Counted from the first letter of the stretch, positions 1-64,000 are shown. The stretch is DNA of 64,000 bases from Gammaproteobacteria bacterium (GCA_965221695.1 OZ244905.1:128001-192000); one strand, 5' to 3'. Program-made: numbers and translations. The notes: a model not told the origin generated them from the sequence alone.

Positions 1-2
1 CA

Positions 3-506
3 GAATCTGCTACCTCGAAAGGCGTTGAACTATCGCTTACTGCGTTGCCTATAGATAATTTCAGGATGAATCTGGATATCGGTTATCTGAGCGCAAAGTT
101 TGACAAAGCCGTTATCTTTATTGAGGGAGAGAACCGCGTATTGGATGGTCATCGCACACCTTTATCCCCCGAGTGGACCTTGGCCGCTGATGCCGAATAT
201 ATGTTTAATATCGCGCCGAATTATGACGGTTTTGCACGATTGGAGTGGACTTACAGGGATGGCACCAGGACCAATACTGCAGGGTTGATACACGAAGGGT
301 TCCCCTATGAATCGCCCAGTTATGATTTTTTCAATTTGCGTGCTGGCGTGCGTCATAAAAACTTTACGATCACTGGTTATGCCGAGAACCTGTTTGATAA
401 TAATTATTATCCGAATGCCTATATCAAGGCATGGGCCAGCGGCATGTCTGTTGAACCGTCCTTCCGAACTTATGGCATTCGCGTGCGATATACTTACGGC
501 GAATAG
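3..506 (+). CDS. TonB-dependent receptor, C-terminal part (5' truncated by window edge)
   Basis: The frame is open from base 3 (ESATSKGVELSLTALP...). It carries typical TBDR C-terminal motifs (GVEL, FNLRAG, YAENLFDNNY, RTYGIRVRYTY). Confidence 0.85.
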   Translation, partial: ESATSKGVELSLTALPIDNFRMNLDIGYLSAKFDKAVIFIEGENRVLDGHRTPLSPEWTLAADAEYMFNIAPNYDGFARLEWTYRDGTRTNTAGLIHEGFPYESPSYDFFNLRAGVRHKNFTITGYAENLFDNNYYPNAYIKAWASGMSVEPSFRTYGIRVRYTYGE

Positions 507-524
507 GATTTAAGGAGGAGGAGG

Positions 525-602
525 CTCTGAACAAGTTCGTCTTGGACTTGTTCAGGGTGACACATCCGTATCGCGTTTGAACCTCTGATTAATCAGAGGT
601 TC
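525..602. repeat. Internally deleted copy of the 151-bp hairpin MITE (both terminal hairpins)
   Basis: ctctgaacaagttcgtcttggacttgttcaggg (525-557) and the perfect 24-bp palindrome gaacctctgattaatcagaggttc (579-602) match the two end hairpins of the copies at 14508 and 40548. Confidence 0.85.
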
Positions 603-698
603 TTTGATTTTCTATATGGAAAATGTTTCCGGCTTTAGCCATTACGCGGGCTGCGAACACATACGTGGCAATATCATATCTGGTAGGAGGGAGGTGAG

Positions 699-1985
699 AT
701 GAGCATTATCCTAAGACTATTCAGTGTTATCTGTCTGATTTTTCTAGCTATATTCGTTCAAGCAAATGAAACGACGGCCGCTACCGCCATTGTCGGCGGC
801 ACGGTGGTTGACCTGGATGGGAAAGCGCCGATTGAAAACGCTGTCATCCTTGTGGAAGGGGAGCGGATCACAGCAATCGGCGAAGTTGGCAAGATCAATA
901 TTCCTGACGGCGCCAGACAGATAGATGCGAAAAACAACTGGTTAATCCCCGGCCTCATGAACATGCATGTTCACCTGGGGCTGATTCTGCCGGGCAAGAT
1001 GAAGGCTGAACTGTACAACGAAAGTGAAGCGGCGTTGGCGCTGCGCATGGCCGCGGCGGCGCGGGAGACCCTGCAAGCCGGGGTCACTACCATTCGTTTG
1101 CCGGGCGATACCGCGCATGCAGACCTGGCCCTGATGCGGGCGATTAACAAAGGCCAGGCCGATGGACCGCGCATCTTCAGTTCCGGCGAAGCGCTGACGA
1201 TCACCGCGGGGCACGGGTCGAAAAAAGACGGCAAAGGCAATTATGACGGCCCGGATGAATTGGTGAAAGCGGCGCGCACGCAGATCAGCGCGGGCGCCAA
1301 ATGGATCAAGATACTCATATCGGGTGGAATAGCCACCGATGGCGGCGGTCTTGACGCGGCGCTGATGACGCCTGAAGAAATTCATGCTGTCATCGACGCG
1401 GCCCACCGGTTTGGTGTCAAGGTAACGGCCCATTCCGGTTCCCCGAGCGCGACCAACGTTGCCATAGATGCCGGACTTGATTGCGTCGAACATGGCTATT
1501 TCCTGGATCGTCCAACCCTGAAGAAAATGAAACAGAACGGCGTCTGGCTGGTGCCCACCATTGTCGTCAGCCAGCCTGCCACCGAACCATTTTTCAAGCG
1601 AATTGGTTCCCCGCCCTGGTACCTGGAACGCCGTAATTCCGCCGGCAAATCGCACTGGAAGGCGTTGCAGATGGCCATTGAAGAAGGCGTCGACATCGCC
1701 TTGGGCACCGACCAGTTGCCGCACGAGCCCAATGACGGGACTACCGCGACCGCGCGCGAGGCCCAATACTACGTGGAAGCAGGCATGACGCCGTTGCAGG
1801 CATTACGCTCCGCCACCATTGAAAGCGCCAGGCTGCTTGAAGCTGAAGACGAAATCGGCTCGCTCGAAGCAGGCAAATACGCGGACATCGTCGCTGTGAA
1901 CAAGGACCCCACCGAGGACATCAAAGCATTGCGCAATATACTGCTGGTGATGAAAGGCGGCAAGGTTTACCGCAATAATCTTTAG
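699..1985 (+). CDS. Exported metal-dependent amidohydrolase (COG1228 / Xaa-Pro dipeptidase-like)
   Basis: N-terminal signal peptide; PGLMNMHVH, WIKI, TAH, EHG, GTD and GKYADIV motifs; GGAGG RBS upstream. Confidence 0.85.
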   Translation: MSIILRLFSVICLIFLAIFVQANETTAATAIVGGTVVDLDGKAPIENAVILVEGERITAIGEVGKINIPDGARQIDAKNNWLIPGLMNMHVHLGLILPGKMKAELYNESEAALALRMAAAARETLQAGVTTIRLPGDTAHADLALMRAINKGQADGPRIFSSGEALTITAGHGSKKDGKGNYDGPDELVKAARTQISAGAKWIKILISGGIATDGGGLDAALMTPEEIHAVIDAAHRFGVKVTAHSGSPSATNVAIDAGLDCVEHGYFLDRPTLKKMKQNGVWLVPTIVVSQPATEPFFKRIGSPPWYLERRNSAGKSHWKALQMAIEEGVDIALGTDQLPHEPNDGTTATAREAQYYVEAGMTPLQALRSATIESARLLEAEDEIGSLEAGKYADIVAVNKDPTEDIKALRNILLVMKGGKVYRNNL

Positions 1986-1994
1986 TTGGCCGCG

Positions 1995-3392
1995 ATGAAA
2001 AGGCTTGCCGGGCTGGTTTTCGCGCTGTTATCGGCGCTGTCAGCATGCTCGGAAAAACAGCCCGACCCTGCCGGTGAGATCCTGGTTAAGCGGGTCACGC
2101 TGATCGACGGGACCGGCGATCAGCCACAGGTCGGTGTCGATGTACGCATATCCGCCGGGAGGATTGCTGATATCGGCGCTGACTTATCGACTGCACCAAA
2201 CACAGAGACGATTGACGGCAGCGGGAAATATATGATTCCCGGTTTAATCGACGCGCATGTCCACCTGGACGCGCCGATTGTCTTCCAACTCACGCCGGAA
2301 GAAAAAGCGCAGATCATCGAACATACCCCGAAGGCTTTTCTGTATAACGGCGTCACCTCGGTTCTCAACGTTTCCTCAGAAGTGGACTGGATTTTTGAAC
2401 AACGTCAGGCCGAACGGGAGGACCGGCTGCTGTCTCCGCGCATCTATGCCATGGGCCGTTCTTTTACGCCGGTAGATGGTTGGGGCAGCAGGCATGGTGG
2501 CGCCTTGGCAAATTCCGAGGAAGCGCTGGAACGGGCCCGCGACTACATCAGCCGGGGCACGGATGGTTTCAAGGTGATCATCGAGGACGGCCTGGGCGCT
2601 TCCGGGACTTATGTCAGGATGAGCGATGAGATGATGATGGCTATTTCAAACATTGCCCAGGAGAACGATGTTCCCATCTATACCCATGCCATCAACCTGG
2701 ACGAATTCCATTCGGCTGTCGCCATGTCCTCCACGGCGATTGTCCACGGGCTTGAAGACCCGATTCCGCCGGGCGATACCATCCTGCAGGACATGGCAGA
2801 GAATAACGTGATGCTTGTTCCCACCCACAGCCTTTGGGAGGCGTTCCTGCGTCACGACGAAGCCGCGGCTGATCTGAATGATCCGATTTTGCGCGACAGT
2901 GTTCCCCATTTTCTGCTGGATTATATGCAGGACCCGGCATACCGCGCCGAGGAGACTCGCCGCTTCCTGGCGGTTGCCAATATGCCGGTTTACCAATGGG
3001 CCGAAGAGAAGATACCGGTATTTCGTGAGAATATCCTGAAGGCGCACCAGGCAGGTGTTGTGCTTGCCACAGGCACCGACGCCGGTGGACCGGTCGGCTA
3101 TAACTTCCAGGGCTACAATCTGCCTTGGGAAGTCAAACTGTTCGTACAAGCGGGCTTGACTCCGATGGAAGCCCTGGTGGCGGCCACCCGCAACGGCGCC
3201 CGGGTGATTGGCGTCGAGGATCAACTGGGCACGGTGGAAGTCGGCAAACTGGCCGACCTGTTGATCCTGATGGCCAATCCGCTGGAAGACATCGAAAACA
3301 TCCGCCAGATAGAAACCGTAGTATACAAAGGCAAGGCTTACCCGCGTAGCGCGTTTGCCTACCAACCCTCAAATACAGGAGCTGAAAAATGA
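1995..3392 (+). CDS. Lipoprotein metal-dependent amidohydrolase (COG1228)
   Basis: Lipobox LSALSAC; PGLIDAHVH, FKVI, THA, VHG, GTDAG and GKLADLL motifs. ATG at 1995 preferred over TTG at 1986. Confidence 0.85.
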   Translation: MKRLAGLVFALLSALSACSEKQPDPAGEILVKRVTLIDGTGDQPQVGVDVRISAGRIADIGADLSTAPNTETIDGSGKYMIPGLIDAHVHLDAPIVFQLTPEEKAQIIEHTPKAFLYNGVTSVLNVSSEVDWIFEQRQAEREDRLLSPRIYAMGRSFTPVDGWGSRHGGALANSEEALERARDYISRGTDGFKVIIEDGLGASGTYVRMSDEMMMAISNIAQENDVPIYTHAINLDEFHSAVAMSSTAIVHGLEDPIPPGDTILQDMAENNVMLVPTHSLWEAFLRHDEAAADLNDPILRDSVPHFLLDYMQDPAYRAEETRRFLAVANMPVYQWAEEKIPVFRENILKAHQAGVVLATGTDAGGPVGYNFQGYNLPWEVKLFVQAGLTPMEALVAATRNGARVIGVEDQLGTVEVGKLADLLILMANPLEDIENIRQIETVVYKGKAYPRSAFAYQPSNTGAEK

Positions 3393-5674
3393 ACCTACCA
3401 AAGAGCCTTATAAAGTATGGAGTTCGTTATATTCTATCCAGTTGTATACTTGTTCTAACGTTTGGATTTGCGCCCTTGGCGCTGTCCCAAATCGAGGAAA
3501 TTGTAGTAACCGCCACCAAGCGCGGCGATGAATTGATCCAGGATATACCACTGTCCGTCCAGGCGATCAGCGGAGACAGCTTGCAAGAAATAGGAGCGCT
3601 GGATTTCAATGATTATTACCGCCAGATACCGGGGTTGAGCGTTGTCGACCAGGGCCCCGGTGACAAACGTTACATCATACGCGGGATCATGTCCGCCGGC
3701 GCTGGCACCGTTGGCCTGTATTTCGATGAAATCGTAGTTACCGGAAATATGTTGACCACGGATGGCGGAAGATCGATAGATATCAAGTTGTTCGATATGG
3801 ATCGTATAGAAGTGTTAAAAGGGCCCCAGGGAACGACTTTCGGCTCAAGCTCACTTTCCGGGGCAATCAGGTGGATCCCGGCGTATCCGGATATGGCCCA
3901 GGCTTCTATGGATGTCGGCGCGGGGTTCAATTCCACCCGCCACTCGGACGGACTGGGTTACACGGTGGACGCTATGGTTAACATACCCATCGTCAAGGAC
4001 AGGGTGGGGCTCAGGTTTGCCGGGATCAAGATCGATAATGACGGTTATATCGACAATCAGTTCCGGGAAGATGCCAATGATGATGACACCGAAGCCTTAC
4101 GCGGCATACTGGCTGTCCAGGTTACGGACAACCTGAAATTTTCAATCATGGGCATGCATCAGGATGCAAAAACCCATGCTCGTGCCGGATGGATGGATCA
4201 GTTGATTGATCTTCCCGCAAGCCCGACACTGAACGGCGGCCCCACGCCCACCAGGTACTACAATACGGACCTGTCCGATGCCGGTTTTCTTGACAAGAGC
4301 AACATGTACAACGTCAAGTTTGAGTATGATCCCGACTGGGGCAATGTCATCTTCACCTCATCCCTGCTCCAGCGTGATACTGATCTTAACCGGGACGCCT
4401 CCGCAGAGATTGAGATCATCACCCGGCTGGGATTTCCTGCGGACGGTACCGGACAGTCATATATCGTTCAGCCCCAGAATCGTGAGCTGTTCACCAATGA
4501 AATCCGTTTCGCCTCCAGTTGGGACAGCCCTTTTCAGGTATTGATCGGCGGGTTCCGCCAATCAGAGGAACGTTTCTTCAGGAGCAAGGTGATTACGGTA
4601 GATCCGGTGTCCGGCAGAACCACCCCTGAGTCGATTTCATTGCTGGACCGCACGGTTGACACATCAGTTGATGAGAAGGCGCTGTTCGGTGAATTGTCCT
4701 GGGACGTAACAGAACAACTGAACGTGACGGGCGGTTTCCGCTGGTTTGATTTCAACCTGGTGGAAAACGCCGCAGCGGTTACCGGCTTCCCCGGGAGACC
4801 CGGCAGCGGGCCCGGTCCGCAACTTGCGTTTGGCGAGAAAGACATCATTTTCAAGGCAAATGTGTCCTTTGAAATGACTGATGACCTCATGGGCTACTTC
4901 CAGTTTGCCCAAGGATTCCGTTCAGGCGGCCCGAACGACCAGACGGCCGCCAGTATTGCCGGCGTGACCATCCCCGCGGGCTTCGGTTCCGACTCGGTGG
5001 ACAGTTACGAAGTCGGGATCAAAAGCGCCTGGATGGATAATAAGCTGATCTTTAATGGCGCGTTTTATTTGCTTGACTGGACTGATATTCAGGCCCGACA
5101 ACAGGCAACCGCGCCGGGCGGTTTGACCTTCTCCTACCGGGGTAATGGCGGCTCTGCGGAAACCATCGGAATGGAGCTGCAAGGCCAGTTCTACCCCATG
5201 GAAGGACTGCAGTTCGGATTTACCGTGAACTACAATGATGCGGAACTGACCGCTGATGCGCCCATACCAGCCAACGGCATGGATGGCGATAAAATTCCCC
5301 ATGTGCCGGAATTCTCCTTCAGTCTGAACGGCCGCTATGAACGGCCCTTGGGCTGGAACGATTGGACCGGGTTCATCAGCGGTGATTTTTCCTGGGTGGA
5401 TGAGCAGAGAAGCCAGCTAAGGCCGACTTTTATCACCTACCGCGAGATGGATGATTACTCCATCCTGAACCTGAGAGCGGGAGTTGACGGCAATGGCTGG
5501 TCGGCCGTGTTGAGCGTCGAAAACGTGCTGGATGAGGATGAGACTCTGGCGTACCTCTTTAACGGTGGCAACCAGCCATCCCGACTCGGTCTGCCTGGCT
5601 GGGTTCCGCCCGGTATGGTCCGTCCCTGGCCGCGCATGGTCTCATTTTCGTTGCGCAAATCATTCGATTTTTAA
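3389..5674 (+). CDS. TonB-dependent receptor
   Basis: Signal peptide, TonB box IEEIVVTATKR, plug motif RIEVLKGPQGTTFG, C-terminal Phe. Start overlaps the upstream stop (ATGA). Confidence 0.95.
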   Translation: MNLPKSLIKYGVRYILSSCILVLTFGFAPLALSQIEEIVVTATKRGDELIQDIPLSVQAISGDSLQEIGALDFNDYYRQIPGLSVVDQGPGDKRYIIRGIMSAGAGTVGLYFDEIVVTGNMLTTDGGRSIDIKLFDMDRIEVLKGPQGTTFGSSSLSGAIRWIPAYPDMAQASMDVGAGFNSTRHSDGLGYTVDAMVNIPIVKDRVGLRFAGIKIDNDGYIDNQFREDANDDDTEALRGILAVQVTDNLKFSIMGMHQDAKTHARAGWMDQLIDLPASPTLNGGPTPTRYYNTDLSDAGFLDKSNMYNVKFEYDPDWGNVIFTSSLLQRDTDLNRDASAEIEIITRLGFPADGTGQSYIVQPQNRELFTNEIRFASSWDSPFQVLIGGFRQSEERFFRSKVITVDPVSGRTTPESISLLDRTVDTSVDEKALFGELSWDVTEQLNVTGGFRWFDFNLVENAAAVTGFPGRPGSGPGPQLAFGEKDIIFKANVSFEMTDDLMGYFQFAQGFRSGGPNDQTAASIAGVTIPAGFGSDSVDSYEVGIKSAWMDNKLIFNGAFYLLDWTDIQARQQATAPGGLTFSYRGNGGSAETIGMELQGQFYPMEGLQFGFTVNYNDAELTADAPIPANGMDGDKIPHVPEFSFSLNGRYERPLGWNDWTGFISGDFSWVDEQRSQLRPTFITYREMDDYSILNLRAGVDGNGWSAVLSVENVLDEDETLAYLFNGGNQPSRLGLPGWVPPGMVRPWPRMVSFSLRKSFDF
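5567..5674 (+). repeat. 108-bp direct repeat, copy 1 (3' end of the TonB receptor gene)
   Basis: ggcaaccagccatc...cattcgatttttaa recurs at 7991-8098 with one mismatch (T5614 vs G8038). Confidence 0.95.
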
Positions 5675-5679
5675 ATAAC

Positions 5680-5718
5680 GGAAGCTCTGAACAAGTCCAT
5701 CCAGGACTTGTTCAGAGC
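5680..5718. repeat. MITE fragment (left-end hairpin only)
   Basis: ggaagctctgaacaagtccatccaggacttgttcagagc matches the 5' end of the 14508 copy. Confidence 0.85.
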
Positions 5719-5853
5719 GCGCCTTCTGGGGGTGGATAGGGTGTTCTGCATATAAGGTCAGACCAATCCAGCCTAACAGAAGCTATTGATAGTTATGAGA
5801 ATTTGCAAAAGCAGACATGCTGTCACACTAAAATAACGGACACACCACCGACC

Positions 5854-6366
5854 TCACTCCTCGAATAACAAGTAATCCAGTAATCTCCGAAGTTCAGGAA
5901 CTTTATTTCGCCGCTCGTCCAGGAACTGCTTCGGAAAATTCTTCTGATAATATGCCCTTGCGTTCTTTCGAGTCGGAGGTTTAATACCCACCTGCGCTTT
6001 ACAGTTGGCACTTGAACCCGGCACATTCTTCCCAAGGATTTTGAGGAACAGACCTTCGAGGCATGGAGTTGTTTTTATAATCACTATCTTTTTTGACTTT
6101 GCTCGCTTACGTGCCGTTATTGACATTTCCAGGTCGTAATCCAGCAATGTTACAACCCGGTCGTAGTCTTTATTTTGACGCTGTCTTATTGCATGATTTA
6201 CAACATTATCTGGTCCTTTACCGCTCGCATGAGTAACCTTGGCGCTCACGCCACAGCCGCGGGTAATATAGAGAGACTTTATGTATTCGAGAAATGCAGC
6301 ATCAGTTGCGCCTTCTCCAACCAACAAGATGGTATGACGTGCAGTGCGCCTTTCCCGGGATGGCAT
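5854..6366 (-). CDS. rloB: RloB-like (TOPRIM-related) protein
   Basis: LLVGEGATD, DRVVTLLDYD and TPCLEGLFL fit the RloB pattern (VCEG..E, D.D, NPCFE). Directly downstream of an AAA ATPase. Confidence 0.7.
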   Translation of the reverse strand: MPSRERRTARHTILLVGEGATDAAFLEYIKSLYITRGCGVSAKVTHASGKGPDNVVNHAIRQRQNKDYDRVVTLLDYDLEMSITARKRAKSKKIVIIKTTPCLEGLFLKILGKNVPGSSANCKAQVGIKPPTRKNARAYYQKNFPKQFLDERRNKVPELRRLLDYLLFEE

Positions 6367-6377
6367 GTAATTGCCTG

Positions 6378-7571
6378 TCAGAAGTTGGGAACGGCGCCGT
6401 AGGCGCCGGCACGGTACTTGGCGTACAAATTATCATCCCGCCGAATACCTTTGATATCACCCAGTCGCCATGCCTCGCTGAAGCCATCAGTGTCTTTCTC
6501 GGTAAGCAGGACCTGATCCTTCTCCAATTCATTGAGAACCTCATGCGCATGACAGGTAAAGATAATTTGTGCATTGTGAGGGTTACGTTCGGGATCAATA
6601 AACAGAGCAAGCATTGCGCTAATCATGTCCGGATGTAGGTCGGCTTCCATCTCATCGATGATGACGACACCGCCATGCTCAAGCGCCGGCAAAATCTTCT
6701 TGAGCAGAAGAAAAGCAGCCTGTGTGCCACTGGATTCTAATTCCATTTGCAGTATTTGCTCTTGGTTACCGGATCGGTGAATACAGAACGGGTATTTGGT
6801 CTTGATGGTATTTCCGGTTTTTTTATCCATAGGATAAGCTGTTTCAATAATTACCTTTGCTAAACCCAGATCCAGATCGCCCAAAATTTCAGACATCTGC
6901 GAGCGCAGCGCCGGCCATTCATAAAAGAATTCTGAGGCCTCATACATTTCACTGAGTTCGAAATGGAACCGGCCGCCGTATCCTACATTGGTATAAAAGG
7001 TTTTGAAATATTTGACCAGTTCCAGCGCGCACGCAACATTGTACTGGGCTGCGGTAGAGATCAATGATGCGTTCTCGCGAACTTTTTCAGCCTCGCGCAG
7101 CGCAAATCCGAAATTCTGCTGGCGGATATCGTAAGCCGAATCAACCTCAGACCAGTCACGCCGGAAAACGAAGCTGAAGAACTTGCTTGTCTTTTGATGG
7201 AGTGATTCATGTACAACCCGCTTCGGATTGATAACCAGGGAATAGCGGTAATGTTTGCCATTAATCTCGAATTCAATCTCAAACTCGCTGTCTCTTATGT
7301 TAGAGAAAAAGTGGGGATTTACTGGATTTTCCTCCGACGGCTTGATTGAAAACGAATGGGCAATATACCAACCAAGGAAGGAAAGTGACTTCAATACTGT
7401 GGTTTTACCTGAGGCGTTGGGACCTATGACCGCAAGGATTTTCGACAGACGAGCGCCTCCCGGGCTCTCGAACATGAGGTCCGATTCCGGAACTTGGCGA
7501 TTGAGCACAAAAGAGACTTCCGTTTTCTCAGCGAACGAACAAAAGTTCTTGAATCGATAGTTATGAATCAT
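6378..7571 (-). CDS. rloA: AAA_15/AAA_21 ABC-type ATPase (RloA-like), putative defence/Abi component
   Basis: FKNFCSF N-terminus, Walker A GPNASGKT, signature ESSGTQ, Walker B IIDEMEADLHP, IFTCH, C-terminal YRAGAYGAVP. Confidence 0.85.
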   Translation of the reverse strand: MIHNYRFKNFCSFAEKTEVSFVLNRQVPESDLMFESPGGARLSKILAVIGPNASGKTTVLKSLSFLGWYIAHSFSIKPSEENPVNPHFFSNIRDSEFEIEFEINGKHYRYSLVINPKRVVHESLHQKTSKFFSFVFRRDWSEVDSAYDIRQQNFGFALREAEKVRENASLISTAAQYNVACALELVKYFKTFYTNVGYGGRFHFELSEMYEASEFFYEWPALRSQMSEILGDLDLGLAKVIIETAYPMDKKTGNTIKTKYPFCIHRSGNQEQILQMELESSGTQAAFLLLKKILPALEHGGVVIIDEMEADLHPDMISAMLALFIDPERNPHNAQIIFTCHAHEVLNELEKDQVLLTEKDTDGFSEAWRLGDIKGIRRDDNLYAKYRAGAYGAVPNF

Positions 7572-7603
7572 GATTGCACCTGCACAGAGTGCTGTAAACT
7601 ATA

Positions 7604-7649
7604 ATTAACAATATTATGTTAATAATAGCTTTTTAATAGGATATATCAA
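7604..7649 (-). promoter_or_regulatory. Putative sigma70 promoter with inverted-repeat operator for rloAB
   Basis: Minus strand TTGATA-N16-TATTAT (7649-7622). Inverted repeat attaaca-N6-tgttaat at 7604-7623 in an AT-rich spacer. Confidence 0.35.
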
Positions 7650-7990
7650 GACTTTTATATGAATATATACCAAATTAATGGGAAGTGTGAGAGTGGTCAG
7701 CAGTTGGAACCGCAGACATATGAATGAGGACTCGCCCGCGAATTCAATTTGCCAAGTGTCGTGCTGAATAACTTCGGTACGAGTCCGGATATCTCATTAC
7801 CGATTTTACAACGGGGTCTGAAATAAGCACAATGCGGTTGATTATCGAGGATCGAGACGACCGTTGCGACGACCTGCACTCAAACAGGCAGTATGCGGGC
7901 CAGCCAAGCAGGCAAAATACTCGAGAACGAGACCCTCTTACAATTGTGTGAGATATCCAGGTTAGTTGATGTTGCTGCCGAACAGGCGCC

Positions 7991-8098
7991 GGCAACCAGC
8001 CATCCCGACTCGGTCTGCCTGGCTGGGTTCCGCCCGGGATGGTCCGTCCCTGGCCGCGCATGGTCTCATTTTCGTTGCGCAAATCATTCGATTTTTAA
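7991..8098 (+). repeat. 108-bp direct repeat, copy 2 (orphan TonB receptor 3' end)
   Basis: 107/108 identical to 5567-5674; upstream sequence is unrelated to the receptor gene. Confidence 0.95.
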
Positions 8099-8126
8099 GG
8101 AACTTCTGACTTAAATCAGAGGTTCC
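8099..8126. repeat. MITE fragment (right-end hairpin only)
   Basis: ggaacttctgacttaaatcagaggttcc immediately after TTAA. Confidence 0.8.
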
Positions 8127-8182
8127 TTCAATGAAATATCGCACTCATTAATGCTTATTTGAGTTTGACAACTTTGTTGCTT

Positions 8183-9106
8183 TTATTCTGATCCCCTGAT
8201 CAATATCATAACTTGCTTGAATAACTCGCTGTCTCCATCCGCGAGGGACAGCGCTGTGTCGGCATGGTTTTGACCGTCCAGCAACAGGTAACGGGCATTG
8301 ACGCCTGCTGTTTTTAAGGCCTCGGTGAAGGCCATGGATGACTCCTGGTATCCTTCTTCGGAGCCGACTGCGACCAGTACGGTCGGCGTCGGGTCATTGA
8401 TCTGTAGGATGGGGCTGGCTTGCTCCCGCAGTTCTGCAGTCGGAGCATAGGCGTACACCTCGCCGGGTCTCCCTCGCGCGCGCACATCATAGGGTCCGCT
8501 AATGGGCACGATGCCTTTCAGTATCTCCTTCGGCAGACCCATCCCGGACAACCAGGCGCGGTCAACGCCGACATCGGCAGAGAGGATGGCGCCGGCTGAA
8601 TGCCCACCCACATAAATGGCTTCAGGGTCTCCGTCATAATCCCCGATGTTTTCGAATAACCATTTAACGGCGCGTTTTACGTCGTCAGGTTGATCAGGAT
8701 AGTGGGCGCCACTGCCGGTCAATCGATAACTGGCAACTGCCGTGATCACTCCTTCCTTGACAAACGGTTCGGCCACCGCGCCGTAGTGCGTTCTGTCTCC
8801 CTCGCGGAATCCGCCGCCATGCAGGAACAGAAAGACCGGGGCATTTGCTGTTTTGTCTTTGGGCAGGTAAAGATCAAGGCGTTGTTTCGGGTCGGTCCCA
8901 TAGACCAGATCCAGGTGATGAGGAAACTGTTCCCTGACCTTGGCCGTGCGCTTGTTCATGTGATGATAAAACCCGGTCCAGTCGATAGTGAATTCATCAG
9001 GGTGTGTGACCGTATAGTATTTGGACATGTCCTGCGCATTGCTTCCATTGGTCTGGAACAGTATCAGGGCAAGTATTACGATGAGTGATTGCTTTGTCTT
9101 CAGCAT
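8183..9106 (-). CDS. Exported alpha/beta hydrolase (HSL/arylformamidase-like esterase)
   Basis: HGGGF oxyanion motif, GHSAG nucleophile, C-terminal His (QNHAD), signal peptide. Start set at ATG 9106 after GGAGGT. Confidence 0.85.
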   Translation of the reverse strand: MLKTKQSLIVILALILFQTNGSNAQDMSKYYTVTHPDEFTIDWTGFYHHMNKRTAKVREQFPHHLDLVYGTDPKQRLDLYLPKDKTANAPVFLFLHGGGFREGDRTHYGAVAEPFVKEGVITAVASYRLTGSGAHYPDQPDDVKRAVKWLFENIGDYDGDPEAIYVGGHSAGAILSADVGVDRAWLSGMGLPKEILKGIVPISGPYDVRARGRPGEVYAYAPTAELREQASPILQINDPTPTVLVAVGSEEGYQESSMAFTEALKTAGVNARYLLLDGQNHADTALSLADGDSELFKQVMILIRGSE

Positions 9107-9315
9107 GAAGTTTACCTCCTGCCAATATATCAACTGGGGAATCCAGATCAGGATAACCTATATTTTGTCTCCAAGCATGATAAATCGGCTAAAATCAAAC
9201 AACTTTTGAAGGCTAACCCGAAAATCTCACCAATTCGCTTGTCAGCATCGGATAGATGTTTGCTGTCAATGAGTTATGCTAATCTGTCGACTATGTTGCC
9301 ATTACACACTGCGCT

Positions 9316-9437
9316 TGATGCGCCCTCACTGGTCTTTTTTGCGTTAGCGGGCACATGCTTCCTCAACCAGAAGAACCACTATGGTTTCGGTCGCGAGCAC
9401 CCGCTAACGCAAAAAATCCTCAGCGATCATCGCATCA
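9316..9437. repeat. Long intergenic inverted repeat (REP-like hairpin)
   Basis: Perfect 17-bp arms ttttttgcgttagcggg (9335-9351) and cccgctaacgcaaaaaa (9400-9416). Outer arms tgatgcg/cgcatca. Confidence 0.75.
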
Positions 9438-9471
9438 ATTGGTGAGATATTCGGGCTAAAGATATTCAATC

Positions 9472-12400
9472 ATGTGGCAATTCTGGATTGATCGCGGCGG
9501 CACTTTCACCGATATCGTCGCTAAATCTCCTGCTGGCCGATTGGTCAGCCATAAGCTCCTTTCGGAAAACCCGGAGCGTTACCAGGATGCGGCAATCCAA
9601 GGCATTCGCGACATACTGGGCCTGACGTCGGGCGCGCCGATCCCCCAGGACAGTATCGAGCATGTCAAGATGGGGACTACCGTCGCGACCAATGCGTTGC
9701 TGGAACGCAAGGGCGACCGCACGTTGTTTGTTACCACGCGGGGATTCGGTGATGCGCTGCGCATTGGTTACCAGGACCGCCCGCGTTTGTTTGATCTGCA
9801 TATTGTGTTCCCGAGCCTGCTGTATGAGCGTGTGGTTGAAGTGGATGAACGCGTCGATGCCCGGGGCGAGACGCTGCGTCCCCTGGATGAGGATCGCGTC
9901 AGGGCCGACCTTCAAGCAGCGTATGATGCCGGAATCAGGTCGGTGGCTGTTGTCTTTATGCACGGTTATCGCTATCCCGACCACGAACTGAGAGTAGGCG
10001 CAATCTGCAGGCAAATCGGTTTTACCAGGATTTCTCTTAGCCACACAACCAGCCCCTTGGTCAAATTGGTCGCGCGCGCCGACACGACCGTCGTTGACGC
10101 TTATTTGTCGCCATTGCTGCGCCGCTACGTGGAACAGGTAGCCGGTGAACTCGGCATTCAGGAGGGTTACGGTCCGCGCCTCATGTTTATGCAGTCTAAC
10201 GGGGGTCTCACCAACGCCCACCGCTTCCAAGGCAAGGATTCCATCTTCTCCGGTCCTGCGGGCGGGGTGGTAGGCATGGTCCGCACTGCCGAGTTGAGCG
10301 GCTTGCGCAGGTTGATCGGCTTCGATATGGGCGGCACGTCTACGGATGTCAGCCATTATGACGGTGAATACGAGCGCAGTTTTGAAACACTGGTGGCCGG
10401 CGCGCGCATGCGCGCGCCGATGATGCGCATTCATACGGTGGCGGCAGGTGGCGGCTCCATTCTTCATTTTGACGGTTCCCGCTTCCGGGTAGGGCCGGAC
10501 TCCGCCGGCGCCGACCCCGGTCCGGCCTGTTATCGGCGCGGCGGGCCGCTGACTGTAACTGATTGCAATGTCATGCTGGGAAAAATCCAGCCGGACTATT
10601 TTCCTGCCATTTTCGGCGCCGGCGGCGATAAAAAACTGGATCGGGCAACGGTGGCGCGGAAGTTTTCCGTCCTGGCGCAGCAGGTGTCCGCAATGCAGCG
10701 GAAAACAGTCAGCGCGGAAGATGTGGCCCAAGGTTTCCTGCGCATTGCAGTAGAAAACATGGCCAATGCGATCAAGAAGATCTCGTTGCAACGGGGCCAT
10801 GACGTCACCGGCTACACGCTGAATTGTTTCGGCAGCGCCGCCGGCCAGCACGCCTGCGCGGTTGCAGACACATTGGGCATGGAGCGTATTTTTCTGCATC
10901 CTTTGGCTGGTGTCTTGTCCGCATACGGCATGGGTCTGGCACAGATACGGGCGCTGCATGAAGCGCAGATAGACCTTGATTTTGTCGAAGATTCAGTGGC
11001 CGATGAGATTGCCGCGCGCAGCCGGCCGTTGGCCGACTCCGCACGCGCCGCAGTACTGGAACAGGGCGTGGATGGGCATAATATCTCCATCGTTGCCAGG
11101 GTTCACATGCGTTACCAGGGTTCCGACACCAGCTTACAAATCGAAGCGGGCAGCGCCGCGCAAATGCGTTTGGACTTTGAAGCCGCGCATCGCCGGCATT
11201 TTGGTTTTATCGCACGAGAACGTGGTCTGGTCATTGAGGCGTTGTCAGTAGAGGCCATTGGCGAGACCGAATCCGGGCTCGACCCGGAGTTGGATACGCC
11301 AACGGTAACGCAAGACCCATTCGTCCAGGAACTCGTCAGGATGTACTCAGGTGGGGAATGGAAGGACATACCCCTGTGCCTGCGCGCGGACCTGCAACCC
11401 GGACAAGCATTGGCCGGACCTGCCATCATTATCGAATCTACCGGGACGATTGTCGTGGAGCAGGGTTGGCGCGGCGCGCTGAACAGCCGAGGCCATTTAC
11501 TGCTGGAGCGTGTTATGGAACGGGCTCGTAGAGAAACAGTTCAAACCCATGCCAACCCGGTCATGTTGGAGGTATTCAATAATCTTTTCATGTCCATCGC
11601 CGAACAGATGGGCGTCACTTTGCAGAACACCGCATATTCCGTCAATATCAAGGAGCGTCTGGACTTTTCCTGCGCGTTGTTCAACGCCGAGGGCAACCTG
11701 GTGGCCAATGCGCCCCACATCCCCGTTCACCTGGGTTCTATGGGTGAATCGGTGAAATCCATTATCAATGCTAACCGAGGTAGGATACGGCCTGGCAATG
11801 TATACGCCCTCAATGCCCCTTATGCGGGCGGCACGCACTTGCCGGATGTGACCGTGATCACGCCTGCTTTTGATGACAAAAATGAAAACATCCTGTTCTA
11901 CCTGGCGGCGCGAGGACACCATGCCGATATCGGCGGTCGCACCCCGGGTTCGGCGCCACCGGACAGTATCCATATTGACGAGGAGGGCGTTCTCATCGAC
12001 AACTTCCTGTTGGTGGAGAATGGCCGTTTGCGTGAACAGGAACTTCGGGAACTGCTGGGTTCGGGTCCGTATCCTTGCCGTAATATCGACCAGAATCTGG
12101 CGGACCTATCAGCACAAATCGCTGCCAATGAGACCGGTCTTAACGAACTGCGAAAAATAGTTGGACGCTATGGCGTCAATGTAGTGAATGCTTATATGCG
12201 GCATGTGCAGGACAACGCGGAACAGTCAGTGCGGCGCGTTATGGCAGTGTTGCGCGACGGTAAGTTTGAATATCCCATGGATCAGGGCTGTATGATTAAG
12301 GTCAGCATATCGGTTGATCGCGAGCGGCGTGAGGCAACCATCGACTTCTCAGGCACATCCGTACAGAACCCGACCAACTACAACGCCCCGAGCGCGGTGT

Positions 12401-13110
12401 GCAAGGCTGCGATCCTGTATGTGTTGCGGACCCTGGTCAACGATGAAATTCCGCTGAATCAAGGTTGCCTGAAGCCCGTAAAACTCATCCTGCCGGAACG
12501 CTCGATGATTACGCCGGAATATCCCGCAGCGGTGATGGCGGGAAATATCGAGGTTTCTCAGGCCATTGCCAACGCTTTATACGGCGCGCTCGGTGTGATG
12601 GCGGCGTCGCAAGGCACCATGAACAACGTTTTCTACGGCAACGACCGCTACCAGAACTATGATACCGTATGTGGCGGCGCAGGAGCGGGCCCGGATCACC
12701 CGGGCGCCGACGCAGTGCACAGTCATATGACTAACACCCGCATGACCGACCCCGAAATATTGGAATTGCGTTTTCCGATACGCGTGGATGAATTTTCCAT
12801 ACGGCAGGGTTCAGGCGGCGCCGGCAATTTTTGCGGCGGCAACGGCGTGACACGCAAGTTGCATTTCCTGGAGCCTATGACAGTCACCATGTTGAGTTCT
12901 CACCGGTTGACGCCGCCCTTCGGCTTGGCGGGCGGAAAGCCGGGCCGGTGCGGAAATAACTATGTGGCGCGGGCTGATGGTGAATATATACAGCTAAAAG
13001 GCGATGACGAGGTCGAGCTCAATGCCGGCGATGTGTTCGTCATGGAAACTCCGGGGGGCGGGGGCTATGGCAAGCGGCCGTTGGATAATATAGAATTGAG
13101 GGACCTCTGA
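9472..13110 (+). CDS. Fused hydantoinase A/B / ATP-dependent 5-oxoprolinase family protein
   Basis: IDRGGTFTD, MGTTVATNALLERKG, SGPAGG, DMGGTSTD, SVNIKERLDFSCA, HIPVHLG, GTHLPD and TPGGGGYG motifs; 1212 aa. Confidence 0.95.
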   Translation: MWQFWIDRGGTFTDIVAKSPAGRLVSHKLLSENPERYQDAAIQGIRDILGLTSGAPIPQDSIEHVKMGTTVATNALLERKGDRTLFVTTRGFGDALRIGYQDRPRLFDLHIVFPSLLYERVVEVDERVDARGETLRPLDEDRVRADLQAAYDAGIRSVAVVFMHGYRYPDHELRVGAICRQIGFTRISLSHTTSPLVKLVARADTTVVDAYLSPLLRRYVEQVAGELGIQEGYGPRLMFMQSNGGLTNAHRFQGKDSIFSGPAGGVVGMVRTAELSGLRRLIGFDMGGTSTDVSHYDGEYERSFETLVAGARMRAPMMRIHTVAAGGGSILHFDGSRFRVGPDSAGADPGPACYRRGGPLTVTDCNVMLGKIQPDYFPAIFGAGGDKKLDRATVARKFSVLAQQVSAMQRKTVSAEDVAQGFLRIAVENMANAIKKISLQRGHDVTGYTLNCFGSAAGQHACAVADTLGMERIFLHPLAGVLSAYGMGLAQIRALHEAQIDLDFVEDSVADEIAARSRPLADSARAAVLEQGVDGHNISIVARVHMRYQGSDTSLQIEAGSAAQMRLDFEAAHRRHFGFIARERGLVIEALSVEAIGETESGLDPELDTPTVTQDPFVQELVRMYSGGEWKDIPLCLRADLQPGQALAGPAIIIESTGTIVVEQGWRGALNSRGHLLLERVMERARRETVQTHANPVMLEVFNNLFMSIAEQMGVTLQNTAYSVNIKERLDFSCALFNAEGNLVANAPHIPVHLGSMGESVKSIINANRGRIRPGNVYALNAPYAGGTHLPDVTVITPAFDDKNENILFYLAARGHHADIGGRTPGSAPPDSIHIDEEGVLIDNFLLVENGRLREQELRELLGSGPYPCRNIDQNLADLSAQIAANETGLNELRKIVGRYGVNVVNAYMRHVQDNAEQSVRRVMAVLRDGKFEYPMDQGCMIKVSISVDRERREATIDFSGTSVQNPTNYNAPSAVCKAAILYVLRTLVNDEIPLNQGCLKPVKLILPERSMITPEYPAAVMAGNIEVSQAIANALYGALGVMAASQGTMNNVFYGNDRYQNYDTVCGGAGAGPDHPGADAVHSHMTNTRMTDPEILELRFPIRVDEFSIRQGSGGAGNFCGGNGVTRKLHFLEPMTVTMLSSHRLTPPFGLAGGKPGRCGNNYVARADGEYIQLKGDDEVELNAGDVFVMETPGGGGYGKRPLDNIELRDL

Positions 13111-13124
13111 CTTAATCAGAAGTT
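13101..13124. repeat. MITE fragment (right-end hairpin), supplies the oxoprolinase stop codon
   Basis: ggacctctgacttaatcagaagtt; the TGA at 13108-13110 lies inside it. Confidence 0.7.
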
Positions 13125-13142
13125 ACTTGAATAACTACTACC

Positions 13143-14264
13143 ATGTCTATCTATAATACGATAAAAAAAATCGATCAGACCCGGCGCGGCTTGTTGGCGG
13201 CGCTGACCGGCGGCGCCTTGACTGGCGTATCGGCGCTTGCCGCCAAACGCGCTGTTGCGGCTTCCGAGGCTGCGAAAACGCAGGACTTGCCTGCCAATGC
13301 GCTGGCAGACCTGAACAAAAAAGGAATGCAATTGATCATTACCGGCTCCGGTTCGGCGTTGCCGGACCCGCTGCGGGGTGGGGCCAGTTGCGCGGTCATC
13401 GTCGATGGCACGGTTTTGCAATTCGATTGCGGCCGCCGAGTCCTTGAGAACCTGATGCTGGTCGGGGTCAACCCGATGAAAATCGACCACATGTTCTTTA
13501 CCCACCTGCATTTCGACCATATCTCCGACTATGATTACTACGCGATTACCAACTGGATCGCCGGCAGACAGGATACGGTATATGTTTACGGCCCCGCCGG
13601 AACACAACAAATGTCGGAAGGCGCCATCCGGCACATGCACGCGATGAACGTTGATTTTATCGGAACGATTCTCAAGCATTGGCCGCCGCACATGACGGCG
13701 CGCCCACGCCAGACGCCTCCTTATGAAGTTCTGGATATCGGTCCAGGCACGGTACTGGAGACCGACCATTTCAAGGTTTCCTGCCTGGAGACAAAACACC
13801 TTCCTGATCCCTCGGTGAAAAGCCTGGGCTACCGGGTTGATTCGGATTACGGCTCCGTTGCGATCAGCGGCGATACTGCTGTTTCCGAAGGAATGAAAAC
13901 CCTGGCCAAGGACGTCGACATCCTGGTGCACGAATGCGTCAAACCGGATCTGGGCATGACGTCCGGCGGCAAGTTCAGCCTTAAAGACTTTCATAAAGAG
14001 GAGTTGATGAAGGAACGTCCCCAGACCGGCCATACCAGTCCGACACAACTGGGGCAGTTAGCCAGGGAGGTGAACGCGAAAAAACTGATTGCCTACCACC
14101 TTGCGCCCTACACCAGCGTCCCGGCGGCGATCGAGATGTCCAGTATGTATCTTGGCCCCAGCCCGGGGCGGTCGATCTGGGGAAAATTTTTACACGCGAT
14201 GAAACAACAGTACGACGGTCCGGTCATCCTAGCGGAAGACCGGATGATATTCAGCCTGGATTAG
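13143..14264 (+). CDS. Tat-exported MBL-fold hydrolase (RNase Z/AtsA arylsulfatase-like)
   Basis: TRRGLL twin-arginine signal; ITGSGSALP, FDCG, THLHFDH, SGDT, LVHE, GHT and YHL motifs. Confidence 0.8.
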   Translation: MSIYNTIKKIDQTRRGLLAALTGGALTGVSALAAKRAVAASEAAKTQDLPANALADLNKKGMQLIITGSGSALPDPLRGGASCAVIVDGTVLQFDCGRRVLENLMLVGVNPMKIDHMFFTHLHFDHISDYDYYAITNWIAGRQDTVYVYGPAGTQQMSEGAIRHMHAMNVDFIGTILKHWPPHMTARPRQTPPYEVLDIGPGTVLETDHFKVSCLETKHLPDPSVKSLGYRVDSDYGSVAISGDTAVSEGMKTLAKDVDILVHECVKPDLGMTSGGKFSLKDFHKEELMKERPQTGHTSPTQLGQLAREVNAKKLIAYHLAPYTSVPAAIEMSSMYLGPSPGRSIWGKFLHAMKQQYDGPVILAEDRMIFSLD

Positions 14265-14369
14265 TAATGTCTTGATTCTCCCAGTCATTCCCTGACTTAT
14301 TCCTTTTTGCCCTCCTTGCCGAAATAAAACCTCGGGGGTTGAACGACATATGCATACCTCCAGCGATAT

Positions 14370-14386
14370 GGACTTGTCAGAGGTTC
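14370..14386. repeat. Short MITE remnant
   Basis: ggacttgtcagaggttc joins 3' arms of the element's end hairpins. Confidence 0.5.
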
Positions 14387-14507
14387 GCTAGATACTGATT
14401 GTCAAAATCAATCCATCACTGGACAGAGGGTGGATTCGATCCCGCTGAATCCAGTTTGCCGTCTCAAAAATCTGTCTCGTTATTCATCGTTCAGAGTTAG
14501 AAGTAAA

Positions 14508-14658
14508 GGAAACTCTGAACAAGTCCATCCTGGACTTGTCAGAGTACGGAAAACAAAAATGCGATTTTTGTTTTCCTCACAAAATCAATGCCTTACTGAC
14601 ATTGATTTTGACGATACATCCTTGTATCGTAGAAACCTCTGACTCAATCAGAGGTTCC
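14508..14658. mobile_element. 151-bp MITE-like element, full copy 1 (five tandem hairpins, IS5-like ends)
   Basis: Ends GGAAACTCTGA...TCAGAGGTTCC; flanks TAAA/TTAA; 143/151 identical to the reverse complement of 40548-40698. Confidence 0.85.
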
Positions 14659-14684
14659 TTAAGTTATATGTTTTCATATGGGAT

Positions 14685-14713
14685 ATGACAGGTCGTGTGG
14701 TTGTATCTATAAT
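14685..14713 (+). promoter_or_regulatory. Putative sigma70 promoter
   Basis: ATGACA-N17-TATAAT, ending 37 nt before the aminotransferase start. Confidence 0.45.
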
Positions 14714-14750
14714 ATGAACTTGTCAAATACGTTAATCGGATAGAACTGAT

Positions 14751-16127
14751 ATGGCAGAAACTGCCAGAAGAACAAATGAATGGCAACAGGCGGATGTGGA
14801 CAATTACCTGCATCCGTTTACCGATTACAAGGCGTTACTTGACGAAAAAGCGCTGGTTATCACGCGCGGGAATGGTTGTTACGTTTGGGACAGCGACGAT
14901 AACAGGTACCTGGACGGACTGGCCGGCTTGGCTTGTGTCAATATTGGTTACGGCCGGGCTGAACTGGGACAGGCTGCCGCGGCGCAAATGGCGGAATTGA
15001 GCTATTTCAACAGTTTTTTCAAGTCGACGAATCCCAAGGCAATAACCTTGGCCGAAAAACTGGTTGAGATAACGCCGGATGCATTGAATCACGTCTTCTT
15101 CGCCAACTCCGGTTCCGAGGCAAACGATACCGCGTTGCGCATGGTAAGACAGTATTGGATGCTTGAAGGGCGGCCGGAAAAGCAGACGGTGATCGCCCGG
15201 GAGATGTCCTATCATGGCAGTACCGTGGCGTCCGGCGCCTTGTCAGGCATGCCGTGGATGCATGAACAAGCCGCCGTAATGCCCGATGTTGAACATATTC
15301 AGTGTCCATACCAATTTCAGTATGGCCGGGATATGAGCGAGGAAGAGTTCGGGACGCTCGCTGCGCGCTGGCTCGAAGACAGGATTCTGGCGACCGGCCC
15401 TGAGAAGGTGGCTGCGTTTTTTGCCGAACCGGTGCAAGGGGCCGGCGGCGCAAAGATACCGCCGCGGAACTATTTCGCAGAAATCCGGAAGATCTGCAGC
15501 AAATATGATGTATTGCTGGTTATAGATGAGGTGATTACCGGGTTTGGCCGGACCGGAAAATGGTTCGCCAGCGATCTTTTGCAGATAGAACAGGTGGACT
15601 TGATGTGTGTCGCCAAGGGAATCACCTCCGGCTACCTGCCACTCTCTGCGGTTATGGTCGGCGACCGGATAGCGGATACGCTGGTCGAAAAAGGTGGTGA
15701 GTTCTATCACGGATTTACCTATTCCGGCCATCCGGTGAGTTGCGCAGTGGCCCTTGAAAATATGCGCATCCTGGACGAAGAGGGAATAATCCGGCAGGTT
15801 GGGGAAGTGACCGGACCCTACCTGAAACAACGTTTGGCAGCATTGTCCGGGTCGCCGCTGGTAGCAGAGACGCGCAGTTGCGGCATGATTGCCGCGGTCG
15901 AACTGGTGAGGGATAGCGATACCATGGAACCGATTGCGGACAATATGGAAGACACTGAGCGGTTTACTGAAGTGTTTCGCGACCTGTGTCTCGAACAGAG
16001 GATTATCGTGCGCCCGATTGGCTCAACGATCATGCTGTGTCCGCCGTTGATCATTGCAGAACAGGAAATCGACTTCCTGGTGGAAAAAATGCAAACTGCC
16101 CTGGAGAGGTTTGAGAAGATTCTCTAG
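14751..16127 (+). CDS. Class III PLP aminotransferase (omega-amine/putrescine:pyruvate, SpuC-like)
   Basis: HPFT, YLDGLAGL, SGSEAND, SYHGST, EPVQGAGG, DEVITGFGRTG, AKGITSGY (PLP Lys) and HGFTYSGHP motifs. Confidence 0.9.
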   Translation: MAETARRTNEWQQADVDNYLHPFTDYKALLDEKALVITRGNGCYVWDSDDNRYLDGLAGLACVNIGYGRAELGQAAAAQMAELSYFNSFFKSTNPKAITLAEKLVEITPDALNHVFFANSGSEANDTALRMVRQYWMLEGRPEKQTVIAREMSYHGSTVASGALSGMPWMHEQAAVMPDVEHIQCPYQFQYGRDMSEEEFGTLAARWLEDRILATGPEKVAAFFAEPVQGAGGAKIPPRNYFAEIRKICSKYDVLLVIDEVITGFGRTGKWFASDLLQIEQVDLMCVAKGITSGYLPLSAVMVGDRIADTLVEKGGEFYHGFTYSGHPVSCAVALENMRILDEEGIIRQVGEVTGPYLKQRLAALSGSPLVAETRSCGMIAAVELVRDSDTMEPIADNMEDTERFTEVFRDLCLEQRIIVRPIGSTIMLCPPLIIAEQEIDFLVEKMQTALERFEKIL

Positions 16128-16197
16128 CGAGGGCGCATACGGCGCGGTTTGTAACAGCACGAAAGCGAACTGCTGTTATCTCCGGGATAACCAAATG

Positions 16198-17397
16198 CTA
16201 TGTCCAGGATCGCAATGTCCTGAGAGCAACCTCGTTTTCGATTTGTTTCGGCGCTGGCTGCGGACCAACAGGCAATGATTGTCCGTCTTTTGCCAGGCAG
16301 GCCAGGGACAGGGATTGCAGCGCCAGGCCCAGATCCATGATTTCGATGGGATTGCCGTCGCCGGCGGTCAGGTTGACCGAGTTGCCTTCACCCAACAGGT
16401 AGACAGTTTTGCCATTATCCAGCTTGAATTTCCGTATTTCCGGCATTATCGAGTCTGATACGACTGACAGTTCGCGTAGTCCTGCCAAGTCAATCTCTGT
16501 TTCAAACATGCCGGCGTTGCAAAGAACCGCGCCGTCCTTCAGTAGTGTCAGGTCCTCGCGGCTTAGCGCGCCCGGCCTGCCGGTGACTGTGATGACGAAA
16601 TCGCCGAAAGGCAAAGCCTGGCGCAACTCAGCCGTATCATAACCTTCTGTATGCGCTTCCAGGCGCGTCAGTGGGTCAATGTCGACGACAGTCACGCGCG
16701 CGCCTAGGCCGCGCAAGGCGCGTGCGATCCCCTGGCCGCAGAAACCATAGCCTACCAGGATGACGCGCTTGCCGCCAAGTAACAGGTTGGAGCAGCGCAT
16801 GATGCCGTCAACCACCGACTGGCCGACGCCGTATCGGTTTTCGATGATGCGTTTTGCCCGGCTGTCATTGATGACGATAGTGGGAAATAAGTGTCCCGCG
16901 AGCTCCTCGCGCAAGCGGAAGCCGCCGGTGGTGGTCTCTTCGGTAGCGCCGATTATCCTTGACTTGATCCCGGAGAAATCCGGATTGGTCAACGCCAGCA
17001 TATGCATGTCCGCGCCGTTGTCTGCGATCAGATCGGGTTCAGTGGCCAGCGCTCGCGCCGCGTATCCCAGATGTTGCGCATACGTTTCAGTTTTCCTGGC
17101 AAATACCTGTACGCCGTATTCCGCTACCAGCGCCGCAGCCACCTCATCCTGGGTGGTTCCCGGACTGCCGGTAATCGCGATCTTTGCGCCACCGCTGATC
17201 AATGCCTCCAGCCAGACACCGGTTTTCGCTTCAACATGCAGGCAGATGCCAATACGCATATCTGCGAACGGCCTGGTCCGGGCAAAGTCCTCTTTTATTT
17301 CGCGTAGTATCGGCATTCGCGCCCGCACCCAGTCCATACGCCGCAAACCTTGACGCGCCAGACCAATGTCTTCTATCTCGTATGATAAATCAGTCAT
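16198..17397 (-). CDS. Adenosylhomocysteinase-family protein, divergent paralogue
   Basis: CLHVEAKT, TQDEVA, EETTTG, INDS..K...ENRYG and GYGFCGQG NAD motif; several canonical active-site residues are changed. Confidence 0.85.
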   Translation of the reverse strand: MTDLSYEIEDIGLARQGLRRMDWVRARMPILREIKEDFARTRPFADMRIGICLHVEAKTGVWLEALISGGAKIAITGSPGTTQDEVAAALVAEYGVQVFARKTETYAQHLGYAARALATEPDLIADNGADMHMLALTNPDFSGIKSRIIGATEETTTGGFRLREELAGHLFPTIVINDSRAKRIIENRYGVGQSVVDGIMRCSNLLLGGKRVILVGYGFCGQGIARALRGLGARVTVVDIDPLTRLEAHTEGYDTAELRQALPFGDFVITVTGRPGALSREDLTLLKDGAVLCNAGMFETEIDLAGLRELSVVSDSIMPEIRKFKLDNGKTVYLLGEGNSVNLTAGDGNPIEIMDLGLALQSLSLACLAKDGQSLPVGPQPAPKQIENEVALRTLRSWT

Positions 17398-17401
17398 TCA
17401 A

Positions 17402-18925
17402 TCATAAGACGCGCCCGAAACCTGGTTTGCCGTTCTCGACGACAAAACGCGCCAGGTCAAAGGCTTCAGATTGCGCATCTCTTACATTATCTATCGCTCG
17501 TGCGGTTGCCAGCCACTCCTTTGCATTGACTTCATGCAGCAGATAGCCGCGTTTATCCGGCTCGTAGAATTTTATCTGTGGGTTACGGGCCAGGTTGTCT
17601 GTTATAGGCTGATCCATCTGTTCTGGCCAGTTGGCCGAAATGGAGGATACCACAAACTCCACTCCTGGAAATCGCTCGGCTGCCACGCCGGACCGTGTTC
17701 CGTCAATCGCCCAGAAAGAGTGCATATCACCGCTCAGGACTACTGCCTGACCGGCGCGGCTCCGCCTGATGGCGCTGACGACCCTGTCTCTGTTTGCCGG
17801 GTAACCGTCCCAGGAACCCGTAAAGTTGAGGGTTTTATTGCCGATGTCCAAGTGGAAGGGTGAAAACACGCTGGTGGATGCAATCACATTCCATGCTGAT
17901 TTGTTGCTCGCTATGCTTTCCGCTAACGACCGTTCCTGGGTATCCCCCAGCATGCTGCGTTCTTTATCGAATATTCCAGGACAACGTTCACGGTAGTTGC
18001 CGAAGCCGTATGCAGGATTGTTATTGCTGCAGAGATACTGGTTGTCACGGAATTGGCGGGTGTCCAGCAGGTTAAGCTGAATAATGTCCCCGACGTGAAT
18101 AGTTCTTTGGAGCTCAAACCGGTCGTCACCGGGGTTGCTGTAACCACGAACCGGCATGTGTTCATACCATGCCTGGTAGGCGGCGGCTTTTATCGCCAAT
18201 TTGGCCGGGTCGGTATCAATAACGGCATCGTGGTTATCCAGTATCGAAAAAAAAGGCAACCTGGCATGGGCCCGTTGCAGGGATTCATCGGTTTTGTACA
18301 ACGCGTGCCGGCGCCGGTAACCGTCAAGCGTCAGCGGCATGTCCTCAGTCTCGTGTCTCCTGAAGTTTACACCGTAGGATGTTTCATAGATGTAGTCGCC
18401 CAGGTGGATGACAAAATCCGGATTGTCTGTAATGATATGGTCGTAAGCGATGAAATAGCCGTGCGCATAATTCTGGCAGGATGCCGTGATAAAACGGATG
18501 GGTTTCGTTTGACTGCCGAGCGCGGGAAGAGTCCTGGTGCGGCCCGGTTTTGAGACGTGAGCCCCCGCGCTGAAGCGATACCAGTATACCCGCCCCGGTT
18601 CCAGGCCCTGGATATCGACATGAACCGAATGGGCCAGTTGGGGAACAGCCGATTGCTCGCCGCTCCTGATGAGTTGCCGCATGTCCTCATCCTGGAATAA
18701 CTCCCAACGCACCGGAATGGCGTCCTGGCCGAGCCCGCCATCTGCGACCAACGGTTCCGCCGCAAGCCGGGTCCAGAGTATCACCGAATCCTGTGTGACA
18801 TCCCCGGAAGCGACACCCAGCGTAAACGGATTCCTGGCTAGGTTGGTATCTGCAACAAGCGGCGCCGAAACCTTTGTTGCCGCCAACCCCAGGGTTGAGT
18901 TGATGATGAAATCGCGTCTTTTCAT
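17402..18925 (-). CDS. phoD: Alkaline phosphatase D (Tat-exported)
   Basis: MKRRDF Tat signal; PFTLGVASGD, ASCQ, HLGDYIYE, DNHD, LDTRQFR, WDGY and LSGDMH motifs. Confidence 0.9.
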   Translation of the reverse strand: MKRRDFIINSTLGLAATKVSAPLVADTNLARNPFTLGVASGDVTQDSVILWTRLAAEPLVADGGLGQDAIPVRWELFQDEDMRQLIRSGEQSAVPQLAHSVHVDIQGLEPGRVYWYRFSAGAHVSKPGRTRTLPALGSQTKPIRFITASCQNYAHGYFIAYDHIITDNPDFVIHLGDYIYETSYGVNFRRHETEDMPLTLDGYRRRHALYKTDESLQRAHARLPFFSILDNHDAVIDTDPAKLAIKAAAYQAWYEHMPVRGYSNPGDDRFELQRTIHVGDIIQLNLLDTRQFRDNQYLCSNNNPAYGFGNYRERCPGIFDKERSMLGDTQERSLAESIASNKSAWNVIASTSVFSPFHLDIGNKTLNFTGSWDGYPANRDRVVSAIRRSRAGQAVVLSGDMHSFWAIDGTRSGVAAERFPGVEFVVSSISANWPEQMDQPITDNLARNPQIKFYEPDKRGYLLHEVNAKEWLATARAIDNVRDAQSEAFDLARFVVENGKPGFGRVL

Positions 18926-18968
18926 TCGAGGTATAATACTACTCCCTTTCTCATTCCGGGCAATCATT

Positions 18969-19445
18969 ATGCCGTTAAACAAGCTGGATGCAGCCGCTAT
19001 GGAAGCAGTGATGCGTGAATACTACGACGGATGCAATGAGGCAGATGAAGAGAAGATAATGCGCTGTTTTACAATTGATGCGGTCCATTATTTTCCGCCG
19101 GGCATGTACGAGGGACCGTTCCGCGGCGCCGGAAAGATTGCAGAACGCTGGCGCGCAGCCGTGGAAAACGGTGGATCATACTGGACCATAGACGCTATGC
19201 TCATCGATACGGACAAGGCTGAGGCAGTGATCGAATGGACTCATTTCAAGACCAACCAAGGGACAATCCTGCGCGGCGCGGAATGGGTCGTGTTCGACAG
19301 GGATACAGGATTGATGAAAGAGATCCGGGCCTATTATGCCTCTCCGCAGGCTACGGGCCTGGAGCGTCTTGAATTGGGAGGATTTGACTACGCGGCACGC
19401 GGTTACAAACTGGTCTCCCCAAGGAGCCGTTCAAATCGTCAGTAG
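18969..19445 (+). CDS. SnoaL/NTF2-like protein
   Basis: 158 aa; YYDGCN...FTIDAVHY, AVIEWT, RGAEWVVF and IRAYY pattern; divergent from phoD. Confidence 0.7.
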   Translation: MPLNKLDAAAMEAVMREYYDGCNEADEEKIMRCFTIDAVHYFPPGMYEGPFRGAGKIAERWRAAVENGGSYWTIDAMLIDTDKAEAVIEWTHFKTNQGTILRGAEWVVFDRDTGLMKEIRAYYASPQATGLERLELGGFDYAARGYKLVSPRSRSNRQ

Positions 19446-20468
19446 CTCGCTTACCTGTCTGTGGCTCCGAACAATCCTGTATGCGCCTGCCTCGCACAGG
19501 CTGGCAGACGTGCCGGCGCCGGTCAGCACCGCGATGGGTAGCATCCCTGCGGCGCGACTCGCCTGCATATCAATAACGCTGTCGCCTACATAGACCGCGT
19601 CGCCCGGGGCGATGTCCATGCGTTTCAGGCACTTGTTCAGGCCCTCCGGGTCGGGTTTGCGTTTTTTTACGTCAGGGCCGGTGATGACTGCCTCGAACAT
19701 ATCCGCGACCCCCTGGCTATAGAGCAAATCTAACGACCATTTATCCGAACCGGTGACTATGCCGAGGGCAAAGCCGGCGCTCTTGAGTTCAACCAGTGTC
19801 TGTTGCACCCCGGCAAAGGCCTCGGCCTGGTCCTTGATCAGATCAGGCCAGAGTTCCATGGCCCTGGTATTCAATTTTTTGATCATGGCGGGCCGCTCAT
19901 CCATTGATTTCGGCGCTACATGGTCCCAATAGGAAATACCGCGATTCAGGGTTTCATACATGCGTTCTTTGGATACCTCCAGGCCGAATTCCGCGCCGGT
20001 GCGTCGAGCGAGCTGGTAGAATGCATCCACCGTATCCACCAGGGTGCCGTCCAAATCAAACAGGACGGCGCTGGCCCTGACAGGCTTGAGCAGTTTCAGG
20101 GTGAGGCGGTCTCCATCCTTGAGGGATAAACATTGGCGCAGTGATAATGGCGCGATGACCTCAACCTGGTCCGCCGGATAACCGTTGACTTCCGGGAAGA
20201 CAATAGCGCCGGTAAGCTGGTTGTTGATTTGTACCGGATATGTTCGGGCATCACAGTTGTTCCCGTCTGGCGAGCTGATGCCGATACCATCAGCATTCCT
20301 CATGGATCCCCATCGGGCTAGCGAGTCGGCATCGTCCAGCTTGATATTCAGGGTGCCGGGCCAGGTATTGATGCCCAACTTATCCAGGAACTGGTGTTTT
20401 GCATGCTCTATCTCGGTGAAACCCGCAGCCTGCCCAGTTCCGGTCACGACCCGGCCGGATAATTCCAA
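19431..20468 (-). CDS. CTP-dependent riboflavin kinase (archaeal-type) fused to a HAD phosphatase
   Basis: N-half: GRVVTGTGQA, KLG...PGTLNIKL, EVIAP..LR..L.LKDGD. C-half: FDLDGTLVDT, IVTG, KPDPEG, YVGDS..D. TTG start at 20468 after GGAGA. Confidence 0.8.
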   Translation of the reverse strand: MELSGRVVTGTGQAAGFTEIEHAKHQFLDKLGINTWPGTLNIKLDDADSLARWGSMRNADGIGISSPDGNNCDARTYPVQINNQLTGAIVFPEVNGYPADQVEVIAPLSLRQCLSLKDGDRLTLKLLKPVRASAVLFDLDGTLVDTVDAFYQLARRTGAEFGLEVSKERMYETLNRGISYWDHVAPKSMDERPAMIKKLNTRAMELWPDLIKDQAEAFAGVQQTLVELKSAGFALGIVTGSDKWSLDLLYSQGVADMFEAVITGPDVKKRKPDPEGLNKCLKRMDIAPGDAVYVGDSVIDMQASRAAGMLPIAVLTGAGTSASLCEAGAYRIVRSHRQVSELLTI

Positions 20469-20472
20469 CTTT

Positions 20473-20934
20473 CTAATTCTCCCGTTGTAGTTCAGCGGCG
20501 CGGTGAATAGCGGCGCGGATGCGCTGGTAAGTTCCGCAGCGGCATATGTTGCCGGACATCGCCATATCGATATCCTTATCGGAAGGGGAGGGGTTTTGGT
20601 CAAGCAGCGCCACGGCTGACATGATCTGTCCTGACTGGCAATATCCGCATTGCGGAACCTGTAATTCAATCCAGGCCTGCTGCAGCGGATGGTAACCGTC
20701 TTTAGCCAGGCGCTCTATAGTGGTAATTTTCCTGTTTCTGACACTGCTCACCGGGAGCACGCAAGAGCGCATGGGTTTGCCATCGACATGAACGGTGCAG
20801 GCGCCGCATTGGGCGATCCCGCAACCGAACTTGGTACCGGTCAATCCGATCTCATCCCGGAGCGCCCATAACAGCGGTGTATCTGCTTCCACATCGATTT
20901 CATAGGACTGGTCGTTAATGTCGAGTTTGATCAT
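20473..20934 (-). CDS. iorA: 2Fe-2S subunit, isoquinoline 1-oxidoreductase alpha-like
   Basis: [38 protein letters not shown] and NICRCGTY motifs. Confidence 0.85.
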
Positions 20935-21170
20935 ATCTTTCCGGTGGCGCGCATCAGGTTATAACTCGGTATGTGAGCAATATAATCCAGAATGAACCGA
21001 ATTTGTATTATTTTTGGACTGAGCAATGCGCCGCCTCTTGGGATCGTGGACTTTCCCTCCTGCGCAGATACCATGCGCGAAAAGTTTCCTGGGAAGGGTG
21101 TATGGACAACGACTCATTGCCGATTGGATTTTCGTTTTCACGAATAGGGTATGAGTAGTAGAATGTGGCC

Positions 21171-21776
21171 ATGGGGAGCGCCAGCGTTTACATTCCAGGG
21201 TATGAAGGTCGCGCCGTACGGATTGATGCGGGCCGAATCTTTCGGGTGGTGGATGTGGAAGGCTGCCAGATTGCTGATATGTTCACCTTGTCCGCCACCG
21301 ACATCAATGAGTATTTCAGCCCGGCGCTGACGCGCCAGGTCATCTTCAGACTCACACCTGTGCCCGGCGATATCCTGTACAGCAACCGCCGCCGTCCCAT
21401 GCTTACCTTCCTGCGCGACAGGTCTCCCGGACGGCATGATATGGCTTTTGCCCCCTGCGACCCGGGATTTTACGTCGATCTGGAGGCGGATGCCTCGCAC
21501 CCGAATTGTCGGGATAACTTTTACCGTGCGATCAGCGAACTCAACCTCAGTATGGAACCGCCACCAGATCCTTTTAACCTGTTCCAGAATACGGTTCCGA
21601 AGGAAAACGGCGATTATGCAGTTGGGCCGACACTGAGCAAAGCGGGTGATTACGTCGAGTTCAGGACTGAAATGGATGTATTTGTTGTGGTAACCGCCTG
21701 TTCGGCGGATTTGCCGTTTGACGGCGTTGAACCCATCGGCGGCAAGTCGACCCCGCTGCGTATCGATTGTGTCTGA
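21171..21776 (+). CDS. DUF1989 / urea carboxylase-associated family protein
   Basis: VVDVEGCQIAD, LYSNRRRPML, GRHD...PC, NCRDN, PFNLFQN and VTACSAD motifs. Confidence 0.85.
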   Translation: MGSASVYIPGYEGRAVRIDAGRIFRVVDVEGCQIADMFTLSATDINEYFSPALTRQVIFRLTPVPGDILYSNRRRPMLTFLRDRSPGRHDMAFAPCDPGFYVDLEADASHPNCRDNFYRAISELNLSMEPPPDPFNLFQNTVPKENGDYAVGPTLSKAGDYVEFRTEMDVFVVVTACSADLPFDGVEPIGGKSTPLRIDCV

Positions 21777-22914
21777 GTTGCGGCGCGACACTGTCACGCA
21801 TGTCTCAGGCGTTTGCGCTGCCCAGGCGCTGGCAATTACAACGGCCATTCTGTCTCCGCTGGCCGTGGGCAGCCTGATCATCGGCCTGGAGATCGGCGAA
21901 GTTGAAGCGGGCGCGCTGATTACCGCCGAACTGCTGGTACTGGGGACGACCAGCATCCTGATGGCGCCGTTGGGTGTCAGGATACCGTATCGCATCCTGG
22001 CCCTGGCCGGAGGCATCATGGTCATTAGCGGACATGGCGGCGCGGCAACGGCAACTGGCCTGAATGAATTGTATCCGTGGCGGCTGTTGGCGGGAATAGG
22101 TTGCGGCTGCCTGCTGGCGACGGTGAATGCCGCGATTGCCCAGGCCCGGAACCCGGATCTGTTATACGGCCTGGCCTGGGCCGCGGCCTATAGCTTCAGT
22201 TCCGTCATGGCTATTGCGATTACCGAGAACAACGAGTTGGTCACCTATCAGGTATTGTATGGCGCTCTGGCCATAACACAGTTGCTTTTACTGCCCTTGC
22301 TCTGGTTTGTGCCGGATCATGGTAATCCGCGAACATCGATTTCACTGCCTGCGGGCAGTATTCGCGCTGGCTGCATGCTGATGGCGGGGATCATACTTAT
22401 GGGTGTCAGCGTGATGGTGTATTATGCTTTCCTGGAACGGTTGGCGGCGCAAATTGGCGCGGCGCCGGCTGCAGCCGGTCGCATCGTTGCTGCGGCCCAG
22501 GTTGCCGGCATTGTGGGCGGTTTGCTAGCTGCGCCGGTAGCCCGCAGGTTTGGTCTGACGGTGGGACTGTGCGCTGCCACCATATTGCATGCCTTGGCAA
22601 TCAGCCTGGCTGTCTGGACCAGCTCGGTGTTGACGCTGGGCATCATCGCCTTTTTTGAGGCTGTGCTGTTTATTATAATGATACCGCTGATGCTGACCCT
22701 GGCAGCCGGTATTGACGATAAAGGTCGTTGGGCAGCCACTGCCGGAGGCGTATTTGTTCTCAGCACTGCGCTGGGGCCGTTTTTCGGCGCGTTGCTTATA
22801 CAGCAGGCAGGGTATGACGCCATTGCCTGGGTACAGTGGCCGGCAGCGTTGCTGGCGGTCACTATTTTTACCCGGGTGGCCACTACACGACAGCGACAGG
22901 CTGAGCAGGTCTGA
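21769..22914 (+). CDS. MFS transporter
   Basis: About 12 hydrophobic helices; WRLLAGIG and PVARRFG MFS-like motifs; GTG start overlaps the upstream stop. Confidence 0.75.
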   Translation: MSELRRDTVTHVSGVCAAQALAITTAILSPLAVGSLIIGLEIGEVEAGALITAELLVLGTTSILMAPLGVRIPYRILALAGGIMVISGHGGAATATGLNELYPWRLLAGIGCGCLLATVNAAIAQARNPDLLYGLAWAAAYSFSSVMAIAITENNELVTYQVLYGALAITQLLLLPLLWFVPDHGNPRTSISLPAGSIRAGCMLMAGIILMGVSVMVYYAFLERLAAQIGAAPAAAGRIVAAAQVAGIVGGLLAAPVARRFGLTVGLCAATILHALAISLAVWTSSVLTLGIIAFFEAVLFIIMIPLMLTLAAGIDDKGRWAATAGGVFVLSTALGPFFGALLIQQAGYDAIAWVQWPAALLAVTIFTRVATTRQRQAEQV

Positions 22915-22983
22915 ACAAGCTCATGCCGGACTTGTCAGAGTGGAATTTCCGTGTATCGCCAATGGCTCTGACCTAACCCGAGT
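22910..22983. repeat. Degenerate MITE copy, supplies the MFS stop codon
   Basis: tctgaacaagctcatgccggacttgtcagagt, then tgtatcg and ctctgac remnants; the TGA at 22912-22914 lies inside it. Confidence 0.7.
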
Positions 22984-23008
22984 TTTTTTACGATTTTTTG
23001 GAGGGGGT

Positions 23009-24019
23009 ATGGATCAACAAAAACTCGCAGCTTTGCGCAGCAAGTATAGAGATCGGCCTTATGACAAGGTAGATGACCCGGAACATGCGAAGGCCTTGCC
23101 CGAGTCCACGGATATGCTGACCGGCATCGCTACCCTGTGCGACGCGCCTTACCGGGAGACCCTTGACGGACTTGATATCGCTTTGATTGGCGTGCCGTTT
23201 GACGCCGGTGTAGTGCATAGGACAGGCGCTCGCTTTGGCCCGCGCTCAATACGGAACATCTCAATGTCGGTGGGCCCGTTTAACCACCAGACCCGGGTCA
23301 ACCCATTTGCCCTGTGCGCGATCGCGGATATTGGAGATGTGCCTCTGCACGGTTTCAGCCTGGACGAAGGTATCAGCGCCATCGAACAGTATTATCACAA
23401 GGTCGTGGGCGCAGGGGTGATTCCGGTGTCAGCCGGAGGTGATCACTCAGTGACTTATCCGATCATGAAGGCGGTGGGTCGGGATGAGCCTTTGGGTATG
23501 ATTCATATAGACGCACACTGCGACACCATGGGGGCGCTTGAGGATCATAAATTCCACCACGGCGGCCCGTTCCGCCACGCAGTCCTGGATGGGGCGCTGG
23601 ACCCGGAGCGTTGTGTGCAAGTAGGAATCCGGGGTTCGGCAGAGGTATTTTGGGAATTCTCTTATGATGCGGGGATGACAGTCATTCCCATCCAGGATTT
23701 TCATACAATGGGAGTCCCGGCAGTCATCGAAAAAACACGGGAGGTATTGGGGGACGGCCCTGTTTATATCAGTTTTGACGTGGACGGCCTGGACCCGGTG
23801 TATGCCCCCGGCACCGGCACGCCTGAGGTCGGCGGGATCAGTACCGCAGACGCAATCCAATTGCTCAGGGGATTACGCGGCCTGCGTTTTGTGGGCGGCG
23901 ACCTGGTTGAGGTCGCTCCCCAGTACGATACCACCACCAATACACCGCAAGTCGGCAAACAGATGCTATTTGAAATCCTATGTCTGGTCGCTGAGAGTAT
24001 AGCCTCGGATCATGGCTGA
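23009..24019 (+). CDS. Ureohydrolase (agmatinase/guanidinopropionase-like)
   Basis: GARFGPRSIR, GGDHSVT, HIDAHCD, HHGGPF, SFDVDGLDP..APGTGTP and DLVEVAP motifs; GGAGG RBS before ATG 23009. Confidence 0.9.
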   Translation: MDQQKLAALRSKYRDRPYDKVDDPEHAKALPESTDMLTGIATLCDAPYRETLDGLDIALIGVPFDAGVVHRTGARFGPRSIRNISMSVGPFNHQTRVNPFALCAIADIGDVPLHGFSLDEGISAIEQYYHKVVGAGVIPVSAGGDHSVTYPIMKAVGRDEPLGMIHIDAHCDTMGALEDHKFHHGGPFRHAVLDGALDPERCVQVGIRGSAEVFWEFSYDAGMTVIPIQDFHTMGVPAVIEKTREVLGDGPVYISFDVDGLDPVYAPGTGTPEVGGISTADAIQLLRGLRGLRFVGGDLVEVAPQYDTTTNTPQVGKQMLFEILCLVAESIASDHG

Positions 24020-24124
24020 ACGCTACCAGGCATACCTCATTGTGCCACCGAGCCGGCGCGGCGTCGCAACGATGATCAAACCGGGATAAACGGCGCTGCT
24101 GAACCGTCTATTCGCTTGATCGCC

Positions 24125-26317
24125 ATGATAAGCCGCCGTAATTTTTTAGGAATGACCACCGGCCTGACTGTTGGTTTCAGTATCGGTTCCATGTCCGGAT
24201 GTGATTACTCCTTCGTCTTGCCGGCGCCTGAGCAGCACAGCATCACTCCCAATGCCTGGGTCAACATTGCTGGCGACGGCATCATTACGATTTTCTCTCC
24301 CGTGGATGAGCTTGGACAGGGGTCGATGACTGCGCTGCCCGTCATATTCGCTGAAGAACTGGATGCCGACTGGGACGATGTGCGCATCGAAATGTCGCCT
24401 TCCGACCCGGAGATTTATGGCAATCCCGGTTTTTTCGGCTTGATTTACACGGCCGCAAGCACGGCTGTGTCAGGCTATTATCAACAGTTGCGCCATTTCG
24501 GCGCCAAGACGCGCCAGATTTTACTGCAGAACGCGGCGCAGGCATGGCAGGTTCCCATCACTGAATTGTCTACCGAACCCAGCCTGGTGAGGCACAATCG
24601 CAGCGGTAGAAAACTTACCTATGGCGAGATTGCAAAGTTCGGCAGGCTACCTGATAGCGAGCCAGAGGTCATGGAGGCGGACTTGAAAGATCCGGCTTCT
24701 TTTCGTCTGATTGGGCATTCCATCCCGCGCCATGACATTCCTGACAAGGTATCGGGTATTTCCAGCTACTCTATTAATAAACGGTTGCCGGGTATGATCC
24801 ATGCGACGGCAGTTCGCTCCCCGATCATGGGCGCAGGACCACTGGCAGTAAATGATAAGGCAGCTCTTGAGGTCACTGGCGTGCAAGGGGTGTATCGGCG
24901 GGAGCGTAGTGTCATCATCGCAGCGGACAGCGGCGCGGCAGCGCTCAAAGCCAGGCGCCGGCTGCAGGTTGATTGGACTCCGGTTGGAGATGTCAACTAT
25001 TTCGACAGCGAACGCGCGCTCAGACAACACGCAGACCTGGCCCGCAACCTGGCGCATAAGGGAGAAATATGGAACCAACAAGGCGATACGGCTGCGGCAT
25101 TCAAGGCGGCCGAGAACACCATTGAAAGGGCATACCTGTCGGACTATGTATACCACGCGCAATTGGAGCCGCTTAATTCCGTCGTCCGGGTTGATGAGAG
25201 CGGACAGGAGGCGGAGGCATGGGTGGGCACTCAGGCGCCGGCACACACCATCAGGGCTATAGCAAAGGCCACTGGCGTGGAACCGAGCCGGGTCAAACTG
25301 CATCGCGCCATGCTGGGCGGCGGTTTCGGAAGGCGCAGTATCAGCGAGATGGACTTCGTCGATGATGCGGCCTGGTTGTCGAAGCACACGGGCACACCTG
25401 TCAAGCTGACCTGGAGTCGCGAAGATGATATCGCGGCCGGCTGGTTCAAGCCTGCTACCGGTCAGTTTCTGCGCGCCGGTCTTGATGGTCGGAGAAAAAT
25501 CAACGCTTGGCATCACCGGGTCGCGGTGCAGGAACCGTTAACTACCGCAGAGCCTGCCATCTATGAATCTGTCAACCGTCGTCCGGTGATATCCATGCCC
25601 GGTTCCGACCATCTGGAATACGATTTCCCTAACCAGTTCGTTGAACATCTGCCTTTGGAACCCGGTATCAGGACTTTCTCAGTGATGGCTGTGGGCTTTA
25701 CCCCGAATAAGTTTGCAGTGGAATCATTCGTTGACGAGGTGGCTACGCAACAAGGAACCGATGCCTTGGAGTTCCGGCTGCGTCATTTGCAGGGTTCTAC
25801 GCGAGGGCAACGTGTGTTGGAGAAGGTTGCCAATATGGCCGGCTGGTCGCGCGGCAGACAAGATGATCATGAACTGGGGATCGCGTTCGCCGAATATCAC
25901 CATAGCTTGATTGCCGGCATTGCCGAAATCTCTCTTAAGGATGATTTGATCAAGGTCCACGACATATGGGTCGCCATCGATCCGGGGATCGCGGTCCAAC
26001 CTGACAACATACGGGGTCAAGTCATGGGAGCAGTGGTGTATGGGCTGGGCAACGCGCTGACCGAACGCATCACATTCGTGAACGGGTTAGCGCAGCAAAC
26101 TAATTTCAACGATTATCCGCTACCCACTATGGCAGATACGCCCCGGGTTCATATTGAAATTATACCTGGCGGCGATAAACCAAGCGCGGTGGGGCAGACT
26201 GGCGCAGTTCTGGTTGCGCCGGCCGTCGCAAACGCGTTCGAACGTTTAACGGGCAAGCGCTTGCGACATATGCCGTTCATTAGGGAGCGCGTCAGGGAAG
26301 CGTTAGGAGCTTCGTGA
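24125..26317 (+). CDS. iorB: Tat-exported molybdopterin subunit, isoquinoline 1-oxidoreductase beta-like
   Basis: SRRNFL Tat signal; PNAWVNI, ELGQG...L...AEELDADW, HAQLEP, LGGGFGRR and APAVANA motifs. Confidence 0.85.
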   Translation: MISRRNFLGMTTGLTVGFSIGSMSGCDYSFVLPAPEQHSITPNAWVNIAGDGIITIFSPVDELGQGSMTALPVIFAEELDADWDDVRIEMSPSDPEIYGNPGFFGLIYTAASTAVSGYYQQLRHFGAKTRQILLQNAAQAWQVPITELSTEPSLVRHNRSGRKLTYGEIAKFGRLPDSEPEVMEADLKDPASFRLIGHSIPRHDIPDKVSGISSYSINKRLPGMIHATAVRSPIMGAGPLAVNDKAALEVTGVQGVYRRERSVIIAADSGAAALKARRRLQVDWTPVGDVNYFDSERALRQHADLARNLAHKGEIWNQQGDTAAAFKAAENTIERAYLSDYVYHAQLEPLNSVVRVDESGQEAEAWVGTQAPAHTIRAIAKATGVEPSRVKLHRAMLGGGFGRRSISEMDFVDDAAWLSKHTGTPVKLTWSREDDIAAGWFKPATGQFLRAGLDGRRKINAWHHRVAVQEPLTTAEPAIYESVNRRPVISMPGSDHLEYDFPNQFVEHLPLEPGIRTFSVMAVGFTPNKFAVESFVDEVATQQGTDALEFRLRHLQGSTRGQRVLEKVANMAGWSRGRQDDHELGIAFAEYHHSLIAGIAEISLKDDLIKVHDIWVAIDPGIAVQPDNIRGQVMGAVVYGLGNALTERITFVNGLAQQTNFNDYPLPTMADTPRVHIEIIPGGDKPSAVGQTGAVLVAPAVANAFERLTGKRLRHMPFIRERVREALGAS

Positions 26318-26458
26318 TATTGCCCCCGGGAGTGCGGATGTTCCGCTTGCGTCAATCAGTCGAAGGTCAGGTCTACAGCGGTAGGCCGTGACCGCGCCGG
26401 CGATAGCTAGATAGGTAGCGAAACACACTGGGAACAGCGCCGCGCTCCCTGGCGCGGG

Positions 26459-27652
26459 TTAATGCCACAGCGCGCGCAGGAGCTTTGTGGCCTCGGCAAG
26501 GCTTTCCAGGTTATGCGCTGGGATAAAATAATCCAGGAAGGGCAGGGCGGTCTGCATGCCTCTGCATAACGGCTGGTAGTTGGCATTGCCCAGCAGAGGA
26601 TTCAACCAGATGATCCTCTGCACGCGCCGGCGCAGTTGCTCCATCTCGTTGCGCATTACATCAGCGTCTCCCTGATCCCAACCATCACTGAGGATCACTG
26701 CGATTGTGTGGGAACTCAACATCTGACTGCCCTGTTGCTCGTTCAACTCGCGCAGACAGCCGCCGATATTGGTGCCGCCGGCCCAGTCATGCACTTGTGT
26801 GGACATGTGCCGCACTACCTCGTCGATATCTTTGCGATTCAGGTAAGGGGTGATGCTGGTCATGCGGGTAGAAAATACGGCGACCTCGATGTTGGAAATC
26901 CGGGAGCCCATGGCGCAGATCAGTTGTATCAGAAAGCGGCTGTAACGCTCCATAGAGCCGCTGACGTCACAAAACAGGATGAGCTTATTCTTTTTGAGCC
27001 GGTATGTTCTATGGGCTAGTTTCAAGCAGTATTCTCCATAAGGCATGCTGCGCCGGAAAATTTTCCTGAAATCCAGTTGTGCGCCGGCTGCTGCCGGTTT
27101 GAAACGACGGCTCCTTCGATTGGCAAGGATAGCGATCAGTTCTGCAATGATTTTGCGCGCTTGTTCCAGCTCTTCGTCACTCATAGTGTCGATATCCTTT
27201 TGCGCCAGCAGTTCCTGGCTGGAATAACCGGTCTGTTCGGGCTCGGAATCGCCCTCTTGGCCGTCGTTGGCGTCCTCGGTGTGTCGCTGCTGCTGCCCTG
27301 CTTGAGTTTCGGCATCGCCTTCCCCGTTTTTCTTGTCCGGGGGCGCCGGTTCTTGCGCTGTTGCCAGGCTGTTCCAGTACTCGTTGAAGAGCAACGCGAA
27401 TAATGCCATATCTTCTTTGTTGATGATCAGTGTTGCCAGGGCCGCCGCGTAGAAATCCTGGCGGTTGGCAATATTGACATGCAGAAGGCTGCGAGCGAGG
27501 TCAATGAGGTTGGCAGGGTTGACCTCTATCCCGGCATCATGCAGTTGTCTGCCAAAGCGGATGATGTGATCGATAAACGGTAGCTTGTTGCTCGCTTCGG
27601 ATAAATCGTCGGACGCTTTGTAAGCGTTATCCGGGGCAGATAGCAACGGCAT
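26459..27652 (-). CDS. coxE: vWA-domain protein (CoxE-like)
   Basis: MIDAS CDVSGSMERY, WAGGTNIG, ILSDGWD and IWLNPL motifs. Confidence 0.85.
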   Translation of the reverse strand: MPLLSAPDNAYKASDDLSEASNKLPFIDHIIRFGRQLHDAGIEVNPANLIDLARSLLHVNIANRQDFYAAALATLIINKEDMALFALLFNEYWNSLATAQEPAPPDKKNGEGDAETQAGQQQRHTEDANDGQEGDSEPEQTGYSSQELLAQKDIDTMSDEELEQARKIIAELIAILANRRSRRFKPAAAGAQLDFRKIFRRSMPYGEYCLKLAHRTYRLKKNKLILFCDVSGSMERYSRFLIQLICAMGSRISNIEVAVFSTRMTSITPYLNRKDIDEVVRHMSTQVHDWAGGTNIGGCLRELNEQQGSQMLSSHTIAVILSDGWDQGDADVMRNEMEQLRRRVQRIIWLNPLLGNANYQPLCRGMQTALPFLDYFIPAHNLESLAEATKLLRALWH

Positions 27653-28576
27653 TCAGTTGATGCTTCCCTGGGCGCTGACTGTCGGGCCGCCCTTGAAGTT
27701 TTTTGTAAGAGCCAACGCTTTTTGCAAGTTGTCGCCGGCCAGTTTTTCCTGGTCCTGGCGGTATTTCAATATACAACTCAGGGTCGCTTCGATCACTTCC
27801 TGATCCAGGTCTTCTATTCCCAATGACAGCAACGCATTGGCCCAATCCAGAGTCTCGGCAATGCCAGGCCGTTTGTAGAAATCCTCTCGCCGCAGCAGTT
27901 CCATGAATTTGCATACTTGGGCGGACAATCTGGCGCGTATTTTCGGGACTTTTGTCGTGACGATATCAAGTTCCTTCTCCAGGGTGGGATAATCGATCCA
28001 GTGATACAGGCAGCGACGCTTGAGAGCATCGTGCATTTCTCGGGTTCGATTCGAGGTTAATACGACAAACGGGGGTTGTTCCGCTTTTATCGTGCCCACT
28101 TCGGGTATCGTAATCTGGAAATCTGACAATACTTCCAGCAGAAATGCCTCAAATTCATCATCGGAGCGATCAATTTCGTCGATCAGCAACACCGGTCGCC
28201 TATCCTGAAACTGGATCGCTTGCAGCAACGGCCTTTGCAACAGGAACTGTTCATCAAAAATATTGGCGCCGATTTTTTCCTTGGCAACGCCGCGGGCTTC
28301 CTGCAAGCGAACTTCCAGCATCTGCCTCAGGTAATTCCATTCGTACAGAGCGAGATTGGTGTCCAGCCCTTCGTAACACTGCAACCGTATCAACTCGGCA
28401 TCCAGACTTTTTGCCAAGACTTTGGCTACCTCGGTCTTACCAACGCCGGGCTCCCCTTCCAGGTAAAGAGGCTTGCCCAGGCAGGTCGACAGATAAATTG
28501 TGGTGGCAAGGTTACGATCGGTGATATAACCCTGCGCGGCGAACTTTTGTTCAATTTCTTCGATTGACTGGAACAT
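27653..28576 (-). CDS. coxD: MoxR-family AAA+ ATPase (CoxD-like)
   Basis: GEPGVGKTE, RLQCYEGLD, LLIDEIDR, DALKRRCLYHWI and PGIAETLDW motifs. Confidence 0.9.
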   Translation of the reverse strand: MFQSIEEIEQKFAAQGYITDRNLATTIYLSTCLGKPLYLEGEPGVGKTEVAKVLAKSLDAELIRLQCYEGLDTNLALYEWNYLRQMLEVRLQEARGVAKEKIGANIFDEQFLLQRPLLQAIQFQDRRPVLLIDEIDRSDDEFEAFLLEVLSDFQITIPEVGTIKAEQPPFVVLTSNRTREMHDALKRRCLYHWIDYPTLEKELDIVTTKVPKIRARLSAQVCKFMELLRREDFYKRPGIAETLDWANALLSLGIEDLDQEVIEATLSCILKYRQDQEKLAGDNLQKALALTKNFKGGPTVSAQGSIN

Positions 28577-28621
28577 ATTCTTGAACCTGTGTGGCTAGCC
28601 GCAACAGACGCTATTTCTAGG

Positions 28622-28646
28622 ATGATAACACTATATCATGATAACA
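28622..28646. promoter_or_regulatory. Possible operator in the divergent coxD/ubiD-like spacer
   Basis: ATGATAACA repeated (28622, 28638) with the palindrome TATCATGATA (28634-28643). Confidence 0.3.
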
Positions 28647-28666
28647 TTCTTGATAAAGCCCATTAT

Positions 28667-28694
28667 GGAACCTCTGGATTAAGTCAGAGGTTTC
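28667..28694. repeat. MITE fragment (end hairpin)
   Basis: ggaacctctggattaagtcagaggtttc. Confidence 0.75.
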
Positions 28695-28797
28695 AGCGAC
28701 TCATACTGATTTTATTCAAGACGCGGTGAAACAAATCACCGTGGAAAACCAGTGGCATGCGGATTGGTTAAGTAATGCGGTAAAGGGGAGCCATCGA

Positions 28798-30117
28798 ATG
28801 CGTGAATATATTGAAAAACTGTCAAAACGCGGTGAGCTACATGTAGTGGATCGGGAGGTAGACCCGCGGTTTGAACTGGCTGCGGTCATTGGCCGTCTAC
28901 AACGGGAGAGTGAGCGCCCGGTGTTGTTCAGGAACGTGAAAGGAACCCGTATGCCGGTGATTTCCAATATTTACGGCAGTCATAACAGGTTATGCGAGAT
29001 TATCGGGACCACTCATGGCAATTTTTGCCGTCACTGGCAGACGCTTGTCGATGATCCTGCGCCCGAGATTACTGAACCTGCGCAAATGAGCGCCACCGAG
29101 CCGGACCGTATCGAAGGGAGCATCAGCGACTTGCCGCATATCACTTATTTTGAGCATGATGCCGGACCTTATATCACTGCCGGCGTGTTTCTTGCAAAAG
29201 AGCCTGAGACAGGCGTTCCGAACCTGTCATTCTGCCGCTCGATGATGGTCGACGACAATGAGTTGCGTGTGCGCCTGGCGCCCCCGCATGATATCACTCA
29301 ATACCAAAAGAAAGCGGAGGCAAAAGATCAGCCGCTGGAGGTGGCGATACTGATTGGCCCGCCGCCGGAAATATTCATGGCAGCCTGCGCGTCCGTTCCC
29401 ATCACAACGAATGAGTTGGCGCTCGCTTCCCGAATCAAGAGAGCGCCCATCGAAATGCGCCAGTGTCGCCATATCGATATGCAAGTTCCCGCCACAACGG
29501 AAATTGTCATCGAAGGTCGCATCCTGCCACACGAACGTAAAATGGAAGGCCCGTTCGGCGAGTTTCAGGGCTATTATGTAAAACCGGCAAACAACCATGT
29601 TTTCGAGATACTGAATGTTTCATGGCGTCAAGATGCGTATTTTCACGCCTTGCTTTGCGGGTATACCGAGGATTTGCGGGCGCTGGAGGTCTCATTTGCC
29701 ACCCGCACATATAAACATATTTCGGCGGGAATACCCGGTGTATTGGATGTCAGTTGTTATCCCATGCCAATGCATACCATTGTCCGGCTTAAACCGGAAT
29801 ACGATGGCCACGCCAAGCACGTTATGATGAAAGTCTTCAGTTCCCACCTGCAGTACAATAAGGTATGTATCGTAGTGGATGAGGATGTGGATATTCATAA
29901 TTTTGAAGACGTATGGTGGGCGGTGATGACCCGTGGCCGCATAGATAAGGACCTGATGCTGCTGCCGGGCGTTCCCGGTTTTTTCCGCGACCCCGCAGGG
30001 GTTTACACCGGCCGCCTGGGAATAGATGCCACTAAACCCTTTTCCATGCGCGAGGACTTTGAAAGAAAACGCGTGCCGGGGCTGGCTGACATCAACCTCA
30101 AAGATTATTTACAGTAG
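28798..30117 (+). CDS. UbiD-family (prFMN-dependent) decarboxylase
   Basis: EVDPRFELAA, DAGPYIT, NLSFCR, EIVIEG, EGPFGEFQGYY, VVDEDVD and GIDATKP motifs. Confidence 0.9.
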   Translation: MREYIEKLSKRGELHVVDREVDPRFELAAVIGRLQRESERPVLFRNVKGTRMPVISNIYGSHNRLCEIIGTTHGNFCRHWQTLVDDPAPEITEPAQMSATEPDRIEGSISDLPHITYFEHDAGPYITAGVFLAKEPETGVPNLSFCRSMMVDDNELRVRLAPPHDITQYQKKAEAKDQPLEVAILIGPPPEIFMAACASVPITTNELALASRIKRAPIEMRQCRHIDMQVPATTEIVIEGRILPHERKMEGPFGEFQGYYVKPANNHVFEILNVSWRQDAYFHALLCGYTEDLRALEVSFATRTYKHISAGIPGVLDVSCYPMPMHTIVRLKPEYDGHAKHVMMKVFSSHLQYNKVCIVVDEDVDIHNFEDVWWAVMTRGRIDKDLMLLPGVPGFFRDPAGVYTGRLGIDATKPFSMREDFERKRVPGLADINLKDYLQ

Positions 30118-30231
30118 TAAGTAGTATCACTAACTGACTTGTGCGCCATATCATTCCTGTGCAACTCCCCCGTTTTCAGGGGGCTGGCTACGGTAAAAGG
30201 TCGCCTTTCAGGCCACACCGAATTTGACTGG

Positions 30232-30251
30232 ACTCCCGCTGTTGCGGGAGT
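30232..30251. terminator. Hairpin between convergent genes
   Basis: actcccgc-tgtt-gcgggagt; no U-tract, so terminator function is uncertain. Confidence 0.3.
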
Positions 30252-30301
30252 GGTTCCGTGGCGTCAGACAATATCAGACTGAAGAACCACCCCGGTTCAT
30301 A

Positions 30302-31330
30302 TTACGGGCGCCGTAATATTTCAATCACTGCTTGCGTCATCGGGTTGGTGGATGCGCCCAAAGCATCGGTAGTACAGGACATGAAGCGCGTATTGAGATC
30401 GTCGGCATCTATTGTGCCATGCGCGCCTATTGCAACGACCTGTGATGAGGGCGCTGTATCTTCCCAGGGTTTTCCTTTGGTCAATGTTACGCGCTTGCCT
30501 GTCATTTGCACGATCACCTGTTTGTCCGGAGCTTCACGGATATGGAGTATGCCTTTGCTACGAAATACAGATGTTGGCAATGTTTGAAAGGCGCGGTAAA
30601 CCGCCTCGAATGTTAATGGCTGGGCGCATTGCCAGGAATAGCTGGAGTAGGAGTGGGTATGATCCGCATGCCGGCGCTGATGCAAAGAACCATCGTCTGT
30701 TTTTTCATCCGTCCAGTTTAATCGTTCACCGTGTAAGGTTAATCCGAGCAATAATTCCAAGGGAACATTTACGTGAATTGCGTCAATAATACGCGATTTT
30801 GGTTGTATCTCCTTTATATGTCGGTGAACATCTTTCAATGATTCCATTCCTATCAGATCAGTTTTGTTACAGATGACGATATCGGCGACGGCAATCTGAT
30901 CTTCAATCAGTCTGGTATTCAACTCATCTGCCTCCGGTGCCTCGCTGACGTCAACTACAGTGATGATCGCATCAAGGCTTGTCGTTGCGGCGAGAGTGGT
31001 TGACATCACAATAGCCATTGCAGCAGCCTTGGGGTCGGATACGCCACTGGTTTCCACAATGATCATATCGGGGCGCGGTTGTAGTTGCAGCAACTGCTCG
31101 ATTGCGGTCACCAGGTCATCGCGTATGCTGCAACATACACAGCCGTTGGCCAGGCTGATGGTTTCACCTTCCACTCGGGTGATGAGTTGAGAATCGATAT
31201 TGATTTCACCGAAATCGTTGACCAGCACACCGATACGCTTACCGTGTCGGCCATTTAGTATATGGTTTAACAGTGTGGTCTTACCGACGCCGAGAAAACC
31301 GGCGATAAGACTAACGGGTATTTTATTCAT
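30302..31330 (-). CDS. COG0523/CobW-family G3E GTPase metallochaperone
   Basis: GFLGVGKTT, VNDFGEINID, GCVCCS, ETSG, NKTD; His-containing linker and C-terminal FRSKG. Confidence 0.9.
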   Translation of the reverse strand: MNKIPVSLIAGFLGVGKTTLLNHILNGRHGKRIGVLVNDFGEINIDSQLITRVEGETISLANGCVCCSIRDDLVTAIEQLLQLQPRPDMIIVETSGVSDPKAAAMAIVMSTTLAATTSLDAIITVVDVSEAPEADELNTRLIEDQIAVADIVICNKTDLIGMESLKDVHRHIKEIQPKSRIIDAIHVNVPLELLLGLTLHGERLNWTDEKTDDGSLHQRRHADHTHSYSSYSWQCAQPLTFEAVYRAFQTLPTSVFRSKGILHIREAPDKQVIVQMTGKRVTLTKGKPWEDTAPSSQVVAIGAHGTIDADDLNTRFMSCTTDALGASTNPMTQAVIEILRRP

Positions 31331-31334
31331 TCAA

Positions 31335-31395
31335 GGAACCTCTGCTTGAGTCAGAAGTTACATGCTCTGACAAGTCCGGGATGGACTTGTTCAGC
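31335..31395. repeat. Internally deleted MITE copy (both end hairpins)
   Basis: ggaacctctgcttgagtcagaagtt followed by ctctgacaagtccgggatggacttgttcag. Confidence 0.8.
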
Positions 31396-31431
31396 TTGCT
31401 CAAATGTAATCCTCTGACGCACACTGAGATA

Positions 31432-31513
31432 ATATATCCACAGATTACACAAGTTACGCAGATTAAGGAACCTCTGACTTAAGCGAGGCTCGCGGCGTCA
31501 TCTGTGGATATAT
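31432..31513. repeat. Inverted repeat enclosing another MITE end
   Basis: atatatccacaga (31432-31444) / tctgtggatatat (31501-31513) surround ttaa-ggaacctctgacttaagcgagg (31463-31488). Confidence 0.65.
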
Positions 31514-31535
31514 AACACCTGGATTAATCTGACAA

Positions 31536-31564
31536 TTGTAAATGATATTATTAATGATTATACT
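31536..31564 (+). promoter_or_regulatory. Putative sigma70 promoter of the amidohydrolase-nitrilase-Mo hydroxylase operon
   Basis: TTGTAA-N17-TATACT, 20 nt before the first ATG. Confidence 0.5.
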
Positions 31565-31584
31565 CAGGCCAGTGTTACTTCCCG

Positions 31585-32979
31585 ATGCAGACTATGAACT
31601 ATGACTTGTTAATCAGCGGCGGCAATATTGTCACTCCGGAAAAGATCTTTCAGGGCTTTATAGCTGTTAACGACGGAAAAATCAGCGCCATCGACCAGGG
31701 CGAGGCCTCTTTCTCCGCCGCTCGGACAATCGACGCGCAAGGATGCCATGTTTTGCCGGGCATTATTGACCCCCATGCTCACCTGGGTTATATGGATACG
31801 CTGGAGGCGGTGGAAACCGAAACCCGAGCCGCGGCCTGTGGTGGCGTTACCACGTTGGGGGTATATATTCTGGCTCTGAAGGAAGGCATGTTAAGACAAT
31901 TTGATCAGTTCAGGGATACTTTTGAGAGCAAGAGTTATATCGACGGTTTCTGGCACCTGATGGTCATCGACGCGCTGACCACCAGCGAGATTGAGGCCTG
32001 TCCCGCCGAGGTCGGCCTGACCTCGTTTAAGTTCAATATGGGTTATAAGGGGCCTCATGCTGATCTGATCGGCATCACTGCGACTGATGACGGCGCCGTG
32101 TACAAAGGCTTTCGCATGATCAGCAGGTTAGGCGCGCCATGCATCGCGGCTTGTCATACCGAGAATATCGATATTCACCTGATGTTGCGCGATGAGTTGA
32201 TCGCCCAGGGCCGCAATGATTTTTCGGTCTGGAATGAATCACGCCCGCCGTTCGTGGAGGCAGAATGTATGCGGCGCGCGATTTATCTGGCAAAGAGCGC
32301 CGGCTGCCCCCTGTACATACCCCACATCACTATTGCCGAAGGGGTAGACATCATCGCCGAAGCGCGGGAACAAGGCATCGAAGTAACAGGCGAAACCTGT
32401 CCGCAATATCTGACTCATAACGGCGAAGAGCCGGCGCAGGTGTTATTGGATCATCCCGCTTGCGCCTGTGTCAACCCGCCACTACGGGATCAGGCGTCCA
32501 ATGACAGGCTATGGGAGGGCATTGCAGAGGGGGTTATTCAATGTGTGGGGTCTGACCTGGCGCCCACCACGCTGGCAATGAAAGGCGATGATATCTGGAA
32601 TGCCCCGATGGGCCTGGGTAACACATCGGAGTTGTTACTGCCGGTCATGCTGAGTGAGGGAGTTAACAAGGGCCGTATCAGCCTGCAACAAGTGGCCGAA
32701 GTTTGCGCGCTGAACCCGGCTAAGGTCTTCGGGGTGTACCCGCGCAAAGGCCAGTTGGCTATCGGTTCCGATGCGGATATCGTGATCGTTGACCCGGACA
32801 AGGAAGTGACCGTAAAAACGGACAAGCTGCGCAGTATGTGTGATTGGAGCATCTATGACGGCTGGCCCCTAAAAGGTTGGCCGACCCATACCATATTGCG
32901 CGGGCAGGTTATCGTTGATAACGGTGAACCGAACGGGAAGCGGCCGGGTCAAGGCAACTATATTCCTCGCAACGTCTAA
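31585..32979 (+). CDS. Cyclic amidohydrolase (dihydropyrimidinase/allantoinase/dihydroorotase-like)
   Basis: PGIIDPHAH, GGVTT, SFK, HTEN, SRP, ETCPQYL, NPPLR, GSD and NPAKVFG.YPRKG motifs. Confidence 0.9.
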   Translation: MQTMNYDLLISGGNIVTPEKIFQGFIAVNDGKISAIDQGEASFSAARTIDAQGCHVLPGIIDPHAHLGYMDTLEAVETETRAAACGGVTTLGVYILALKEGMLRQFDQFRDTFESKSYIDGFWHLMVIDALTTSEIEACPAEVGLTSFKFNMGYKGPHADLIGITATDDGAVYKGFRMISRLGAPCIAACHTENIDIHLMLRDELIAQGRNDFSVWNESRPPFVEAECMRRAIYLAKSAGCPLYIPHITIAEGVDIIAEAREQGIEVTGETCPQYLTHNGEEPAQVLLDHPACACVNPPLRDQASNDRLWEGIAEGVIQCVGSDLAPTTLAMKGDDIWNAPMGLGNTSELLLPVMLSEGVNKGRISLQQVAEVCALNPAKVFGVYPRKGQLAIGSDADIVIVDPDKEVTVKTDKLRSMCDWSIYDGWPLKGWPTHTILRGQVIVDNGEPNGKRPGQGNYIPRNV

Positions 32980-33168
32980 GCTGATATGACGGCAGGTATC
33001 CACCCAATCCTTGAATGTCGTGTTCCCGTATCTGTCTTGCAATATGACAGTACAGGCGCCGGTTCCTTGTCGTTACACCGGCAAGGATGCCGGCGCGCCG
33101 TTTTCAGTCGTTGTTGGAATGGCAGTCGACCGCTTTGAGCAGGTTGAAAATCAGTAGACGCTATCAAT

Positions 33169-34059
33169 ATGATTCCTGAGCGATATCAGCGCTATGAGGA
33201 GACAGTGACACTGGGATGCGTCAACTATCAAAGTATCTGGAACGATAAAGATGCGAGCGTTGCCAAGGTTAAAAAATTGATCGGAGAAGCGGCAGACCAG
33301 GGGATCAACATATTGGCATTTCCGGAATTGTCACTGAGTGGCTACGAGAGTAATGAAGACAATACCATGCACAAGGCGTTCGCGGAGACTATTCCTGGTC
33401 CAATCACCGAGGAGATTGCAGAACTGACCCGGAACCGGGATATCTACGTAGCTTTGGGTATGCCGGAGTATAGCGCTGAAGGCGATGGCGCCTGTTACAT
33501 TTCTTGCCCATTAATCGGTCCTGAAGGCTTGATCGGCGTTTATCGGAAGTTGCATTTAGGCGAACCGCCTTTGTTCAGAGAGAGCCTGTGTTTTAGCCGC
33601 GGCGACAGTGTGCCGGTTTTTGAAACCCGCTATGGTCCGATCGGACTGCAGATTTGCGCGGATTTTTGGGTCTTTCCCGAACTGTCTCGCATCCTGATGC
33701 TGAAAGGCGCGCGCGTTATTATCAACAGTACCGCAAGCATGACCCTGCCGGGCAGACCGTTTTATATCAACTCCATGACCACTGCCCGGGCGACTGAGAA
33801 CCTGGTTTATGCGGCCAGCGCCAACCTGGTAGGGCAGGAAAACACCTTGTCCTATTATGGTTGTAGCCTGATCTCAGGACCCGCATTTCCCCGCTTCTCT
33901 CATATTTATGCCCAAGCCGAAGACAAGGAAGAGATCATCAGCGCAACATTGAGTTTTGCCAAACTCCACCGCTTCCGCTCAGCGGTAGCGCTGGATAAGC
34001 TCAGACGCGCTGATCTCATCCGGGATGAGTTCAACCGACTGCAGAGCAGCGAGAATTAA
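33169..34059 (+). CDS. Carbon-nitrogen hydrolase (nitrilase/carbamoylase superfamily)
   Basis: E-K-C triad: FPELSLSGY, YRKLHL, QICADFWVFPE. Confidence 0.9.
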   Translation: MIPERYQRYEETVTLGCVNYQSIWNDKDASVAKVKKLIGEAADQGINILAFPELSLSGYESNEDNTMHKAFAETIPGPITEEIAELTRNRDIYVALGMPEYSAEGDGACYISCPLIGPEGLIGVYRKLHLGEPPLFRESLCFSRGDSVPVFETRYGPIGLQICADFWVFPELSRILMLKGARVIINSTASMTLPGRPFYINSMTTARATENLVYAASANLVGQENTLSYYGCSLISGPAFPRFSHIYAQAEDKEEIISATLSFAKLHRFRSAVALDKLRRADLIRDEFNRLQSSEN

Positions 34060-34074
34060 CAGGAGCGAAGCAGT

Positions 34075-34554
34075 ATGCCGGCAATCAGTAAGGAAATTAC
34101 CGTTAATGCGCCACTGGAGAGCGCCTGGGCTCTGGTCAGCGATATGCAACGTTTCAGCTTGTGTATACCGGGTTGTAAGGAGGTTAAGACGATTAGCGAA
34201 ACAGAATTTGACTGGAAACTGGAGACCAAAGTCCTACGCACAACCCGTAAGGCGACAGCCAGGACCAGGGCTGTTAAGATGACGCCGCCGAAGCACGCGG
34301 AGTTTGTTGGCGAGGGCAGATTATTTGAAAGATCAAACCATTATAAACTGACGATATCCGGCGCCACTGACCTGGAAGCGTTGGCAGACGGCAAAACCTT
34401 GTTACGTTTCGCCGGTGATGTGAAAGCCAGTGGTCTGGGTGGAGCCATAATCGAAAAGGTGGCAGCGGGGCAATTGGACAGCTTGTTTGATGAATTTGAA
34501 GATAATATAAAACACGCCCTGGGCGACGAAACAGAACCGGAACAACATACGTAA
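34075..34554 (+). CDS. coxG: CoxG-like SRPBCC protein
   Basis: W...SD......CIPGC motif and operon context. Confidence 0.75.
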   Translation: MPAISKEITVNAPLESAWALVSDMQRFSLCIPGCKEVKTISETEFDWKLETKVLRTTRKATARTRAVKMTPPKHAEFVGEGRLFERSNHYKLTISGATDLEALADGKTLLRFAGDVKASGLGGAIIEKVAAGQLDSLFDEFEDNIKHALGDETEPEQHT

Positions 34555-34567
34555 CGAGGAGATACGG

Positions 34568-35431
34568 ATGGAATATTACAGTCCGACTACGCTTGCTGAG
34601 GCTTATTCATTGCTGAATAAGTACGGCGAGGGGGCGATCCCGATTGCCGGCAGCACATTTTATATGGGACACCGGGAGGAATTGTTTGACGAAGTTGACG
34701 CGGTGATCAATATCAAACGACTTGGTCTCAGTTATATTAAGTTGGCGCACGACGGTTTACATATCGGCGCTACTACTACCCTGAACGAAATTTTCAACCA
34801 CGAGTTGACCCGCCAGGGCGTGTACGGGATTTTGGCCGATACGGTGAGCAGGCTTAACATTAATGAGGTCAGGAATATGGCCACTATCGGCGGCGAGGTA
34901 TGTATCGCCGGAGAAGTGGATATGCCGACGACCTTGCTTGCTTATGATGCCAACATCGTTATTGGCAGCAGTAAAGGGACGCGTTCCATGTCCATGGCGG
35001 ATTTCCATATCGGTTATCTGAACAATGCTCTGCAGGAAGGTGAGATCGTGCTGGAAGTGCATGTGCCGCCCCCGCCCGAGCAGACCGGCGCTGGTTTTGC
35101 CAAGTTTGAAAGGACCGCGGCGGACCTGCCCATCGTCAACGTGGCAACCCGCGTGTCGTTGGATGGCGGAGTTTGCAGTGAAGCGCGGATCGTTGCCGGC
35201 GCCGCAACCTTATCCGGTGTGCCGGAACGATCAGCGACTGCAGAAGCGGCGCTGCAAGGCAAGACAATTGACGAAGGCCTGATTGCAAGCGCGGCCGCGG
35301 CGGCGGACGATATCGAATGCATTAATGACTTCCGCGTCTCTGCGGAGGTGCGGCGTCTCTGGGTGCGCTGCGGTATAGAGGATGCATTGAAACAGGCGAC
35401 CGCCCAGGCGCGGCGAGGAGGTGAGGAATGA
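34568..35431 (+). CDS. Molybdenum hydroxylase FAD-binding medium subunit (CoxM/XdhB-like)
   Basis: YYSPTTLAEA, IAGST, IGATTTL and VRNMATIGG motifs. Confidence 0.9.
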   Translation: MEYYSPTTLAEAYSLLNKYGEGAIPIAGSTFYMGHREELFDEVDAVINIKRLGLSYIKLAHDGLHIGATTTLNEIFNHELTRQGVYGILADTVSRLNINEVRNMATIGGEVCIAGEVDMPTTLLAYDANIVIGSSKGTRSMSMADFHIGYLNNALQEGEIVLEVHVPPPPEQTGAGFAKFERTAADLPIVNVATRVSLDGGVCSEARIVAGAATLSGVPERSATAEAALQGKTIDEGLIASAAAAADDIECINDFRVSAEVRRLWVRCGIEDALKQATAQARRGGEE

Positions 35432-35922
35432 ATGCAATTCGCTTGAGGATAAACAATGAAGACCACGATGTGCTGGTCAAACCACATTGGTCGCTGGCGT
35501 ATGTCATCCGGGAAAAAATAGGTCTGACCGGAACCAAGGCAGGTTGCGAGATGGGCACCTGTGGTTCCTGTACTCTGCTGTTGAGCGGCGAACCGATTTT
35601 TTCCTGCCTGCGCATGGCTATTGACGCCCAGGATAGCGACATACGCACCATTGAAGGCCTGGAAGAGGAAAACGGCGGCAGGCTGCACCCGCTGCAAGAA
35701 GCGTTCATACAGGATCATGGCATGCAGTGCGGTTTCTGCACTCCTGGTATGATCCTTGCCGCTAAGGTCCTGTTGGAAAAGAACCCCGATCCGTCGGAGC
35801 AGGAAGTGCGGGAAGCAATAGGCGGGCATTTATGTCGCTGTGGCACTTACGTCAGGATCGTTCGTTCAATCCTGAACGCGGCCCAGGCAATGCGTAACGC
35901 ATCTGAAACTAAATCCTCATGA
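35428..35922 (+). CDS. Molybdenum hydroxylase 2Fe-2S small subunit (CoxS/XdhC-like)
   Basis: GTKAGCEMGTCGSCT, QCGFCTPG and HLCRCGTY motifs. Confidence 0.92.
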   Translation: MNAIRLRINNEDHDVLVKPHWSLAYVIREKIGLTGTKAGCEMGTCGSCTLLLSGEPIFSCLRMAIDAQDSDIRTIEGLEEENGGRLHPLQEAFIQDHGMQCGFCTPGMILAAKVLLEKNPDPSEQEVREAIGGHLCRCGTYVRIVRSILNAAQAMRNASETKSS

Positions 35923-36106
35923 TCAAGGTGTTGCGCAAATATTTAACATTTGGTGCCGGCCAGAGCATTCCCCCGTACCATCGTCGCAACAGCGGGAATC
36001 CGGTAGACACTAACATTACCCCTTATATTGGAGGGCTGCTCACTGGATTCCTGGTCCTCGTGTCGAATTGAATCGTGAGCATATTATCAATCGGAGGTAG
36101 TAAATA

Positions 36107-38413
36107 ATGAAAGCCGAAACATCTGTAGTCGGCAAAAGTCTGCCCTTGCTGGATGCCTATGAAAAGGTGACCGGCAAACTGAAATACGCCGGCGACATGC
36201 CGTCGCTGCACCGCATGCACTATGCCAAGGTGTTGCGCAGTCCCTATGCGCATGCGCGGGTCACCCACATCGACACCAGCGCCGCCGAGGCATTGCCGGG
36301 GGTTAGCGCGGTGATCACCCACAAAGACGATATCACCGGCAAACAAAAGACCTGTGGCACGCCCTGGGTGGATCCCAGCTTCAATTTTCGCGGCCCGATG
36401 ATCTCCGATGAAGTCTGTTTTGTGGGCGATGAGGTAGCGGCTGTGTCCGCGATCGACGAGGACATTGCCAAACAAGCCCTTGCGCTGATCGAGGTGGAGT
36501 ACGAGGAATTGCCGGCAGTTTTCGACTTGGAAGAAGCTATGCGTGAGGATGCCCCGCAGGTGCGTCCCTGGGGCCCCAATACCCTACCGCCTTCTTTATT
36601 CGAATGGGGGGATATTGAGCAGGGTTTTGCGCAATCGGACATCATCATCGAGAATCGGGTGACCATGGGCAACCAGCAGCACGCGCCGCTGGACCGCAAT
36701 GCCTGTATTGCCAACTGGGAAGGCGACAGTCTCTCCATATGGACCTCAACCCAGGCGTTGTTCTGGATCAGGGACGCGCTGACAGACTTTTTTGACCTCT
36801 CACCCAGCAAGGTGCGCGTCTACAGCACGCCCACCGGCGGCTCCTTCGGGCTATGGTGGGGCAACAACTTCATGTTCCTGGCTGCGGCATTGGCGCGCAA
36901 ATCCAGGCGTCCGGTGCGACTGATCCTGACCCGGGATGAGGTACAGACCACCGTGAAGCGCCGCGAGCGCCCACTGATTGACGTAAAGATAGGCATGAAT
37001 AAAGAGGGCAAGATGCTTGCCCAGTCTTTTCGCCACATTCTGGATAATGGAGCATACGGCAACAAGTTCGATCCCTACCAATCCGTCGCCGATATTTACA
37101 CTACCGATCATGGCCGGGTGGAGTTTGTCGGCGTGGCCACTAATCTGGTTACCGCCGGCTGTATGCGCGGAGTGGGAGACCTCACCCTGGCCTATGCCAT
37201 TGAGCAGACGGTGGATATGGCCGCGGAAAAGATCAACATGGACCCGGTGGAATTCCACCTGAAGAACCATTGGAAGAGCGGCGACATCTGCCATACTTCC
37301 CAGGAGGTGGTGTTTGCCAAGCTGCTGTTCAACAAAAGCCCGCAAGTCGAACTGACCAGCTCCGGGTTGGCCGAGTGTATTACCCGCGGCGCCGAAGCCA
37401 TAGGTTGGCAGGACAAATGGAAAGGTTGGGGCAGACCTTCTTCGGTAGACGGGCATAAAGTGCTCGGTGTCGGCATGGGCATCTCCACCCACATCAGCGG
37501 TCTGGCTTTCTTCGGCTTTAATGGCATCACAGTTAAGGTGAACCCCGACGGCACCATGGCCTTGACCACGGGTATCGGCCGTATGGGGCAGGCCGGCGAC
37601 ACTACCCAGGCTATGGTGTGTGCCGAGACGCTTGGTGTGGAGTTGGAAGATATCAATGTGATCGATGGTGATTCTGAGGTATGCGGGCATACGATGGTTA
37701 CATTCGGGAGCAATGGTATGCACATGGTGGCCCGCGCCACCAAGGCCGCAGCCGAGCACGCCAAAGAGCAACTACTGGTTTACGCAGCCAAACACCTGGA
37801 AGCTAACCCGGCAGATCTAGATATCAAAAACCGTCGGGTATTTGTTAAGGGCAGCGAAGAGCGTGGCGTTACTTTGAAAGAGTTGATGAGCACACCCATT
37901 TATGAATACTTGTCGCCGCCGGAAGTGATAGGCAGCGCCTCAAAAGGCGTTGAATTTGAAAAAGCGGGCAAGATGATGATGGCGGACTTCGCCGAAGTGG
38001 AAATTGACACGCGCACTGCGCAGATGAAGCTGATTAGGTTTGTCGCCGTCCATGACAGCGGCACCATTGTCAATCCGGCGGTGTGCGAAAACCAGGTGGC
38101 CGGAGGCTATTACCAGTCCATGGGTTTTACCACTACCGAACACTTGGTGTTTGACGATGAAACCGGCGCTATTCTCAATCCCAATTTCATGGACTACAAG
38201 ATAGTCGGACCACTGGACATGCCTGATCCGGAGATCATGTTTGAAGAGGTGTACGATGAGCACGGCCCGTACGGGGCCAAAGGAATAGGCGAGGGCGTCA
38301 CTTGCGCGGTGCCGGTTGCCATATCCAACGCAGTCTACAACGCGATCGGGGCGCGACTTGACCCACCCATCACACCGGATAAAATACTACAGGCATTGAA
38401 ATCCAAGTCGTAA
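36107..38413 (+). CDS. Molybdenum hydroxylase large subunit (xanthine dehydrogenase family)
   Basis: KVTG, RSPYAHA, QHAPL, GGSFG, MRGVG, MGQAG, NP....QV.GG and GAKGIGE motifs. Confidence 0.92.
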   Translation: MKAETSVVGKSLPLLDAYEKVTGKLKYAGDMPSLHRMHYAKVLRSPYAHARVTHIDTSAAEALPGVSAVITHKDDITGKQKTCGTPWVDPSFNFRGPMISDEVCFVGDEVAAVSAIDEDIAKQALALIEVEYEELPAVFDLEEAMREDAPQVRPWGPNTLPPSLFEWGDIEQGFAQSDIIIENRVTMGNQQHAPLDRNACIANWEGDSLSIWTSTQALFWIRDALTDFFDLSPSKVRVYSTPTGGSFGLWWGNNFMFLAAALARKSRRPVRLILTRDEVQTTVKRRERPLIDVKIGMNKEGKMLAQSFRHILDNGAYGNKFDPYQSVADIYTTDHGRVEFVGVATNLVTAGCMRGVGDLTLAYAIEQTVDMAAEKINMDPVEFHLKNHWKSGDICHTSQEVVFAKLLFNKSPQVELTSSGLAECITRGAEAIGWQDKWKGWGRPSSVDGHKVLGVGMGISTHISGLAFFGFNGITVKVNPDGTMALTTGIGRMGQAGDTTQAMVCAETLGVELEDINVIDGDSEVCGHTMVTFGSNGMHMVARATKAAAEHAKEQLLVYAAKHLEANPADLDIKNRRVFVKGSEERGVTLKELMSTPIYEYLSPPEVIGSASKGVEFEKAGKMMMADFAEVEIDTRTAQMKLIRFVAVHDSGTIVNPAVCENQVAGGYYQSMGFTTTEHLVFDDETGAILNPNFMDYKIVGPLDMPDPEIMFEEVYDEHGPYGAKGIGEGVTCAVPVAISNAVYNAIGARLDPPITPDKILQALKSKS

Positions 38414-38429
38414 CAACTGTAGTACAATA

Positions 38430-39089
38430 ATGAGTCGTGATGTGGACGGCGCAGTAGAGCGCCTGAGAAAAGATATTCTGCAAGGGCGGTTTGTACCCGG
38501 CCAGCGTCTGGTGGAAGTTGATATCATGGCGCACCTGGGGATAACCAGGGGAAAAGTGCGCGATGTGTTCAAGCGCTTGCATACTGAAAAGATTGTGCAA
38601 CTGGATAGAAACCGGGGCGCATCCGTCAGAAAGGCATCGCGGGACGAGGTTTACAATATCTTCGAGGTGTTGGAGGAAATCTCGATTCTGATTATCAGGA
38701 AGATCAATGAGCAGAGTGACAAGGCTCATCTTCAGAAACGTCTACTCGCCGCGCTGGCCAGCGCGCAAAAGTTTCACGGCCGTTCAGTCAATATCGTCAA
38801 CGTGACCGAGTACATGGATGAGAACGCTCGCTTCTGGGGCGACCTGGCAGAGATGGCAGGCAACCCGGTGCTCTCGGACATCCGTCTGCGCTTGCAGGCG
38901 CCACTATTCAGGTTGGCAATGGAAGGACTGACGGTAAAAGGCAGCCACGATCAGTGGATAGCTCGCCATGAAGAGATAATCAGCGCGTTGCTGGACAACA
39001 ACCTTCGGCAAGCCGTCCGCCATGCAAGAAAATCCATGCACGATGTCTGGAAAGCCATCCTAACTCTCCCCGACGCAGCATTTGCCTGA
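38430..39089 (+). CDS. GntR-family regulator (FCD domain)
   Basis: PGQRLVE...LGITRGKVRD wHTH, NRGASVR, C-terminal HEEIISAL. Confidence 0.85.
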   Translation: MSRDVDGAVERLRKDILQGRFVPGQRLVEVDIMAHLGITRGKVRDVFKRLHTEKIVQLDRNRGASVRKASRDEVYNIFEVLEEISILIIRKINEQSDKAHLQKRLLAALASAQKFHGRSVNIVNVTEYMDENARFWGDLAEMAGNPVLSDIRLRLQAPLFRLAMEGLTVKGSHDQWIARHEEIISALLDNNLRQAVRHARKSMHDVWKAILTLPDAAFA

Positions 39090-39224
39090 AAATCGTCCTG
39101 GGGATAACGTTTTACCGGACCGCCTCCCTGAGACCTCAGTCCCATGGTAGGGCGGGGGCTGGCTACGGAATCCAGTGAAATACATCGTTGCCAACGGCAG
39201 CATATTATCTGCATCTGCAAGAAA

Positions 39225-40517
39225 TCAAACCAACCCCAACTCCCAATACACAAACAACGCCACCAGACAAACCCCCAACATCGCCACTGCATACCCCGCA
39301 TTCCAGCGCATCAATGTGAATGAAGAAGTTCCAAACCTTCCCTGCAAAGTCAGATTAATCCCGGAAAAAGGCGAAACCACAATGCTGCTGCCCCACATCA
39401 TCATCATCGCAATCCCCAACAAGTTGGCATTGTAAGGTGTATTGCTGAGCAATCCACCCAGGATGGAAATCGTAATAATCGGATGAATGCCCAGCAATGA
39501 AAGCAACATCGCCGCGAAGATAAATCCCCCGGCCGTCGCCGGCGACACTGCGCTAATTCCCAGGGACACGTCGCTGCCCATCAGCGCCGCAGAAATCCCG
39601 GTAGACATTACCCCGGCTGCCAGAAACAGCGTGAGTTCCCTGTGCATCCCCGGCAGACCGGTATTGATATGAGAGATTAGCAGGCCGCCCGCCGCGCGCA
39701 GGTTGCGAACCAGCAACATCACCACCGTAATCAGCAACGCCAGGATGGTAATCAGGGTCAATACCGGGAAATCCGGGAACAACTCGTGCAACCCGATTAC
39801 CGCCAACGACAGCGCCAGCGGAACAAACAAGGTCTCAAAGCGCAATGGGTACCCACTGGTGTCCTCACTTTCCTTATCCCGCAACAATTGCCAACTGGTG
39901 ATAAGCAATCCGCATAGGGCAATCGGTATACCTGCCAGTATCAGCGTCAGCAAACCGGAGCCGGGCGCATAGACCAGTGCGGTGGCGATAGACACATAAA
40001 ACGGCGACCAGTAACAGCCGCTACAGAACGCCCGGGAAAACAGGATTAGCTGTAACCGATTGATCTTGCCGGCCTGCTCCATCCTGTTGCCGAAGATCAT
40101 CACCGCTGACAGGTTGATCACCGAAGCAAACAGGTGCAAGCCCCAGATGGTCTTGGCAAGCGCCATCCTGCCCTTAGGCGCCTCCGCCGTTTGTGCGTCC
40201 TGCCCGGTAATCAGCCGCAGAAATGTCACCGACGCAATCAGCGCCAATACGTGAATATTCGCCGCTGCCACCCGTGACCAATCCACCGGTAAACGGTTCA
40301 GCACAGACCAGGCCAGGCAACCTGCTCCCACCAGTAACATCCCGGAAATCTGCACAACCATCGCCCGCGGCAAATCCCGACACAGCAGCAGCGCCGCCAA
40401 CCAACCGCAAAGCCCGGCCCACACCGGCGACACTGACGATGACACAGCCGCGCCCACCGCTAACAGCATCATCAACAATAACAACCCGCCAGGTAGCTCA
40501 ATGCGCACTTTGAACAA
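39225..40517 (-). CDS. Polytopic membrane protein, putative transporter
   Basis: Many hydrophobic helices; WSPF, GIHP and SPFSG motifs. Start uncertain. Confidence 0.65.
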   Translation of the reverse strand: MFKVRIELPGGLLLLMMLLAVGAAVSSSVSPVWAGLCGWLAALLLCRDLPRAMVVQISGMLLVGAGCLAWSVLNRLPVDWSRVAAANIHVLALIASVTFLRLITGQDAQTAEAPKGRMALAKTIWGLHLFASVINLSAVMIFGNRMEQAGKINRLQLILFSRAFCSGCYWSPFYVSIATALVYAPGSGLLTLILAGIPIALCGLLITSWQLLRDKESEDTSGYPLRFETLFVPLALSLAVIGLHELFPDFPVLTLITILALLITVVMLLVRNLRAAGGLLISHINTGLPGMHRELTLFLAAGVMSTGISAALMGSDVSLGISAVSPATAGGFIFAAMLLSLLGIHPIITISILGGLLSNTPYNANLLGIAMMMMWGSSIVVSPFSGINLTLQGRFGTSSFTLMRWNAGYAVAMLGVCLVALFVYWELGLV

Positions 40518-40547
40518 GAACTCCGATTAACTTTAATACTCTTTTAA

Positions 40548-40698
40548 GGAACCTCTGATTAAGTCAGAGGTTCCTACGATACAAGGATGTATCGTCAATA
40601 TCGATGACTGTAAGGCATTGATATTGAGAGGAAAACAAAAATCGCATTTTTGTTTTCCGTACTCTGACAAGTCCAGGATGGACTTGTTCAGAGTTTCC
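40548..40698. mobile_element. 151-bp MITE-like element, full copy 2 (inverted relative to copy 1) with TTAA target duplication
   Basis: TTAA at 40544-40547 and 40699-40702; ends GGAACCTCTGA/TCAGAGTTTCC; five hairpins. Confidence 0.9.
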
Positions 40699-40778
40699 TT
40701 AACTTAACTTTGACATTTTACCGGTTACGCTGGTTTCTTATATTGTTGTTCTTCAATACATATGCAATTTACAAGATG

Positions 40779-40795
40779 ATGTGTATAATACACAT
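40779..40795 (+). promoter_or_regulatory. Palindromic operator over a TATAAT box (vapBC autoregulation)
   Basis: ATGTGTAT-A-ATACACAT, 30 nt upstream of vapB. Confidence 0.55.
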
Positions 40796-40825
40796 ACATC
40801 TACACATTAATCATGGTATTCTCGG

Positions 40826-41038
40826 ATGCGTACTAATGTCGTTTTGGATGATGACCTGATGCGTGAAGCATTTGCTCTTACCGGTATTCGTACCAAGCGC
40901 GAACTAATTCACACCGCGCTACAGGAATTAATTAGTAAACACACAAAAAAGGATCTCACTGATTTAGCAGGTAAAATTCAATTGCAGGATGATTTTGACC
41001 ATAAAATACTCAGGGAATTGAGGCGTGATTCTGGTTGA
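40826..41038 (+). CDS. vapB: Type II antitoxin VapB
   Basis: MRTNVVLDDDL...A....G..TKRELI..AL pattern; overlaps the PIN toxin gene. Confidence 0.9.
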   Translation: MRTNVVLDDDLMREAFALTGIRTKRELIHTALQELISKHTKKDLTDLAGKIQLQDDFDHKILRELRRDSG

Positions 41039-41417
41039 TACATCAATCTGGATTGCTCTGTTTCGAGATAGGACGGGCAAGGAAAAATCTAATCTTGAAA
41101 GATGGACTGCCGATGATTATGTCGTATTGACCCGGTTTAATCAGTTGGAATTACTCCAAGGGTGTAAAGATGAGAAAGAATGGAATACACTCGCTAAGTA
41201 TCTAGATACTCAGGATTATATTGAGACGACCAATACAACCTGGACTGACGCAGCCAGGATATATTTTGACTTGCGCCGTCAGGGCAAAACAGTGCACAGT
41301 CCGGTCGATTGTTGTATCGCCCAGCTTGCAATCGAAAGCGGCGCCTTGCTCATCCATAGAGATTTCGATTTCGTAACAATCGCTACCATAAGACCGTTGA
41401 ACCAACAGAAACTCTAG
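41025..41417 (+). CDS. vapC: PIN-domain toxin VapC
   Basis: MILVDTSIWI, ELLQG, DCCIAQ and HRDFDF motifs. Confidence 0.92.
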   Translation: MILVDTSIWIALFRDRTGKEKSNLERWTADDYVVLTRFNQLELLQGCKDEKEWNTLAKYLDTQDYIETTNTTWTDAARIYFDLRRQGKTVHSPVDCCIAQLAIESGALLIHRDFDFVTIATIRPLNQQKL

Positions 41418-41420
41418 GCA

Positions 41421-42257
41421 CTATTCCGCTTCCAATAGAAAATCGCTGACCAGCTTGTTAAACCGCCGGTTGTGTTCTATCTGGGTCCAGTGGCCGCAAT
41501 TGCCGAAAATATGCAATTGCGAGTTCTTAATGCATCGGAACAGTTGTTCCGACACGGCCACCGGGATGACCCGGTCGTCCCGGCCGTGGATGATCAAGGT
41601 CTCGTGTTCGATGTTCCTGACATCGGCTTCGCTGCTGCAGATCTTTTTAATTCCATCCTGGCGCGGCGCCGGAAACATCGCGGCATAAGACTCCTGTACG
41701 CCCGGTCGGATGCTGGCTGCATGGCGCAACTCGGCCAGTTCGTCGCTGACCAGTGAGCGATCATAAGCAAACAGGTCCAGCAACCGGCGCATGTTCTCCA
41801 GCGAAGGGGTGTAACCCCAGGTCAGGTCCAGCCCTTCCGTCAGTTCAAATTCAAGGCCCACGCTGCCCATCAGCACGAGCCGGGAGACCCGTTCCGGCGC
41901 TTGAATTGCCAATGCTACCGCCAGCGACCCGCCGAAGGAGTTCCCGATCACATGGGCTTGCTTAATCTCCAGGGCGTCAAGAAAGTCGAGCGCGTGCCGC
42001 AGCCAGGTTTCCATATCATAGCTGATGCCGTCGGGCCGCTCGGTGAAGCCGAAACCCACTATATCCGGTGCAATTACCCTGTAATTTTCTGCCAGGGAGG
42101 GGATTACCAGGCGCCAGTTCGCCCAGGCGCTGACGCCGGGCCCGGATCCGTGCAGCAAAAGCGCTGGCGCCCCATGTCCCTGATCATGGTAGTTGGTTGT
42201 TATGCGGCCGGCATTGATGGATAAACCGATTTCTGTTGACGTAGTCATGTCCGACAT
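41421..42257 (-). CDS. dmpD: 2-hydroxymuconic semialdehyde hydrolase (DmpD/XylF/TodF-like)
   Basis: LLHGSGPGVSAWANWR, GNSFGG, HGRDDRVIP and CGHWTQIEH motifs. Confidence 0.88.
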   Translation of the reverse strand: MSDMTTSTEIGLSINAGRITTNYHDQGHGAPALLLHGSGPGVSAWANWRLVIPSLAENYRVIAPDIVGFGFTERPDGISYDMETWLRHALDFLDALEIKQAHVIGNSFGGSLAVALAIQAPERVSRLVLMGSVGLEFELTEGLDLTWGYTPSLENMRRLLDLFAYDRSLVSDELAELRHAASIRPGVQESYAAMFPAPRQDGIKKICSSEADVRNIEHETLIIHGRDDRVIPVAVSEQLFRCIKNSQLHIFGNCGHWTQIEHNRRFNKLVSDFLLEAE

Positions 42258-42313
42258 TATACGCCGCTTGCGGAAAAAAAATCCGATCCGCGCGATTGAT
42301 GATATGATTAAAC

Positions 42314-42342
42314 TCCTGGAATGAGCTTGTTCAGCGCTTTCC
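42314..42342. repeat. Degenerate MITE end remnant
   Basis: tcctggaatgagcttgttcagcgctttcc resembles the reverse complement of the 22910 copy. Confidence 0.45.
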
Positions 42343-42371
42343 GAAATTCACAACGGTTGGGGGATATAACA

Positions 42372-43091
42372 TTGCAGGCTAAACATTTCGTCCTGGTGCA
42401 CGGCGCCTGGCATGGCGCCTGGTGCTGGGAAAAAGTCACCCCGTTGCTTGCCGCATCAGGGCATCACGCGCATACTCTCGACCTGCCGGGACTGGGCAAT
42501 GACCCGACGCCGATTTCCGAAGTTACCCTGGATTCCTATGTCAATGCGGTCAAAGACGTGATCCTTTCAGTTGATGAGCCGGTGATACTGGTTGGTCATA
42601 GCATGGGCGGGCTGATCATCACCCAGACCGCGGAACATGTGCCGGAGCGAGTGCGGGCGTTGGGTTACCTGGCCGCGTTTTCGCCAAAGAACGGGGAATC
42701 GCTGTTTGATTATGCGATGGCCGACACGGAATCTCACGTCACACGTTTTAATGTAGTCAATGAGGAAGAGGGATACTTCACTATCCCCGAAGACAGGCTC
42801 CCGGCCTGCTTCTATGACTTATGCAGTGAGGAAGACACCCGCAATGCGATCGCCCGGCTGCGGCCGCAACCCCTGGCGCCGCTGGTACAACCGGTCAGTC
42901 TCTCCGAGGACAACTACGGGAGGGTGCGCCGGTGTTATATCGAATGCACCAGGGACCAGGCGCTGACCTGGCCCATGCAGCAAAAGATGCTGCACAATGC
43001 CCGCCTTGACGCGTTGCTCACACTCGAAACGGACCATTCGCCGTTTTATTCCTGCCCTGAACAACTGGTTGAGTGTTTGGTCAGGTTATGA
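42372..43091 (+). CDS. Alpha/beta hydrolase (methylesterase/SABP2-like)
   Basis: FVLVHGAWHGAWCW, GHSMGG, YIEC..D and DHSPF motifs. TTG start chosen because the ATG at 42321 falls in a repeat remnant. Confidence 0.85.
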   Translation: MQAKHFVLVHGAWHGAWCWEKVTPLLAASGHHAHTLDLPGLGNDPTPISEVTLDSYVNAVKDVILSVDEPVILVGHSMGGLIITQTAEHVPERVRALGYLAAFSPKNGESLFDYAMADTESHVTRFNVVNEEEGYFTIPEDRLPACFYDLCSEEDTRNAIARLRPQPLAPLVQPVSLSEDNYGRVRRCYIECTRDQALTWPMQQKMLHNARLDALLTLETDHSPFYSCPEQLVECLVRL

Positions 43092-43131
43092 AGCGCTTCT
43101 GCGCCGTAAGGAATTTACAAAGATACGCGGC

Positions 43132-44610
43132 TCAATATCTCTCGAAGTATTCCTGGTGTTCCCACTCGGTGACGGTTGATAGAAACCGATGGATTTCGTG
43201 TTGTTTTAGCCCCAGGTAATATTTAACAAAGGCTTCACCAAATGCATTCCTAAACAATTTCGATTCCTGTAACGCTGTGATCGATTCCATCAGGCTGCGG
43301 GGTAATGCCGGCTTATCAACCTGAGAATACGGATCACTGACCGGCGGTCCCGGATCGAGTTTCAACTTCAATCCATCCAGTCCGGCTGCCACCTGTGATG
43401 CAATGAACAGGTAGGGGTTTGCGGCCGGTTCGCCCGATCGGTTTTCAATATGGGTGACCGGATCGTCACCGCCGCCAACCAGACGCAAATAGGCAGCCTT
43501 ATTATCCACGGACCATACTGCGCGATTTGGCGCCAGGGGGTTTGCGTTGAGGCGTTTATAGCCGTTAATAGTGGGATTTGAAAAGGCCGTACAAGCTGCA
43601 GAGTGGGTAATCAAGCCCCCGACATAATGTTGTCCCTTATCCGATAACAGATCCCCGCGTTGACGGGTGACAAACGCATTACTCCCATCGTCAATACCAG
43701 CCAGCGATTGATGGAGATGCCAGCCTGATGAATAAACATTGGGTAGTGCGGGCTTACACATGAACGTAACTAGACAGTTATTATGACGAGCCACCTGTTT
43801 TAATGTTGTACGTAAAAGTATCATCGCATCGGCTGCGTCAAGAGCAGGCAGTGGCTCCAAGGTGATTTCGCACTGTCCGGGTCCCCACTCATCCTCCATG
43901 GACCGGACCGGCAAGCCCAGGGCATGAAGATGCTCATAGAATGGATATATTACTGGCGCATGTATATCGATTTCCTGTTCTGACTGGTATTGATAACCAT
44001 GGCCCAGTGGTTTTACCGATGGGGGCGTAGCTGGTTGTGTCGATGCGTCCATCGTAAGGTTAGCATCGTCTATCTGAAACAGGTGAAACTCAACCTCAAG
44101 CCCGATAACTAGTTTATATCCCGCTTGTTTCAGTTGTTCGAGTTGTCTGCTTAACAGCGCACGAGGTGATAACGGCATCGGTTTGCCGGATTTCAGGTAC
44201 AGGTCACACATTATCCAACCCGTATCCGGCACCCATGGTAACACATGGAAAGTATCAGGGTCAGGCACCATCAACATATCTCCGGCGCCTCCCATCTCTT
44301 CATTGTCAAAACCGCCGTCATCTGCAAATACAGGCAGATAAATGTTATTGGCAGAATCCATGGCAAAAGGCGCGTGAGTGGTTGCAATACCGTTATGGAA
44401 TGAAGTGAGAAAATGTGCTACGGGCAACACCTTGCCACGGCAGATACCGTGTTGGTCACTGTATACCACACGTACGAAACGCAATTCTTTTTCCTTTATT
44501 TTTTCAGAGAGGCTTTGCGCAGACTTACGCTGATAGGCATTCCAGAGTTTGTGCCGGGCGATAAAGTCGGTGCGTCCTATCGATCCTGCGCTTTGTGTAT
44601 GTCGTGCCAT
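43132..44610 (-). CDS. tdnQ: Glutamine synthetase-like gamma-glutamylanilide synthetase (TdnQ/AtdA1-like)
   Basis: FIARHKLW N-terminus, DQHGICRGK, GLEVEF, EDEWGPGQCE, SGWHLHQSL, HIENRSGEPAANPYL; adjacent to aniline-type dioxygenase genes. Confidence 0.8.
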   Translation of the reverse strand: MARHTQSAGSIGRTDFIARHKLWNAYQRKSAQSLSEKIKEKELRFVRVVYSDQHGICRGKVLPVAHFLTSFHNGIATTHAPFAMDSANNIYLPVFADDGGFDNEEMGGAGDMLMVPDPDTFHVLPWVPDTGWIMCDLYLKSGKPMPLSPRALLSRQLEQLKQAGYKLVIGLEVEFHLFQIDDANLTMDASTQPATPPSVKPLGHGYQYQSEQEIDIHAPVIYPFYEHLHALGLPVRSMEDEWGPGQCEITLEPLPALDAADAMILLRTTLKQVARHNNCLVTFMCKPALPNVYSSGWHLHQSLAGIDDGSNAFVTRQRGDLLSDKGQHYVGGLITHSAACTAFSNPTINGYKRLNANPLAPNRAVWSVDNKAAYLRLVGGGDDPVTHIENRSGEPAANPYLFIASQVAAGLDGLKLKLDPGPPVSDPYSQVDKPALPRSLMESITALQESKLFRNAFGEAFVKYYLGLKQHEIHRFLSTVTEWEHQEYFERY

Positions 44611-44631
44611 CGGCGGTTGTGGTGGCGCTCG

Positions 44632-45234
44632 CTATAGAAAGAAAGTATTGTTCTCTTGCGGCAGGTCGGCATCAATAAGATTGATCTGTTTGACTGTGAT
44701 CAGCCAGTTATTGCCGTAGTTCTTGAGAACATAACCGCACCACCCTGACAGGATTCGATGCCGTTCCTTAACGAGTGCGTCAATTAAAAAATTTGCTCTT
44801 GCCAGAATCTGCTTGTCTGTTCCATACCAGAACTCAATATTGCTAAGCAGGTGGCGAGTGCGTATAGGCGGGATCATCGAGTATGCGAAGCCGGTTTGAA
44901 TTCGGGCCACTCGATCCTCAAGTCGGCGACGGTCTTGGAATTCCAGTGTAACTTCTCTACGGGGGTCTGACATGGAGTTTATGGAGGGTATCCAGTAAAT
45001 ACATTCCTCGTCGTAGCAATCCAACCAGTTTTCCAGTTGTAACTCATCTGCAAACCGGTTCTCCGCATAGAGTATTGACTCACATTCCAGACGAGTGATT
45101 GGATCCGGACGCTGCGCAGCTTGAATCGGTTTTGCACATTGCCATTCCTGCGCCAGTGAGAGCAGCTTGTCGTATAATGCATCATCAACATAGTATGAAG
45201 TTTGTGTCAATGTGTCGTACTGAGGTGTTGTCAT
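44632..45234 (-). CDS. tdnA2: Ring-hydroxylating dioxygenase small subunit (TdnA2/AtdA4-like)
   Basis: E....D....WL, YWIP, DRRRLEDRV.R..TG, RTRH and K.INLID.D motifs. Confidence 0.8.
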   Translation of the reverse strand: MTTPQYDTLTQTSYYVDDALYDKLLSLAQEWQCAKPIQAAQRPDPITRLECESILYAENRFADELQLENWLDCYDEECIYWIPSINSMSDPRREVTLEFQDRRRLEDRVARIQTGFAYSMIPPIRTRHLLSNIEFWYGTDKQILARANFLIDALVKERHRILSGWCGYVLKNYGNNWLITVKQINLIDADLPQENNTFFL

Positions 45235-45241
45235 CGGACAC

Positions 45242-46573
45242 TTATCCTGGCTTAGATTCAGGTTCAGCGCCCATCAACCGTTTCCACTCCGCAAAATAAG
45301 AGCGCATATGCAGGTCAGATGATATGGGCGCCGTTATTACGCCTTTTTCGTCAACCCGTTCAACCTCGGTTTCCATATGCCGGCTTATATCCACCCATTC
45401 CATCTCAGTTACCGACATGCCTTCAAAGCAGGACTCAAAATTAGCATTATCGTCAACTTCACCAAACATTGGAAAGTCTTCCTGGGTTCGCAAACGTAAT
45501 GTGTTTACTGCGGGTGGCACGTTATTCAGCGAAGTTGCGTGCCAGAGCATGTCCGTCTTGTCAACTGACAGTGGTATGAGCATTTGAATCTGATTGCCGA
45601 CAAACAGCAAGTTGGGGAAAATGGATAGGTTCATTCCTGCTCCGGTTGCGGTTTCCAGCAATTCGAGCGTTTTTGACCTGCCTATTTCACCGGTGAGTTG
45701 TTCAACTATAATTTCACGTCCGGGTTGCGGTCGCTGGCGTTCAAAGGCTGAACTTTCATACATGCATGGGCGCTGATCCAGGAATGTGTGACCGTTTCCC
45801 AGGGCTTGAGAGTACATCGGTGTTTCATCAATGTTGCCGCTGAAATAGTCGATATCACGGGCTTTGCCGTATCGGTGGTTTGTCATGCGTAGCAGGGATT
45901 GATGGGAATACTCGGGGTGGTAACCATCACCCGCGTTATCATATATGCATTTCCAATTGCTGTTTACCAGATAACGTTGTGCACTGCACACACGAATTGC
46001 GCTCGCGTCACCACCATTGTGCTCTATCCACTCATCCATGCGATCAGCCGCCGGCCCCAGGTGATCAACAAGGTTTTTTTTGCCCTTGGCGGGATTAAGT
46101 GTTCCGAAAATGAAACCGCGGTACTCGGCAACGTAAGGGACGCGAGCAAGATTACGGCTGGTTTTATCAAAATTTGCGCCATACGCCGCGTCAACGGGAA
46201 TTCCCACGCACTCGCCGGTATTCCGGAAAGTCCAACCATGATAACCGCAGGTAAAAAATTGTGCCGTTCCGGTCGCCGAACGACATATGCGGGCGCCCCG
46301 GTGTGAACAGCGGTTAATGAGTGCGTGTAATTCTCCGTCTTTATCCCGGGTTACGATAAGCGGACGCGAACCAAAGTGCCGGGTGATAAAACTGTTGGGT
46401 TCTGCCAGCTCACTTATGTGTGCAAGATAAATCCAGGTGCCGCCGAATATACGCTGCTGTTCTAGTTCGAATATAGTCGGGTCAACGTATAATGATCGGT
46501 GTACCCGGCCTGGTTGTACCAGATAATCCCACTCGTACTCCAGGCCTGAGACAGAATTGTTGGAACCGGTCAT
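45242..46573 (-). CDS. tdnA1: Rieske dioxygenase large subunit, aniline dioxygenase-like (TdnA1/AtdA3)
   Basis: Rieske CSHRG...CGYHGW; Fe site DNAGDGYHPEYSHQSLL; QRPQPGRE, GAGMNL.IFPNLL..GNQIQ and RTQEDFP..GEVDD match aniline dioxygenase as I recall it. Confidence 0.85.
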   Translation of the reverse strand: MTGSNNSVSGLEYEWDYLVQPGRVHRSLYVDPTIFELEQQRIFGGTWIYLAHISELAEPNSFITRHFGSRPLIVTRDKDGELHALINRCSHRGARICRSATGTAQFFTCGYHGWTFRNTGECVGIPVDAAYGANFDKTSRNLARVPYVAEYRGFIFGTLNPAKGKKNLVDHLGPAADRMDEWIEHNGGDASAIRVCSAQRYLVNSNWKCIYDNAGDGYHPEYSHQSLLRMTNHRYGKARDIDYFSGNIDETPMYSQALGNGHTFLDQRPCMYESSAFERQRPQPGREIIVEQLTGEIGRSKTLELLETATGAGMNLSIFPNLLFVGNQIQMLIPLSVDKTDMLWHATSLNNVPPAVNTLRLRTQEDFPMFGEVDDNANFESCFEGMSVTEMEWVDISRHMETEVERVDEKGVITAPISSDLHMRSYFAEWKRLMGAEPESKPG

Positions 46574-46590
46574 TTGCTCAAGCGGTCAGC

Positions 46591-48009
46591 CTATTGATAA
46601 TCCCGCAATTGGTCAACATCGAACATTTCTTCTGTTACTCGTTCGTCTCGGTCTTCCCAATTTGGTTCCATATATAAGGTTGACATTCGTTTGGTAACGT
46701 AGTTATTGACCATACAGTAACGCCACATTGCATCCCCTTCTGTCGGGCGCCAGGCGCGACTGTCTTCCCAATTCCTAAATTTGTTACCTCTTGGATCTTC
46801 CGTAATATGATACTGCATGTAATAGAATTCCTTATCGACCCATGTCCTGCGTTTGGAATATATATATTTGCCGGTCTTGTCGATAATATCCAGGATCCAT
46901 ACCGGACGTAATTCCACTTCCAGTGATTTAAAATTGCACTGATCTTCCGTCAGTACGGCTGAATCATAAATATAACCCACTTCAGGTGATGCCAGGATAA
47001 AACCTTCCCCGGCGAGCACGTAATCGAACTTGCTTACATCGGTTTTACCCCAGTATGCACGCCAATCATCCCAGATCAGTTCCTGGCCTGATGCAATCGG
47101 ATCCTGTGCATCAGACCCGGTTAAGATGCGGGTTCGGCGCAAACTAGGGATAAATACCTTGAAATCATCATCTTTGTCAGCATCGGGATAGCGCTGTCGG
47201 ACGCCTGCCAGACCGCGAATATCCAAGGGTTCAAGGAAGAATATCGAACCTCCCTCTATGAAATCCTCTTTTCCGTCTATCTCGCCAAAAGGACCGGTAT
47301 TTTTTCGATTATGATAATGCCACCACCATAAATCAGCCTTGTATTCGCTGTCAAGCCGTCCCCCTGCAGTACAGGCGCGCATATGGATAGGTTCGAAGTT
47401 CAATGTATCAATATTTACCGAATGAGCCACGTATGACCAGTTCAGTTCCAGACCATTTTTTGGATTCAGAAACGGGATGGAAGTGGCTCCGGCACCGGAC
47501 ATCAATGCATAACTTCCGTCCGGATAAAGCAATTCACCCTTTTCATTGATAACCAGTTCTATCCCTTTTTCTTTCAATTCCTTGGTCCCTTCCAGGTATC
47601 CTTTGTGCATGTAGTAGGTATTGGTCGGAACGATGGTGATTTCGGCTATGTTGCTCCATGACGATGACAAATGTTCTATGAATTCCAGAGGCATGTAATC
47701 CTCTAGCCAGGGATATTGATCGGCATTATCCTTGGTTAGTTTAAGACCAGGTTTTAGATCTGGCGGCAAATCTGCTTGATCCATGAGGTCATAAGCATCA
47801 TATCCTCTCAATTCCCTCCATTCTGCTGCAAGCGCAATCGCCTCGGGTTTGGAGATTTCCTCTACCCATCTGGCATGATCCGCATTCCCTGTTGATGCTG
47901 CAAAGGCCTTCCATGCCTCCAGCGCTCTGTTTGTATCAGCATGGATGACCGGACTGAGAAAAAAGCTAAAAAGAAAAATTATCAGGGTTGTGATTATATT
48001 GTTCATCAC
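46591..48009 (-). CDS. DUF1329-family periplasmic protein
   Basis: Signal peptide; IPF.NPKNGLE..W, P.DIRG, F.PSLRRTR and YSKRRTWVDKE motifs. Confidence 0.75.
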   Translation of the reverse strand: MMNNIITTLIIFLFSFFLSPVIHADTNRALEAWKAFAASTGNADHARWVEEISKPEAIALAAEWRELRGYDAYDLMDQADLPPDLKPGLKLTKDNADQYPWLEDYMPLEFIEHLSSSWSNIAEITIVPTNTYYMHKGYLEGTKELKEKGIELVINEKGELLYPDGSYALMSGAGATSIPFLNPKNGLELNWSYVAHSVNIDTLNFEPIHMRACTAGGRLDSEYKADLWWWHYHNRKNTGPFGEIDGKEDFIEGGSIFFLEPLDIRGLAGVRQRYPDADKDDDFKVFIPSLRRTRILTGSDAQDPIASGQELIWDDWRAYWGKTDVSKFDYVLAGEGFILASPEVGYIYDSAVLTEDQCNFKSLEVELRPVWILDIIDKTGKYIYSKRRTWVDKEFYYMQYHITEDPRGNKFRNWEDSRAWRPTEGDAMWRYCMVNNYVTKRMSTLYMEPNWEDRDERVTEEMFDVDQLRDYQ

Positions 48010-48052
48010 GTTTATCCTCCTCTGTTCTGGTTTTATTGCAGATCAAGGTTTT

Positions 48053-50062
48053 TTAAAATTGAAATGTCAGCGACAGTTCCACAAAATCGGAATTGTCGAG
48101 TAAACCAATCGGCGCATTCTCACCACCGTTACCGTCAAAATGCATCCACTCAAGCCGAGGACGCCATCGTTTACCAAAGAAATTAAAATCGATGCGTTGT
48201 CGGTAATAATGCCCTTTATTGTCAAAATCTCTGATATACAAACCTTCCAGGACCAGGCGCTGTTGAAACAGCGGAGATTGCCAGAGGAAAGTAATGTACT
48301 GGTGATCCTTGGAGACCGTGTCAAAGGCATAAGGCGCCTGTTGCAGCAATCCTTTACTGGCATCAAACGTGTGAATATTGAAGAACTGGAAACTGGTGAA
48401 TACCGATTTTTCCTGGGTATCCCAACCGGGTACCCATAAAGGATAGTCGAAACCGATCATGGTTGACAAGACATCGCTGCGGGTAATAGTTTTGTCTTCG
48501 GTTGCAGCCAGTGCCGGACTGCCCGCTTCGTCCCTGTTATTCAGAGGTAGCGGCAGTACGCCTAACGGGGTATTCAGGTTCCCGATGGCGCCAGGATTCA
48601 TATGGCTACGGTTGTAGTACTTGTCAAATTCATATGCAACTTCCAGGCGCATCGCCGGTGAAGTCTGTTTCGGGCCGAACTTGAATTCGCTCATGTCCCG
48701 GGCAAAGCTGAAACCAATCAGTTTTTGACGATGTTGATAATCAAGGTTGACTATACCGTTCACTGAACAAGGCAGTCCGGCGCCTAGTCCCGGTTGCAGT
48801 GGATCAGCACAGCCTCCCATTGATAAAGTGGTTAATGGGCTTTCAACCAACGGGCCAACTCCTGCAATACCACGAAGATAGGCAAGGTATCCACCGGTAG
48901 GGAATATGCCGCCCACAGAAGGCCCTAAAAAACCGGGAGCGCCGTGTACTACCGTTTCAACGTCTGCGGCTGTTAAAGGCAGTGTAGCGATAGATGCGTT
49001 AATATTATTAAAACCATTGCCTACGATAAACGTACCACCTTCCAGGGTCACGGTCGGCAGGTCTTGCATACCATAGAAGCCATTGATGGTAAACTGCCCT
49101 CCAAGAGAATCAAATTTCAGCCGGGCCGAGTATTCTGCATTATTAAAGCCCCATTGGTCGGCTTCCTTATCACGGATATCGAATCCAAATCCTACGAAAC
49201 CAGCTCCTGAAACCGGATCAATCACATCAGGAAACGGCAGTCCAAATATGCCGCCTGAGGAAGGGTCACTGGGGTTTGGATTATTAACAACAAACTCACT
49301 GTGCCTGACCTCCGGAACAATATTAACTTCAAGGACAGGCCGCCTCATTCCTAGGCTTTCGAAAGGCTTGGAGATGCCTATCTTTCTGAAGTTGAAGTCA
49401 GCAGCAACCATGAATGCTGGAATTCGGAGTTCATCGGAATCCCGGAACGCAAAGCGTTCACGTAAGTCCTGCGCGTGCAGAACGTCCAGTAAACGCAAGC
49501 CGTCGGACTGTCCCCAACCGCGCTGGAATTTGCCGATTTTGACTGTAAAACGATTTTTCCTGTCGCGGTATTTGAGTGACAGTTCACGGATGATTTCGTC
49601 AGCGCTATCGAAATGGCGGATTCCCTTGGAAGATGCACAGAAAGTGTCCACAGTTGAATTAACGGCAGATCCTGAGCAATTACTGGTGTTCAAACGGTAG
49701 GGCAAACGCCTGTTGAAGTTGCTTAGTGAACCGGGGGCGACATCGGTCGGATCATGCATGCCGCTGCTTCTGATGGTGTCCATACCCGGCGCCCAGTCGC
49801 CGCGCAACCAGAAATTCCCGATAAACGTCCATTGCCGGTTTGGTCTCCACGAGGTTATTACCTCAGCGAGATAATTTGTCGGACCGTTTATCGTACCCTG
49901 GTTCTCTAGGTCGTAAAGTATCGAACTGCCCTGTTTTAAACGACCATTCAGAGTCCAGTCTTTACTCTTTAAATTGACTGCATACGTTTGCCCTGTAATG
50001 ACAAAGGTCGCAGTAATCAGCAGCAATAAATTCAGTATATGTTTCATGTTATCGTGCCTCAT
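48053..50062 (-). CDS. DUF1302-family outer-membrane beta-barrel protein
   Basis: Signal peptide; IRELS, KIGKFQ.GWG.SDG.RLLD, ELRIP; C-terminal VELSLTFQF. Start may be the second Met (50047). Confidence 0.7.
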   Translation of the reverse strand: MRHDNMKHILNLLLLITATFVITGQTYAVNLKSKDWTLNGRLKQGSSILYDLENQGTINGPTNYLAEVITSWRPNRQWTFIGNFWLRGDWAPGMDTIRSSGMHDPTDVAPGSLSNFNRRLPYRLNTSNCSGSAVNSTVDTFCASSKGIRHFDSADEIIRELSLKYRDRKNRFTVKIGKFQRGWGQSDGLRLLDVLHAQDLRERFAFRDSDELRIPAFMVAADFNFRKIGISKPFESLGMRRPVLEVNIVPEVRHSEFVVNNPNPSDPSSGGIFGLPFPDVIDPVSGAGFVGFGFDIRDKEADQWGFNNAEYSARLKFDSLGGQFTINGFYGMQDLPTVTLEGGTFIVGNGFNNINASIATLPLTAADVETVVHGAPGFLGPSVGGIFPTGGYLAYLRGIAGVGPLVESPLTTLSMGGCADPLQPGLGAGLPCSVNGIVNLDYQHRQKLIGFSFARDMSEFKFGPKQTSPAMRLEVAYEFDKYYNRSHMNPGAIGNLNTPLGVLPLPLNNRDEAGSPALAATEDKTITRSDVLSTMIGFDYPLWVPGWDTQEKSVFTSFQFFNIHTFDASKGLLQQAPYAFDTVSKDHQYITFLWQSPLFQQRLVLEGLYIRDFDNKGHYYRQRIDFNFFGKRWRPRLEWMHFDGNGGENAPIGLLDNSDFVELSLTFQF

Positions 50063-50149
50063 TATTACCTGAAATGGATAGGTTGATTTCGGAAATTTTG
50101 CCGATTAATATAATCTCTGATGTTGTTCAAATGTGATCTGAAAGAGGTT

Positions 50150-52546
50150 TCATCTTGCTTCAGCCAATCCAGGGTTGGTTGTCATTTCGGAATAGTCCTC
50201 ATGCTGCATATTCTGGAATTCAAAATTTACTTCATCGGCTGTAAATACCGATTTTGGCTTGAATACGTATAAGGCTGCGGGGACGAATAACAATGACCCC
50301 AACATGTTCATGAACAGGACTAATCCGAGCAGCATCCCCATTTCAGCCTGAAATCGTAAAGGCGACAAAAATGCCCAGGGCAATAATGGTCCAATCATCG
50401 TAATTGCCGTGATGAATATAGCGTTGCCGGACGTGATAAATGCATTATGGATTGCATCCGAAATAGCGCCGGTCCCTTTACTGAATTCTTCCTTGATGCG
50501 GTCCATCATGTAAATCCCGTAGTCCACACCCAATCCGACACCCAGCGCTGTCAATGGCAAAGTGCTTACGTTCAACCCCACTCCCTTCCAGGCCATGAAA
50601 GCATAGGTTAACGAATTTGCTGTCGCCAGGCTGAGCAGCAATATCATCGCGACAATGAGCGACCGGTAATAAATCAGAATACAGATTCCAATCACTATTA
50701 CAATCGCAACCATGATATGTAGGTTGGACCTCGTGATTTCTGCATTTAGAGCTTCAACAATACCTATCTGACCGCCGGAATAAAGAAAGTCGGCATCGCT
50801 TACCAGTTCGTGTTCCAGGTTGAAGAAGTCATTCAATTTCCTGGTTACTTTTTGAATGGTAACTACACTGTGGTCTTCGAGAAAAAATGATACGTTCCCG
50901 ATCTCCCAATCAATATTGGTAAAAGCTGCAAAATCACCGGGTTCGCCCCGGGATCTGAACATGTAGATATTGAAGCCGACTTCCTCTTTGGAATCGGGGA
51001 TGATTTCATAAGAGGGATCACCTTCGAACAAGACGGAATTCACAATTTTGATGATTGGCACCAGACTCTGCGCGGGACGAACTTCAGGCACTCGTTCGTA
51101 GATGTACCTATCCATTGCCTCGGTCTGGTGATAGACACTGGGATCCAGCATCGTATCCTTATCGCCTTCGATATAAACCTGCATCATATCCGAGCCGAGG
51201 AAGGAAAAACGGGTATTGATAGATTCCGAATCCAGGTTAAAGCGAGAATCTGGCCAGAGTATTGCGCTGCCCTTGGTATCGCCCACTTTTAAATTTGTTG
51301 AATATGACACCCCGATAACAAGTAATATCATCGTTACCGCAAACATGATGTATTTGTGGTCTTCCATATTGATTACGGCAGACCAGATTTTGTTAAGAAG
51401 TACGGAACCTGTATTGTGGGATTTGGGGGGCTTGATTAAACACATCACCGAGGACGCGAATATCAGACTTGGCACTATGGACAGTAGCCATATTCCGCAA
51501 ATCAGGGCCAACCCTTTGATACTGGGTATGGCGACTAGGCCCAAAACGCCGAAACCGGCCGCATCCGTCAGGATCGCAGCAGTACTGGGACGAAACAGTC
51601 GGGCAAGGCCGTCCCGGGTACAGGTTCGACAATCATCTGGGAACGGATCTGAATTCTGAATATTGTTGAGAATCCGGGTGATTAACTGGACTCCGTGAGA
51701 CAGGACAATGGCAAAGATGAACGCCGGCAGCAGTATCAGGAGCGGGTCTAGATTATAACCTACCGCGCCCATGGCTCCCAGACCCCAGATGGTTGCCACT
51801 GATGCCGTGAACATGGGTACGAAAACCCCAACCCATGTTCTGAAATATATATAAAGAACCAGTGCAACAATAAGCAGAGAAATCATCAGTATCCTGAAAA
51901 TTGCATCCAAGGACTGGTAGATGTAACCCAGTAGTAGCGGGCGTCCGACGACGTGAATGGACAAGGTATCGTCTTCCATTTCTGCACGAATCGTATTGAA
52001 GAAATTCAATACTTCCTGAAAGTTGGCTTCATCCTTGAAGTCAGCAATGATCATCGCTGAGCGTTCATCGTTTGATACCAGAAACCCTCGGTACTGGTTG
52101 TTTACCGCGCGCCGGAATTGCTGCATTTGTGCTTCGTCACGCGGCAGGTCCGGCCAGAGGATCGCACTTACGTCAACCGCGCCGCCACTTCCGGTTATTG
52201 CTTTCGTTTTGCGCAGGATCAGTGATTGACTCAGGTGGCGGAAGGTGTCGGGATGATAGAAGACGTCTTCGGCAATCTTTTTGTATTTTTCCAGAAACTC
52301 AATTGAATAAATATTGCCAGTCTTATTTTTTACCTCAATAAGGGTGGTGTTTGCGCCTCCAAATTGTGCGCCGAAGCGTTTAAACAGTTCTACATTATTC
52401 GCCCCTTCGGGCAACATTTCTTCGAGTACAACATTTAGGGATAATCCATCGTAAATATAATAGGCGGGCAGCAGAGTGATTAGAAGCAGAACAGTAAATA
52501 CCAGTTTTGCCTTGCTGGTAATAAATTCTGCTACACGCTCTTTCAC
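50150..52546 (-). CDS. MMPL/RND-family inner-membrane transporter
   Basis: Two repeats of TM1-large loop-5 TM; FGGAN, TDAAGF, GVGLGVDYGIY and LRFQAEMG motifs. Confidence 0.88.
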   Translation of the reverse strand: MKERVAEFITSKAKLVFTVLLLITLLPAYYIYDGLSLNVVLEEMLPEGANNVELFKRFGAQFGGANTTLIEVKNKTGNIYSIEFLEKYKKIAEDVFYHPDTFRHLSQSLILRKTKAITGSGGAVDVSAILWPDLPRDEAQMQQFRRAVNNQYRGFLVSNDERSAMIIADFKDEANFQEVLNFFNTIRAEMEDDTLSIHVVGRPLLLGYIYQSLDAIFRILMISLLIVALVLYIYFRTWVGVFVPMFTASVATIWGLGAMGAVGYNLDPLLILLPAFIFAIVLSHGVQLITRILNNIQNSDPFPDDCRTCTRDGLARLFRPSTAAILTDAAGFGVLGLVAIPSIKGLALICGIWLLSIVPSLIFASSVMCLIKPPKSHNTGSVLLNKIWSAVINMEDHKYIMFAVTMILLVIGVSYSTNLKVGDTKGSAILWPDSRFNLDSESINTRFSFLGSDMMQVYIEGDKDTMLDPSVYHQTEAMDRYIYERVPEVRPAQSLVPIIKIVNSVLFEGDPSYEIIPDSKEEVGFNIYMFRSRGEPGDFAAFTNIDWEIGNVSFFLEDHSVVTIQKVTRKLNDFFNLEHELVSDADFLYSGGQIGIVEALNAEITRSNLHIMVAIVIVIGICILIYYRSLIVAMILLLSLATANSLTYAFMAWKGVGLNVSTLPLTALGVGLGVDYGIYMMDRIKEEFSKGTGAISDAIHNAFITSGNAIFITAITMIGPLLPWAFLSPLRFQAEMGMLLGLVLFMNMLGSLLFVPAALYVFKPKSVFTADEVNFEFQNMQHEDYSEMTTNPGLAEAR

Positions 52547-53721
52547 GGCTGTTTACTCCAACGGCTGGAAAGCAGTTTTACATCGTTTGTCGCCGCCAAG
52601 TTGAATGCCTGTCCGAAGGTCATTTTATTCAGGTCACCGGCTACAACCAGCCCCCGAATACCCGATGCCCAGATATGTCCTGTAGAAGTGACGGCTACTC
52701 CTCCCATCCATATGAATGGAAGCGGGAATTCATCATCCGGCTTCAAAAATGTAGTTATATTTCCGGTAATCTTCAGCATGGTCGAACGGCCCACCACGAC
52801 TGCCTCATTGCTCGATGTAACTGTGACATCAAAGAGATGCTCCTCGGTTCCCGAAACTATGGGCTCTGCAAAGTATTCAATCTCACTTCTGGGCAGAACC
52901 TCGGAATCCTTTTTCACATATTGCTGTTTTCTGCGTTTCGCCCTAGCTCTCGCTTTTGCTTCGGCTTTTGCCGCTTCAGCAGCAGCCTGACGATCGATCT
53001 CTTTACGCTGTGCCTCATTTGCAATAGACAAACGCAATATTTCGCCATCGACACCCACGACGTACGCCATATCGTCTGCGCCATGCACAGCCAACCAGGT
53101 AATCTTTGATTTTACCGGTGTAATTAACCAATATTTTCCGCCGTTTTCCGTATGAGCGACGACACCGAATTCACCAACAAGTATCGCACTATCCCGGTTT
53201 ATGGCATGTATTCCATGTAACCGGGGAATATCCCGGCCGCGATGACCAAGAAGATGTTGTTGGCGCCAGGTTTTGCCGCCATCGTTGGTGTTCCAGATAT
53301 TGGCCTCATGTCCCACGACCCAGCCGTTATCATGGTCGGAAAAATCAACGTCGCGAAGATAGATTCCAGGAAGTTCTTTTTGTAATGACCAGGTCAAACC
53401 TGCATCACCGGTATGAAAAACTGAACCTCGATGACCGACAGCCCAACCTGTATTTTCATCGACAAAGGACAGTCTGCGAATCAGTTCATTACGGCCAATA
53501 TAGATAGCATCCCAGGAATTGCCTCCATCACGGGTGCGTAATACCGTACCGCTGTAGCCGGCAATATAGCCAACGTCATCCGTAACAAATTCTACCGCAA
53601 ACAAATTATCCGGCCAGAAGCGGTGAAATCCGGGCGTGTATTCATCACTTACTGATGTTGTCCCGAATAAGTAGCCAAAAACCGTAATCAAAGATGCAAT
53701 GCACCGACAACATCCTGACAT
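52543..53721 (-). CDS. YCF48/BNR-repeat beta-propeller protein
   Basis: Repeated (R/H/N)T.DGG..W Asp-box motifs and GWAVG. Start set at ATG 53721 (GGGGA RBS), downstream of the sigma54 site. Confidence 0.8.
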   Translation of the reverse strand: MSGCCRCIASLITVFGYLFGTTSVSDEYTPGFHRFWPDNLFAVEFVTDDVGYIAGYSGTVLRTRDGGNSWDAIYIGRNELIRRLSFVDENTGWAVGHRGSVFHTGDAGLTWSLQKELPGIYLRDVDFSDHDNGWVVGHEANIWNTNDGGKTWRQQHLLGHRGRDIPRLHGIHAINRDSAILVGEFGVVAHTENGGKYWLITPVKSKITWLAVHGADDMAYVVGVDGEILRLSIANEAQRKEIDRQAAAEAAKAEAKARARAKRRKQQYVKKDSEVLPRSEIEYFAEPIVSGTEEHLFDVTVTSSNEAVVVGRSTMLKITGNITTFLKPDDEFPLPFIWMGGVAVTSTGHIWASGIRGLVVAGDLNKMTFGQAFNLAATNDVKLLSSRWSKQP

Positions 53722-53816
53722 GACTGTATTTATTCCCCCAGAGAGACTGTTTCTATTGTAACCAATAGAAACTTCACAAAATTCTGTATGAATTGCCAAT
53801 TGTCTCGAAAACACAC

Positions 53817-53832
53817 GCATTAATTATGCCAA
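53817..53832 (-). promoter_or_regulatory. Sigma54 (-24/-12) promoter of the transport/aniline-dioxygenase operon
   Basis: Minus strand TTGGCATAATTAATGC (GG-N10-GC), next to a XylR-type activator gene. Confidence 0.7.
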
Positions 53833-54141
53833 TTCAGTAAATATGGTAACTCCTTGTATATAATGAGAAAAAAACAGGAAGTTCAAATTTACTATGTAAC
53901 GATATGATCAGTAATTTTATTAAATCAATCATCATTTTAATTATGCATCATTTGCAACTACTCACTCCCCTTCCAGTTAATTCTACCTGAATTTACTGGT
54001 CGTAATAATCTGAAGATGATGATCATACTGGACAATAGGCTATAATTTAAAGAATTTACTTTCATCATTTAATAAGATTTCCAAAAATATAGACGACATC
54101 AGTCTGCTCGTTGGGTAGTTTTATTCTGGCATAATGATGAA

Positions 54142-55854
54142 ATGATAAAAACTTCTCCGATCGGCGTTGAAATGACACGAGTAAAAGTAGATTTACCTGA
54201 CGAATCCGAACTCTATTCTCTATTATCGTTTAGGGAAAATGATGGTCAAATTAATCTAGACCAATACCGAATGTTACTACTTCATACCGAAACAATGGGT
54301 GTTTTGAGGAAGGAGTTAATCGAGTCACTGGGAGTTGAGAGAGCAAGAGGTTTGTTTACCAGGATGGGTTATGAATCTGGCCGTAATGACGCCATTTTAG
54401 CGAAAAAACTCAAACCAAATGCTACGGATATTGAGACATTCTCAATAGGCCCTCAATTGCACAAATTGGAAGGCATAGTAAAGGTAACGCCGCTTAATGT
54501 GGAGATGGAACTCGGGACCGGTAGTTTTTATGGGGAATTTCTTTGGGAGAACTCTTATGAGGCTCAGATACATATAGGTCGGTTTGGAATCGCACAAGGG
54601 CCTGTGTGCTGGATGCAGATTGGTTATGCAAGTGGTTATACCAGTACATTCGTAGGTAAATTTATCCTCTATAAAGAAATGGACTGCACTGGTTGTGGTG
54701 ACAAGTTTTGTAGAATCATAGGTAAACCTCTCGAGGATTGGGGAATTGACAAAGAGGAGTACCGTTATTTCAAGCCCGATAATGTTGCTGACCAGATGTT
54801 ACAGCTACAGTCGCAAGTGGAAAAGTTACGCTTGTCAGTTGACCAGATGTTTGAGCTTAGCAATATTGTAGGTGATTCAGAAAGTCTCCGGGCAGTTTTT
54901 AAGCTAATTGAAAATGTTGCTGATAGCCAAGCAACTGTAATGCTGCTGGGGGAGACGGGCGTCGGTAAAGATTTATTCGCAAATGCTCTACATAATATTA
55001 GTAATCGGAAGAACGGACCTTTTATTGCCGTTAACTGCGCTGCCATACCGGAGGAATTGATCGAATCGGAGTTGTTTGGTGTCGAGAAAGGCGCTTATAC
55101 AGGCGCTCAGAGGTCGCGCCCGGGAAGATTCGAACGCGCTCACAATGGTACTTTATTTCTGGATGAAGTAGACAAACTGTCAGAATCTGCGCAAACGAAA
55201 CTGTTACGTGTTTTGCAAAACCATGAACTGGAACGGGTTGGCGATGTGCGCGCGCGTAAGGTAAATGTCAGGATTATTACCGCATCGAATACAAATCTTG
55301 AAAATTTGGTAAAACAAGGCCGTTTCCGAAAAGATCTGTATTTTCGCCTAAATATATATCCTGTAATCATCCCTACTTTACGCCAACGCAAAGAAGATAT
55401 CCCCATGCTGGCGAGCCATTTTATTGAGAAACACAGTACAAGATATGGAAAATACGGGATTGAGATAGACGGAGAAGCCATGCAAGGACTGCTGAATTAT
55501 GATTGGCCCGGGAACGTCCGTGAATTTGAGAATGTTATAGAACGTGGGATTATCCTCACAAATAAAAATGAAAAAATTAAACTCTCTCACCTTCTGTTCA
55601 GCACAATGGATTCTGATGCCATGGATAAAGTTCAGAGTACCGCCGAAGAAATTCAAATAAACACTGCCAAAAATATGGCGGATGAAATCATAGAGAAGGT
55701 GTCGGAATTTCCAAAGTTTGAACAAATTGAAGCCATGTTATTGAAAAAAGCGCTGCAGAGGGCTAACGGAAATGTCAGTAAAGCTGCAAAAATGCTGGGT
55801 TTGACTCGGCCACAATTTGCCTATCGGCTGAAAAAGATCAATAGTACAGCGTGA
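54142..55854 (+). CDS. XylR/DmpR/TouR-family sigma54-dependent aromatic-responsive activator
   Basis: XylR_N/V4R (RMLLLH, GPQLH.LEG, VCWMQIGYASGY), GETGVGK, ESELFG..KGAYTGA, FLDEV, WPGNVRE; C-terminal HTH. Confidence 0.92.
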   Translation: MIKTSPIGVEMTRVKVDLPDESELYSLLSFRENDGQINLDQYRMLLLHTETMGVLRKELIESLGVERARGLFTRMGYESGRNDAILAKKLKPNATDIETFSIGPQLHKLEGIVKVTPLNVEMELGTGSFYGEFLWENSYEAQIHIGRFGIAQGPVCWMQIGYASGYTSTFVGKFILYKEMDCTGCGDKFCRIIGKPLEDWGIDKEEYRYFKPDNVADQMLQLQSQVEKLRLSVDQMFELSNIVGDSESLRAVFKLIENVADSQATVMLLGETGVGKDLFANALHNISNRKNGPFIAVNCAAIPEELIESELFGVEKGAYTGAQRSRPGRFERAHNGTLFLDEVDKLSESAQTKLLRVLQNHELERVGDVRARKVNVRIITASNTNLENLVKQGRFRKDLYFRLNIYPVIIPTLRQRKEDIPMLASHFIEKHSTRYGKYGIEIDGEAMQGLLNYDWPGNVREFENVIERGIILTNKNEKIKLSHLLFSTMDSDAMDKVQSTAEEIQINTAKNMADEIIEKVSEFPKFEQIEAMLLKKALQRANGNVSKAAKMLGLTRPQFAYRLKKINSTA

Positions 55855-55869
55855 TACAACTGAATGTAA

Positions 55870-56931
55870 TTATGGATGAATCAGCATTTTAAGTACATTG
55901 TCCTGCTTTTCATTGAAAACCAAAAATGCCTCATTAATCTGTTTCAGTGAATATTCGTGGCTGAATAATGTATCTGGATTGACTATGCCGCGCTCAATCA
56001 GGCTCAAACTTTTCTGCATAAAGGGTTGCACGTTGGCAAATCCATTCATATGCAGGCTTATATCACGTAAAAAAATATCTGCCAGGTTCAGGTTAAATTC
56101 CTGATCACAAAATACGCCAATTGCTGCAATGGTACCGCCCGGTCGAATCAGGTCGAGAGACATTTGCAAGGATTCTTGAGAACCGACAACTTCAATTATT
56201 TTATCAAAGCCGCGGTCTTGACTATAGCTCATGGCCTGTTTTTGCCAGTCAGCGTCAGATATGTTTATACTTGAGGCGCCTTTTTGTTCCGCATAAACCA
56301 GACGATGAGAAACACTATCAAAAGCGACTACTTTGCCCGGCGCCTTCAGCATAATAATATCTAGCGCCATTAGGCCCGTAGGACCACAGCCAATCAAAGC
56401 TACAGTTTCATCGGGCTGTATATCAGCTAGGTTATTAGCTATTAAAGCAGATGGAAGGTTGCATGATAAAGTAACTCCTGCTGCATCAGTAACCGTTTCA
56501 GGTAATTTCAGAGCATGGGCATCGGCAAACGGTATAGTCATTAATTCGGCGTGAGTACCGTTTAAATTACCAAACGGAACGCCAAAGCCGTAAACTCCTT
56601 TTTGAGTAGTTTCACAATGTGCTGTCTGGCCTGCATTACACATATAACACTCACCGCATGAGCAGGAATAGGCCATAGTAATTCTGTCGCCAGCTCGAAA
56701 TCTTTCTACGGATTTGCCGGTTTCCAGTACCTCTCCCACCAGTTCATGCCCGGTTTGGGATTTACCGTTTTCCATAATTGCGTCCAGGGATCCGCGATAT
56801 AAATGTAGGTCCGAACCACAAATAGACGTTGCTTTGACTTGCACCAGTATTTCATGATCGTGTTTGATTTCAGGAGCGCTGATATCAGTACACCGTATAT
56901 CTTTAACTCCAAAATATATTGCCGCTTTCAT
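55870..56931 (-). CDS. Zinc-dependent alcohol dehydrogenase (MDR family)
   Basis: ICGSDLH, GHE, C..C..C.......C structural Zn site, GCGPTG. Confidence 0.88.
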   Translation of the reverse strand: MKAAIYFGVKDIRCTDISAPEIKHDHEILVQVKATSICGSDLHLYRGSLDAIMENGKSQTGHELVGEVLETGKSVERFRAGDRITMAYSCSCGECYMCNAGQTAHCETTQKGVYGFGVPFGNLNGTHAELMTIPFADAHALKLPETVTDAAGVTLSCNLPSALIANNLADIQPDETVALIGCGPTGLMALDIIMLKAPGKVVAFDSVSHRLVYAEQKGASSINISDADWQKQAMSYSQDRGFDKIIEVVGSQESLQMSLDLIRPGGTIAAIGVFCDQEFNLNLADIFLRDISLHMNGFANVQPFMQKSLSLIERGIVNPDTLFSHEYSLKQINEAFLVFNEKQDNVLKMLIHP

Positions 56932-57172
56932 AAATTAATTCCACGCTCGACCATTATCGAGAATTATTTATACAGATAATACTTAGGCTCTATATGAAAA
57001 TTAAATTTTCTCCATGATGGCTATCCCGGCCACTCCTCTATAAAGATTACGATGCAATGAGTATTTTTCAAGTGATCAATCTCAATATCACAAATGTTAT
57101 GATATAGTAAAAAACTAATTTTACGTTAGCGGAACATGAACCTATCAGACTGATTATATTGATAAAATATAA

Positions 57173-57188
57173 TTGGCATGATTTGTGT
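57173..57188 (+). promoter_or_regulatory. Probable variant sigma54 promoter of the monooxygenase operon
   Basis: TTGGCATGATTTGTGT (GG-N10-GT instead of GC). Shares AATTGGCAT with the 53817-53832 site; AT-rich upstream region. Confidence 0.45.
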
Positions 57189-57320
57189 ATTCTTAGTATG
57201 CACGCAAGCTAAAAATGAGTGCAGGTTTTTTTTATGATCAATGCTCTTGAGTTAGTTATCCTAAATATAATTTCAGTTGTTTTAGAACCATTATAGAGCA
57301 ATAAGAACGGGGTAAATGCG

Positions 57321-58823
57321 ATGGCAATAATTGACCGTAAAGAATGGTATGACCTGTTAAGGGCGACAAACTGGTCTCCAAAATATGTTTCTGAAGAGGA
57401 ATTATATCCTGAATCCATGTCAGGCAGTCGGGGTCTGAGCCTTGAAGATTGGGAAGTCTATGATGAACCATACAAAGTTACCTATCCCGAGTATGTCGAA
57501 ACTCAGCGTGAAAAAGATTCCGGCGCCTATTCGGTAAAGGCGGCCTTAGAAAGAGATAGATTCATTGATCGGGCTGATCCTGGCTGGGTCAGTACTCTGC
57601 AGGCACATTATGGCGCTATTGCTTTGGGTGAATATGGCGCGGTATCGGGTGAAGCCAGGATGGCCCGCTTTTCTAAGGCGCCAGGTAATCGCAACATGGC
57701 AACTTTTGGGATGATGGATGAGATGCGCCATGCGCAATTACAGTTGTTTTTTCCTCATGCACATTGTAAATCCAGTCGCCGCTGGGATTGGGCGCATAAG
57801 GCATTGCATACCAACGAATGGGCTGCAATAGCCGCGCGCCATTTATTCGAGGATATGATCCTTACACGTGACGCCATCAGTACCGGCATTATGTTGACTT
57901 TCGCTTTTGAGACAGGGTTTACCAATATGCAATTTCTTGGTCTCGCTGCTGATGCTGCCGAGGCGGGTGATCATACGTTTTCCAGCCTGATATCCAGTAT
58001 TCAGACTGATGAATCGCGTCACGCACAACAAGGAGGGCCCATGGTTAAGCTGCTGGTGGAAAAAGGTCTTAAGGACGATGCGCAGAAGTTAGTAGATATA
58101 GCATTTTGGCGTTCATGGAAGTTATTTTCCGTATTGACCGGCCCCATAATGGATTACTACACACCTTTAGAGTTCCGCAAACAATCTTTCAAGGAATTTA
58201 TGGAAGAATGGATTGTAGGCCAGTTTGAACGAAATCTCCTTGATCTTGGTCTGGATAAACCGTGGTATTGGGATGAATTTTTGCGGGCCCTAGATGAAAC
58301 CCATCATGGTATGCACATAGGAGTATGGTATTGGCGTCCTACGGTCTGGTGGAAACCGAGAGCTGGTGTTAATCCGGACGAACGCGAATGGCTTGAAGAA
58401 AAATACCCGGGATGGAACTCCAATTTTGGTCGGATATGGGATGTGATTATCGACAATCTGGTTAATGACAAACCCGAACTAACGCTCCCGGAAACTCTGC
58501 CCGTGATATGTAATATGTCGAATATTCCAATCGTAGGCACGCCGGGAGATGGCTGGAATCTTAAAGATTATCCTCTCGAATATAATGGCAGGTTATACCA
58601 TTTTGGTTCAGCGCCGGATCGATGGTGTTTTGAACAGGAGCCGGAACGTTATGCCGGTCATTTAAACTTTGTTGACCGTTTCCTTAAAGGTTTGATACAA
58701 CCAATGGACTTGAACGGAGCATTGAATTATATGGGACTAGCTCCGGGTGAGATTGGTGAGGATGCTTATGATCTGAGTTGGATAGATGTATACAAAGAGA
58801 TGGTTCATAAGAAGGCAAGTTAA
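57321..58823 (+). CDS. tmoA: Toluene/aromatic monooxygenase hydroxylase alpha subunit (TmoA/TouA-like)
   Basis: WYDL.R.TNW.P.YV, QREKD.GAYSVK, diiron DEMRH and DESRH, FETGFTNMQF, WRPTVWW; C-terminal YHS-like domain. Confidence 0.95.
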   Translation: MAIIDRKEWYDLLRATNWSPKYVSEEELYPESMSGSRGLSLEDWEVYDEPYKVTYPEYVETQREKDSGAYSVKAALERDRFIDRADPGWVSTLQAHYGAIALGEYGAVSGEARMARFSKAPGNRNMATFGMMDEMRHAQLQLFFPHAHCKSSRRWDWAHKALHTNEWAAIAARHLFEDMILTRDAISTGIMLTFAFETGFTNMQFLGLAADAAEAGDHTFSSLISSIQTDESRHAQQGGPMVKLLVEKGLKDDAQKLVDIAFWRSWKLFSVLTGPIMDYYTPLEFRKQSFKEFMEEWIVGQFERNLLDLGLDKPWYWDEFLRALDETHHGMHIGVWYWRPTVWWKPRAGVNPDEREWLEEKYPGWNSNFGRIWDVIIDNLVNDKPELTLPETLPVICNMSNIPIVGTPGDGWNLKDYPLEYNGRLYHFGSAPDRWCFEQEPERYAGHLNFVDRFLKGLIQPMDLNGALNYMGLAPGEIGEDAYDLSWIDVYKEMVHKKAS

Positions 58824-58850
58824 TTTTACTGGTTTGAGCAAGGTGTTGAT

Positions 58851-59111
58851 ATGGCTGCATTCCCATTATTTTCAAATTTTCAACATGACTTCGTAATTCA
58901 GCTTGTTCCCGTTGATGACGAAAACACCATGGATGAGGTTGCAGAAGCAGCGGCTTATCATTCCGTTGGCAGGCGCGTCGCAGCACAGCCTGACAAAATA
59001 ATGCGTGTTCGAAAGCAGGACGCTCAAGAGTTCTTTCCGCGCAATATGAAAGTCAAGGACAGTGGTCTCAAACCCACCGAAACGGTTGAAATTATTTTTT
59101 CCGATCAATAG
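58851..59111 (+). CDS. tmoB: Monooxygenase gamma subunit (TmoB/TouB)
   Basis: FP..S.F..DFV.QLVPVD...TMD.VA..AA.HSVGRRV pattern. Confidence 0.92.
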   Translation: MAAFPLFSNFQHDFVIQLVPVDDENTMDEVAEAAAYHSVGRRVAAQPDKIMRVRKQDAQEFFPRNMKVKDSGLKPTETVEIIFSDQ

Positions 59112-59128
59112 AGGGTTTTTCCGCCATC

Positions 59129-59467
59129 ATGCCGTTCGAAAAAATATGTACGCTTGATGCGGTATGGGAAGGCGAAATGGAAGCATTCGAAACACAGGAT
59201 GGCACAGAAGTATTGATTATGGTGCTTAATGGGGGCGACGTTAAGGCCTATCAGGCAATGTGTCCGCACCAGAGAATCGCTCTGGTTGAAGGGGAATTTG
59301 ATGGTAAGCAGCTAATCTGTCGCGCTCATCTCTGGCAGTTCGATTGTAAATCCGGTAAAGGTATCAACCCGGATAATTGCCGGTTGGCTGAATACCCTAT
59401 CAAAATTGAGGACGATGACTTGTTTGTAAATATAGAAGGCATCATACCTTTTGTTGCCCATACCTGA
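59129..59467 (+). CDS. tmoC: Rieske ferredoxin (TmoC/TouC)
   Basis: CPHQ...CRAHLWQFD..SG.GINP pattern. Confidence 0.93.
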   Translation: MPFEKICTLDAVWEGEMEAFETQDGTEVLIMVLNGGDVKAYQAMCPHQRIALVEGEFDGKQLICRAHLWQFDCKSGKGINPDNCRLAEYPIKIEDDDLFVNIEGIIPFVAHT

Positions 59468-59519
59468 TACTGATAAAAAGCAATCCAGATGAAGAAACCA
59501 ATTATAAGGTCAAACTGCA

Positions 59520-59822
59520 ATGAGCGGTGATGCTTCAAAAAATAATAGAGTAGGTCCGATTATCAGGTCAGGTGAAGTTGCGCAAGCCGTAGCGGAAGCT
59601 GTTGAAATTGATAATCCGGACAAGGAGATATTTGTAGATGATAAGGTGGCTTACTTACGAATCGCTATGGAGAATGAGTGTATTTTGCGAAAGGAAACCA
59701 TGGAAGAGATCCTGGGCCGTGAATTTGAAATGCGGGAACTGGAAATTAATCTCAGTTCATTTGCCGGCCAGATTGAAACTACACCTGAGTATGTGCGTTT
59801 CTATTTTGAGAAAGTACTTTAA
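59520..59822 (+). CDS. tmoD: Effector/coupling protein (TmoD/TouD)
   Basis: N.VGPIIR, EIDNP and [13 protein letters not shown] motifs. Confidence 0.93.
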
Positions 59823-59883
59823 TTTACATCTATTGAACCGCCCCGGATTTGCCGGAGGCTCCATTTCTTGAGAGGATGGAGCA

Positions 59884-61103
<1,220 letters not shown>

Positions 61104-61196
61104 CTCAAACTAACGAGTCTCCGGGATTCCCGGGGCGGTTCACTATACAGTAGTAGCAGTAAAAATGCAGAAATCAAAATCTAAAGAGTAACCAGA

Positions 61197-62186
61197 ATGA
61201 GTAAGATACCGGAACCTCTAAAACCATTGAAAACATGGTCTTATCTCGCGGGTAACAGACGCCGACCCAGTGAATACGAGATTGTATCAACTAATCTGCA
61301 TACCAGCCTTGATAACCCTGAGCAACCATGGGAAATGGACATCAATGCTCACATGAATCAGTGGTATCTGAAATACCGGAATAACAGTCCGCTCAAGCTA
61401 GATGACTGGGATAGGTTCCAAGACCCCGATCAGCTTGTATATCGCACCTATAATATCCTGCAAGACGGACAGGAAACTTACGTAAAGAGTTTGTTCGACC
61501 AGTTTAGTGACAGAGAGCACGATAAATCCTTGGACCAAGAATGGGCAGAGCTGTTGTCCAAGGCTTACAGCCCGGTTCGTTATCTTTATCATGGCCTGCA
61601 GATGGGGTCTGCTTATATCGCCCAGATGGCGCCTGCGAGCACTATCACTAACTGCGCCGTGTTCCAGACGGCAGATTCTCTTCGCTGGTTAACACATACA
61701 GCTTATCGTACTCGCGAACTTTCTATAACCTACCCGGATATCGGCTTTGGCCAAAATGAAAAACAACTCTGGGAAGAACATGATGGTTGGCAGGGTTTCA
61801 GAGAATTGGCTGAGAAAGCTTTGGTAGCCTGGGACTGGGGGGAAGCATTCGTTGCCATTAATCTGGTACTAAAGCCGACAGTAGAGGCTTCAATACTCCA
61901 TCAACTCGGAAATGCCGGCAGGCAGCAGGGCGACACCTTGCTTGGTTTATTATCTGATGCCCATTTGCGTGACAGTGAACGCCATAATCGGTGGTCAACA
62001 GCGCTAGTCAAATTTGTTTTAGAGAGTGAAGACAACAAAAAGGAATTGTCGGATTGGTACGAAGCATGGATGCCTTTAGGTTTGGCTGCTGCTAGAGCAT
62101 ATTGTTCAATGTTGCCGGAGGAAGATGAGGCAGCAGATCAAGCCCTGCAGGCATTAAAGAATATTAAGGTTCGGCTTGATCTCTAG
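61197..62186 (+). CDS. tmoE: Monooxygenase hydroxylase beta subunit (TmoE/TouE)
   Basis: LKPLKTWS.LA..RRRPSEYEIVS, F.DPDQ..YRTY...QDGQE and WDWGEAF motifs. Confidence 0.95.
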   Translation: MSKIPEPLKPLKTWSYLAGNRRRPSEYEIVSTNLHTSLDNPEQPWEMDINAHMNQWYLKYRNNSPLKLDDWDRFQDPDQLVYRTYNILQDGQETYVKSLFDQFSDREHDKSLDQEWAELLSKAYSPVRYLYHGLQMGSAYIAQMAPASTITNCAVFQTADSLRWLTHTAYRTRELSITYPDIGFGQNEKQLWEEHDGWQGFRELAEKALVAWDWGEAFVAINLVLKPTVEASILHQLGNAGRQQGDTLLGLLSDAHLRDSERHNRWSTALVKFVLESEDNKKELSDWYEAWMPLGLAAARAYCSMLPEEDEAADQALQALKNIKVRLDL

Positions 62187-62225
62187 TTTAACATCAATTA
62201 ATTTTAACCATCTGCGAAGTAAATC

Positions 62226-63254
62226 ATGTCATATTCAGGTTTTAATATTCAAATTGAAGATCAGGATGAAGCCTATATATGCGACCCCAATGATACAATT
62301 CTTCGCAGTGCGTTGCGTGCTGGTCTGGGTTTTCCCTATGAATGCAATTCAGGTTGGTGTGGCAGTTGTAAATTTGAACTAGTTGCAGGTGATGTAAATA
62401 CAATTTGGGAAAATGCCCCCGGTCTTTCTCACCGGGATATTCGAAAAGGAAGAAAACTTGCCTGCCAATCCATACCACAGGGCGACTGTATCATCAAAAC
62501 TAGCCCTGATGACAGATTTTGTCCCAAAAACAAACCTATCCGCGCATCTGCCGAACTTTATCGTGTAAATCAACTGACAGCAGACATGGCGGAGTTTTGT
62601 TTCAAAACAAAACAGGTTGCCGATTTCCTCCCTGGTCAATACGCTTTGTTACAAATAAAGAATATATCAGGAGTCCGCGCATATTCAATGTCCAATTTAC
62701 CAAACACTGACGGTGAATGGCATTTTATTATAAAGAAAATAGAAAATGGCGTAGCAACACAAGAAATTTTCAAAAAAATCAAGGTTGGAGACACAATAAG
62801 ACTTGATGGACCTTATGGACTCGCTTATTTACGTCCGGATAGCCCTCGCGATATCGTCTGCATCGGAGGTGGTTCCGGAATATCGCCAATAATGTCTATC
62901 ATAAGAGCCGCTGTTCGAGAGTCGCAACTGAGCGACAAAATAATATATCTGTTTTACGGTGGACGTGGACCCGCTGATATTTGCGTGCCAAAGTTAATTG
63001 CTAATGAAAATGAATTGAATAATCGGATCATTAATCTGAACGCAATTTCTGAACCTGCCTTGGACCCAACTGGTGTCTGGGGAGGAGATATTTGTTTTGT
63101 CCATGAACTGGTCGAGAAGAAACTTGCAACGACCATGCAAAACTATGAATTTTATTTTTGTGGTCCAATGAAGATGACGGAGACTATAGCTCGAAAACTA
63201 ATGATTGACTATCAAGTACCGTTTGAACAACTCCACTATGATCGCTTTTTTTAG
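62226..63254 (+). CDS. tmoF: NADH:ferredoxin oxidoreductase (TmoF/TouF)
   Basis: YECNSG.CGSC 2Fe-2S, RAYSMSN, GPYG, GGGSGISP, YFCGP and C-terminal DRFF. Confidence 0.93.
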   Translation: MSYSGFNIQIEDQDEAYICDPNDTILRSALRAGLGFPYECNSGWCGSCKFELVAGDVNTIWENAPGLSHRDIRKGRKLACQSIPQGDCIIKTSPDDRFCPKNKPIRASAELYRVNQLTADMAEFCFKTKQVADFLPGQYALLQIKNISGVRAYSMSNLPNTDGEWHFIIKKIENGVATQEIFKKIKVGDTIRLDGPYGLAYLRPDSPRDIVCIGGGSGISPIMSIIRAAVRESQLSDKIIYLFYGGRGPADICVPKLIANENELNNRIINLNAISEPALDPTGVWGGDICFVHELVEKKLATTMQNYEFYFCGPMKMTETIARKLMIDYQVPFEQLHYDRFF

Positions 63255-63400
63255 CTTTGTGTATAGTCCTATATTGGATAAAGCCATACAATTCAGTGAG
63301 CCGTAGGACATCTATATGAGATGCCTGGTTAACATCGGTCCGATAACACATTGTTTGATGGTTACGCTGGTTTAGGCTGGTCGCCGAGAGTGAGAAATCA

Positions 63401-63757
63401 ATGCAGGTTTTACTGATTCTTTGGGAACCCAATGATAAAAGGCGCGCTCTGTCCCAGCAGAAGCAGAAAGAGTACCTGCGCTCACTGGACGGCGCAATCA
63501 ACGAGGCGCGCAGCCATGGCGTGATGACCCTGGGTTGGAGCCGGGTGGACCGCTCGCTGAACAACGCGCCGGCTGAGGGTTATGTTGGCGTGTTTGCGAT
63601 GGACTCGGCGCAGGCCATTCATGAACTGGACAGAAATATTCAGCAATCTCTGTGGTATGAGTATTTCGATTCCGTCAATATCAGCATCAACCTGGAAGGT
63701 GAAACAGAGCCAGAACCGCACCGGGTCTACGCCAGGTTGCTGGGACTTGATAGTTGA
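63401..63757 (+). CDS. Hypothetical protein (DUF6616-like dimeric alpha-beta barrel)
   Basis: 118-aa ORF with ALS....EY and WYEYFDSVN pattern; family recalled, not verified. Confidence 0.5.
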   Translation: MQVLLILWEPNDKRRALSQQKQKEYLRSLDGAINEARSHGVMTLGWSRVDRSLNNAPAEGYVGVFAMDSAQAIHELDRNIQQSLWYEYFDSVNISINLEGETEPEPHRVYARLLGLDS

Positions 63758-63760
63758 TCG

Positions 63761-63796
63761 TTGACAATATCGATATTTTATGAAAATATCGATATT
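63761..63796 (+). promoter_or_regulatory. TTGACA box overlapped by tandem palindromic operators
   Basis: AATATCGATATT at 63766-63777 and 63785-63796, upstream of the dmpK-like gene. Confidence 0.6.
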
Positions 63797-63838
63797 ATTT
63801 CGTATCCTGGGTATGATAAACAGCAAAAAGCAGGTATT

Positions 63839-64000
63839 ATGACGGCGCAGAAACGTTACGTGCGCATCACCAGCAGAGACAGGCCGGGATTTGTCGAGTT
63901 CAATTTTTCCCTCGGCGATCCGGCTCTCTACCTGGAAATGATTTTGCCAACTGCAGCGTTTACCGAGTTTTGCCGGGACAATCAGGTAACGTTTCTGGGC
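63839..64000 (+). CDS. dmpK: Phenol hydroxylase P0 assembly subunit (DmpK-like), 3' truncated
   Basis: My translation: MTAQKRYVRITSRDRPGFVEFNFSLGDPALYLEMILPTAAFTEFCRDNQVTFLG, matching the DmpK pattern YVR...FVEF.F.IGDP.L..E.ILP..AF..FC..N.V. Not in the supplied ORF track. Confidence 0.88.
   Translation, partial: MTAQKRYVRITSRDRPGFVEFNFSLGDPALYLEMILPTAAFTEFCRDNQVTFLG

Follow-up and report, generated by a model that had tools for sequence, protein, structure and literature searches.

The bcr1 repeat of the Bacillus cereus group, as described in a passage of PMC3184786, is about 155 bp long, is flanked by short direct repeats, varies in location between strains, and carries base-pair changes that compensate one another and so preserve its multi-stem fold. 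Correia/NEMIS, ERIC, RUP and other bacterial miniature inverted-repeat elements (MITEs) are small, AT-rich, intergenic, bounded by terminal inverted repeats, and give rise to stably folding transcripts, according to the part of PMC10969869 that treats them. In the regulatory field, the SELEX consensus for the RNA-binding protein CsrA, RUACARGGAUGU, is reported in a section of PMC4347634 with its ACA and GGA 100% conserved and its GGA preferentially placed in a hairpin loop.

Here we analyzed a 151-bp MITE found as two full copies in a 64-kb stretch of DNA (hereafter the window) from a gammaproteobacterium. It resembles bcr1 in size, flanking repeats, variable location and a compensated multi-stem fold, whereas bcr1 belongs to a different phylum, makes 5-bp duplications, and is described in the passage of PMC3184786 with neither IS5-type termini nor a parent being named; bcr1 is also reported to be transcribed. 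With Correia/NEMIS, ERIC and RUP the MITE has in common that it is small, AT-rich, intergenic and bounded by terminal inverted repeats. In those families the terminal repeats mainly pair into one long stem, whereas here each terminus pairs locally, within a row of five separate hairpins (more in one variant) that also occurs in modular combinations. Rows of hairpins with GGA loops are likewise found in CsrB, RsmY and RsmZ, and hairpin 2 of the MITE corresponds to the CsrA SELEX consensus; unlike these RNAs, however, the MITE has GGA in only two of its five loops and is a mobile repeat rather than a single regulated gene.

The remaining comparison is with IS5, which targets YTAR (the E. coli copy in L214 is flanked by CTAA); the IS5 group and the MITE both duplicate this 4-bp target. 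The first-pass annotation had likened the end of the element to the IS5 terminus, and the genuine E. coli IS5 (L214), which reads CTAA|GGAAGGTGCGAACAAGTCCC, bears this out: both termini begin with GGAA and have GAACAAGTCC in common, and the MITE end GGAAACTCTGAACAAGTCC matches the first 19 nt of IS5 at 15 of 19 positions. IS5-group relatives of about 1,150 bp occur in G001, G022, G057 and G076, and their ends agree with those of the MITE at 16-18 of 18-19 positions. Unlike IS5, the MITE has no transposase gene, its likeness is limited to some 18-19 terminal bases with an unrelated interior, and each of its termini is paired, by folding back, with an inverted repeat of its own sequence. The element had no match in Rfam at gathering thresholds (the best sub-threshold model, STnc250, scored a chance-level 22.8 bits vs 42), ALIL at 60162-60278 alone reached gathering level in the window, and the termini of the element were not found in the literature searched; the first-pass annotation had suggested a possibly undescribed family.

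Family members in the window

The following features were delineated, in window coordinates unless stated otherwise.

40548..40698, + strand: MITE copy 2, full, 151 bp, top strand (5'-GGAACCTCTGATTAAG...) on the window + strand
40548-40574, ~40576-40595, ~40596-40626, ~40630-40658 and ~40661-40694, + strand: hairpins H1, H2, H3, H4 and H5 of copy 2, respectively
40544..40547 (left) and 40699-40702 (right): 4-bp TTAA target-site duplication of copy 2
40579..40590, + strand: exact match of copy 2 to the CsrA SELEX consensus RUACARGGAUGU, GGA in the hairpin 2 loop
14508..14658, - strand: MITE copy 1, full, 151 bp, top strand on the window - strand
14504-14507 and 14659-14662: copy 1 flanks TAAA and TTAA, in element orientation TTAA/TTTA with one mismatch
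14616-14627, - strand: CsrA-like 12-mer of copy 1
14430..14642: flank-derived ORF of 70 aa overlapping copy 1
31335..31401 (end approximate), + strand: degenerate short H1+H5 form, ~67 bp
520..603, - strand (bottom orientation): degenerate short form of 84 bp (H5, H2 remnant, H1)
5680..5720 (end approximate): solo H5-type palindrome (GGAAGCTCTGAACAAGTCC...GGACTTGTTCAGAGC)
22905..22945 (core 22910-22941): solo H5-type palindrome, degenerate
8099..8126: solo H1-type end-hairpin, 28 bp
13100..13126: solo H1-type end-hairpin, 27 bp, degenerate
28667..28694: solo H1-type end-hairpin, 28 bp
G000:1594572-1594655 (genome coordinates): transposase remnant, 29 codons

As first described, the two full copies represent a single unit in opposite orientations, with differences at 8 positions, of which 4 lie in loops or linkers, 2 form a compensatory pair in hairpin 3, and 2 produce G.T wobbles on the same strand. 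The TTAA duplication attributed to copy 2 was also seen, and the five back-to-back hairpins are the minimum-free-energy fold of this copy on either strand (-75.5 kcal/mol, z = -11.5, with 0 of 200 shuffles as good, for the + strand; -70.1 kcal/mol, z = -11.2, for the - strand). The terminal inverted repeats (GGAACCTCTGA and TCAGAGTTTCC) span 11 bp with one mismatch. At 151 bp the element has no coding capacity, the sole overlapping ORF of at least 60 aa entering from the flank, and a promoter and terminator consensus scan of copy 2 found none inside the element. The partial family members of the window were absent from the first-pass annotation.

Copy number, insertion sites and candidate IS5-family partners

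Searches of the 3.54-Mb genome (G000) and its relatives place the two copies in a multi-copy mobile family, as had been anticipated. G000 contains 90 near-full copies (44 on the + strand and 46 on the - strand) that are 75-100% identical to copy 2, many of them 98-99% identical, which points to recent activity, along with 145 solo end-hairpins and modular intermediate forms; all shorter mobile forms retain H1 and/or H5. Both ends (GGAA/TTCC) are intact in 67 of the 90 copies, and the 4-bp flanks of these are identical in 51 cases and one base off in 11. The identical flanks read TTAA (26), CTAA (6), TTAG (5), CTAG (2) or other sequences (12), so that 39 of 51 conform to YTAR; identical 4-bp flanks also border 52 of the 145 solo hairpins. 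Relative to replication, the 90 copies are oriented without bias (46 vs 44). Within the genus, 19 of 22 other genomes carry the family, as do 4 genomes of other genera, while a search of the E. coli genome returned only chance matches of 26-35 nt.

Comparison with relatives provided the empty TTAA site expected of a mobile element: L098 reads TTAA|MITE|TTAA and its G000 counterpart a single TTAA, with flanks 100% and 99.6% identical, and an L082 copy has a probable empty site in G000. The copy 1 site in G008 was considered as another and rejected, as it holds a copy of a different subfamily in the opposite orientation. No MITE-only empty allele of copy 2 was found among the contigs of four DNA runs, most of which end at the repeat. 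In a contig of X3, 40509 is directly followed by 41359, corresponding to an allele lacking 849 bp that is also found in G008. At L063, a full element lies at the position of a 27-bp solo hairpin of G000 (flanks 98% identical), the only solo hairpin with an orthologous full copy.

The IS5-family transposase with matching ends that was sought in relatives was found in G001, G022, G057 and G076. The G057 insertion sequence (IS; L123) is 1,151 bp long and flanked by TTAG/TTAG; one end is identical to the first 18 nt of the MITE (18/18) and the other matches its last 19 nt at 18 of 19 positions. A similar IS is present in G076 (L122), and G001, from the same genus, encodes an intact 313-aa transposase in an IS of 1,149 bp with TTAA/TTAA flanks and ends matching the MITE at 16/18 and 17/18 positions. 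The candidate partner transposase belongs to the IS5 family (NCBIfam NF033581, 334 bits vs a cutoff of 140), contains PF01609 (5.7e-28) and PF05598 (DUF772) domains, and shares 46.5% identity with its counterpart in E. coli IS5. Among 12 PF01609 loci from the genus scanned for termini (L109-L120), only L115 has terminus-like sequences on both sides. The window contains no transposase for the element, as initially stated, and neither does the G000 genome: a PF01609 profile search of G000 yielded 0 hits, the parent transposase matched there only over residues 1-29, and no PF01609 gene was found in the closest relative, G008. The G000 assembly is 96.85% complete and consists of one contig, outside of which plasmids would fall. 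A 1,423-bp region with element-like ends (G000:3411609-3413031) was dismissed as the parent IS, as it consists of a transporter gene between element remnants.

Taken together, this is very probably an IS5-family MITE without a gene of its own, moved in trans, whose stems are kept in source copies and which is now stranded in G000. An IS5-family DDE transposase would act in trans, as suggested by the identity of the ends with those of the ISs in L123 and L207, recognizing the ~19-bp termini, inserting at YTAR (mostly TTAA) and duplicating 4 bp. H1 and H5 each pair one terminus locally, and H2-H4 occupy the interior. Presumably, only source copies with an intact top-strand fold yield new copies, and copies that have landed decay neutrally. 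At least some of the solo hairpins of 27-29 bp probably derive from recombination between 11-bp direct repeats, one in the outer terminus and one in the inner H1 arm, with deletion of the rest, although the remaining solo hairpins could have moved alone. Against the MITE explanation, copies 98-99% identical imply recent activity and yet neither G000 nor G008 has a PF01609 gene, and the search of G022, which has the IS, yielded no MITE match. With its transposase gene reduced to the 29-codon remnant, the family would now be stranded in G000, and any recent movement must have relied on a transposase since lost or located on DNA outside the assembly.

Conservation of the fold and its possible causes

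The first-pass annotation had proposed that the interior is selected to fold, in a strand-specific manner. Two window copies are insufficient to establish strand specificity, for which the family is needed. The alignment comprised 116 distinct copies, orthologous copies in relatives being kept as separate rows, so that the rows behind the division into propagated and private variants are not independent; of the two controls, shuffling ignores this relatedness while sliding the pairing partner does not. Cells are paired in 97.9% of cases vs 93.3% in shuffles, double (compensatory) changes affect 21 of 58 pairs vs 9.2+-1.6 in shuffles, with 30 alternative Watson-Crick types at these 21 pairs, and the covariation score (0.141) exceeds that of shuffles (0.063, with 0 of 500 reaching the observed value) and of the slid-partner control (0.026 or less). 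Double changes concentrate in the interior stems (16/32 pairs, vs 4/11 in H1 and 1/15 in H5). Strand specificity is upheld: propagated wobbles are G.T rather than A.C (17 vs 4; 22 vs 19 among singletons), and the top strand is the more stable one in 72 of 90 copies. Private substitutions behave differently, with stem columns averaging 0.60 singletons and unpaired columns 0.54 (p = 0.80), and 43 of 70 stem singletons breaking the pair on the top strand. Since these fall on paired and unpaired columns at similar rates and most often disrupt pairing, structure is kept only in propagating lineages, not at individual loci. The proposal of a selected interior is hence strongly supported by covariation, but for propagated variants only.

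Several processes could generate such a pattern. One requires no structural selection, template switching or intrastrand repair in quasi-palindromes copying one arm onto the other; a portion of PMC8794818 describes template switching as creating and repairing hairpin stems and yielding multibase compensatory changes. All stems of the MITE are almost perfectly palindromic, and part of the double changes were sampled in one copy only, but 61 of the 70 stem singletons are a mismatch or wobble and 1 lies at a gap, and only 8 are matched by the partner, hence correction is infrequent at individual loci. Such copying also predicts no one-strand bias of G.T over A.C and leaves the conserved loops unexplained, and we consider it improbable. 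Still far less credible is an element of the REP/REPIN type, mobilized by the IS200/IS605-like tyrosine transposase RAYT, or a repeated host structured-RNA gene: the many short intergenic palindromes and the excess of solo hairpins over full copies recall REPINs, but the MITE makes 4-bp target duplications, which REP elements are not known to leave, its terminal inverted repeats are those of a DDE IS5-family element, and no Rfam family was matched. The fold could instead serve transposition at the DNA level, with hairpins or cruciforms compacting the 151 bp so that the termini meet in one transposase complex, or a single-stranded terminal hairpin rebuilding the double-stranded binding site. 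The confinement of constraint to propagated lineages, the enclosure of each terminus in a hairpin of its own (terminus positions 1-11 form the H1 stem and positions 5-19 that of H5), the retention of H1 and/or H5 in every shorter form, interior stems that are free in sequence but not in pairing, and a G.T preference suggesting that one strand becomes single-stranded are all consistent with this possibility. However, no use of single-stranded or hairpin substrates is known for IS5-family transposases, and elements that use the lagging-strand template are biased in orientation relative to replication, which this family is not. In addition, a cruciform extrudes both strands and would not favor G.T over A.C, and invariant GGA loops are not accounted for, so that a role of the fold in transposition is plausible but rather doubtful.

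These GGA loops, in hairpin 2 and perhaps also in hairpin 5 and in the module added in the long variant, raise the tentative alternative that the top-strand transcript is a candidate CsrA/RsmA ligand and that the fold is kept for this reason; sense-transcribed copies would bind CsrA, placing their neighbors under Csr control or acting jointly as a sponge. This would be an RNA-level function on top of the MITE, not a replacement for the MITE reading. RUACARGGAUGU is found exactly on the top strand of 81 of 90 copies and on the bottom strand of none (0/90), and G000 contains 103 matches vs ~1.3 expected from composition. The GGA, in the hairpin 2 loop of a predicted fold whose H2 stem is backed by covariation, varies in 2, 1 and 0 of 116 rows at its three positions, compared to 58 for the preceding R, and the three loop-proximal H2 pairs have zero compensatory changes while outer pairs have up to 40. 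Copies in relatives retain the 12-mer in 40 of 51 cases and ACA.GGA in 49 of 51, the H5 loop CC.GGATGG is retained in 76 of 90 copies, G000 encodes CsrA (PF02599, 90 bits), and the G.T over A.C preference falls on the motif strand. In tandem gene contexts, this strand is sense in 13 and antisense in 30 cases (p = 0.014, based on crude, longest-ORF gene calls), as expected if sense copies disturb expression. On the other hand, the motif was noticed post hoc, its ACAAG part also belongs to the IS5-type terminus so that shared ancestry may account for some of the match, the element has no detected promoter-like site, no constraint is seen at individual copies, CsrA binding has no obvious benefit for the propagation of an element, and the element did not score above chance with CsrB, RsmY and RsmZ models. 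These models had no hit over threshold in G000, a negative of little weight given that they are lineage-specific, and the literature searched linked CsrA to miniature inverted-repeat elements only in the Rfam 12 database paper. If the CsrA reading is true, selection would account for conservation being strand-specific as well as for the scarcity of sense copies beside genes.

Significance of the family

The family is a bacterial MITE of the ordinary kind in an uncultured gammaproteobacterium. It offers a well-populated example, with copies in at least 19 congeneric species, an identified parent IS, modular deletion forms, and solo hairpins that probably arise much like solo LTRs. Its description helps the annotation of these MAGs, in which the repeat breaks short-read assemblies. 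The family also separates two levels of selection, source copies apparently keeping the fold by compensatory change while landed copies would decay neutrally, which cautions against taking covariation in a repeat family as host function. It is conceivable, although unlikely on current evidence, that the family serves as a mobile vehicle for high-affinity CsrA/RsmA hairpins, of which ~100 dispersed copies could wire neighboring genes into the Csr regulon or jointly titrate CsrA; if so, transposition would constitute a route for spreading post-transcriptional regulatory sites.

A modular family of IS5-group MITEs

The first-pass annotation had read two inverted stretches of the window as copies of one element, and this was borne out: both are copies of a single 151-bp unit built of five hairpins (H1 to H5, with the termini held by H1 and H5).

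Window 14508-14658, minus strand: copy 1, flanks TTAA/TTTA
Window 40548-40698, plus strand: copy 2, flanks TTAA/TTAA

The duplicated TTAA around copy 2 had been claimed correctly, as had the eight positions at which the copies differ: four lie in loops or linkers, two make up a compensatory change from an A:T to a T:A pair in hairpin 3, and two give G·T wobbles on the same strand, the one reading 5'-GGAACCTCTGATTAAG (hereafter the top strand). The minimum-free-energy fold of copy 2 consists of five hairpins on both strands, at -75.5 kcal/mol (z = -11.5) for the top and -70.1 kcal/mol (z = -11.2) for the bottom strand, with none of 200 shuffles folding as well in either case. Seven partial family members also occur in the window.

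The genome is a single contig of 3,539,060 bp with 55% G+C, in which the window spans positions 128001-192000. Across it, BLASTN with copy 2 recovered 90 copies that are near full length (alignments of 130 nt or more), 44 in one orientation and 46 in the opposite one, at 75-100% identity. The GGAA and TTCC ends are intact in 67 of these, and the 4-bp flanks of the end-intact copies are identical in 51 and differ by one base in 11 more. TTAA, which represents 0.18% of all 4-mers in this genome, makes up 26 of the 51 identical flanks, followed by CTAA (6), TTAG (5), TTTA (3), CTAG, TAAG and CTTA (2 each), and five singletons. By cumulative GC skew, copies are evenly split in orientation relative to replication (46 vs 44).

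The family is built from modules. Besides full copies, the genome contains 145 solo end-hairpins (24-34 bp; 71 are 27 bp long and 58 are 29 bp), 52 of them with identical 4-bp flanks, chiefly TTAA, CTAA and TTAG, along with flanked intermediates and, at six loci, a long variant in which an additional GC-rich module of about 70 bp separates H2 from H3. Interior hairpins are very rarely found apart from the element (H2 alone three times, H4 alone three times).

Table. Intermediate and long forms of the element
H5 alone: 41-43 bp, flanked
H1+H2+H5: 83-86 bp, flanked
H1+H5: 67 bp, flanked
H1+H4+H5: 91 bp, flanked
Long variant: about 221 bp, genome positions 382647, 1137734, 1205120, 1317102, 1336080 and 1882183 (all outside the window)

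Short-read contigs from four metagenomic runs (X1-X4) that cover window 40548-40698 mostly stop at the element. Several of them fuse H1 or H2 directly to H5, skipping 68-86 nt, and shorter modular forms are therefore also present in these samples. Elsewhere in the genome, a pair of elements overlaps over a single terminal hairpin (1445255-1445529), and a 1.6-kb stretch (93913-95495) contains further copies together with solo hairpins, which suggests that elements have inserted into, or next to, copies already in place. Within the window, two 113-nt direct repeats, 97% identical, each lie directly upstream of a solo family hairpin; the one at 5567-5679 ends just before its hairpin (5680), and the one at 7991-8103 overlaps the first 5 nt of its own (8099). 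These repeats may represent a larger repeated unit that takes in the hairpin.

Of the 22 other genomes of the genus, 19 have matches to the element, as do four genomes of other genera, one from the same family and three from other families of the class, which makes 24 of the 41 genomes searched when the genome under study is included. No Rfam family matches the element, and we found no mention of its termini in the literature searched. Stably folding transcripts are described as well known among bacterial MITEs (PMC10969869), and a close analogue is provided by the bcr1 repeats of the Bacillus cereus group, reported as about 155 bp long with short direct repeats and as likewise keeping a multi-stem fold through compensatory changes (PMC3184786). 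Overall, the element represents a real and well-supported family of IS5-group MITEs, new but of a known kind.

Parent insertion sequence and insertion sites

The MITE is now stranded in this genome: no PF01609 transposase was found in it, nor in its closest relative (G008), while PF01609 genes of various kinds are present in 16 of the 23 genomes of the genus. Within the genus, one genome (G022) encodes a 1,150-bp element (L115) with CTAA/TTAA flanks and MITE-like termini, whose transposase (PF01609, 5.7e-28; DUF772, 1.9e-19) has a single in-frame TGA in place of a tryptophan codon. This TGA (L115/L208) stands where the proteins of two other relatives (G001 and G057) have tryptophan (ILPW), and looks like a simple inactivating change. 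Other IS5-family transposase copies in G022 and in a further relative (G014) are split.

Using the L115 protein as a query across the taxonomic family yielded a 1,151-bp element in G057 (L123) with TTAG/TTAG flanks, and a similar one in G076 (L122). The end of L123 downstream of the transposase gene, GGAACCTCTGATTAAGTC, is identical to the first 18 nt of the MITE, and the end upstream of the gene, GGAACCTCTGAACAAGTCC, matches the other MITE terminus at 18 of 19 positions. Its 315-aa transposase scores 334 bits against NCBIfam NF033581 (IS5 family; cutoff 140) and shares 46.5% identity with the enzyme that is annotated in E. coli plasmids as “IS5-like element IS5 family transposase”. Homologues (E-value of 1e-40 or better) occur in three of the 22 other genomes of the genus, including an intact 313-aa gene in G001, within a 1,149-bp element flanked by TTAA/TTAA whose ends match those of the MITE at 16/18 and 17/18 positions. 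In the genome under study, the parent IS has left only a decayed remnant at 1594572-1594655 (outside the window), covering transposase codons 1-29 at 75% identity, with the start codon changed to ATA. The sequence common to MITE and IS is restricted to the terminal 18-19 nt. The IS5 terminus had been given correctly in the first-pass annotation: E. coli IS5 (L214; 1,195 bp) is preceded by CTAA and begins with GGAAGGTGCGAACAAGTCCC, which the MITE end matches at 15 of 19 positions. The window also contains an ALIL pseudoknot at 60162-60278 on the plus strand (RF01497, 102 bits), the frameshift signal of IS3-family elements, and thus an IS3-type insertion sequence near its end.

Mobility was assessed by aligning to this genome the flanks of 51 distinct copies from relatives, leaving out any copy whose flank in its locus was shorter than 250 bp. 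Six copies occupy orthologous sites in both (gap of 150-154 bp). At the site of one relative's copy (L098), the genome under study carries a clean empty site, where the two flanks, at 100% and 99.6% identity, overlap by exactly 4 bp, i.e. TTAA-element-TTAA in the relative vs a single TTAA here. L082, with more diverged flanks, corresponds to a probable second empty site. At a third site (L063), where flanks are 98% identical, a full element in the relative faces a 27-bp solo hairpin, and the missing 124 bp fall between two direct copies of GGAAGCTCTGA, in the outer terminus and the inner arm of H1. This solo hairpin, at least, thus arose by deletion, much as a solo LTR does. A clean empty allele was also sought for the two window sites, and none was found at either. 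At the copy-1 site, G008 carries a copy of a different subfamily in the opposite orientation. Around copy 2, G008 and one X3 contig lack 849 bp (window 40510-41358) and have eight other bases instead; this segment holds copy 2 and two small ORFs, and the indel is thus larger than the MITE.

Based on crude longest-ORF gene calls, 78 of the 90 copies lie between ORFs, and the 12 cases “inside” sit at ORF ends. Many copies adjoin a stop codon, since the target contains TAA or TAG. Beside six copies (c00, c29, c31, c33, c36 and c56), the ORF reaches 11-12 nt into the element and ends at the TGA of its terminus (CTCTGA); there, insertion replaced the gene's final codons, with the element supplying the stop.

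Covariation and the level of selection

The five-hairpin fold is maintained among source copies, and on one strand. We aligned 120 copies (116 distinct), comprising 70 references obtained by collapsing 81 of the genome's own copies by identity and 50 of the 51 relatives' copies; truncated or rearranged ends led us to leave out nine own copies (c04, c12, c13, c20, c24, c28, c29, c49 and c71), and a rearranged end one relative's copy (L081). RNAalifold predicted 47 pairs, 21 with compensatory changes. When an explicit five-hairpin structure of 58 pairs was tested against 500 shuffles, 97.9% of cells were paired (93.3±0.1% shuffled), both sides had changed at 21 pairs (9.2±1.6), and the covariation score was 0.141 (0.063), none of these values being reached in any shuffle. 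Sliding partners by 1-3 columns, a control that keeps relatedness, gave 35-47% pairing and scores of at most 0.026. The 21 pairs include 30 alternative Watson-Crick pair types and are distributed as 4/11 in H1, 5/8 in H2, 5/11 in H3, 6/13 in H4 and 1/15 in H5. In the interior stems, the sequence is free to vary and the pairing is fixed; in H5, which bears the larger part of one terminus, it is the sequence that is fixed.

Singleton substitutions occur equally often in stems (70 in 116 columns, a rate of 0.60 per column) and in unpaired columns (19 in 35, a rate of 0.54; p = 0.80), and those in stems comprise 30 non-wobble mismatches, 13 A·C, 18 G·T, 8 with the partner changed and 1 at a gap. 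There is thus no sign of constraint in copies that have landed; pairing survives only where a variant is common to several copies, i.e. in lineages that multiplied. The top strand has more G·T than A·C cells (121 vs 52). As rows are not independent, p-values for this strand asymmetry are indicative only: singleton types are balanced (22 G·T vs 19 A·C) and types in at least three rows are not (17 vs 4; binomial p = 0.007), and the top strand is the more stable in 72 of 90 own copies, with a mean difference of -3.06 vs -1.0 kcal/mol for the consensus (p = 4e-6). Template switching is described as able to both make and mend stems without selection (PMC8794818), and could in principle generate compensatory pairs. 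It does not predict the strand asymmetry, or that repaired pairs should be so rare among private changes.

A candidate CsrA site in hairpin 2

On the top strand, AUACA(A/G)GGAUGU spans the inner stem and loop of H2. RUACARGGAUGU is the SELEX consensus reported for CsrA, a global RNA regulator; its ACA and GGA do not vary, and the GGA is preferentially placed in a hairpin loop (PMC4347634). The exact consensus is found on the top strand of 81 of the 90 own copies and on the bottom strand of none, and these 81 are part of 103 matches in the whole genome, where base composition predicts about 1.3. Among the 116 rows, the GGA positions of H2 depart from the majority in 2, 1 and 0, and the preceding R in 58; the GGA positions in the H5 loop do so in 1, 2 and 1. 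Compensatory changes in H2 are present in the outer pairs and absent from the three loop-proximal ones. The 12-mer is kept in 40 of the 51 relatives' copies and ACA·GGA in 49, including all 21 that are 85-90% identical to copy 2, and on the top strand the extra module of the 221-bp variant likewise opens with a hairpin that carries GGA in its loop. The genome encodes a CsrA homologue at 1650034-1650189 (PF02599, 90 bits). Where the neighbouring genes lie in tandem, the motif strand is in sense orientation to them in 13 cases and antisense in 30 (p = 0.014), or 11 vs 24 when only the 90 full copies are considered, with crude longest-ORF gene calls.

A literature search combining CsrA with “miniature inverted-repeat” returned the Rfam 12 database paper as its sole match. 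Several points weigh against a CsrA reading: the motif was a post hoc observation, ACAAG is present in the IS5-type terminus as well, and a tie to propagation is unexplained. We consider hairpin 2 a lead, and its possible role as a working CsrA site the point of most interest in this family.
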